The notes under the pieces: generated by a model
Database searches by the model: none
What the model was told of the DNA's origin: nothing
The model's input: only the letters and a program-made list of their open reading frames with translations
Translations under genes and position numbers: made by a program
Source of the DNA: Candidatus Saccharimonadota bacterium
GTDB lineage: Bacteria > Patescibacteriota > Gracilibacteria > BD1-5 > UBA2023
DNA: 32,000 bases
Direction of reading: 5' to 3'
NCBI GenBank assembly: GCA_963706795.1
Contig: OY970170.1
Span: 480,001-512,000, forward strand
Shown: positions 1 through 32,000 of the stretch, piece after piece
How the letters are laid out: each line of letters begins with the position of its first letter
How positions within the stretch are numbered: the stretch's first letter is position 1

Positions 1-521
1 TCGATCATCGCATCATGCGCGCCTTCGAACCATGTATCGAAGAGGAATTTGTGGAGCTCACTGAGCTTTGGCGCCTTGAAACTAAATCCACGCCCCTGGA
101 GTTTGCAATACTCAGTCGATGAACGCATCGTACATACTGATTTGATCGGCTGATAGTCACCAGGTCGCCCAATACGTGCAAGTTCATCTCGGATTACTTG
201 TTCATCGTATTCAATATTATGCCCAACAACAACGTCTGTGGTATTGAGATACTTGATGAATTTTTGATATACCTCCTCGATATATGGCGCATCTTCGACA
301 TCTTTATCATAGATTCCATGAACCTGCGAAGCTCCAAACGGAATAGAGATGCGTGGCTTAATAAAAATATTCACGCGCTCGATTTCTACGAAGCCGTTTT
401 CCTTAGAAATTTCACCAAGAATTCCCGCAAATTGAACAATATACGGCTGCTCTGCCAAGGTTCCTCCCCTGACGCTAAAACCGGTCGTTTCCGTGTCGAA
501 TACAAATGCTTTCATGGGCAT
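1..521 (-). CDS. DEDDh-type 3'-5' exonuclease (DnaQ/epsilon-like); the C-terminus runs off the window edge
   Basis: The minus-strand frame is open from ATG 521 (MPMKAFVFDTETTG..., alternative ATG 515) to position 1 with no stop. It carries Exo I FDTETTG, Exo II GHNIEYD and Exo III AHDAMI (H-x4-D). It is absent from the ORF track because no stop lies in the window. Confidence 0.8.
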   Translation of the reverse strand, partial: MPMKAFVFDTETTGFSVRGGTLAEQPYIVQFAGILGEISKENGFVEIERVNIFIKPRISIPFGASQVHGIYDKDVEDAPYIEEVYQKFIKYLNTTDVVVGHNIEYDEQVIRDELARIGRPGDYQPIKSVCTMRSSTEYCKLQGRGFSFKAPKLSELHKFLFDTWFEGAHDAMI

Positions 522-634
522 GGATTATAGGGAGAAGGGGTGAAAATCAAGGGTGAAAATTACAATATGAGAGTTCTATTTTGCTATCAGAATCTGCCCC
601 TTATACTTTCTCGAGTTCTATCAACTTTCAGTCT

Positions 635-1192
635 ATGAAAAAACCTCGCGTCATATATCTCCACGGAAATGATGCAACTCATTGGTCTTTTGCTTGGGCG
701 CCCTGGCTAAAAAGCGAATTGGAGAAGTGAGGCTATCCAGTGTTTTTTGAAACATTTCCAGATTCGATCATGGCACGAAGTGAATACTGGTTGCCATTCT
801 TAAAAGAACATATTCAAGCCTGAGAGAATGACATCCTCGTAGGATGGTCTTCCGGTGCTGTAGCAGCTATGAGATACGCCGAACAGCAGAAGATTCTGTG
901 ATCTATCCTTGTTGGAGCATGCTATACAGATTTAGGTGATGACAAGGAGAAGATTTCTGGCTACTATTCTCAGCCCTGGTTATGGGAAAAGATACGCGGG
1001 AACCAAGATTGGATTGTACAATTTGGCTCCGTAGATGACCCCTGTATTCCCATAGAGGAAAGCAGGTTTGTTAATACTAAACTCAATTCAGAGTATACCG
1101 AATTTCCTGACCGTGAACACTTTGGTTGGCCAACAAAGATGTTAGAGTTTCCTGAGTTACTAGATGCGATTATTCACTATACAGGTAAGTAG
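635..1192 (+). CDS. RBBP9/YdeN-family serine hydrolase (alpha/beta fold), 185 aa
   Basis: Runs from ATG 635 to TAG 1190-1192, with three in-frame TGA codons (728, 821, 899) read as Gly. Motifs: VIYLHGN, WLPF, nucleophile elbow GWSSGAVAAMRYAE, DLGDDKEKISGYYSQPWLWEKI, IVQFGSVDDP and EHFG, giving a Ser/Asp/His triad. It is invisible in the standard-code ORF track. Confidence 0.8.
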
Positions 1193-1411
1193 GTAACTCT
1201 TTTTATGAATATCACAAAAAACAATAGCATAGCACTTAGAGTTTAATTATTTATACGTTCTGGTACGAGTGGTATCCGCATTGGCACAGCTTGAATCGCT
1301 CTCCATGAAGAAAAGATTTATGAAAGAAAGGAGGTAATTTGCAAAACCTATCCTGACCCATAGAATGCACCAGATTGAGATCCCTCAATCATAGACGCCA
1401 CGGAGGTTCAT

Positions 1412-1756
1412 ATGAAATACATTTTGCATCTCACAAAAATCAATACATTGACGGGTTTAGTAATCTGCTTGTTTATATTTGAGAGAGACGGGGATCGTAC
1501 ACGTTTTATGGGTATGGATCATACGGAGATTGGATGTATTTTATTTCTAATACATATATTGATCTCTGTAATGTTCGCGCACTACGTCATACACCTTGAT
1601 GATGAATGGTTATGCAGAAGCGATATACACTATAATGAAAGGTTACGAATGCACCGCTTGGGCAATAAAAAGTTATGTGGTTTTCATGTAGCATACACCA
1701 CAATCTTGCTAGGCTATATATGCAATGTTTACCTGAGTTGACACTCCACCTGCTAA
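1412..1756 (+). CDS. Hypothetical small Cys/His-rich membrane protein (114 aa under table 25)
   Basis: ORF track 1412-1741 extended through TGA 1739-1741 to TAA 1754-1756. It has a canonical GGAGG 5 nt upstream of the ATG and three hydrophobic segments. I recognise no family motif. Confidence 0.3.
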
Positions 1757-1810
1757 AATCTGATCTACACCAACTTCAGCATTGTCTGTATGATCAACAA
1801 TCTATAAAAT

Positions 1811-1838
1811 AAAGCCCATCCTTATTCGGATGGGCTTT
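1811..1838. terminator. Bidirectional rho-independent terminator hairpin
   Basis: AAAGCCCATCC-TTATTC-GGATGGGCTTT is flanked by an A-rich 5' side and a T-rich 3' side. On the minus strand it is followed by TTTATTTTAT. Confidence 0.6.
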
Positions 1839-1866
1839 TACTTATAACAGAAGTAGTCTCTAGGAA

Positions 1867-1990
1867 TTCTTCAAAAACGATGGGATTTGTATGAAGACTG
1901 CCGCTAGCGCCCCCTATTGTGAGGTTACCGGAGTGCGGTGTAGCAGTGCTACACCAAACGAGGAAACGCAAAGCCTGAACACGAAGATCG
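1867..1990 (-). repeat. Copy A of a conserved structured intergenic element (candidate complex terminator or 3'UTR RNA); strand is tentative
   Basis: Aligns to 28639-28738 by eye. Shared blocks are TTCTTSAAAAACGATGRGATTTG, TACCGGAGTG, a GYGTAGC/GCTACRC hairpin and AACGAGGAA. It starts 7 nt after the secY stop, and the minus-strand reading ends in CGTTTTT. Confidence 0.5.
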
Positions 1991-1997
1991 AAGCTAT

Positions 1998-3326
1998 TTA
2001 GTAGAACTTCTTGTAGTCGTAACTTTTAAGTTCTGTATCAACGCGGCGGATAAGCTCGAGAACCACTCCGACAACGATGATGAGTCCTGCTCCTGAGATG
2101 AGGAAGTCGATGCGGGCATTTCCGGATACGTCGATGAGACCGAACTGGTTGTTGATCTTGGTGATGATGTATGGGAATACTGCAACGAGTGCGAGGAATG
2201 ATCCTCCGAAGAGATTGAGATGCATGCTCGTCTTTTCGAGGTAGTCGATGGTTTCTTTTCCTGGACGGATACCTGGGATATAACCTCCGCGCTTTTGGAT
2301 AGATTCGGCGATTTCGCTTGGGTTGAAGACGATCGAGATATAGAAGTATGAGAATGCTACGATGAGTGCAAAATATACTCCGATATAGATCCATCCTGGA
2401 TTATTCATTGAGAAGTTCTCAGTGAGGAACTGCCCGAGCTCTGCCATTCGGCCTGCTCCACGAGTCGTGAGAATCTGACCAATAAGCGATGGGAATGTAA
2501 CGATTGAGACTGCGAAGATGATAGGAATCATTCCCGCCTGATTCACGCGAATCGGGAAATATGATCGTTCATCGCGTCCTGTCTTTGTATAGATGAGTGG
2601 AATCTTGCGGTATCCTTCGGTGAACTTAATGATGATGAACATGACGAGGAGTGTCATGATGATGAGTCCAATAAGGAGTCCGAAGTTTCCAACCGTGAGA
2701 TACTGTCCAATGTGCTCTGGAACACCTGCGAGAACACCTGCGAAGATGATCATTGATGAACCATTTCCGATACCTGATTCATTGATGATATCACCGAGCC
2801 AGAGGAGGAGCATTGTACCCGCTGTAATGAAGAGCATCGCAGGAAGTACAACATGGAGGAAGTCCTTTGTATCGATAAGCATTCCTGCATTACCAGTGGC
2901 GCTTCCTACGAGTGTATTGATGAGGATGATCATCCCATAACTCTGAGCAAACGCAAGAGGAAGGGCGAGATACTTCGTGTAATTGTTGATCTTGCGCTGT
3001 CCGAGCTCTCCTTCTTTTTTAAGAGATTCGAGCTGAGGAATAACGACTCCGAGGAGCTGGATGATAATCACCGCATTAATATATGGTGAAAGTCCCATCA
3101 AAACGATCGAGAAGTGCTCAAGTCCACCACCAAGAAGTGATGCAAAGAATGCAAGACCCTGACTTGCTTGAAGGAATTTTTGAAGATTCGCGATAGCATC
3201 AACATTGACTCCAGGAACTGGAATAATTGAGAGGAACTTGTAAACAAGAACGAGACCAATTGTAATGAGGATCTTTTTGCGTACATCTTCTGAATTCCAG
3301 ATGCGGGAAATATTTTTGAGAATCAT
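1998..3326 (-). CDS. secY: Preprotein translocase subunit SecY
   Basis: ORF-track protein with the typical 10-TM SecY sequence, sitting after rplO. I prefer the ATG at 3326 (MILKNISRIWNS...) over the upstream GTG at 3380. The stop is TAA. Confidence 0.93.
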   Translation of the reverse strand: MILKNISRIWNSEDVRKKILITIGLVLVYKFLSIIPVPGVNVDAIANLQKFLQASQGLAFFASLLGGGLEHFSIVLMGLSPYINAVIIIQLLGVVIPQLESLKKEGELGQRKINNYTKYLALPLAFAQSYGMIILINTLVGSATGNAGMLIDTKDFLHVVLPAMLFITAGTMLLLWLGDIINESGIGNGSSMIIFAGVLAGVPEHIGQYLTVGNFGLLIGLIIMTLLVMFIIIKFTEGYRKIPLIYTKTGRDERSYFPIRVNQAGMIPIIFAVSIVTFPSLIGQILTTRGAGRMAELGQFLTENFSMNNPGWIYIGVYFALIVAFSYFYISIVFNPSEIAESIQKRGGYIPGIRPGKETIDYLEKTSMHLNLFGGSFLALVAVFPYIITKINNQFGLIDVSGNARIDFLISGAGLIIVVGVVLELIRRVDTELKSYDYKKFY

Positions 3327-3444
3327 GGGATGAGTAGAATCTGATACAGAGTTAATAGAATATCCAAGCAGATGCGGCACGCATCAACAAGAGATCTGCC
3401 ATTAATTTCCTCTTAGTATAGAGAAAAAGGGGTAAAGTAAATCG

Positions 3445-3470
3445 AAAAAAAAATCCTCTTTCGAGGAATT
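3445..3470 (-). terminator. Weak intrinsic terminator or attenuator between rplO and secY
   Basis: The minus strand reads TCCTC-GAAA-GAGGA (5-bp stem, GNRA loop) followed by a run of nine T. It begins 4 nt after the rplO stop. Confidence 0.35.
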
Positions 3471-3474
3471 TTTC

Positions 3475-3930
3475 TTAGAGAAGCTCAACGGTTCCTCCGG
3501 CTTTCTCAATCTTTGCCTTCGCTTCCTTTGAGATCTTGTTTGCTCGGATAGAAATAGCAACGTCGATGTTCCCGTTTCCGAGAATCTTGAGGAGCATTCC
3601 TGACTTACGAAGCATTCCCTTTTCGTGAAGGAGAATTGAGTCGATAGTCGTGCTTCCAGCCTTTGCAAGCTCAGCGAGTGTTTCAACGTTTACAATTCCG
3701 AATTCAGCTGGGTTGTATGCTGTAAATCCGCGCTTCTTTGGAAGACGACGGAAGAGAGGAGTCTGTCCTCCTTCGAATGCTGGGTTGAATTTACCAAGAC
3801 CGGTTCGAGAACCCTGTCCCTTTACACCTCGTCCACAGTATGTTCCGCTACCGGAAGCGTTACCACGTCCAACGCGCTTTGCGAGCTTTTTGGATCCTGG
3901 GTGAGCCGAGAGATTCGAGTGATTAAACAT
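3475..3930 (-). CDS. rplO: 50S ribosomal protein L15 (uL15)
   Basis: ORF-track protein MFNHSNLSAHPGSKKLAKRVGRGNASGSG...; sits in conserved spc-operon order. Confidence 0.93.
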   Translation of the reverse strand: MFNHSNLSAHPGSKKLAKRVGRGNASGSGTYCGRGVKGQGSRTGLGKFNPAFEGGQTPLFRRLPKKRGFTAYNPAEFGIVNVETLAELAKAGSTTIDSILLHEKGMLRKSGMLLKILGNGNIDVAISIRANKISKEAKAKIEKAGGTVELL

Positions 3931-3941
3931 GATAGATGAAA

Positions 3942-4544
3942 TTATGCGCTTTTCTTCTTAGCTGGAGCCTTTGGAGGAGTAGGAGCGTCTGTAGTTTCAG
4001 TAGATTCTACTGCAGCCTTCTTGATGAAAGGATTATTTGCTCCGCTCTTGAGTTTTGCAAGTGCCTTGAGAGTAGCACGAACGTTTGTGAGTGGATTACC
4101 ACCTCCCTGTCGCTTTGCGATAACGTCCTTGAGACCAGATACGAACATGAGCTTTCGGATGGCTCCTCCAGCGATGATACCTGTACCTTCGTATGCTGGG
4201 TGGAGCATAACCGAAGTTGCCTTGAAGTTAGCTGTAACTTCGTGTGGGATAGAGTTTCCTGCGATTGGGAAAGTGATGAGGTTCTTCTTTGCATCTCGAA
4301 AAGCTTTTTCGATTGCAACGACTACTTCACCAGCCTTACCTGTACCGAGTCCAACTGTACCCTTTTCGTTACCGATAACTACTGCAGCTCGGAATCGAAG
4401 CTGACGACCACCTGCGGTAACACGAGTTACGCGGGCGATTTCAAGGAGTTCTTCCTTGTACTCCTTTTGAACTTCTTTGAACTGACCACCTTTTCGACCA
4501 CCGGCATCGCGGCGATTCGAATTATTTCGAACTTCTTGAGACAT
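3942..4544 (-). CDS. rpsE: 30S ribosomal protein S5 (uS5) with a Lys/Pro-rich C-terminal tail
   Basis: ORF-track protein ...VTRVTAGGRQLRFRAAVVIGN...GTGIIAGG...; sits in operon order. Confidence 0.93.
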   Translation of the reverse strand: MSQEVRNNSNRRDAGGRKGGQFKEVQKEYKEELLEIARVTRVTAGGRQLRFRAAVVIGNEKGTVGLGTGKAGEVVVAIEKAFRDAKKNLITFPIAGNSIPHEVTANFKATSVMLHPAYEGTGIIAGGAIRKLMFVSGLKDVIAKRQGGGNPLTNVRATLKALAKLKSGANNPFIKKAAVESTETTDAPTPPKAPAKKKSA

Positions 4545-4561
4545 GTGTGAGAAACAAAGAA

Positions 4562-4903
4562 CTAAAAGGAGAGACCAGCTTCGCGAGCAGCATTGGCAAG
4601 AGCCTTGACGCGACCTGCATAGAGGAATCCTCCGCGATCGAATACAACGGACTTGATACCAAGACCAGTAGCAATTTTACCAAGTTCTGTACCTACTGCA
4701 GCAGCAAGTTCAGTCTTAGTCCCCTTTGTGATCTTCATATCAGAAGCAGCACAGAGAGTTTTTCCTGCTACGTCGTCAATGAGTTGAGCGTAGATGGAAG
4801 TATTGCTTCGGTACACCGAAAGACGTGGACGCTCTGCCGTACCAGCAACACGAGCGCGGATGCGTGTATGTCGACGCTGACGTTTGTAAACCTTTTCAAG
4901 CAT
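4562..4903 (-). CDS. rplR: 50S ribosomal protein L18 (uL18)
   Basis: ORF-track protein ...[18 protein letters not shown]...[16 protein letters not shown]... Confidence 0.93.
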
Positions 4904-4933
4904 AATAAGACGGTATAAAGACGATGGTAGCTA

Positions 4934-5488
4934 TTATTTTTTGGCTGCAGTTTTTCCTGCTTTTCGGCGAACGTATTCTCCAACGTAGCGGATTCCCTTA
5001 CCCTTGTATGGTTCAGGTGGCTTGATTTCACGAACGAGAGCCGAGAAGTATCCTACCTGCTGCTTATCAATTCCGGTGATGTGAATAACGTTCTTTTCTT
5101 TCGGGTCGGCAGCTACGGTAACTCCAGCTGGAGCGTCCATGAATACCTTGTGAGAGAAACCAACAGAGAGAGTGATTTTCTGAGGACTTGTGACTTCGAA
5201 TTTGTATCCAACTCCTTGGATTTCGAGTGACTTCTTGTAACCGTCAGATACACCGACTACCATATTGGCAACGAGTGCTCGAGTGAGTCCCCAGAACGCG
5301 CGGTCCTGAGCATTCTCAGGGTCAGCAACCACAACGTGGAGTTCCTGACCTTCGAGATTCACACTTACGGCCTCTTGAAGGGTGAGGGAGAGTTCTCCCT
5401 TTGAGCCCTTTACTGTGATCTTCTTCCCTTCGATTGTTGTGGTTACTCCAGCGGGGAGTACAACGGGAAGCTTTCAGATTCGAGACAT
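4934..5488 (-). CDS. rplF: 50S ribosomal protein L6 (uL6), 184 aa
   Basis: ORF track 4934-5362 extended upstream through TGA 5474-5476. The N-terminus then reads MSRI-G-KLPVVLPAGV, the conserved SRIGK motif with UGA at the Gly. Confidence 0.92.
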
Positions 5489-5509
5489 GATAACTAAAAA
5501 TGAATAATA

Positions 5510-5896
5510 CTAGTAGATTTCGCAGAGGAGTTCTCCACCTACGCCGAGAGCGTGTGCTTCGTAACCAGTAACTACACCCTTTGGAGTGGAGAGTACGTAG
5601 ATTCCGAGACCGTTTCGGGACTTCTTGATGTCTGAAGCCTTAATGTAAATACGCTGTCCTGGAGTAGAAATTCGGCGGAAAGAAGGAACGTACTTAGTAG
5701 CGCGAACATCATTGAGATGAGCGATAAGCGTGCGTCCGTCTTCGCTTGTTTCGTACGAAGCAACGTATGCATTCTTCTTCATAACCCGAAGAAGCTCCGA
5801 TTTAATAACCGAGTAAGGGATCTCTACGCGTGCAAGACGAGCGAGGTATCCGTTTCGGACACGAGTGAGAAGGTCTGCGATTGGATCGATGATCAT
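5510..5896 (-). CDS. rpsH: 30S ribosomal protein S8 (uS8)
   Basis: ORF-track protein MIIDPIADLLTRVRNG... Confidence 0.93.
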   Translation of the reverse strand: MIIDPIADLLTRVRNGYLARLARVEIPYSVIKSELLRVMKKNAYVASYETSEDGRTLIAHLNDVRATKYVPSFRRISTPGQRIYIKASDIKKSRNGLGIYVLSTPKGVVTGYEAHALGVGGELLCEIY

Positions 5897-5925
5897 AATT
5901 GAGAATTCAGAGTTGAAATTGATGA

Positions 5926-6150
5926 CTACCAGCTGGACTTGCGTACGCCCATGAGCTCACCTGAGTTCGCTCGTTCTCGGACACAAATACGACACATATC
6001 GAATTTACCGATATAACCGTTTACGCGTCCACAAACGCTGCATCGGTGATAGAGTCGAGTTGGGAATGCGACCTTTTTACCGAGTGCGCGTGCCTGTTCA
6101 GCTTTTTTCTGAGCGTCGGCGCATTTATTGACAAGTGCTGTTCGTGCCAT
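5926..6150 (-). CDS. rpsN: 30S ribosomal protein S14 (uS14), Zn-ribbon type, 74 aa
   Basis: ORF-track protein ending ...RKSSW with CSVC...CRIC (CxxC-x12-CxxC). Confidence 0.9.
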   Translation of the reverse strand: MARTALVNKCADAQKKAEQARALGKKVAFPTRLYHRCSVCGRVNGYIGKFDMCRICVRERANSGELMGVRKSSW

Positions 6151-6151
6151 A

Positions 6152-6691
6152 TTAACGAATGAAAGGGAAATGAAGAGCGTCGAGGAAAGCCTTTGAGTGC
6201 TCTTTCGACTGAGATTTGAACTTGATGGTGATCTGAAGTCCGTGTGGCTTTACCACGTCCGTTGCAGGAACCTCTGGGAAGATTGTATGTTCCTTGATTC
6301 CGAAGTTGAAGTTACCAGCTTCGTCGAATGATCGAGAAGAGATACCGCGGAAGTCACGAACACGAGGAAGAATGATAGCAATGAGCTTGTCGAGGAACGC
6401 GTACATGCGATCTCCACGAAGCGTAACTGTCATACCTACAGGCATTCCTTCACGAAGCTTGAAGTTCGAGATAGACTTACGTGCGTTAGCAACCTTTGGA
6501 AGCTGACCTGCAATGAGTGCGAAGTCGTTCTTGAGGCTTGAGTAATCCTTGTTACCGCTCGCAACGTAGGTACCAATACCCATATTGAGAACGATTTTCT
6601 CAATACGTGGAACTTCCATTGCGTTCTTGATTGCCAGAGACTTCTGGAGTTCTGGACGAACGGTTTTATTAATATGCTCTTGAAATGACAT
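6152..6691 (-). CDS. rplE: 50S ribosomal protein L5 (uL5)
   Basis: ORF-track protein ...IEKIVLNMGIG...GMPVGMTVTLRGDRMYAFLDKL... Confidence 0.93.
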   Translation of the reverse strand: MSFQEHINKTVRPELQKSLAIKNAMEVPRIEKIVLNMGIGTYVASGNKDYSSLKNDFALIAGQLPKVANARKSISNFKLREGMPVGMTVTLRGDRMYAFLDKLIAIILPRVRDFRGISSRSFDEAGNFNFGIKEHTIFPEVPATDVVKPHGLQITIKFKSQSKEHSKAFLDALHFPFIR

Positions 6692-6707
6692 AGGGAGGGT
6701 ATTTTAC

Positions 6708-7013
6708 TTAGGCGAGTTTCTTTCCAGATTTCTTCGCGATGCGGATCTTCTTACCACCTTCGATCTTAAAACCGATTCGTGTGATGAGCTTTGTTTCTGG
6801 ATCGATAGCTGACACGTTTGAAACGTGGATAGCTTTTTCCATTTCAACAATCTGACCAGGAGTCGTTCCTTGTTTCTTGATGTGCTTTTTTACGATGTTG
6901 ACACCTTCGATGAGAACACGCTCTGCTTTTTTGTCGACAGAAAGGACTTTACCTTCCTTGCCTTTATCTTTTCAGGCGATAACTCGTACGATGTCTCAGC
7001 TGTGAATTTTCAT
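6708..7013 (-). CDS. rplX: 50S ribosomal protein L24 (uL24), 101 aa
   Basis: Absent from the standard-code track. Table-25 translation gives MKIHS-G-DIVRVIA-G-KDKGKEGKVLSV..., with TGA at 6996-6998 and 6972-6974 on the two conserved KOW-motif glycines. The stop is TAA 6708-6710. Confidence 0.9.
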
Positions 7014-7023
7014 GGTGTTATCT

Positions 7024-7392
7024 TTAGAGAACTTCTGCGGCTAGGGACAAAATCTTCTGGAAACCTTTATTCTTGAGTTCGCGGAAAACCGGACCGAATA
7101 CACGAGTACCTCTTGGTTCTCCATCTTCATTGATGATGACACATGCATTGTCATCAGAACGAACGTAGGTTCCATCTTCACGACGGATTTCCGCTGCAGT
7201 TCGAACAACGACCGCCTTTTGAACGGATTTCTTTTTAATGGTTCCTTGTGGAAGAGCTTCCTTGATAGAAACAACGATAATGTCTCCAACGGATGCATAT
7301 CGGCGCTTTGATCCTCCGAGGACCTTAATACACAGGGCTTCTTTAGCACCAGTGTTATCTACGACGCGAAGTCGGCTTTCTGCCTGAATCAT
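7024..7392 (-). CDS. rplN: 50S ribosomal protein L14 (uL14)
   Basis: ORF-track protein [18 protein letters not shown]... Confidence 0.94.
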
Positions 7393-7405
7393 GATCTAAT
7401 AGTTT

Positions 7406-7624
7406 TTATGCTAGAGTCCAACGCTTCATCTTGGAGAGTGGACGACACTCGTTGATAGTTACTACATCTCCGAGCACCGCAGTGTTATTCTCATCGTGTG
7501 CGTAGAATTTTGATGTAACCTTGTAACGTTTTTTGTACTTTGGGTGTGTCTTGTAGGTGTCAACGGCAACGACGATGGTCTTATCCATCTTTACGCTTGT
7601 GACGATACCAGTTTTCGTTCTCAT
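7406..7624 (-). CDS. rpsQ: 30S ribosomal protein S17 (uS17)
   Basis: ORF-track protein [21 protein letters not shown]... Confidence 0.92.
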
Positions 7625-7633
7625 GGACGTGAA

Positions 7634-7831
7634 TTAAATAGTGTGAGCTCTCATTTCTGTTTTGCTTCGTGCAATTTCCTTGCGGAGTCGCTTGAGCTGG
7701 TGAGTCTCTTTGAGTTCTCCGAACTGTTTCTTCATAGTAAGAAGATAGAGCTCACTTTCGAGTTTCCCAATATTTGAGGTGATACCCTCGAGAGCAGCAG
7801 GAGCCGCGTCTTTGATCTTTTTCGTTGCCAT
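7634..7831 (-). CDS. rpmC: 50S ribosomal protein L29 (uL29)
   Basis: 65-aa helical protein lying between rplP and rpsQ; ...LRKEIARSKTEM... Confidence 0.85.
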   Translation of the reverse strand: MATKKIKDAAPAALEGITSNIGKLESELYLLTMKKQFGELKETHQLKRLRKEIARSKTEMRAHTI

Positions 7832-7832
7832 A

Positions 7833-8243
7833 CTAGATTTCAGTCGTAAGGAATTTAGTCTTCACTGGAAGCTTGTACGCAGCGAGTGCGAGAGCTTCTT
7901 CTGCCATTTCTACAGGAATACCGCTGATCTCAAAGAGAATGCGTCCTGGTCGAACCGGAGCTCGATACATTTCGAGTCCTCCCTTTCCTCCTCCCATTGG
8001 AACCTCAAGAGGTTTTTTTGTGAAGGCCTTATCTGGGAATACACGAGTCCAGAGGCGTCCACCCTTCTTGAGATATCGAACGATCGTTCGGCGAGCTGCT
8101 TCAAGCTGACGTGAGGTGATGTATCCTGATTCAGTTGTCTTGAGCGCAAAATCTCCGAAAGCGATATTCGATCCACGAATCGCGAGTCCTCTAATGACTC
8201 CGCGTTGCGTCTTTCGGTATTTCGTTTTCTTCGGTTGTAACAT
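7833..8243 (-). CDS. rplP: 50S ribosomal protein L16 (uL16)
   Basis: ORF-track protein MLQPKKTKYRKTQRG...ITSRQLEAARR... Confidence 0.94.
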   Translation of the reverse strand: MLQPKKTKYRKTQRGVIRGLAIRGSNIAFGDFALKTTESGYITSRQLEAARRTIVRYLKKGGRLWTRVFPDKAFTKKPLEVPMGGGKGGLEMYRAPVRPGRILFEISGIPVEMAEEALALAAYKLPVKTKFLTTEI

Positions 8244-8287
8244 GTGTTCGCAAAATTATATTGGTAATATTTCGAAGTCAATTTTAC

Positions 8288-8920
8288 TTACTTCTTGAAA
8301 ACGTCTCCTTTGTAGATCCAAATCTTGAGTCCGAGAGTTCCCGCAAGGGTTTGTGCTCTTTCAACTGCGTAGTCAATATCCGAACGGATAGTGAGAGATG
8401 GGATACTTCCTTCCTTGTACGTTTCTCGGCGAGCGATTTCTGCACCGTTTACACGACCAGAGATGACGATCTTGATTCCAAGTCCACCCTTCTCCATTGT
8501 GCGAGCGATTGCGTTCTTGATAACTCGTCGGTATGGAAGCTTCTTTTCGAGCTGACGTGCGATAGAGTCTCCAACGAGAGCTGCAGAGAGCTCAGGCTTC
8601 TTGACTTCTTTCACTTCAACCTGGAAAGTCTTTCCGAAAAGCTTTGTGAGGTCGGCCTTGAGCTTATTCACGTTTTCGTCGTCTTTCCCGAGAACGAGTG
8701 CAATCTTGGAAGTGTAAATCGTTACCGTGATTGACTGATTCGCGTGAGAGAGGAAAATGTTTGCGATCGGATGACCTTTGAGAAACTTCGTAACGAAGAG
8801 TCGCACCTGCATATCAAGTGAGACATTGGCAGAATACTCCTTGCGAGAGTAGAAACCAGTGGTTCTCCAAGACTTGATATATCCGATACGGAATGCGAGA
8901 GGACTAACTTTGTGACCCAT
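8288..8920 (-). CDS. rpsC: 30S ribosomal protein S3 (uS3)
   Basis: ORF-track protein MGHKVSPLAFRIGYIKSW... with a KH domain. Confidence 0.94.
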   Translation of the reverse strand: MGHKVSPLAFRIGYIKSWRTTGFYSRKEYSANVSLDMQVRLFVTKFLKGHPIANIFLSHANQSITVTIYTSKIALVLGKDDENVNKLKADLTKLFGKTFQVEVKEVKKPELSAALVGDSIARQLEKKLPYRRVIKNAIARTMEKGGLGIKIVISGRVNGAEIARRETYKEGSIPSLTIRSDIDYAVERAQTLAGTLGLKIWIYKGDVFKK

Positions 8921-8935
8921 GGGAAGGAAAAATAA

Positions 8936-9262
8936 TTATCGTGAAGACAGTTCGAGAGAAATATTGGAAGTTCTCTTGAGAATAGGATGCGAGCGACCAC
9001 GAGAGATCGGATTTCCACGCTTGTAGACGATACCCTTGTTGATGACAACAGAAGATACGATAAAAGCTGCAGAAGTCTGTGCATCGTTGTGCTTGGCATT
9101 GGCTACAGCGCTCGCAAGAGTCTTGTAGAGAATCCCTGCTGGCTTGTTGGGCATATACTTGAGAATATCAAGTGCCTTCTGAGCATCCATTCCGCGGATG
9201 ATCTTAGCGACAACCTGAGCCTTCTTCGGAGATATGCGTACGTTTCGAGTAAGAGCTTTCAT
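8936..9262 (-). CDS. rplV: 50S ribosomal protein L22 (uL22)
   Basis: ORF-track protein MKALTRNVRISPKKAQVVAKIIRG... Confidence 0.92.
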   Translation of the reverse strand: MKALTRNVRISPKKAQVVAKIIRGMDAQKALDILKYMPNKPAGILYKTLASAVANAKHNDAQTSAAFIVSSVVINKGIVYKRGNPISRGRSHPILKRTSNISLELSSR

Positions 9263-9271
9263 GAGAGGGAA

Positions 9272-9535
9272 TTACTTATTTCCTGAGTGAGAGATGAATC
9301 GTCGAGTGAATGAGAATTCACCAAGCTTGTGACCTACCATATCTTCTGTTACGAAAACTGGAGTGTGTACTTTACCATTGTGAACTCCGAAGGTGTGACC
9401 AACGAATTCTGGGGTAACAGTACAGTCACGTGCCCAAGTACGGATGACGGTCTTTTTTCCAGACTCGTTGAGCTTTGCAACTTTAGCCGCAAGCCTTACA
9501 TCGATATAGGGTCACTTTTTAAGACTACGTGTCAT
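9272..9535 (-). CDS. rpsS: 30S ribosomal protein S19 (uS19), 87 aa
   Basis: Absent from the standard-code track. Table-25 translation gives MTRSLKK-G-PYIDVRL...[29 protein letters not shown], with TGA 9512-9514 at the invariant Gly of the KKGP motif. Confidence 0.92.
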
Positions 9536-9559
9536 AAGATGAATGTAAATTGAGTACGA

Positions 9560-10405
9560 TTAACCAAGAAGCTTTCCACGACGAGTTCGAAGAACCCATT
9601 TGTCCGTGTCTTTGTTGCGTCGAGTGATCACTCCACGTGCGATCTTTCCCCAAGGTGTCTTCGGTCCTTTTCGCTGTCCGAGAGATTGGTGTCCTTCACC
9701 ACCTCCGTGTGGATGATCTACGGTGTTCATAGAAGATCCGAGGACAGTTGGTCGCTTACCGAGCCAACGATTACGTCCGGCCTTACCGATGACGATCATA
9801 TTGTGATCAACATTGGAAACAGTACCGATAGTTGCGTAACACTTCTTGTGAACCTTGCGGATTTCACCTGAAGGCATCTTTACCTGAGTGTATTCTCCTT
9901 CTTGAGAAAGAACAGTTCCTGAAGTTCCGGCAGATCGGATAGTGATCGCACCCTGACCAACGATGATTTCGAGGTTATATACCGCGAGACCAACTGGGAT
10001 GTTTGATACGAGCATACGATTACCTGGAACTGGCTTTGCAGTTGCAGCAGTAACGATCTTGTCGCCTACCTTCATATCCTTGTGAGCAAGAACATATCGT
10101 CGTTCTCCATCAACATAACATACGAGAGCGATATATCCAGTTCGGTATGGATCGTATTCGATCGTTTCTACCTTTGCAGGAACATCGAGCTTATCAGTGA
10201 ACTTGAAGTCAACGATACGATAGAGACGCTTGTGACCTCCACCTTGGTGACGTACCGAGATAGTACCAGAGTTGTTACGTCCTGCAGCTTCGAATTTCTT
10301 CGTAGTAAGAGGCTTGTAAGGCTCGTTCGTTGTAAGTTGATCGAAGGTATAGCCGGTCATCTCTCGACGGGACGGGGTATACGGATTATATTTCTTGACT
10401 GACAT
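9560..10405 (-). CDS. rplB: 50S ribosomal protein L2 (uL2)
   Basis: ORF-track protein ...GRNNSGTISVRHQGGGHKR...VDHPHGGGEG... Confidence 0.95.
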   Translation of the reverse strand: MSVKKYNPYTPSRREMTGYTFDQLTTNEPYKPLTTKKFEAAGRNNSGTISVRHQGGGHKRLYRIVDFKFTDKLDVPAKVETIEYDPYRTGYIALVCYVDGERRYVLAHKDMKVGDKIVTAATAKPVPGNRMLVSNIPVGLAVYNLEIIVGQGAITIRSAGTSGTVLSQEGEYTQVKMPSGEIRKVHKKCYATIGTVSNVDHNMIVIGKAGRNRWLGKRPTVLGSSMNTVDHPHGGGEGHQSLGQRKGPKTPWGKIARGVITRRNKDTDKWVLRTRRGKLLG

Positions 10406-10423
10406 AGGGAAATTTTGGGAAGA

Positions 10424-10723
10424 CTATTTCACGGAAATTTTCTGGAGATCGGCAATACGTGCATTATCAGCGAGCGTAACGAGAGCCTTAGAAGACTCCT
10501 TGCGCTTGATCTGAACACCGTGCTTTCCATTTACGCGGAATTTTGCGCGAGTGCGGATCATATTGACCTTATCGACCTTGACGTTGTAGAGTTTTTCAAC
10601 TGCAGAACGAACATCAACCTTCGTTGCTCGGTCATCAACAATGAGTGTGTAAACACCTCTGAGTTCGAGACGCTGAGACTTTTCGGTAATAACCGGCTTT
10701 TTAAGAATCGAGTAGACTGACAT
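10424..10723 (-). CDS. rplW: 50S ribosomal protein L23 (uL23)
   Basis: 99-aa ORF-track protein lying between rplD and rplB; ...ILKKPVITEKS... Confidence 0.9.
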   Translation of the reverse strand: MSVYSILKKPVITEKSQRLELRGVYTLIVDDRATKVDVRSAVEKLYNVKVDKVNMIRTRAKFRVNGKHGVQIKRKESSKALVTLADNARIADLQKISVK

Positions 10724-10732
10724 AAGAGGAAA

Positions 10733-11356
10733 TTACTTGGCGTAATGAGAGAGAATGAGATCAAGTGAGTCCTTCGTGAGAACGAGATCCTTGTACTTGA
10801 GGAGGTCTTTTGGATTGAGGTAGTTAACACCGATAACTTTTACGTTTGGGATGTTACGACCAGCCTGGAATGCTGATGCATCTTCTGGGCGAACTGCGAA
10901 TACTGCAGAAACACTTCCAAGATTTGCGAAGATTTCGATCATATCCTTCGTCTTTACGACGTTAGATGAGATGGACTCGAGAACCTTTACATTTGCAGAC
11001 CCTGCCTTTGCAGAAAGGAGAGAGAAGAGAGCGATACGACGCTCTTTCTTGTTCATGCGAGTTGAGAAGTCACGGTCGTTTCGGGGTCCGAAAGCGATAC
11101 CTCCACCTCGTCGAGTTGGAGAACGTGCGTCACCTACTCGAGCCTGACCAGTACCCTTTTGTGCGTAGAGTTTGCGAGTAGAACCATTTCGTTCTCCGCG
11201 AGTCTTTGTATGAGCGATTGGAGTGCGGGCATTTGCCTGCTGAAGGAGAAGAAGGCGGTGAATAAGTCCTGAATTAACCTCACGACCGAATACGGTAGTA
11301 TCGAGCTTAATTTTTCCAGATTCGAGACCTTTCTCGTTAAAAAGAACTGCTTCCAT
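10733..11356 (-). CDS. rplD: 50S ribosomal protein L4 (uL4)
   Basis: ORF-track protein ...QKGTGQARVGDARSPTRRGGGIAFGP... Confidence 0.93.
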   Translation of the reverse strand: MEAVLFNEKGLESGKIKLDTTVFGREVNSGLIHRLLLLQQANARTPIAHTKTRGERNGSTRKLYAQKGTGQARVGDARSPTRRGGGIAFGPRNDRDFSTRMNKKERRIALFSLLSAKAGSANVKVLESISSNVVKTKDMIEIFANLGSVSAVFAVRPEDASAFQAGRNIPNVKVIGVNYLNPKDLLKYKDLVLTKDSLDLILSHYAK

Positions 11357-11361
11357 GTGAA

Positions 11362-11916
11362 TTAGAAATTGAATACGAGAACTGAATTTCGAGCTCCTGG
11401 AATTGGACCGCGTACTGCGATAATCCCGAGCTCCTTGTTGACGAGTTCAACAGGAACTTTTTTGAGTGTGACAGTGTCAGTACCCATGTGTCCGTGCATC
11501 TTCTGTCCTGGTTTTGTTCGGCGTGGCTTACGCGTACCGATAGAACCGAGTGCTCGGTGGAATTTTGATCCGTGTCCAGCAGGACCTCCAGAGAAGTTGT
11601 GGCGCTTCATCGCACCAGCAAAACCCTTACCCTTAGAGATACCACGAACAGTAAGTGTCTCGATGCCATCAAGGACATCAATAGTAACTGCATCGCCAGC
11701 CTTGAGTGATGTGAGAGCTCCACTGTATGGAACTTCGTGCATCTCAGTACGCTTACCGAATGTAGATTCGAGGACTACTGCCTCGTAACCATCGATAGCG
11801 ACTGTCTTGATCTGAGCGATCTTAGTCACTGGAAATTTAACGAGCGTTACAGGTACGAACGCTTCGCCTTTGAGAAGTCGAGTCATCTCGAGCTTCGATA
11901 CAACGATTCAAGCCAT
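11362..11916 (-). CDS. rplC: 50S ribosomal protein L3 (uL3), 184 aa
   Basis: ORF track 11362-11886 extended upstream through TGA 11908-11910 to ATG 11916. The N-terminus is MA-G-IVVSKLEMTRLL..., and the protein carries ...KGKGFAGAMKRHNFSGGPAGHGS... Confidence 0.92.
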
Positions 11917-11944
11917 AATAATGCAAAATAAATTAGAGGTTGAT

Positions 11945-11975
11945 TTGCATCCTTTCGACTGAAGAGGATCTGCAA
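11945..11975 (-). promoter_or_regulatory. Leader hairpin in the rplC 5'UTR
   Basis: The minus strand reads TTGC(AG)ATCCT-CTTCAGTCGAA-AGGATGCAA, a 9-bp stem with a 2-nt bulge. It lies between the predicted promoter and the rplC ATG. Confidence 0.3.
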
Positions 11976-12007
11976 AGCAACGTAATTCTTCTATTTGAAG
12001 TGGGCAC

Positions 12008-12035
12008 ATTCTATGAAAAACCGCATGGGTGTCAA
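12008..12035 (-). promoter_or_regulatory. Sigma70-type promoter for the rplC-secY operon
   Basis: The minus strand reads TTGACA (12035-12030), a 16-nt spacer, then TAGAAT (12013-12008), about 90 nt upstream of the rplC ATG. Confidence 0.55.
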
Positions 12036-12143
12036 AAGATATTTACACGGTTTATGGAGGCCTCTTTTTTGTTTGACAAGTAAATCGAAAGTGAGAGACT
12101 AATCCGATTTGTTTTCCAAATCATACACCTAATCAAATCCAGC

Positions 12144-12926
12144 ATGAACCGAATTAGTTACAATCTCGATGATACCACTACGATCATCACCGGTGGCTCA
12201 AGCGGAATAGGGCTCGCAACCGCAGAGCTCGTCGCCAAATCAGGCGGACACGTCATCGTGACCGAAAGTCGCACCCCAGAAAAAACTGCTCTCGCACTCG
12301 AACGCATCAAGAATGCACGGATTAATCCCACGACTGAAGTCTTGGCTTTGCCATACGAAGCCTCTGATGAGGATTCTGCGGCAAAATTCTTTGAGACTGT
12401 GAAAAATATTGGTCGACGTATCGATTATCTTGTACACGGCATCGCCTTTAGCCCAGATACCCCTTTTGAGAAGCAAACAGCTGCACTCTGGAACAAAGTG
12501 CACGAAGTAAATAGTACAGGGGCCTTCATTGCTCTGCAGCAAGCATGGAAGGTAATGGAACATCAGGAGATCATTGACAAGGCCAGAGGAAGAATAGTGC
12601 TTATTACGTCAACCAATGGAATTGATAGTTATGGATCCTTCTCGGCACCATATGATGATTCGAAGTGAGGCAATAATACGACGGTGCGCAATCTTGGAGA
12701 ACTGTTCCATAAAGAATATAAGATTATCCTAAACGGATTCGCACCAGGCTGGGTAGATACCGGTATGAATGATACGCTCACACCAGAAGATCGAGCAAAA
12801 GAATCAGAAAAGATCTGGTCGGGTGAATGGGCAACTCCCGAAGAGATGGCTATAAATATCATTGCGCTACTCCTTCTCCCTTATAAATCAGGTCGGGTGG
12901 ATGTCGCAGACGGCGGATACCGCTAG
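12144..12926 (+). CDS. Short-chain dehydrogenase/reductase (SDR), 260 aa
   Basis: ORFs 12144-12668 and 12684-12926 are in the same frame and join through TGA 12666-12668. Cofactor motif TGGSSGIG, catalytic Y-DDS-K followed by the UGA-encoded Gly. The stop is TAG. Confidence 0.85.
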
Positions 12927-12930
12927 TCAT

Positions 12931-12965
12931 AATAAATAATCCCGCAGATTGCGGGATTATTTATT
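12931..12965. terminator. Bidirectional terminator (long AT-flanked palindrome) between convergent genes
   Basis: AATAAATAATCCCGC-AGATT-GCGGGATTATTTATT, a perfect 15-bp arm. It overlaps the last codons of the minus-strand gene. Confidence 0.65.
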
Positions 12966-13418
12966 ATCATCTATGGTTGTCAGATCGTGGATTTGAGCCT
13001 CGATACTCGTCTTGAGGTAGAAGTAGACACCGAGGAGAATCTTCTTGCGGTTTTCGGAGACATCCGCATCGGCGAGTGCGTCGAGTTTGTCATCGAGATC
13101 GGCACGGACCTTGGTGAGAATTTTGATCTGAGCATCGCGATCGCCCTTAGTAGCAATACGGATATTGTCATAGAGCTCATTGAGTGTCTTGTCGAGGCGA
13201 GCTTTATATGAATCAATGATGAGCATGTTGACATCATCGATTGCGCGCTGTTTTTCGACGGATTCAGCTTTTTCGGCCTTTTCGACTAGCTTATCATCGG
13301 GCACTGAGGCAATTTGTGGCTTTACTACCTTGGTTGTTGTCTTGGAGTTTGCAGCAAGAGCACTCGGTGCGGAGACGAGTACTACAAAAAAAATAAGCGC
13401 GGCAAGAAGAGAACGCAT
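12957..13418 (-). CDS. Secreted hypothetical protein (signal peptide plus a charged helical or coiled-coil region)
   Basis: ORF-track protein MRSLLAALIFFVVLVSAPSALA-ANSK... with an A-x-A signal cleavage motif. It is the last gene of the permease/two-component operon. Confidence 0.6.
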   Translation of the reverse strand: MRSLLAALIFFVVLVSAPSALAANSKTTTKVVKPQIASVPDDKLVEKAEKAESVEKQRAIDDVNMLIIDSYKARLDKTLNELYDNIRIATKGDRDAQIKILTKVRADLDDKLDALADADVSENRKKILLGVYFYLKTSIEAQIHDLTTIDDNK

Positions 13419-13485
13419 GCACTATGTATACCCCCCTTTGCGCAGAATGCAAAGCGCCAAAGTGAATAATTCGTGAAGAGGCAAA

Positions 13486-14823
13486 TTATTCGACGAACGT
13501 GATCCTGAGACTAAAGCCTCGTTCGATATCACTCTGGATTTGGAGTGTCCCTCCATGGATTTTGGCGATCTTATCGACGATCGAGAGCCCGATACCGATA
13601 CCGCGCGCAGAGCCTCCAGTTCGAGCAGAATCCTCTTGATAAAACTTCTCATGCAAAAATGGAATACTCGCACGCTTTACTCCGTGTCCATTGTCCGAAA
13701 ATACCATCTGAACAAGGCCCAAACGTCGCGAACACTTGATGTTCAGCGTCGTATTCGGACCTGCGTATTTGAGGAAATTTGAGATGATATTATGAGCAAG
13801 TCTGAGAATGTAATTTCGTTCAAGATTCACGATGAATGGCTCGGTTTTATCAAATATGATGGACTGGCAACTTTTGGCGAGACTTGGCGAATATTCTTTT
13901 TCGAGGAAGGCGCAGAGCTCATTGAAGTCGAAATTGGAACGTTTTGGCTTTTCTCATTCGGTGGCAGCGAGGCGCTCGTATTCCATCATTGAATCCGTCG
14001 TCATAATGATGCGTTCGATCTCAGAGCGAACAATGGACATTCATTCGGCATCGAGTTGCACTACGCCATCCTCAACTCACTCGAGAAATATTTTGAGCGC
14101 GGTTACGGGTGTCTTGATCTCATGCGAAAAATCCGAGAGGAAATCCGAGCGGATTTTTTCTTGGCGAGCGAGATTTGCTGATAGCGTGTTTGCCGCAGCG
14201 ACAAGTGGTGCAAATTCGTCTGTGCGGGTATAGACGACCGGCGAATAGTCTCGGCTCTCTGTCAGTTTTGCAAGTCGCTCAGAGATCGCAAAAGTCGGTT
14301 TAAAAATAACTCGCGTCCAGATATAGGTAATCACGAGGATGAGCGAGATGAGTCCGATATTAACCACAAAAAGCATGAGGAGCATTCGCAACAGGAAGTG
14401 CTGCTCAGGCGTCTCATCCTTTGAGAGTACGATCGAGACGAGATTTCGGAGGAAATTTTCGACGCTATTGAGGAAGAGAACTTCTTTGATGGTATCTGTC
14501 GCAAATCCTATTTTTTGAAGGGATTCGAAGGTACTATTATTGATTTTTTGTGGAACCGGAACGTAGGACTCGAGAGACTTCGAGAGAGACTTGAGATCCT
14601 CGAGGGTGAGGCGGTATTCTTCGATGGTCGCTGGATCGAGATCCTTTGAGGCTATGAAGGCATTGATGAGCGAATATTCATCATTGGGAAACTCCTTTCG
14701 AACTTCTTCGACATAGTCATGAAAATAGCGTGGTGCAAAATAGACAACACTCGCAATATTCCCGATGATGAGGAGCACCATCGAGACAGAGAGAAAGGCG
14801 ATGAATTTTTGCGAAAAGCGCAT
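13486..14823 (-). CDS. Sensor histidine kinase, 445 aa
   Basis: ORFs 14077-14823 and 13486-13830 plus the segment between them form one frame through three TGA codons (14077, 14041, 13954). It has two TM segments, the H-box FLSDFSHEIKTPVTAL, and an HATPase domain with ...DNGHGV... and GIGIGLSIV. The stop is TAA. Confidence 0.88.
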
Positions 14824-14854
14824 GAAAGCAATAGAGATCTACAGGAATTTCTAA

Positions 14855-15529
14855 CTACAAACTTGGTGCCGTGAGTCGGTATCCAACTGCTCGTATCGTC
14901 TCAATATCGAGGACTCCGTCAAATTTTTTGCGGAGATTTTTGATATGAGTATCAATCGTTCGATCTGAGAGATAGCGTTCATAGCCAATAATCTCCTTCA
15001 TGAGGGTTTCTCGCTCGACAACTTCACCGAGATGAATAACAAGATGCGAGAGGAGCTCAAATTCGGTCTTCGTAAGCTTTACTTCCTCAGTGCCATTCGT
15101 GACGCGATAGAGCGAGAAAGAGATCGTGACAGGGCCGACTTTTGCTTCCTCGGTTTTTGCTTTGAGGCCGTTGGATCGCATGAGATGACGATTGACACGG
15201 GCAATGAGTTCTCGCGCAGAGAATGGCTTGGGGATATAGTCATCTGCACCGTATTCGAGACATGTGACCTTGTCGTCTTCGCTCGCACGCGCGGAGAGCA
15301 TGAGGATGGGCGCATGCGTCTCAGCGCGCATAACGAGACAGAGCTCAAATCCAGACATTCCTGGGAGATTGATATCGAGGATTACGAGATCGGGTTTGGT
15401 CTCACGAAATATCGCAAGCGCCTGATCTCCACGAACCGCAAGCACAACGCGATACTGTTCACGCTCGAGATATTGCACCAGCATGGACGAGATCGTGAGA
15501 TCGTCTTCGACGAGAAGAATGGTCTGCAT
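14855..15529 (-). CDS. OmpR/PhoB-family response regulator
   Basis: ORF-track protein with receiver motifs LLVEDD, DLVILDINLPGMSG and KPF, plus a winged-helix C-terminus ...IRAVGYRL. Confidence 0.92.
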   Translation of the reverse strand: MQTILLVEDDLTISSMLVQYLEREQYRVVLAVRGDQALAIFRETKPDLVILDINLPGMSGFELCLVMRAETHAPILMLSARASEDDKVTCLEYGADDYIPKPFSARELIARVNRHLMRSNGLKAKTEEAKVGPVTISFSLYRVTNGTEEVKLTKTEFELLSHLVIHLGEVVERETLMKEIIGYERYLSDRTIDTHIKNLRKKFDGVLDIETIRAVGYRLTAPSL

Positions 15530-15532
15530 ATT

Positions 15533-16717
15533 TTAGGATTTAATTTTTTTGAGTTTTGAAATGAGTCATTTTGATGTGTTTTGTGGGAAAAATACAATCT
15601 TGAGGATCGCGAGTACTGGAAGTGTAAAGAGGACTCCAAAGAGACCAAAGAGACTTCCTGCAAGTGCCATAGATACGAGCACGGTGAAATTAGAGAGATC
15701 GAGCGCATGTCCTTGGATGCGGGGTACAAGGAAAAGATTTTCGATTTCTTGAATCATAAAATACATGATCGCCACAGCACCGACTGCTACCGGACCAAGC
15801 GACAAGGCGATGATGAGCGCTGGAATAGAAGCAATGATCGGCCCAATTACCGGAACAAGCTCACAGATCGCCGCGATAAACGCAAGCGAAAAATGTCCAC
15901 GAATATTGATCCCGAATACCCATTCGAGGATGTAGAGCCCAACATAGGTTGCAACAAAAATTGAACACGACAGCAAGAACTGCCCACGAATCCATGTAAG
16001 GAGAAGTCGGTCTACATCAGGAGTGACTTCCTTGAGCTTTTTTTCGACATCTGAAGGTAAGAGCGAAAGGCAGAAGTGGTAGACCTCTTTACGCTCTAAG
16101 GCGAGGAAGAAAGTGATGGCAAATACAAATCCTGCTGTCGATATCTTGCCAAAAAGACCCCAGACTCCCGATCCAAGCGTGCCTGCAATTCCCGAAAGGC
16201 TATCCGAAAACCAAGTGAGGATCTCTTTGCCATGATTTTGCACAAAGCCTATAATCGCCTGCTTATCGATATCGAGCCCACTGACATTGAGGAGCGTAAT
16301 CCCTGGAATGGCGCTAATATCACCCTGTGCGAACTTGTCCGACATATTTTGCACCCAATCCTTGACTATGCCGGCAAAATTGATGAATTCTGTCGAGATA
16401 ATCGGCACGACTGCAAACAAAAAGAGGAGAATGAATGCAAAAAATAGGACATATAATGCAATGAGTGCCAACCACGCTGGGACTCATTTTTGCTCCGCCC
16501 GTGTGAGAATCGGAGAAATAAGCGTTACTAGAAGCCCCGCAAAGAGTACGGCGATAACAATATCGCCAGCAATATATATCGCCCAAAGCACGACTGCAAA
16601 TACCGTGATCGTCACAAGACGCAAGAGGAAGTTTGTAATTTCGGATGATTTCATAAGCCCATGATAGAGAGAACCGCACTGTTGTAAACTGGGAAGCAAG
16701 AACGGAGATTTTGACAT
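15533..16717 (-). CDS. AI-2E family (PerM/UPF0118) membrane transporter, 394 aa
   Basis: ORFs 16484-16723 and 15566-16471 join through TGA 16484-16486. The C-terminus extends through TGA 15566-15568 to TAA 15533-15535, 3 nt before the response-regulator ATG. It is a multi-TM protein with ...ELVPVIGPIIASIPALIIAL.... I prefer the ATG at 16717 to the TTG at 16723. Confidence 0.8.
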
Positions 16718-16738
16718 ATACAAATTAGTGCATATAAA
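16711..16738 (+). promoter_or_regulatory. Sigma70-type promoter for the hypothetical gene at 16780
   Basis: TTGACA (16711-16716), a 16-nt spacer, then TATAAA (16733-16738). The downstream leader carries the purine tract GAAAGGAAGG 8 nt before the ATG. Confidence 0.55.
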
Positions 16739-16779
16739 TCACTCACCAAAACCAAACAAACACGAAAGGAAGGTAGACT

Positions 16780-17649
16780 ATGAATCACTTAACTGAAACT
16801 TTTCGCAAAACTTTAGCCAAGTGGGAAGGTGGCAAGAAAAGACATCTCTCCAGACTGGTCGAAGGTGGACGTGGAGCTTACGCATATGAATTTCTGCAAA
16901 CACTCCTTGAAGTTACCCACACAGGGAGTTTCGTCGAAATAAAATGTCAGTTACATATTCTGACAAGTTTCATTAGCAAAGACAAGGCTCTGGAACAAAT
17001 CACATACCATGACTCGGTATTCCGCAAGAATCTTTACAATCTCTCACGGGTTCTAGTTACCGAAATCAAAGAAAGGAGCAAACGCCAATTCACGCCTGAC
17101 TTTCGGACAGCAATATCTCTCTGGGGCGAAACAAGAAAGAAATTCGAAGATTTGGATAAAGAAGATCAGTATACTCTTCTGACTGAATTTTTTCATAACC
17201 TCCATGATATGGCCGACTTTGGCCAAGCAGAAGAGAGATTTAGCCAACTATCAAGCGTACTGCGCTTGATAGAAATGAAAAAGCAAAGGGCTAAAGACAA
17301 GGACAAAGAGATCTGGTGGACAATGGATCAGTATCCGGTTATAGACCTTCTAAAGAAGGCTCTCATTACACAAATAGGCGAAATCCAAAAATTCCCAACC
17401 GCCAGAATACAAAAGATGCCTGAACAATTGCCTCTTCTCGAAGAAGCATGAGTCATGGCAGAAGTACTTATCGGACAGCATGAACTGTCCGATTTTTTTA
17501 TGGCAAATTTTGACAAAAATCCTCTCACGGATACGCTTATCTCAACGACTATTTTTCGAGAGCACTATGCCACTTCGATTTGCTACATATTTTTTCTTCT
17601 TTTTCTTTCAGAGCCAGCTGAAGGGTATGTTTGTATAGTCTATCAATAG
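16780..17649 (+). CDS. Hypothetical, predicted all-helical protein, 289 aa under table 25
   Basis: ORFs 16780-17451 and 17455-17649 are in the same frame and join through TGA 17449-17451. An intrinsic terminator follows the TAG at 17647-17649, not the TGA. I recognise no motif. Confidence 0.55.
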
Positions 17650-17663
17650 AATACAGAAACCTG

Positions 17664-17690
17664 TCCTTCAGCCCAACTGGAGGATTTTTT
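17664..17690 (+). terminator. Rho-independent terminator
   Basis: TCCTTCAG-CCCAA-CTGGAGGA (8 bp with one G-U pair) followed by TTTTTT. Confidence 0.6.
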
Positions 17691-17709
17691 ATAGCTTTAT
17701 TTCTCTCTT

Positions 17710-18054
17710 ATGTCATCAAATAGCCAACTCTCTCCCATAGAACAAAAATTCTGGGAACTCTACTCTGGTGCGGATAGCCAGTATCCATATCAGACGCTTC
17801 GTGATGGTATTCGCAAATCAGCCATGACCCTCCTTATTGAAGCTCATCCAGAAATGCCCGTTGATCTTGAATGTGTGATTACGCTCATCAGCGAACGAGC
17901 AAAGTCACTTGCTACTCCCTCTCGCGAATACCAAGATGCACTGAAACAACTCGAATCACTCTGAACAAACGAAACTGCGGTCATCGCACGAATTCGAGGT
18001 CGCTACCAAAGAACACTGATTGTTTCAAAAGACGAAGAACTCGTTTCGTTGTAG
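17710..18054 (+). CDS. Hypothetical protein, 114 aa under table 25
   Basis: ORF 17710-17964 extended through TGA 17962-17964 to TAG 18052-18054. I recognise no motif. Confidence 0.5.
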
Positions 18055-18060
18055 TATTAA

Positions 18061-18090
18061 AAAAACCTCCAGATTTCTGGAGGTTTTATT
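18061..18090. terminator. Bidirectional rho-independent terminator between convergent genes
   Basis: AAAAA-CCTCCAG-ATTT-CTGGAGG-TTTTATTTTATT, sitting directly next to the gyrA stop (TAA 18091-18093). Confidence 0.75.
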
Positions 18091-20706
18091 TTATTCATCA
18101 GTTGGTGCGTCAGTATCCGCTGCGGGATCGTCTGTTTCTTCTTCGGCTTTTGGCACAACCGTCATGCTCGTAAATGTATCTTTTGCTGCCTTTACCTTAG
18201 CAAGGATGACACCTTGTGTGACACGGCTCGTAACACGAACGGTTGCGAGTGGCACACGAACGGTTTGTCCCATGCGAGAAATGAGGATGACTTCACCTTC
18301 TTTTTTAACTTCCTCTGTAAGAAGCTGGACTCCGATGATATCTCCGGTCTTTGCGGTCATTGATCCGGCTTTTACACCTGATCCACCTCGACCTTGCTCG
18401 CGGTAGTCATCAATATCGCTCACCTTCCCCATACCGCTTTCACTGACGGTGAATACGTATTTGGCTCCTTCATCTACTACGTCAGCCTCGACGACTGCGT
18501 CGTCTTCTCCGATACGCATTCCACGTACACCGGCGGCAGCACGACCCATAATGCGGACGTCTTCTTCAAAGAATTGGATTGCCTTCCCTTTCTTAGAAAC
18601 CATAAGGATCTTGTCTGTTCCGTGTGTGACACGTACCCAACCGAGCTCATCACCATCTTTTGGTTTCATAACGATCAATCCTGAGGCTCGGATATTCGAA
18701 ACATCTTCGAGATCAATACGCTTGATGACTGCCTTTTTAGAGATGAGTGCGAAGTGCTTACCCGAAGTTTCAGTCATATCTACGATCGCTGCGATGGATT
18801 CTTCTTTGGCGAGCGAGAGGAAATTGATGATCGGCTGACCCTTAGCAGTACGCTGAGCCTCTGGGATTTCATAAGCCGGAAGCTTAAATACGCGACCAGT
18901 ATTCGTGAAGAATAGGAGATCGTTGTGGTTCTTGGTAGAAACGATGATCTTTACCTCATCTTCGTCTTTTACGGCAGTATTTACCCCCTTTCCACCACGA
19001 CGCTGCGTGCGGAAAGCTGAGGACTTAATACGCTTAACGTAAGAATTCTTTGAGAGCGTAATAACGACTTCTTCATTTGGGATCGTGTCTTTTGGAGACC
19101 ATTCTCCGACTCATCCAGCCTGAATTTCTGTACGGCGTGGATCTGCGAATCGATCCTTCATATCTGCGAGCTCAGCACCGATGATTGCATCGATACGAGC
19201 GGGTTTTGCGAGGATGTCCTTGAGATCAGCAATGAGGAGGAGTTTTTCGGCGAGTTCGTCTTCAATCTTTTTGCGCTCAAGACCTGCGAGACGCTGGAGC
19301 TGCATTTCGAGGATGGCATCTGCTTGCTTTTCAGAGAGCTTGAAGCTCACCATGAGATTCGTTTTTGCTTCTTCTTTGGTTGTAGAAGATCGGATCGTTT
19401 TAATGACGGCATCGATATTATCGAGGGCGATCTTGAGACCTTCGAGGATGTGTGCGCGAGCCTCTGCGATGCGGAGCTCGAATTGCGTGCGGCGAGTCAC
19501 AACTTCTTTACGGTGTCCGAGGAATTCCTCGAGCATCTCAACAAGGTTGAAAAGCTTTGGTTGGCGTCCGCGATCGTGGAGTGCGATCATGTTGTACCCG
19601 AAGCTCGTCTGAAGTGGAGTGAGCTTGTAGAGCTGATTGAGGATCTTTTTTGGGAAGGCGTCTTTCTTCATTTCGATCACGATTCGGATATCCCCGAGTC
19701 CCTTCGATTCGTCACGAAGATCTGATATCCCAACGATGATTTTCTCCTGAACAAGATCGGCGATCTTCTCGATGAATGTCTTCTTGTTGACCTGGTATGG
19801 GATCTCAGTAATGATGATCGCCTTGCGACCGCTCTTGAGCTCGTCGATCTCAGCCCGACCACGCATGATGATAGATCCACGTCCTGTCGCGTAGGCAGTA
19901 TGAATATCCTTGCGATTGTATACGATACCTCCCGTTGGGAAGTCTGGCCCCTTGATGAATTCAAGAAGCTTGTCGATCGTGATCTCTGTAGGATCCTGAC
20001 ACGTAAGCATGAACTGAAGTCCGTCGATCAATTCTCCGAGGTTGTGCGGAGGGATGTTCGTCGCCATACCAACCGCGATACCTACTGATCCATTGAGAAG
20101 GAGATTTGGAATACGCGTTGGGAGAACAGTTGGTTCTTCACGAGAAGCATCGTAGTTATCTCTCCAGTCAACGGTATCCTTGTCAATATCTGCGAGCATG
20201 AGTTCACCGAGCTTTGCCATCTTCACTTCCGTATAACGCATGGCAGCCGCTCCGTCTCCATCCATAGAACCGAAGTTTCCCTGTCCATCCACGAGCATGT
20301 AGCGCATCGAGAAGTCCTGTGCCATACGTACCATAGCCTCGTATACTGAGCTATCTCCGTGTGGATGATAACGTCCGAGTACCGCTCCGACGATCTGAGC
20401 AGACTTACGGTGCTTACCAGTTGCACGAACACCTTCCTCGTACATTGCGTAGAGAATACGTCGGTGTACCGGCTTGAATCCGTCACGAATGTCCGGAAGT
20501 GCACGCATAACGATAACGCTCATCGCGTAATCGAGGTAGCAATTTTCCATCTCAGAGACGATGGATCGGTCGCTGTCACCAGCATAGGTCACAGCGCTCG
20601 TGATATTCGTCGGTACGAATGGAGGTTCTTCTTCTGCAGAAACCGCTTCAGGAAGCGCTTCTGAAAGCTCCTCAGGAAGCTCTTCGTTTTCGAGTGGGGA
20701 TGTCAT
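18091..20706 (-). CDS. gyrA: DNA gyrase subunit A, 871 aa from ATG 20706
   Basis: ORFs 19111-20760 and 18091-18777 plus the intervening 333 nt form one frame through TGA 19111-19113. Motifs: [24 protein letters not shown], ...HPHGD..., C-terminal beta-pinwheel repeats and an acidic tail. The start is uncertain (ATG 20706 versus upstream TTG 20760). Confidence 0.93.
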
Positions 20707-20828
20707 AGGAGAATAGTCGAATTTTCCGCTTAAATATAAGGAAAGATGGTGAATTTGCAAAGCGATTTTTTCGGTCTTTCTTTAAAAAAACTCCATCTGT
20801 CCATATACTTGATTCAACTTATAAAAAC

Positions 20829-21491
20829 ATGGCCGAATTTATCGTATTTGAGGGTATCGATGGAAGTGGGAAATGAACCCAGGTAGAGCTGGTAGCTGCA
20901 GCACTTCGAGCAAATGGAAAGAAGGTGGCGATTTTGGATTTTCCAAGATATAAAGAGGCTTCGGGTTTTATGGTCAGCAAATACCTCAATGGCGAATACG
21001 GATCACTCTCCGAAATCAGCGCCGAACTCGCGAGTACGTTTTATGCAATTGATCGATTTGATGCCAAAGCAGAAACCATAAAGGCACTGACAGAAAATGA
21101 CTACGTCCTCGCAAATCGCTATGTCAGCTCAAATATGATCCACCAGGCAACAAAGCTAGATTCGTATAAGGAGATCGATGCATTTTTGGATTGGGTCTAC
21201 GATCTCGAATTCCGAATCTTTGGCATCCCAAAGCCAGATCGTGTACTCTTCCTCAAAATATCAGCCGAAACATCTACCCGACTCATAGGCCTCAAAGCTA
21301 AAAGAGACTATATCATTGACGACAGCAATAAAGATCTCCACGAAAAAGACATCAATCATCTCCGCAAAGCCAGTGATCTGGCGCTGTATGTGGCTTCCAA
21401 ATTTCCAAACTGGACGATTATAGAATGCGAGGAGGCGGGAGATATTCTCCCGAAAGAAATCGTCACGAAGCGCATCCTTTCTTATCTCTAA
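20829..21491 (+). CDS. tmk: Thymidylate kinase, 220 aa
   Basis: ORF 20925-21491 extended upstream through TGA 20874-20876 to ATG 20829. The P-loop reads FIVFEGIDGSGK-G-TQ, followed by ...DRY/ANRY... kinase motifs. Confidence 0.85.
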
Positions 21492-21492
21492 T

Positions 21493-22887
21493 ATGGATCA
21501 ACAGCACATGAGTATATCACGAGGTTTTACGCTCATAGAAATCCTTATTGCGGTAACAATAAGCGCTTTTATATTTACGGGGTTGATCACTTTTGTGGGA
21601 TCGGGGCTCGCAAGCGTGAGTCGTTCCGAAAAAAGCATGGCGAATGATCTCAAATGAGCTGGGATCGATAGACTCCTGAGATCAATCACTACAGAAAATA
21701 GTCAGCTCGTCGTATGAACAGGATCACTTCCTACAGGCTATCTCACGGGCATATTACTGGCCACACGCACTCAGACATATCCATATGTCTTTATCGGAGC
21801 CGAATCCTTTACTGGATATTGTGCAACCAATCCGAGTCTCACACTCACAAGACTCGTGGCTGTCGGCGGATACGCACCAAGATCAGGTGAAAATCTCACG
21901 AGCGGAGTATATACATTGGATCCTTTAAAACAGAGCGTTTATTCGGGCACTACACAAATCATCTGAACGGGCGATGTTGGCAACCTCTTAAACAGTGATC
22001 CCTTAAAATCAGAACTCTCACATCCCTCATCACTCGCACAAATTGGAGATATACTCTATATTGCGGATACAGGGAATTCACGAGTTTTGAGCTATAACAC
22101 ACTCACAAATACGCTCACAGAATTTTTATGAATCTCTGATGGCATATCTCATCCTGTCAGTCTCAAAAACGAATCCGGCAATCTCCTCATCGGAGCAGAT
22201 AATGGACTATTTCGAATACGAGAATCTACTGATGCCTGAGATAAGGCGACTATAGCCATGACACACACGGGCGATCTCACATTTGATAGCATTGCACTCG
22301 ATTTTTCGGGAATCACTACGCTCACGAGTCCAACGAATCCGACAGATTTTACTCTTGGTGGGGTAATACAAAATAGCGCAAGCGATGTGGTTACGACATG
22401 AAGCTCTCTCGTCTATACATTTACCGGTGCAGCCCAGACTCTCACATCAGGAAGTCTTCTCAAGATACAAATTGGATCAATTGCACCAGCTCCAACTACT
22501 GCAGGGGGCTATGTACTCCATCTCACGCTCAAAAACGCATGAGTGTCGGTATTTGCAGATACATTCCCCTATTTTGTGAAGGGCGACAGCGATATGCAAA
22601 CACGCGCCTGACTCGTTATCGAACAGATCTCCAAAAAACCAAGAGTTTCAAATGTGGTTTCAAGCACAGATTTTCAGAGTGAAGCGATAGATATAGCTTC
22701 GTTTTTAAACTCAAATGGACTTGAACGCTTTACGAGTGGCGAACCCATAGATCGCGTGAGCATTATCACTAATAAAACACTCGCTACGATCGCATATAGA
22801 GGATTTAGCATATACGACTGCTCCCCCGATCAAAATCACCGCATCATCAGCCACATTAAAAAAATCCGAGTACGAGACTCGGATTAA
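21493..22887 (+). CDS. Large type IV pilin-like (prepilin-type N-terminal methylation domain) protein, 464 aa
   Basis: One table-25 frame runs from ATG 21493 (alternative ATG 21508) to TAA 22885-22887 with 8 in-frame TGA codons. The class III signal is SRG-FTLIEILIAVTISAF. The body is Thr/Ser/Gly-rich with an NHL-like stretch, LYIADTGNSRVLSYN. The standard-code track shows only fragments. Confidence 0.75.
22858..22884 (-). terminator. Rho-independent terminator for the VirB2-like gene, embedded in the 3' end of the convergent pilin gene
   Basis: The minus strand reads ATCCGAGT-CTCGT-ACTCGGAT followed by TTTTTT. Confidence 0.6.
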
Positions 22888-22898
22888 AGCGGCAGTTT

Positions 22899-23315
22899 TT
22901 AGAATTTATCGAAGCTATCATCGATGCTCGGATTTTTAGAGCTTCCGAGATCGATAGTATCTTTTGATCCAAAGAACTTCGTTGAGAGGTTCTGGATGGT
23001 TATAAAGATTTCTTTAGGATCCACATATTTTGAGACATTGAGTCCGAGGAGATCACCAATCTTTGGAGCCAGGAAGAGTGAGATGATGATGACGATGATT
23101 CCGATAACTGAGTATCGAATAGAATTTACTGCAGGTTTTACTTTTTCTTCTTTACCACCGGAGAGGATGAGTTTGACTCCTCCTCAGAGGATAAATGCTA
23201 CTGAGAGAAGTCCAGAAACAAGAACCACGAGAGCAATCGCCACCTTTACGATGTCGTCGAGATTATAGCTATTCGTGATGAAGTCGGGACCTGCAGCAAA
23301 TGCAATATCAAACAT
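22899..23315 (-). CDS. Small two-TM membrane protein, TrbC/VirB2-like pilin family typical of CPR genomes, 138 aa
   Basis: Runs from ATG 23315 to TAA 22899-22901 with one in-frame TGA (23184-23186). The layout is hydrophobic helix, then GGGVKLILSGGKEEKVKPAVNSIRYSVIGIIVIIISLF, i.e. TM, a Gly-rich basic loop, then TM. The plus-strand ORF 22924-23268 is its antisense shadow. Confidence 0.55.
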
Positions 23316-23580
23316 AAAAATGATTCGTGATGAATTGCCGAGATATTACCAATCAGAGGCCAAAAGTAAAGGAAAGCAGGGAGAAAATTCATCCTAAAAA
23401 AGATTGAATGAACCTATCACAGAAAATGAATACAAAAGAGCATGCAAGAAGCTAAAAAAGAGTCATGCGATACCAGATCCAGCACTCAGAGCTATTTCGG
23501 ACATAAACAAAATAATGAATATTTGAGATATGGTAGCCTCGATATCGTGAATGTAAATATCGACAAGATTTCGAAGCCAA

Positions 23581-23603
23581 GAAAAAACTCCGTAGAACGG
23601 AGT
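23581..23603 (-). terminator. Rho-independent terminator after the KH-domain gene
   Basis: The minus strand reads ACTCCGT-TCT-ACGGAGT followed by TTTTTC, starting directly after the stop codon. Confidence 0.6.
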
Positions 23604-23843
23604 TTAGTCTTCGAGAACCTTGAGATTCACGCGAGCATTTTGCTTTGAGCCAAATACTCGGAGTACTGTTCTGATTGAGGAAATCGTTTGGCCTTCACGA
23701 CCAATAATTGTCCCCATGTCGGCTTTATTTACCTTGAGGGTAATGAGAGTGCCGAGTTCGTCTTCACGTTGTTCGATCACAATATCGCTTTTGTTCTCTA
23801 CGAGGGACTCAACGATAAAACGAAGGAATTCCTGAGCGGACAT
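23604..23843 (-). CDS. KH-domain RNA-binding protein (YlqC/KhpA-like, UPF0109)
   Basis: ORF-track protein ...LKVNKADMGTIIGREGQTISSIRTVL.... Its start overlaps the rpsP stop (TAATG), the usual rpsP-KH pairing. Confidence 0.85.
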   Translation of the reverse strand: MSAQEFLRFIVESLVENKSDIVIEQREDELGTLITLKVNKADMGTIIGREGQTISSIRTVLRVFGSKQNARVNLKVLED

Positions 23844-24070
23844 TATTTTGCTCGATTAAGAATTTTCTCTACTGTAGGAGAATACTGTGCACCATTCTTG
23901 ATGTGCTTGTCAGCTTCTTCCTGATTGAATTCGAGAACCTTAGTAATTGGGTTGTAGTGTCCAAGAACCTTGATGTATCCGTGCTTTGCTGACTGAGAAT
24001 GCTCAGTGAGTACAATACGGAAGAAAGGAACGTGCTTGCGGCCTGCGCGAGAAAGACGAATCTTAAGCAT
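23843..24070 (-). CDS. rpsP: 30S ribosomal protein S16 (bS16)
   Basis: ORF-track protein MLKIRLSRAGRKHVPFFRIVL...GHYNP... Confidence 0.92.
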   Translation of the reverse strand: MLKIRLSRAGRKHVPFFRIVLTEHSQSAKHGYIKVLGHYNPITKVLEFNQEEADKHIKNGAQYSPTVEKILNRAK

Positions 24071-24134
24071 GTAGAATAATTAATTGAGTGTTGAGGGTTG
24101 TGTTTTGTCCATCCTTCGCCAAGGCTTCGGAGGA

Positions 24135-24190
24135 CATTCTTCGCTGTAATGTATGGCGTGCCATTCAAAGCTCCTTAGGAGCGAAGAATG
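24135..24190 (-). other. Branched stem-loop directly abutting the tRNA-Leu 3' end (trailer or processing structure)
   Basis: An 11-bp closing helix CATTCTTCGCT/AGCGAAGAATG encloses two small hairpins (ATGG-CGTG-CCAT and CTCC-TTA-GGAG). The helix includes the complement of the encoded CCA. Confidence 0.35.
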
Positions 24191-24273
24191 GTGCCCCGGA
24201 CGGGGATCGAACCCGTGCTCCCGAAGGAACAGGATTTTAAGTCCTGCGTGTCTACCAATTCCACCACCGGGGC
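24189..24273 (-). tRNA. tRNA-Leu(UAA), type II with a long variable arm and encoded CCA
   Basis: I folded the cloverleaf manually: acceptor GCCCCGG/CCGGGGC, anticodon loop CTTAAAA, T-loop GGTTCGATCC. Confidence 0.9.
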
Positions 24274-24283
24274 GAGAGGATTC

Positions 24284-24481
24284 TTAGAGGATACCCTTTT
24301 TCTTGAGGGTCTTGATAGCGCTCGCAGCGAGGCGGAGGCGGTATGTGATACCTGTTTCTGGATCCTTAACATTTCTCCAGAAGAGGTTTGGGTAGAACTT
24401 TCGTTTTGTGCGTCGAACGGAGTGCGAAACGCTGTTTCCAACGCCAGTTCGCTTACCCGTGAGCATGCAGACTCGAGACAT
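24284..24481 (-). CDS. rpmB: 50S ribosomal protein L28 (bL28)
   Basis: ORF-track protein MSRVCMLTGKRTGVGNSVSHS.RRTKRKFYPNL... Confidence 0.9.
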   Translation of the reverse strand: MSRVCMLTGKRTGVGNSVSHSVRRTKRKFYPNLFWRNVKDPETGITYRLRLAASAIKTLKKKGIL

Positions 24482-24486
24482 ATCTA

Positions 24487-24804
24487 TTAGATGAGTTTAA
24501 TATCAACACCAACACCAGCAGGGATATTAATCGACTGAAGGAGTTCTTTTGTTTTGTCAGTAGGCGACTCAATATCGATGAGACGCTTGTGACGACGAAT
24601 TTCAAACTGTTCTCGAGCATCCTTGTTTACGAAGGTAGATCGATTGAGAGTGATTTTTTCAATCTTTGTTGGGAGTGGGATTGGACCGACGACAACTGCG
24701 CCTGAATCCTTTGCGGTCATAACGATCTTTTTTACTGCCTCGTCAATGAGCTTGTGCTCAAATGCGCGGACAACAATTCGAAGACTACCTTTTTTTGCGG
24801 ACAT
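24487..24804 (-). CDS. rpsJ: 30S ribosomal protein S10 (uS10)
   Basis: ORF-track protein ...LRIVVRAFEHKLIDEAVKKIV...GPIPLPTK...RRHKRLIDI... Confidence 0.93.
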   Translation of the reverse strand: MSAKKGSLRIVVRAFEHKLIDEAVKKIVMTAKDSGAVVVGPIPLPTKIEKITLNRSTFVNKDAREQFEIRRHKRLIDIESPTDKTKELLQSINIPAGVGVDIKLI

Positions 24805-24838
24805 GGATGAAAGAAAAAAATATTTCTAGCTTTCTTAA

Positions 24839-24870
24839 CTCGAGCGAGCGAGTTGCTCGGCTCGCTCGAG
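24839..24870 (-). other. GC-rich palindromic hairpin between tuf and rpsJ
   Basis: CTCGAGCGAGC-GAGTTGCTCG-GCTCGCTCGAG, with 11-bp perfect arms that can extend to about 14 bp. There is no adjacent U-tract. Confidence 0.5.
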
Positions 24871-24888
24871 ATGGAGAAAGCGAGAAAA

Positions 24889-26082
24889 CTAAGCAACGAC
24901 CTTAGCTACAACTCCTGAACCAACGGTTCGACCTCCTTCGCGGATCGCGAATCGGAGACCCTGGTCCATAGCGATTGGCTGACCAAGTTCGATAACCATC
25001 TTGATGTTATCACCTGGCATAACCATTTCTACTCCTTCTGGAAGCTCAATTGCTCCTGTAACGTCAGTAGTTCGGAAGTAGAACTGTGGCTTGTACCCCT
25101 TAAAGAATGGAGTGTGGCGTCCACCTTCGTCCTTTGTGAGAACGTAAACTTCAGCTTCGAACTTAGTATGTGGCTTGATTGATCCTGGCTTCGCGAGAAC
25201 CTGTCCTCGTTCAACCTGCTCACGTTCAATACCTCGGAGGAGGAGACCAGCGTTGTCACCAGCCTGACCCTGATCGAGCTGCTTGTGGAACATTTCAACT
25301 CCTGTAACGATTGTCTTCTGAGTATCGTGGAGACCGATGATTTCGATTTCTTCACCTACCTTGATGACACCCTGTTCGATCTTACCTGTAACTACAGTAC
25401 CTCGACCCTTGATTGAGAATACGTCCTCAACTGGCATAATGAATGGCTTGTCGAGTGCACGCTCAGGAACTGGAACGTAAGCTTCGATAGCATCGAAGAG
25501 CTCGATGATAGTCTTTGCTCCGTATGCCTTGTCCATATCAGTAGGATTCTCGAGAGCAACGAGTCCAGATCCGCGGATTACTGGAGTGTCATCACCTGGG
25601 AAGTCGTACTTAGAGAGAAGATCTCGGATTTCCATTTCGACGAGGTCGAGCATTTCTGCATCATCGACCATGTCACACTTGTTCATGAATACAACGATGT
25701 ATGGAACACCTACCTGACGAGCGAGGAGGATGTGCTCTCGAGTCTGAGCCATTGGTCCGTCAGTTGCAGCAACGATAAGGATCGCAGCGTCCATCTGAGC
25801 AGCACCAGTAATCATGTTCTTAACGTAGTCCGCATGACCAGGACAGTCAACGTGAGCGTAGTGACGTGTACCAGTCTCGTACTCGATATGAGCAGTGTTG
25901 ATTGTAATTCCGCGTGCCTTTTCTTCTGGAGCAGCGTCAATCTGATCGAAGTTGAACTTAGTACCTCCGTACTTACTAGAGAGAACGCTAGAAATAGCGG
26001 CTGTAGTAGTAGTTTTACCGTGGTCAACGTGTCCGATTGTACCAATATTTACATGTGGTTTTGAACGATCGTATGTAGCCAT
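24889..26082 (-). CDS. tuf: Elongation factor Tu
   Basis: ORF-track protein of 397 aa with [14 protein letters not shown] and NKCD motifs. It has no in-frame TGA. Confidence 0.97.
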
Positions 26083-26149
26083 TTTGAAAAAATTAAATGG
26101 AAAATTAAAGTGTCGTAATGATAGCGAAAAACTCGAAATTGCAAACGTT

Positions 26150-26245
26150 TTATTTCTTCTTCGTCTTAGTTTTGCGCATTTTCTTCGTGATGCGATCCAT
26201 TGCGCGCTTGAGTTTTTTGTGCGCGTGCGTCGTGAGTCGAGGCAT
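26150..26245 (-). CDS. 31-aa highly basic ORF, possibly the displaced C-terminal segment of bS20
   Basis: [31 protein letters not shown]. Its ATG overlaps the stop region of the upstream ORF (TAAATATG). It resembles the A-A-R-x-K-S-R-L tail of S20. Confidence 0.3.
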
Positions 26246-26247
26246 AT

Positions 26248-26460
26248 TTAGATCTTATTAGGATTAATCGAGTATTTTTTGAATTTCTTCATAACAAATT
26301 CAAAAGCGTTCTTGATCCAAAGAGTTTCACCTTCAAAGGCAAGACGAGCTTGGAGCTGCTTGTAGTGCTTGATTGTATTTTCTAGTTTCTTCCCAGATTT
26401 GCGTCCTTTTCGGTTAACCGAATAGACATTCTGGCGAGGTCACTTATTTCTGAGTCCCAT
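26248..26460 (-). CDS. 70-aa basic protein, tentatively ribosomal protein bS20-like (N-terminal and central part)
   Basis: MGLRNK-G-PRQNVYSVNRKGRKSGKKLENTIKHYKQ...KNAFEFVMKKFKKYSINPNKI, with one in-frame TGA at 26440-26442. The spacing of RQ, RKS, TIK, AF and I..NK resembles S20. This is judged by eye only. Confidence 0.35.
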
Positions 26461-26486
26461 AAAGGCGAATTACCAAGTATCAAGTA

Positions 26487-26524
26487 CAAAATACGAAAAC
26501 AGTGTACGAACTTTGTGTTTCGTA
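26487..26524 (-). terminator. Putative terminator after tRNA-Ala
   Basis: The minus strand reads TACGAAACA-...-TGTTTTCGTA (9 bp with one bulge) followed by TTTTG. Confidence 0.4.
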
Positions 26525-26545
26525 ACTGGTAGCTAACACTTCGAA

Positions 26546-26622
26546 TGGTGGAGCCTAAGGGAGTCGAACCCTTGACCTCCTGCGTGCAAAACAGGCGCTC
26601 TAGCCAACTGAGCTAAGGCCCC
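26546..26622 (-). tRNA. tRNA-Ala(UGC) with encoded CCA
   Basis: I folded the cloverleaf manually. It has the G3:U70 identity pair, anticodon loop TTTGCAC and T-loop GGTTCGACTCC. Confidence 0.92.
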
Positions 26623-26653
26623 ACAAGAATGAATAACTTACTTCCAAAATGAA

Positions 26654-26730
26654 TGGCGGAGCTGACGAGGTTCGAACTCGCGACCTTCCGCGTGACAGGC
26701 GGACGCTCTAACCAACTGAGCTACAGCTCC
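26654..26730 (-). tRNA. tRNA-Asp(GUC) with encoded CCA
   Basis: I folded the cloverleaf manually: acceptor GGAGCTG/CAGCTCC, anticodon loop CTGTCAC. Confidence 0.92.
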
Positions 26731-26745
26731 AAAAAGAGCCCGCGA

Positions 26746-26773
26746 AGTATATGGTTTTTGGATTTTCATGCAA
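26746..26773 (-). promoter_or_regulatory. Sigma70-type promoter for the tRNA-Asp/tRNA-Ala unit
   Basis: The minus strand reads TTGCAT (26773-26768), a 16-nt spacer, then TATACT (26751-26746), about 15 nt upstream of the tRNA-Asp 5' end. Confidence 0.55.
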
Positions 26774-26817
26774 ATTTTTTTACGCGGAAAATCACACTTT
26801 GTATCAAAGGCTCTCTT

Positions 26818-27729
26818 TTAGCCCTTCTGTTTGACGAATCTGTAGGATGACACGAGCCCACTGAATGCTCAAAGGAAAAGCAAAAGTCCGGACAAGATGA
26901 CGTAACGCTCAGTGACACTCCCAAAAAATTGATCGATGAAAATCGGTGCTGCAAGCAAAATCGAAAAATCCATATTCTTAAGCAAGATCACAAAGACGAT
27001 CGTACTAACAATCAGTGCAGACCCCGTATATATAAGCCCCTGGAGCACAAATGGGCCATATATATATCGCTTCTGTCCGCCAACGAGTTCGGTGATCTTG
27101 ATTTCTTCGCGGAAATAAAAGACCGCATTACCGATACTCTGGAATACCACTACAAAGACTGAGAAGAGAAAAAAACCAATGATGGCAAAAAGTCCGTACT
27201 GGAGCGAGACCAGAATATGCACCACATCTCTAATGCGATCGTACTGAGCCTTGTAATCCAAGAACGACTTTTTGCGTTTATCGTCAGCAATATCAATGGT
27301 ATTTGTGTGCTCCGAAATGACCCGATCGAGGTCGGCATAATTTTCGATCGGGACATTTTTGATGGAGATCGTACTCGGAAGCGGGTTTTCGGAGTCATTC
27401 TCTATAACTTTTGCGAGATCAGGGTCACGTTTTTTAAGGATCTCGAAGGCATCGGCAGCCGAGATGAATTTTGTATCTATATTCGGACTGACCGTACGGA
27501 GCGCTTCAAGTGTATCAATAACCTCTCTGCTCGTACTTGTAAGCCCCGATTTGGTGCTCACGGTAAGTGAGAGTCGCGCATTAACGTTCTCTGCAAGCGA
27601 CTTCGTCACGAACTCCGCAAAAAAGAGCACGAAGATCAAGAAGGTCATGAGTGTAATAACCACGACCGATGAAAGCGAGAGGAAGAAGCTTCGAAAAATA
27701 TTTTTGAGCGCGTAGCGTAAGAGTCGCAT
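26818..27729 (-). CDS. ftsX: Cell-division ABC transporter permease FtsX-like, 303 aa
   Basis: ORF 26869-27729 extended through TGA 26869-26871 to TAA 26818-26820. It has an N-terminal TM, an extracytoplasmic domain with ...ENPLPSTISIKNV..., and three C-terminal TM segments. Confidence 0.8.
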
Positions 27730-27787
27730 GGAAATCTAATCTATTGAATGATGTCTAGAGTGTATGAGAAGTCGCCAGAATGAAAAA

Positions 27788-28143
27788 TTAAAAACCGCTC
27801 TGGAGCTCGACCATTTCGTAATATGTACCCTTATTGGCAAGGGGTTCGCTGTGCTGGCCGCCCGAGAGACGGATTCATCGTTCGCCGATTTCGGTCTCAA
27901 GTCCATGAGGTGAGATTTTCGTGGATAGTGCCGTCAAAGACCGAAGGATCTTGAGTGAGATAGCCGATTTTTGAGAAGTAGGTCTTTCTGGCTATCTGAG
28001 TCATATCCTGAGAGGATCTTCATGAGCGTGGTCTTCCCACTTCCAGAAGCACCGACAAGGGCAATCTAGCGACCTCATGGGAAATCCTTTAGTGGTGTCA
28101 GAAATCGTTTTGCGTCAGACAAAAATGAGGAGGATTTTTCCAT
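27788..28143 (-). pseudogene. Decayed remnant of an ABCB/MsbA-type exporter ATPase domain
   Basis: Three different frames carry consecutive NBD pieces: Walker A IALVGASGSGKTTLMKILSG (28027-28053), preceded by an in-frame TAG (28066-28068); KIGYLTQDPSVFDGTIHENL; and GLETEIGERGIRLSGGQ (27854-27868), fused directly to the C-terminal ...NKGTYYEMVELQSGF*. The Walker B, D-loop and H-loop regions and the whole TM domain are missing. Confidence 0.75.
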
Positions 28144-28231
28144 GTGACGGGGATTAAAAAACGGTTCGCGGAGTATAGAGACGATTTTTAGAACGCAAAA
28201 AGAAAAAATGCAGAAATATATTTTTAAGCAT

Positions 28232-28268
28232 AAAAAAAACCTCCTTCGCCTTGGGAGCTTTGGAGGAG
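28232..28268 (-). terminator. Rho-independent terminator after rpmA
   Basis: The minus strand reads CCTCC...GGAGG enclosing AAAGCTCCCAAGGCGAA, followed by TTTTTTTT. It starts 6 nt after the rpmA stop. Confidence 0.6.
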
Positions 28269-28273
28269 TTTAA

Positions 28274-28555
28274 TTATGCTGGAGTAACAACATTAATGTA
28301 CATATCGCGGTATACACGACCATCGAAGCGAACTCGACGTTTTTCTTCAAAGTGAACGACACCATCCGCAGTAGCGAAGAGAGTGAAGTCGACACCCTGA
28401 GAAACATTTGCACCTGGCCAGAACTTATTTCCTTTCTGACGGATGATGATGTTACCAGAGAGTGCTGGTTGTCCTCCGAAGATTTTCACTCCGAGACGTT
28501 TTGCATTGGAATCACGACCGTTCGTGGTGGATCCTTGCGCCTTTTTATGAGCCAT
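28274..28555 (-). CDS. rpmA: 50S ribosomal protein L27 (bL27)
   Basis: ORF-track protein [28 protein letters not shown]... Confidence 0.93.
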
Positions 28556-28583
28556 TTTGGGTAAAAGTAAGTTCTAGTTGATG

Positions 28584-28611
28584 AGTATATCCAGAGTTTG
28601 TTTCTTGGAAA
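28584..28611 (-). promoter_or_regulatory. Possible promoter for rpmA
   Basis: The minus strand reads TTTCCA (28611-28606), a 16-nt spacer, then TATACT (28589-28584), about 28 nt upstream of the rpmA ATG and downstream of repeat copy B. Confidence 0.35.
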
Positions 28612-28638
28612 CTCCCATCCTAGGAGCTTCCCGTAAAC

Positions 28639-28738
28639 TTCTTGAAAAACGATGAGATTTGCGTGAAAGACGAGTACCGGAGTGAGGCGTAGCAGAAGCT
28701 ACGTTGAACGAGGAACAGAGTCTTGAACGCAAAGATCG
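28639..28738 (-). repeat. Copy B of the conserved structured intergenic element (candidate complex terminator or 3'UTR RNA); strand is tentative
   Basis: Aligns to 1867-1990. It begins 14 nt after the rpsG stop. The outer helix CGAT...TTTGCGT / ACGCAAA...ATCG encloses an AAGAC/GTCTT helix and the hairpin GGCGTAGC-AGAA-GCTACGTT. The minus-strand reading ends in CGTTTTT. Confidence 0.5.
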
Positions 28739-28752
28739 CGTTTTACAAAAGT

Positions 28753-29205
28753 TTACTTATTAGCGAAGCGGGCAAAAGCCTTGTTGGCCTCAGCCATCTT
28801 GTACACTTCGAGCTTCTTCTTTACTGCATTTCCAGTTTCCTGTGATGCTTCGAGAAGTTCGTTAGCAAGGAAGTTTGAGAATTCAGAACCTGATTTAGAA
28901 CGAGCAGAAGCAAGAATCCATCGGATTGCGAGCGCAAGCTGACGCTTAGGCTTTACTTCCTGTGGAACCTGGTAGATTGAACCACCAACTCGCTTAGGAC
29001 GAACTTCGATACGAGGCATAACATTCTCGAGTGCCTTTTCGAAGACTTCCTCTGGATTTGCGTGACCCTTGGTCTTGATAACCTCAAAAGCGTTGGTGAT
29101 GATCTTCATGGCGAGGTACTTCTTTCCCTCTTTCATGACATAGTTCACGAACTTCATGAGCTTTTCATTCTTCATATTGAGCGATACGCTTCCTTTCGTA
29201 CTCAT
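28753..29205 (-). CDS. rpsG: 30S ribosomal protein S7 (uS7)
   Basis: ORF-track protein ...MKEGKKYLAMKI...VRPKRVGGSIYQVP...AEANKAFA.F... Confidence 0.92.
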   Translation of the reverse strand: MSTKGSVSLNMKNEKLMKFVNYVMKEGKKYLAMKIITNAFEVIKTKGHANPEEVFEKALENVMPRIEVRPKRVGGSIYQVPQEVKPKRQLALAIRWILASARSKSGSEFSNFLANELLEASQETGNAVKKKLEVYKMAEANKAFARFANK

Positions 29206-29228
29206 AGTTGAGAGCTAAAATAGTTGAA

Positions 29229-29648
29229 TTATTTCTTTGCCTTAGGCTTCTTTGCTCCGTAGAGAGAGCGGCTTCGTCCACGCTTTTCAACACCCTGTGT
29301 ATCGAGAACTCCTCGAACGATATGGTATCGAACTCCTGGAAGATCCTTCGCACGTCCTCCACGAACGAGAACTACCGAGTGTTCCTGAAGGTTGTGACCT
29401 TCTCCACCGATGTAGCAGATAACCTCGTACCCGTTTGTAAGACGAACCTTTGCAACCTTTCGGAGAGCCGAGTTTGGCTTCTTTGGAGTCATAGTGTACA
29501 CCTTTGTACATACACCTCGCTTCTGTGGAGATGCAAGAGCAGTAGTTGTACGCTTGATGCTGTTTCTGCTGAGTTGAAGAGCTGGAGACTTACTCTTGCG
29601 AGCTTTGTCTTTACGAGGCTTTCGGATGAGCTGATTAATCGTTGTCAT
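29229..29648 (-). CDS. rpsL: 30S ribosomal protein S12 (uS12)
   Basis: ORF-track protein [10 protein letters not shown]...[19 protein letters not shown]...[13 protein letters not shown]... Confidence 0.95.
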
Positions 29649-29666
29649 GAGAGATAATATCGGGAA

Positions 29667-30062
29667 TTAACGCTTGGACCACTGAGATGCCTTTCGAGCC
29701 TTGTGGAGACCTGGTTTCTTTCGTTCTACCTTACGAGCATCTCGTGTGAGCATTCCTGCACCACGAAGTGTCTTTCGGAGATCTTCGCTCGATTCTACGA
29801 GGGCGCGAGCAAGACCGTGGGCGATAGCCTGAGCCTGTGCAGATTCACCTCCGCCTTCCACCTTGATATCGAATCGAACACGATCTGTAAGTCCTGCGAC
29901 TTTAATCGGAGCGAAAAGATGTGTGAAAAGGTCACCACGGTGTACATACTCAGTGAGTGGTTTACCGTTGACCGTAGATTCACCTGGTGTAATGAAGAGG
30001 CGAACCTGAGCGACTGCCGACTTTCGGCGTCCTACAGCGTAGAAATACTTGAGAGCTGTCAT
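29667..30062 (-). CDS. rpsI: 30S ribosomal protein S9 (uS9)
   Basis: ORF-track protein ...GRRKSAVAQVRL...TRDAR.VERKK.G..KARK..Q.SKR. Confidence 0.93.
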   Translation of the reverse strand: MTALKYFYAVGRRKSAVAQVRLFITPGESTVNGKPLTEYVHRGDLFTHLFAPIKVAGLTDRVRFDIKVEGGGESAQAQAIAHGLARALVESSEDLRKTLRGAGMLTRDARKVERKKPGLHKARKASQWSKR

Positions 30063-30071
30063 AAAAAGAGA

Positions 30072-30503
30072 CTAGATAGAGAGAGTTTCAGGTTGTTGTG
30101 CAGCATACTGATGTTCAGTACCTACTTCGAGCTTCAGACGTTGAATCATCGTAGAACGGTGAGAGTTCTTTGGGAGCATTCCAGAAACTGCATGGCGAAG
30201 AACCTCAGTAGGCTTTTTAACGCGCATTCGTTCGAGAGGAACTTCCTTGAGACCACCCATGTATTGTGAGTGAGATCGGTAGAGCTTCTGCTCTTCCTTA
30301 GAACCAGTAACCGCAACCTTCCCTGCATTGAGAACTACAACGTAGTCACCATTGTCAACGTGAGGAGCAAAGTCTACTTTATTCTTACCTTTAAGGTACG
30401 TAGCGATCAATGTTGCGAGGCGACCGAGGGTCTTTCCTTCAGCATCGATGATGAACCACTTTCGGGCATCACCTTTGATCTGCTTTGGCATGAGTGTTTT
30501 CAT
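30072..30503 (-). CDS. rplM: 50S ribosomal protein L13 (uL13)
   Basis: ORF-track protein ...KWFIIDAEGKTLGRLAT.IA..L.GK....F.PHVD.GDYVVV.NA... Confidence 0.93.
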   Translation of the reverse strand: MKTLMPKQIKGDARKWFIIDAEGKTLGRLATLIATYLKGKNKVDFAPHVDNGDYVVVLNAGKVAVTGSKEEQKLYRSHSQYMGGLKEVPLERMRVKKPTEVLRHAVSGMLPKNSHRSTMIQRLKLEVGTEHQYAAQQPETLSI

Positions 30504-30509
30504 TGTGCT

Positions 30510-30869
30510 TTATTTAACGAGTTCGAGTTTCACAACTTTTGCAGCATCACCATCACGATACTTGATCGCAGTGATACGAGTAAATCCAGAGGTCTGATCC
30601 TTGAACTTTGGAGCAACATTGTTGAAGAGTTCAACAGAAGCAGCCTTAGTGAAAAGAATAGACATAACCTCACGGATAGCAACCATCTCATTGTCGCTAT
30701 TAGCAACATTTATAAGACGATCGATTTCTCCGACGATAGCATTTGCTTGCTTCTCAGTTGTCGTGATTGACTTGTGAGTGAAGAAGCTCGTCAAAAGATT
30801 GCGAAGCACAGCAGAGCGGTGGTCTTTATCTTTTGTGTGGAATTTTACTTTTTTAACGCGGTGTCGCAT
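30510..30869 (-). CDS. rplQ: 50S ribosomal protein L17 (bL17)
   Basis: ORF-track protein MRHRVKKVKF...HRSAVLRNLLTSFF.H..I.TT.. Confidence 0.9.
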   Translation of the reverse strand: MRHRVKKVKFHTKDKDHRSAVLRNLLTSFFTHKSITTTEKQANAIVGEIDRLINVANSDNEMVAIREVMSILFTKAASVELFNNVAPKFKDQTSGFTRITAIKYRDGDAAKVVKLELVK

Positions 30870-30892
30870 AGTATGGTGATTTTGAAAACTTT

Positions 30893-31873
30893 TTAGTCGT
30901 CTCCGAGGAGTTTGAGTCCACGCTCACGAAGTGCGTCGCGGACTTCTGTCATTGCCTTCTTTCCGAATCCCTTGATCGAAGAGAGCTTTGCTTCTGTACA
31001 CTTTGTAAGCTGCTCGATGGAGAGAATCTCACCATTAACGAGAGCATTGAGTGTACGAGGAGAAAGTCCGATGATTTCAATAGGAGTATAGGTTTCTTTT
31101 TCGAGATCAGCTTTGATTTCTTGTTTTTCTTTTTCGAGGATTTCCTTGATATCTCCGATGAATGAACCTTCTACCTGAAGACCTTCTTCGTTGAAGATTC
31201 CAAAGTAAGAAGTGAGCATGTCACCTGAAAATCTAAGAACTTCTTCAGGAGTCATGATTCCGTTTGTGGCAATAACCATTTCGAGTGCATCGAGATTGGT
31301 CATTTCACCTACACGCTGAGACTTTACTTCGTACTTTACTGAGAGAACTGGAGAGAAGTTTGCATCGATGAGGAGTACATTCACGTCTTCTTCGCGCTCT
31401 TTGAGAACATCAACTCCGAGGTAACCAACTGATTTTTCAACGCGGATACTCATGTCGAGCTCGAATCCATCGCGGTCAATTTCAGTGATATAGAGATCAG
31501 GATTCTGAATCTTTACATTAGAGCTTGCTTTGATGTCCTTTGCGCTAACAACTCCTGCCTTTGATTTTACGATGTGGATCCATTCCATATCAGTTCCGCT
31601 CATAGAAACCACGAGGCCCTTGAGATTGAGGAGGATGTCGAGTACTGAATTCTTGATTCCTGGGATTGTAGAGTATTCGTGACCGATTCCCTTGATCTTA
31701 ACTCCGGTAACTCGGCAGCCTGGGATCGAAGAGAGCATCACCCGACGAAGAGAGTTTCCAATAGTTACGCCGTATCCTGAAGGAAGTGGCTGAACCGTGA
31801 ACTTCGCTTCATGAATACCCGTCGTCTCCTGGAGAATCTTTGGTACGCCGATGAGATTGTGGATGATGTGCAT
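30893..31873 (-). CDS. rpoA: DNA-directed RNA polymerase subunit alpha
   Basis: ORF-track protein ...PLPSGYGVTIGNSLRRVMLSSIPG... with a C-terminal HhH domain ...LSPRTLNAL...I.QL.... I prefer ATG 31873 (MHIIHNL...) to the upstream TTG 31891. Confidence 0.93.
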   Translation of the reverse strand: MHIIHNLIGVPKILQETTGIHEAKFTVQPLPSGYGVTIGNSLRRVMLSSIPGCRVTGVKIKGIGHEYSTIPGIKNSVLDILLNLKGLVVSMSGTDMEWIHIVKSKAGVVSAKDIKASSNVKIQNPDLYITEIDRDGFELDMSIRVEKSVGYLGVDVLKEREEDVNVLLIDANFSPVLSVKYEVKSQRVGEMTNLDALEMVIATNGIMTPEEVLRFSGDMLTSYFGIFNEEGLQVEGSFIGDIKEILEKEKQEIKADLEKETYTPIEIIGLSPRTLNALVNGEILSIEQLTKCTEAKLSSIKGFGKKAMTEVRDALRERGLKLLGDD

Positions 31874-31915
31874 AGAAGAATGATGAGACAAGTAGCAGAG
31901 AGAATGCCCTTGAGA

Positions 31916-32000
31916 TTATTTCGAGTAGAATTCGATGATCTTTTGGATGTCGATAGAACGGTCGAAATCTTCTTTTGCTGGGAGAGCCTTAACAGTAATT
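31916..32000 (-). CDS. rpsD: 30S ribosomal protein S4 (uS4), C-terminal 27 codons only
   Basis: The minus-strand frame reads ...ITVKALPAKEDFDRSIDIQKIIEFYSK* and ends at TAA (31916-31918). Its position directly upstream of rpoA fits. Confidence 0.7.
   Translation of the reverse strand, partial: ITVKALPAKEDFDRSIDIQKIIEFYSK

Follow-up and report, generated by a model that had tools for sequence, protein, structure and literature searches.

A bacterial genome window of the Gracilibacteria/BD1-5 lineage in which UGA very probably encodes glycine

UGA as a glycine codon

The 32,000-nucleotide stretch of DNA analysed here (the window) derives, with very high probability judging from its sequence, from a bacterium that belongs to the UGA-recoded Gracilibacteria/BD1-5 lineage and uses NCBI translation table 25, in which UGA encodes glycine and only UAA and UAG act as terminators. 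This code is already known for the Gracilibacteria lineage and is thus not new in kind.

The explicit CDS table lists 46 genes, 16 of which (35%) contain the 29 in-frame TGA codons (Table 1). The initial annotation had come near with about 30 codons, attributed to 17 genes. TGA interrupts 15 or 16 otherwise intact genes, the doubtful one being a 70-aa ORF with a positive coding score that has no homologue in 56 related loci and no Pfam match. The earlier statement that the code changes nearly every annotation was too strong: 30 genes are TGA-free and 27% of the residues come after the first TGA of their gene. The TGA coordinates quoted earlier for uL6, uS19, uL24, uL3, Tmk and the short-chain dehydrogenase (SDR) are all exact, and direct translations agree with them.

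Table 1. Genes with in-frame TGA codons and tRNA genes in the window
Feature	Position	Strand	In-frame TGA (codon; context)	Basis
Ser_hydrolase-family alpha/beta hydrolase, 185 aa	635..1192	+	728-730, 821-823, 899-901 (32, 63, 89)	
uL6	4934..5488	-	5474-5476 (5; MSRI-X-K)	
uL24	6708..7013	-	6996-6998 (6), 6972-6974 (14; KOW motif A-X-KDKGK)	translation
uS19	9272..9535	-	9512-9514 (8; SLKK-X-P)	translation
uL3	11362..11916	-	11908-11910 (3; MA-X-I)	
Short-chain dehydrogenase (SDR), 260 aa	12144..12926	+	12666-12668 (175; right after YxxxK lysine)	Pfam adh_short
Histidine kinase (HK), 445 aa	13486..14823	-	14077-14079, 14041-14043, 13954-13956 (249, 261, 290)	
AI-2E family transporter, 394 aa	15533..16717	-	16484-16486, 15566-15568 (78, 384)	
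Hypothetical protein, 289 aa	16780..17649	+	17449-17451 (224)	ORF with TAA/TAG stops only
Hypothetical protein, 114 aa	17710..18054	+	17962-17964 (85)	
gyrA, 871 aa	18091..20706	-	19111-19113 (532)	
Thymidylate kinase (Tmk), 220 aa	20829..21491	+	20874-20876 (16; GSGK-X-TQ)	translation
Pilin-like protein, N-terminal methylation motif, 464 aa	21493..22887	+	21655-7, 21715-7, 21964-6, 22129-31, 22237-9, 22399-401, 22540-2, 22609-11	Pfam N_methyl
T4SS_pilin-like small membrane protein, 138 aa	22899..23315	-	23184-23186 (44)	
tRNA-Leu(UAA)	24189-24273	-		ARAGORN + Rfam
Doubtful ORF between tuf and tRNA-Ala, 70 aa	26248..26460	-	26440-26442 (7)	
tRNA-Ala(UGC)	26546-26622	-		ARAGORN + Rfam
tRNA-Asp(GUC)	26654-26730	-		ARAGORN + Rfam
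ftsX, 303 aa	26818..27729	-	26869-26871 (287)	

Stop codons and gene integrity

TGA is found at none of the 45 complete gene ends of the CDS table, which are closed by TAA (34) or TAG (11). The terminator of uS14, a gene added after that table was made, is likewise TAA or TAG, and the earlier observation that gene ends are restricted to these two codons holds throughout. With TGA at 20-30% of stops, none among 45 would be expected with a probability of 4e-5 to 1e-7. Ribosomal protein genes of relatives also terminate nearly always with TAA or TAG. Removal of TGA from the stop set extends the ORF space of the window from 46 kb to 96 kb, and no doubling follows the removal of TAA or TAG.

The proposal that reading TGA as sense restores full-length genes is borne out in four of them (gyrA, histidine kinase, AI-2E permease and hydrolase) by Pfam domains that extend across the TGAs. 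HisKA overlaps the first two TGAs of the histidine kinase and HATPase_c lies beyond the third; the gyrA codon is flanked by the DNA_topoisoIV domain and the six C-terminal blades. The AI-2E_transport match, which extends over positions 3-322 of 327, takes in codon 78. The match of the hydrolase to PF06821 across its TGAs is weak (E 6.5e-4, 20.1 bits, under the 22-bit cut-off), and its family is confirmed by PF06821-bearing homologues of up to 72% identity. In ftsX, a match to the FtsX C-terminal domain spans the TGA but scores below the Pfam cut-off (20.5 vs 25.5 bits), the weak matches to FtsX and FtsX_ECD both being under curated cut-offs. The 16 residues past this TGA are conserved in homologues.

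A standard-code organism in which TGA keeps its role as a stop or is an error (pseudogenes, errors of sequencing or assembly, selenocysteine sites, programmed read-through) could account for the 30 of 46 genes that are TGA-free under table 11. It would also suit the gene calls of the searched protein collection, which treat TGA as a stop: public calls for the source organism break the SDR into P0192 (residues 1-174) and P0194 (181-260), and end ftsX at residue 286 (P0132). However, the essential uL3, uL6, uL24 and uS19 would then shrink to 2-7 residues, TGA would still be missing from gene ends, and neither the conservation of TGA positions across dozens of related genomes nor the in-frame conservation persisting downstream of them would be expected. 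We give this explanation a practically negligible probability. The TGAs are not assembly errors, a possibility raised in the initial annotation, since the window matches an independent Logan assembly (ERR12037365) with 100% identity over 26697-31768, a segment that includes the ftsX TGA. Selenocysteine recoding was also considered and rejected: the TGA-bearing genes encode ribosomal proteins, GyrA, pilins and other products, and this reading is disfavoured because no Cys is aligned to any of them.

Codon-level comparison with relatives

Fifty-six related genome loci, including four outgroups without in-frame TGA, were aligned with the window codon by codon. The codons of relatives that face window TGA sites are Gly codons (157), TGA (123) and others (53, with Trp twice, both at one site), which gives a glycine share of 157/210 non-TGA codons. 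In the reciprocal direction, the in-frame TGAs of relatives face 1645 Gly codons, 119 TGAs and 255 others in the window, none of them Trp. The glycine share is then 1645 of about 1900 non-TGA codons, against a background of 8.9%. When the aligned columns are scored by log-odds in the manner of Codetta, TGA is assigned to G (+16.4; runner-up N, -19.7) and each of the 61 other codons to its standard amino acid, CGG being scored on two columns only, with 2.2 for the standard reading vs 1.8 (margin 0.4). Of the 16 sites with at least three informative homologues, 11 have glycine as the most frequent residue and one more shows a tie (binomial P = 8e-9); the four outgroup loci have glycine at 12/16 aligned sites. 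The earlier claim that TGA columns correspond to glycine is thus sustained in both comparison directions, with Trp, Cys and stop readings excluded.

Four informative sites are not dominated by glycine: HK-290 (E, A, D, T, P), AI2E-78 (G in L001, the closest relative, with K in remoter ones), hydrolase-32 (L 56, R 27 and G 1 in 120 homologues) and SDR-175 (A 92, G 30, S 8 and W 1 in 144 homologues). Being variable or small-residue columns, they are compatible with glycine and give it no support.

Translation table 4, with UGA read as tryptophan, would reopen the reading frames equally to table 25. It could explain why codon 44 of the T4SS pilin faces TGG in two relatives and why W stands at TGA columns in some database homologues. 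We regard it nonetheless as extremely improbable. Tryptophan is seen at 2/210 and 0/~1900 non-TGA codons in the two directions, and TGG columns come out clearly as W (+90) whereas TGA scores as G. The W residues of database sequences recur at several Gly columns per sequence, as expected from a gene caller applying table 4. In ftsX, the codon 287 column has G 24, A 3, S 1 and W 7, and the W-bearing homologues show W at further Gly columns too (LSWF vs LSGF), which suggests that these residues are table-4 translations of TGA.

The T4SS_pilin-like protein, whose Pfam match to PF18895 is weak (26.0 bits, cut-off 26.6), is the only one with a TGA aligned to Trp, encoded by TGG in both aligned relatives (L010 and L011). 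This TGA/TGG correspondence could reflect an ambiguous UGA, read mostly as Gly and partly as Trp through wobble of tRNA(UCA) with UGG/UGA, or subject to residual termination, with a meaning that differs by site. Wobble at U34 has been noted as a potential source of confusion between UGA and UGG in these lineages (PMC8629427), and the strong avoidance of TGA within the bodies of highly expressed genes would be expected of a costly or error-prone codon. The correspondence is, however, restricted to one of 29 sites and two sequences, a simple Trp-to-Gly substitution via one G-to-A change explains it equally well, and nothing in the sequence demands ambiguity. We therefore consider ambiguous decoding very unlikely and privilege a plain reading of UGA as glycine.

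Ribosomal proteins

The initial annotation placed TGA on universally conserved glycines in several proteins. Among relatives, uS19 codon 8 is TGA in 44 and a Gly codon in 12, with no other residue and with Gly in the 4 outgroups without in-frame TGA; uL24 codon 14 is Gly in 44, TGA in 5 and L in 1. At uL6 codon 5 (Gly codons 25, TGA 20, V 1), uL24 codon 6 (TGA 23, Gly 18, D/K/N 8) and uL3 codon 3 (TGA 27, Gly 24, F 2, both F in distant outgroups) glycine is the majority residue and not a universal one. Solved ribosome structures have glycine at the site of uL6 (MSRIG in the best five PDB chains) and at both sites of uL24 (KKGD and AGKDKGK in the best PDB matches).

Enzymes, kinases and topoisomerase

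The Tmk and SDR columns, also presented earlier as conserved glycines, are not conserved as glycine in homologues. Tmk codon 16 is TGA, G or A among relatives and G 7, A 2, S 1, T 1 in the closest Tmk family (n=11); the residue after GSGK in solved Tmks (PDB) is R in Mycobacterium tuberculosis and S in a second one. Glycine is found in 81 of the 120 hydrolase homologues at codon 63 and in 112 at codon 89. GyrA codon 532, within the motif QAG-G-VGEW, is G in 7 relatives and M in 1. Codon 249 of the histidine kinase faces G 11 and TGA 2, and codon 261 faces G 5, N 5, TGA 1, S 1 and T 1.

Membrane, pilin-like and hypothetical proteins

The pilin-like protein aligns with only two relatives, which across its eight sites have Gly 9, D 3, T 1 and A 1 in total, plus a single gap. 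The tail that contains AI-2E codon 384 is not conserved (G 1, P 1). Codon 85 of the 114-aa protein faces T in the sole relative aligned through the site (L001). The column of codon 224 in the 289-aa protein is uninformative because no homologue of this protein was found.

Usage of TGA

This genome has a GC content of 45% and 31.5 UGA per 10,000 codons. TGA represents 1.2% of glycine-family codons in ribosomal and core genes vs 10.5% in other genes (Fisher p = 6e-8), is absent from tuf and occurs eight times in the pilin-like gene, a distribution in line with that described initially. Its usage is that of a disfavoured glycine codon. Ribosomal protein genes have TGA nowhere beyond their first 14 codons, and the TGAs at uS19-8, uL6-5 and uL3-3 are retained even in relatives at 55–60% GC. 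This early-codon confinement, with sites kept in high-GC relatives, may be a new observation.

Decoding of UGA

The window has only three tRNA genes, and no tRNA with anticodon UCA was found in it or in the 56 related loci. Glycine identity elements in tRNA are G1:C72, C2:G71, G3:C70 and U73. Gracilibacteria and Absconditabacteria read UGA as glycine with a tRNA-Gly(UCA) (PMC8629427). In BD1-5 genomes prfB is absent from all, and the reassignment was validated by proteomics (PMC6851277). By extension from this lineage literature, UGA would be decoded by a tRNA-Gly(UCA) that bears these identity elements, and nothing would compete for the codon because release factor 2 would have been lost.

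Lineage and comparison with known genetic codes

The relatives are Gracilibacteria MAGs, the complete HOT-871 genome among them, with uL2 proteins 62-95% identical to that of the window. About 20 syntenic ribosomal protein genes align with them, and 52/56 loci, all but the four outgroups, have in-frame TGA opposite Gly. By sequence identity and synteny, these features confirm the earlier placement in Gracilibacteria/BD1-5.

Table 4 is used by Mycoplasmatales and several insect endosymbionts. The code of the window shares with that of Mycoplasmatales and reduced endosymbionts the use of UGA as a sense codon and a presumed loss of RF2; the amino acid differs, Gly and not Trp, and the lineage is unrelated.

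CGG is rare in the window (9.8 per 10,000 codons). At gyrA R284 it faces Arg codons in three relatives, at uS8 37 Arg/Lys, and at AI2E 73 the column is variable; no Trp was seen opposite CGG at the few CGG sites with homologues. CGG also encodes rpoA R44, which we take to be a conserved arginine. The extended Absconditabacteria code combines UGA=Gly, common to both, with CGA and CGG read as Trp (Shulgina and Eddy 2021, PMC8629427). This additional reassignment was rejected for the window since the 84 CGA columns score as Arg and CGG sits at Arg or Arg/Lys positions.

The closest known code is table 25 of Gracilibacteria (BD1-5/GN02) and Absconditabacteria (SR1), which is also that of GTDB class JAEDAM01 (10.64898/2026.05.24.727570). 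UGA at glycine positions and stops limited to UAA and UAG are the same in these lineages and in the window, with no difference in kind. This genome is set apart by its mid-range GC and its sparing use of UGA, which makes up ~4% of its glycine codons vs 40-50% in low-GC relatives.

Gene content and in-frame TGA codons

The 32-kb window has 45.3% GC. Counting TGA as sense expands the space occupied by ORFs of at least 100 aa from 46 kb to 96 kb, while only 64 kb is reached when either TAA or TAG is no longer counted as a stop. ORFs were chosen by codon-usage score followed by a Pfam check, and explicit start codons gave a set of 46 genes (see table). The gene coding for uS14, which has no TGA inside and terminates at TAA or TAG, was added after the first ORF selection.

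There are 29 in-frame TGA codons spread over 16 of the 46 genes, slightly fewer than the about 30 in 17 genes counted in the initial annotation, whose quoted TGA coordinates are all exact. A 70-aa ORF is a doubtful member of these 16. The 45 complete genes end at TAA (34) or TAG (11) and never at TGA, as had been claimed; the probability of this outcome is 4e-5 to 1e-7 assuming that TGA makes up 20-30% of stops. Under the standard table 16 of the 46 genes are truncated or split, and residues downstream of a first TGA amount to 27% of the total. Ribosomal proteins uL3, uL6, uL24 and uS19 vanish, being reduced to 2-7 residues. The earlier statement that nearly every annotation changes was too broad, since 35% of the genes are affected.

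Features of the window and their positions
Feature	Position	Strand	Remarks
Ribosomal protein operon, secY to uL3	1998-11916	minus	
uS14	5926-6150	minus	74 aa; between uS8 and uL5; two C-x-x-C pairs
Second ribosomal block			bL27, uS7, uS12, uS9, uL13, bL17, rpoA
Further genes			tuf, uS10, bL28, bS16
Accessory genes			exonuclease, Ser_hydrolase, SDR, histidine kinase and response regulator, AI-2E transporter, gyrA, tmk, 464-aa pilin-like protein, T4SS_pilin-like protein, ftsX, some hypotheticals
SDR	12144-12926		
ftsX	26818-27729		
70-aa ORF	26248-26460		
TGAs of ribosomal protein genes	5474-5476, 6972-6998, 9512-9514, 11908-11910		five codons
T4SS_pilin-like codon 44	23184-23186		TGA
ABC-transporter ATPase remnant	27736-28270	minus	~530 nt; three reading frames
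Non-coding stretch	1193-1997		~800 nt; between hydrolase and secY; 39% GC
Conserved stretch past secY stop	~1929-1998		70 nt

Residues facing TGA in related genomes

A search with uL2 as query, keeping one genome per species, led to 56 loci (L001-L056) with flanks of at most 10 kb. With few exceptions they come from MAGs carrying the label Gracilibacteria, Patescibacteria or "Peribacteria". The nearest relative, JBMOJK010000001.1, has a uL2 95% identical to that of the window and a mean identity of 85% over 26 genes; uL2 of the complete Gracilibacteria genome HOT-871 is 62% identical. The ORFs of the relatives were translated with TGA masked as X, which leaves the alignments unbiased towards any residue; the proteins of the window were aligned to these translations and the underlying codons compared.

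At the TGA sites of the window the relatives have 157 Gly codons, 123 TGA and 53 others, including two for Trp. Reciprocally, the in-frame TGAs of the relatives face 1645 Gly codons, 119 TGA and 255 others in the window, none of them for Trp; the glycine background of the aligned positions amounts to 8.9%. Codetta-like log-odds scoring of the aligned columns assigns TGA to G (+16.4), the runner-up being N (-19.7). The 61 remaining sense codons score as standard, CGG on two columns only (2.2 vs 1.8). UGA is thus a sense codon for glycine in the window and not a terminator. The column counts rule out table 4, in which UGA is read as tryptophan; the residue count against homologues proposed in the initial annotation has Gly dominant and not Trp. 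Selenocysteine is excluded by the lack of Cys opposite any TGA and by the kinds of genes involved. Pseudogenes or assembly errors are incompatible with identical TGA positions in dozens of genomes and with the conserved sequence downstream of the TGAs. The independent Logan assembly ERR12037365 is moreover 100% identical over 26697-31768 and reproduces the ftsX TGA.

In four loci, one from a Parcubacteria MAG, one from a Saccharibacteria MAG and two from MAGs that are likewise distant, no in-frame TGA occurs over 1,400-3,000 aligned codons, which makes use of the standard code probable. Of the 16 window TGA sites covered by these loci, 12 have Gly.

Conservation at individual sites and consequences for annotation

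Sixteen sites have three or more informative homologues; Gly predominates over every other residue at 11 of them and ties at one more (P = 8e-9). Outside the recoded clade, uL24 carries KKGD and AGKDKGK in the best-matching solved ribosome chains, and uL6 carries MSRIG. Among 120 hydrolase homologues, codon 63 is G in 81 and codon 89 is G in 112; codon 32 is variable. Gly is not dominant at HK-290, AI2E-78, hydrolase-32 and SDR-175 (protein and codon number of the TGA), which are variable or small-residue positions. In SDR the position behind the catalytic lysine is a small-residue column and not a conserved glycine: of 144 homologues, 92 have A and 30 have G. After the GSGK of Tmk, G is found in 7 of the 11 proteins of the closest family (Tmk-ThyX type); M. 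tuberculosis Tmk has R at this position, and another solved Tmk has S. These 11 homologues were retrieved with a query that joined four TGA-containing proteins, and the word filter favoured long targets. Most are 630-810-aa proteins, with a ThyX domain (PF02511) in seven of the 11 and a thymidylate synthase domain (PF00303) in one; tmk of the window is a stand-alone gene with a 220-aa product. The assertion that TGA falls on universally conserved glycines was therefore overstated for Tmk, SDR, uL6-5, uL24-6 and uL3-3.

The sole TGA aligned to Trp is codon 44 of the T4SS_pilin-like gene, which is TGG in both available relatives (L010 and L011), within the motif FI(L/I)-W/X-GGV. Either Trp was replaced by Gly here through a single G-to-A change, or the site hints at ambiguity between UGA and UGG.

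Gene calls already deposited for the same organism carry the mark of the recoding. Its FtsX (P0132) is called as 286 aa instead of 303, ending at the TGA, and the TGA divides its SDR into P0192 and P0194, covering residues 1-174 and 181-260. The FtsX TGA column has G in 24 of 35 homologues and W in seven; these seven have W at further glycine columns too, which looks like table-4 translation of TGA by a gene caller. Both errors, the TGA-truncated calls and the table-4 Trp, can mislead homology work, and table 25 is required whenever this genome is annotated.

UGA near the start of ribosomal protein genes

The contrast drawn initially between ribosomal genes, where TGA is rare, and accessory genes, where it is frequent, is confirmed: TGA makes up 1.2% of glycine-family codons in ribosomal/core genes vs 10.5% in other genes (p = 6e-8). 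All five TGAs of ribosomal protein genes lie within the first 14 codons. Among ribosomal glycine codons, TGA accounts for 5 of 28 in the first 16 codons vs 0 of 281 later (p = 4e-6). The picture is the same in 26 recoded relatives of mid or high GC, where TGA typically provides 10-26% of the glycine codons near the N-terminus and <5% of those in the gene body.

Across the clade (L001-L056, ribosomal protein operon loci) the TGA share of glycine codons drops steeply with rising GC, from ~40-50% at 23-27% GC to 1-5% at 40-46% GC and to near zero, except at N-terminal sites, at 55-60% GC. Of the seven relatives at 55-60% GC, six have in-frame TGA in ribosomal protein genes only at uS19-8, at uL3-3 and, where aligned, at uL6-5, with uL6-48 of L017 as a single addition; the seventh, L028, has none of these. 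A few further TGAs occur in the accessory genes of the 55-60% GC relatives (3,100-4,900 codons aligned per locus). Codon 8 of uS19 is TGA in 44 of the 52 recoded loci, from 23% to 60% GC, and the synonymous sites flanking it follow GC content freely, including first-position changes (AGA/CGC, TTA/CTC and AGT/TCC). In the 55-60% GC relatives, all synonymous sites next to the retained TGAs have shifted to GC-rich codons.

Part of this N-terminal pattern is ordinary, because non-optimal codons are enriched at 5' ends in general (8.9% vs 5.1%; AAA over AAG, TTT over TTC) and because a T-to-G transversion is the sole route by which TGA can leave towards the rest of the glycine family. Two observations point to selection. 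Inspection by eye shows no Shine-Dalgarno-like motif upstream of the ribosomal protein genes with N-terminal TGA. Changing TGA to GGA makes the predicted start-region mRNA structure more stable by 1.1 kcal/mol (1.8 at GC of at least 0.40), control T-to-G changes having about half this effect; the samples are not phylogenetically independent. Our reading is that near the start TGA is tolerated, or mildly favoured, for being the one glycine codon rich in AT. Site-specific selection on the N-terminal TGA is possible, and we are inclined to doubt that the remaining UGAs of ribosomal protein genes are held by selection as opposed to being leftovers. The role of start-proximal UGA could be to prevent structure in initiation regions devoid of an obvious Shine-Dalgarno motif, or else to couple ribosomal protein synthesis to the supply of tRNA-Gly(UCA). 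If true, the reassigned code would be locked in as a side effect, even in GC-rich descendants. Literature searches on UGA=Gly in these lineages gave no description of the N-terminal pattern, and the placement of the surviving UGAs in a clade member of mid or high GC is possibly the new element here. It bears on how a reassigned codon is kept up once mutational pressure stops favouring it.

Other features of the window

The ATPase remnant adjoining ftsX retains a P-loop (GASGSGKTT), a Q-loop (IGYLTQD) and a signature motif (LSGGQ). It spans only ~530 nt and is thus probably a pseudogene; no intact ftsE is present within the window. The Logan contig L058 carries an identical copy of it. The non-coding stretch before secY has no convincing ORF, and Rfam found nothing credible in it. 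It holds a 40-nt repeat, GCAGTCTTCATACAAATC...GAAGAATTCCTAG, which recurs in L001. The 70 nt directly past the secY stop are 96% identical to L001, above the flanking coding DNA, and hold the hairpin GGTGTAGCA-CT-GCTACACC. A further Logan contig (L057, from SRR34292206) is 99.3% identical to 30846-32000, over rpoA. This second sequencing run indicates that more than one independent sample contains the organism or a strain close to it.

Decoding of UGA and relation to known codes

From published hallmarks of the lineage, UGA would be decoded by tRNA-Gly(UCA) and RF2 would have been lost. A tRNA(UCA) with Gly identity elements is published for the lineage (PMC8629427); in BD1-5 genomes prfB is absent in all and UGA=Gly was confirmed by proteomics (PMC6851277). 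The tRNAs of the window are Leu(UAA), Ala(UGC) and Asp(GUC), the only three hits of Rfam to the whole window, with no tRNA(UCA) among them; none was found by ARAGORN across the 56 related loci.

The in-frame UGAs, the Gly columns, the lack of UGA terminators and the clade placement, all features of table 25, bear out the initial reading of UGA as glycine. GTDB class JAEDAM01 has been assigned to table 25 (preprint 10.64898/2026.05.24.727570). Both code and lineage were already established, and the finding confirms them rather than being a discovery: the window belongs to a known UGA=Gly lineage and shows no departure from table 25.

An extra reassignment, CGA/CGG=Trp, is reported for Absconditabacteria (PMC8629427). 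Such an extension is ruled out here, since over 84 columns CGA scores as Arg. For a GC content of 45%, CGG is very rare, with nine codons in all CDS of the window (9.8 per 10,000), while CGA, CGC and CGT reach 160-186 per 10,000 each. Where homologues are available, CGG faces Arg or Arg/Lys codons (gyrA R284, uS8 37), never Trp; rpoA R44 is also a CGG codon. The window thus differs from its sister clade Absconditabacteria, in which CGG=Trp is reported.

Follow-up and report, generated by a model that had tools for sequence, protein, structure and literature searches.

Gene content of the window

The window, the whole stretch of 32,000 nt that was analysed, carries nearly all of its genes on the minus strand. 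The best matches of its S7 and SecY proteins belong to MAGs named 'Candidatus Gracilibacteria' or 'Patescibacteria group'. The proteins encoded by rpsG (ribosomal protein S7; 28753–29205, minus strand; PF00177) and secY (1998–3329, minus strand; PF00344) are 100% identical to P0001 and P0121, respectively, both of which are borne by one 1.27-Mb contig. One block of genes has the order rpoA, L17, L13, S9, S12, S7, copy B of the element described below, L27, an FtsX-like gene, tRNAs, tuf and S10. The L27 gene rpmA (28274–28555, minus strand; PF01016 on the identical contig L026) lies downstream of copy B. The second block runs from L3 to L15, followed by secY, copy A of the element and a canonical terminator hairpin. 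The gene order within 24189–31891 is unusual: S12–S7 is followed by L27 and not by fusA, and L27 by the FtsX-like gene, tRNA-Asp, tRNA-Ala, a 70-aa ORF, tuf, S10, tRNA-Leu, S16 and a KH protein. About 12 kb separate the L3-to-secY block from S10. Only three ordinary tRNAs were found in the window by ARAGORN, and the only hits of the window at the Rfam 15 gathering thresholds are three tRNA hits.

Codon 5 of rplF (4934–5488, minus strand) is an in-frame TGA that aligns with the conserved Gly of the MSRIGK/MSRIGR motif of solved L6 proteins, which indicates that TGA encodes Gly here (genetic code 25). Several long genes of the window would be interrupted if TGA were not a sense codon. Shine-Dalgarno sequences are absent from the 25 nt that precede each of 30 translation genes on the minus strand (for example 9263–9287, 10724–10748 and 6692–6716). 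These leaders are G-poor and pyrimidine-rich up to the start codon (..TTCCCTCTC ATG, ..TTTCCTCTT ATG, ..ACCCTCCCT ATG).

The secY transcript is ended by a canonical intrinsic terminator (1811–1838, minus strand), whose 11-bp stem precedes the sequence ATTTTAT. This terminator is distinct from the element and is reached about 25 nt beyond copy A (1838–1811). A promoter-like site, TTGTCT-17-TAAAAT (1782–1810, plus strand), points into this hairpin and on into the folding strand of copy A; about one site of this type is expected by chance in the region. At the other locus, a promoter-like site TTTCCA-16-TATACT (28584–28611, minus strand) is present between copy B and rpmA, and a 9-bp hairpin (28607–28631, minus strand) is found just downstream of copy B on the operon strand. 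This hairpin, GGAAGCUCC-UAGGAU-GGGAGUUUCC, has one G·U pair on the operon strand and overlaps the –35 hexamer of the rpmA promoter-like site. The insert of 21 nt that contains it is missing from the orthologous spacers of contigs L008 and L010.

Two copies of a hairpin-forming element

A previous reading of the window, made from the sequence only, had located two related non-coding copies of a structured element, one after rpsG (28639–28738) and one after secY (1867–1990). Both sites were correct, and both copies are larger than had been supposed. Copy B, which is intact, spans 28633–28756 (plus strand, 124 nt) and scores 128 bits (E 2.5e-28) with R1, a covariance model of the family. Copy A, a degenerate chimeric copy adjoining the secY stop codon, spans 1860–2000 (plus strand, 85 bits). 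When the 32-kb window was scanned with R1, only these two copies were retrieved, at 28632–28748 (128 bits) and 1860–2000 (85 bits). Their minus strands, aligned with MAFFT, show 77% column identity and a single indel of about 24 nt, which corresponds to an insert present in copy A only (1900–1924, plus strand), at the junction of its two halves. The conserved blocks have no further occurrence in the window: a search for the 23-nt block CAAATCNCATCGTTTTTNAAGAA that tolerated up to three mismatches gave exactly two matches, against none expected, and CACTCCGGTA matches exactly at copies A and B only. The arms of the central hairpin (GGCGTAGC/GCTACGTT versus GGTGTAGC/GCTACACC) and those of the outer helix (TTTGCGT/ACGCAAA versus TTTGTAT/ACACGAA) are as initially quoted.

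Copy B forms a single long imperfect hairpin with a minimum free energy of –53.6 kcal/mol and fold z-scores of –6.9 on the plus strand and –4.3 on the minus strand. It consists of helices P0, P1, P1b, P2 and P3, three 2-bp helices, and an 8-bp apical stem capped by an AGAA loop. The hairpin of 124 nt is closed by P0, in which 28633–28644 pairs with 28746–28756; the stop codon of rpsG (28753–28755) is inside the 3′ arm of this helix. The best-conserved central domain (28672–28718, plus strand) comprises invariant or near-invariant columns of alignments A7 and A8. It reads GAGUACC-GGA-GU-GA-(stem-loop)-GA-AC-GA-GG-AAC on the plus strand, where its internal loops are purine-rich and include tandem G·A loops.

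That the element is non-coding was upheld, as the reading frames differ between the copies and a candidate peptide could be rejected: the ATG in ..CGATGAG.. is replaced by AAG or AAA in L017, L021 and L023, and 1-nt indels in loops shift the frame. Neither copy matches an Rfam family, at the Rfam 15 gathering thresholds or at E ≤ 10, in agreement with the failure of the sequence-only reading to recognize one. Weak sub-threshold hits near copy A are centred on the terminator hairpin 1811–1838, and a few of them reach the first bases of the element.

The function originally proposed, a large branched intrinsic terminator or a 3′UTR RNA of the operon strand located after the last gene of a transcription unit, fared less well. 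The position holds for copy A, which is preceded by secY and followed by the canonical terminator, and fails for copy B, as rpmA starts 197 nt downstream. The CGTTTTT thought to follow the closing helix is instead the 3′ arm of helix P1, where it pairs with AAAACG, so that the U-run is engaged within the stem. A short G+C-rich stem-loop followed by an unpaired U-tract is present at neither copy, and a terminator scan found nothing at either copy on either strand. More generally, the element might act in cis as an RNA of the operon strand, as a large terminator or attenuator, a 3′UTR stabilizer against exonucleases or an RNase processing site, which would end or split ribosomal transcription units. 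Copy A is indeed co-transcribed with secY, being located between the stop codon and the canonical terminator; the element always begins at the stop codon of the upstream gene; the operon strand also folds, as seen from its z-score; and promoter-like sites follow the S7–L27 and yidD copies, as if the operon had been split there. REP and ERIC repeats also affect the stability of upstream mRNA (PMC3184786). A role of this kind is nevertheless considered quite unlikely, given the paired U-run, the outcome of the terminator scan, and the distribution and substitution pattern of the family presented below.

Distribution of the element in Gracilibacteria

To gather the family, the S7 and SecY genes were traced into relatives and public genomes and metagenomes were scanned with a degenerate pattern; R1 was built from the hits of both. 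With this model, the element is detected at at least 10 distinct sites in Gracilibacteria contigs. It follows secY (window, L020, L027), yidD (L017, L018), a ybaB-like gene (L021), the L27 gene (L005–L007, L029–L031), ruvC (L005 only) and a gene for a 138-aa protein (L006, L007, L029, L030). It also lies between S7 and L27 (window, L008–L011, L019, L026), between S13 and S11 (L005–L007, L029–L031), between tuf and S10 (L023), and in a spacer between divergent genes (L005, L031). Contig L005 alone contains four full copies and one half copy within 20 kb, the lone half copy being at 1594–1633. The insertions thus abut or overlap the 3′ ends of genes, and some of them are in spacers of core ribosomal operons. 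The orientation relative to the surrounding genes is the same in every copy, including that of the divergent spacer.

No element was found at 12 other Gracilibacteria loci around the same genes, and strict pattern scans of public genomes and metagenomes returned only 2 and 4 loci. As all loci were reached via ribosomal genes or the strict pattern, the apparent preference for ribosomal genes could stem from the sampling. The element had no match among viral contigs, phage records or plasmid records. A census of proteins with C-terminal tails encoded by the element returned nothing, and literature searches for repeats or non-coding RNAs of Gracilibacteria or of the candidate phyla radiation yielded nothing relevant.

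Several copies separate genes that need to be co-expressed (S13–S11, tuf–S10 and S7–L27). Termination at these mid-operon positions would cut off essential genes, which argues against an operon-strand terminator.

Fold of the element and strand specificity

The element is one long hairpin of about 120 nt. In alignment A8, which comprises 19 sequences, 93.5% of the cells form standard pairs, and double-sided changes are observed in 18 of the 33 pairs (89 cells). None of 500 shuffled controls reached the observed pairing, number of double changes or covariation score, and pairing fell to 29–49% when partners were slid by 1–3 columns. The compensatory changes that had been noticed between the two copies of the window are therefore real, and they are strong across the family. 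P0 differs in sequence in nearly every copy while its pairing is kept, as in GTAAACTT/AAGTTTAC, TATGTTT/AAACATA and CAGAAACCT/AGGTTTCTG. Together, P0 and P1 are formed by the ends of all intact copies except that of L010. The consensus of the ends is GAATCTCTG-TAAAACG ... CGTTTTT-CAGAGATTC.

Purines predominate in the internal loops of one strand, where several loops are of the tandem G·A type. Since some lineages have Watson-Crick pairs in place of these loops, what is kept is the rod shape. The unpaired positions, 71% of which are purines, are strongly conserved. Two known motifs were looked for by eye and rejected. A hammerhead does not fit, as the CUGAUGA-like box is not conserved (CGAUGAG in the window, AUGAUGA in lineage G) and no Rfam hit was obtained. 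K-turns do not fit either, as the loops of the minimum free energy fold are 2 × 2 tandem GA loops devoid of 3-nt bulges, with Watson-Crick replacements in some lineages.

The strand that folds better is the plus strand of the window, which is antisense to the host genes. As RNA, this strand is the more stable in 15 of 17 copies, by 4–23 kcal/mol (median about 12), and the RNAalifold consensus is –31 to –32 kcal/mol for it, compared with –19 kcal/mol for the operon strand. At paired positions, leaving out two degenerate copies, 49 G·U cells were counted versus 2 A·C cells, that is 12 versus 2 columns (binomial p = 0.013). The two transition classes are equally frequent at unpaired positions, with 38 versus 39 cells. 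Base composition was therefore rejected as the cause of the G·U asymmetry, since the unpaired sites show no transition bias. Judged from these substitutions, the fold is under selection on the strand antisense to the host genes. Where the folding strand has G·U pairs, the operon strand is left with A·C mismatches, so that its pairing would not be what selection preserves, a further argument against an operon-strand RNA. Four of the five A·C mismatches in alignment A5 belong to copy A. With DNA parameters, the two strands fold about equally well.

The preference for one strand raises the question of an antisense RNA with a function, either as a small rod-shaped regulator in cis of the 3′ ends of highly expressed operons or in trans through its exposed purine-rich loops, the GGAG/GAGGAA loops being complementary to the pyrimidine-rich leaders of a host that lacks Shine-Dalgarno sequences. 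The selection and the greater stability of the fold on that strand would be explained, as would the conserved, mostly purine unpaired nucleotides and the uniform orientation; moreover, the leaders of 30 translation genes are G-poor and of the type ..UUCCUCUU AUG. However, no promoter-like site precedes copy B on the folding strand, no upstream motif is shared across the copies, and no terminator follows the element on that strand. The intact second copy of L027 sits between two bidirectional terminators, some lineages have Watson-Crick pairs in place of the tandem-GA loops, and close relatives lack the element, which thus cannot be essential. A functional antisense RNA is accordingly held to be unlikely. 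The conservation of the purine-rich loops could nonetheless equally indicate a host function.

The relation of the folded strand to replication was also considered. GC3 skew is equal for genes on both strands, and AT3 skew gives a weak hint only. On this weak skew evidence, the folded strand appears to lie on the leading-strand template.

Gain, loss and recombination of copies

Filled and empty sites can be compared between close relatives. The S7–L27 spacer measures about 170–197 nt in the window and in relatives at 97% identity, in which it contains the element and about 40–75 nt more, and 18–28 nt in relatives without the element whose S7 is 89–95% identical. Likewise, the ruvC copy is present in L005 and absent from L006, despite identical S7 proteins. 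This absence from the same spacers in close relatives means that the element is not a fixed part of operon architecture, which again speaks against a cis-acting operon-strand RNA.

Insertion has altered the ends of genes. In L005, the last codons and the stop codon of ruvC are supplied by the element. The RuvC protein there ends (about 2300–2345) in ..QKSL* versus ..QKNGL*, the stop codon being within the element. In L017, no stop codon interrupts the yidD frame ahead of the element, which is read through, so that this YidD (4893–5270) gains an element-encoded tail of about 45 aa. A promoter-like TATACTCATC motif follows the yidD copy of L017.

The origin of copy A could be traced in L027, where secY is followed by a degenerate copy, a terminator, an intact copy and a second terminator in tandem. 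The secY-proximal half of copy A matches the first of these copies almost base for base, and its distal half matches the second; the approximately 155 nt between the L027 copies, terminator included, are missing from copy A (alignment A9). Read from this alignment, copy A arose by recombination between two tandem copies, both of which this close relative still carries. Being a hybrid would account for the low score of copy A, for its mismatches and for the 24-nt insert at its junction. The weakened pairs that had been reported between copies A and B do exist, and some of them are therefore recombination scars.

The copies cluster according to lineage and not to locus. With 86% identity, the S7 copy of L008 is closer to the secY copy of L020 than to the orthologous S7 copies (74–75%), and the copies of lineage G (L005, L006) have their own apical hairpin in common. 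The family is therefore dispersed and multi-copy, is gained and lost at orthologous sites, and comprises lineage-specific subfamilies.

No direct repeat flanks any of 13 copies, and the comparison of filled with empty sites reveals no target-site duplication. A conserved target sequence was not found. The 370 kb examined contain no transposase or autonomous parent element, and no lone element ends flanking a gene.

A separate observation concerns the S7–L27 spacer of L006 (9771–9891), and also of L007, L029 and L030, which holds an unrelated insert of about 75 nt. In L006, this insert contains four GATACCT repeats that are able to pair with the upstream CAGATATC segment. It is missing from L005, although the S7 proteins of L005 and L006 are identical. 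It resembles a second small element of that spacer, either mobile or prone to slippage.

Comparison with known repeats and recombination sites

Definitions of MITE and ERIC were taken from PMC3184786 and that of REPIN from PMC3116915. As in MITEs, which are shorter than 200–400 bp, the element is small (about 120 nt) and non-coding, neither reading frames nor an ATG being conserved; it has terminal inverted repeats, formed by P0 and P1; and it is dispersed over at least 10 sites with insertion polymorphism, the S7–L27 and ruvC sites being filled or empty in close relatives. The target-site duplication of MITEs was not seen. The Correia elements of Neisseria (CREE) and other MITEs are likewise small and non-autonomous, with inverted-repeat ends; they are co-transcribed with their neighbours, can carry or create promoters and alter operon structure, and their insertion differs between strains (PMC3184786). 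In contrast with these, the inverted repeat spans the entire element, and neither a target-site duplication nor a matching insertion sequence was found.

ERIC sequences (IRU) of Enterobacteriaceae, imperfect palindromes of about 127 bp classed with the MITEs, are of similar size, and here too the whole element is one imperfect palindrome. They are located in transcribed intergenic DNA, at the 3′ ends of genes or between cistrons, and their presence varies between related strains (PMC3184786). The present element shares no sequence similarity with ERIC and shows no TA target duplication; its host belongs to the candidate phyla radiation and has a genome of about 1.3 Mb; all copies seen have one orientation; and the wobble signal is strongly specific for one strand. 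Like the present family, ERIC reportedly undergoes internal insertions at particular points and keeps its fold through compensatory changes (Wilson and Sharp, 2006).

REPINs, doublets of REP sequences mobilized by RAYT transposases, are also non-coding hairpins of about 100 nt predicted to form in single-stranded DNA or RNA, are extragenic, and occur as lineage-specific populations (PMC3116915). Recognition of a single strand, as for REPINs, would explain the strand-specific fold. The differences are that the arms of the element are not recognizable short palindromic REPs, that conservation peaks in the centre and not at the ends, that no RAYT is known for the host genomes, and that the copy number is apparently far below hundreds. 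Rho-independent terminators resemble the element in being hairpins at gene ends flanked by an A-run and a T-run. They differ from it in that its stem of about 50 bp has many internal loops, its T-run is paired, it is unmatched in the terminator scan, and it is found within operons and ahead of separate canonical terminators.

The recognized strand of attC sites and Vibrio cholerae repeats (VCR) is the bottom strand, antisense to the cassette gene. The element could similarly be a site in DNA for a recombinase or DNA-binding protein that recognizes a folded single strand. Like attC and VCR, it is an imperfect palindrome that abuts or overlaps a stop codon, in a fixed orientation and with an antisense folding strand; it varies in length close to the apex, copies of one genome resemble each other, and both strands fold as DNA. 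However, the R and L boxes are lacking, as the core motifs RYYYAAC and GTTRRRY are absent from the ends, the neighbours are core housekeeping genes in conserved order and not cassettes, no integrase gene is nearby, and conservation extends along the whole element, unlike in attC. Such a site is therefore regarded as very improbable. An integron attC proper was rejected, as the gene-strand ends GTAAAAC.. and ..CGTTTTTC fit neither consensus.

Discussion

The elements are best explained as a previously undescribed family of non-coding interspersed repeats of about 120 nt, hairpin-forming and akin to MITEs, REPINs or ERIC, in a subset of Gracilibacteria; a probability of roughly 0.6 is assigned to this interpretation. 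The interpretation made from the window alone is partly supported: its two copies, their covariation and their non-coding nature stand, and the refuting condition it had set, a lack of further copies and of significant covariation, came out in its favour, many more copies having been found and covariation being strong; its terminator or 3′UTR RNA does not stand.

It is presumed that new copies of the repeat would be made by a trans-acting enzyme recognizing the single-stranded, folded form of the antisense strand, which would account for the restriction of wobble pairs to one strand and for the single orientation of the copies. Once inserted, the copies would ride passively in host mRNAs in their weaker-folding orientation, and would at most modulate mRNA stability or decouple neighbouring genes. 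The S7–L27 insertion comes with a promoter-like site. The apparent placement of the folded strand on the leading-strand template is contrary to what is predicted for single-strand transposition of the IS200/IS605 type. It is conceivable, and distinctly unlikely, that the elements are new rod-shaped RNAs, encoded antisense at the ends of highly expressed genes and pairing through their conserved GGAG/GAGGAA loops with the pyrimidine-rich leaders, or the substrate of a new single-strand transposition or recombination system acting on the leading-strand template.

For annotators, the repeats are a warning against taking every large conserved hairpin after a ribosomal gene for a regulatory RNA. 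They also provide a marker for strain typing and for assembly errors. The strand-specific covariation makes the family a good case for asking how such repeats get copied, and the family may lead to an unrecognized single-strand enzyme or RNA in Gracilibacteria. To our knowledge, few mobile elements have been described in bacteria of the candidate phyla radiation, with their tiny streamlined genomes. Repeats that colonize the spacers of core ribosomal operons, and sometimes rewrite the last codons of genes, indicate that these genomes are less static than assumed.
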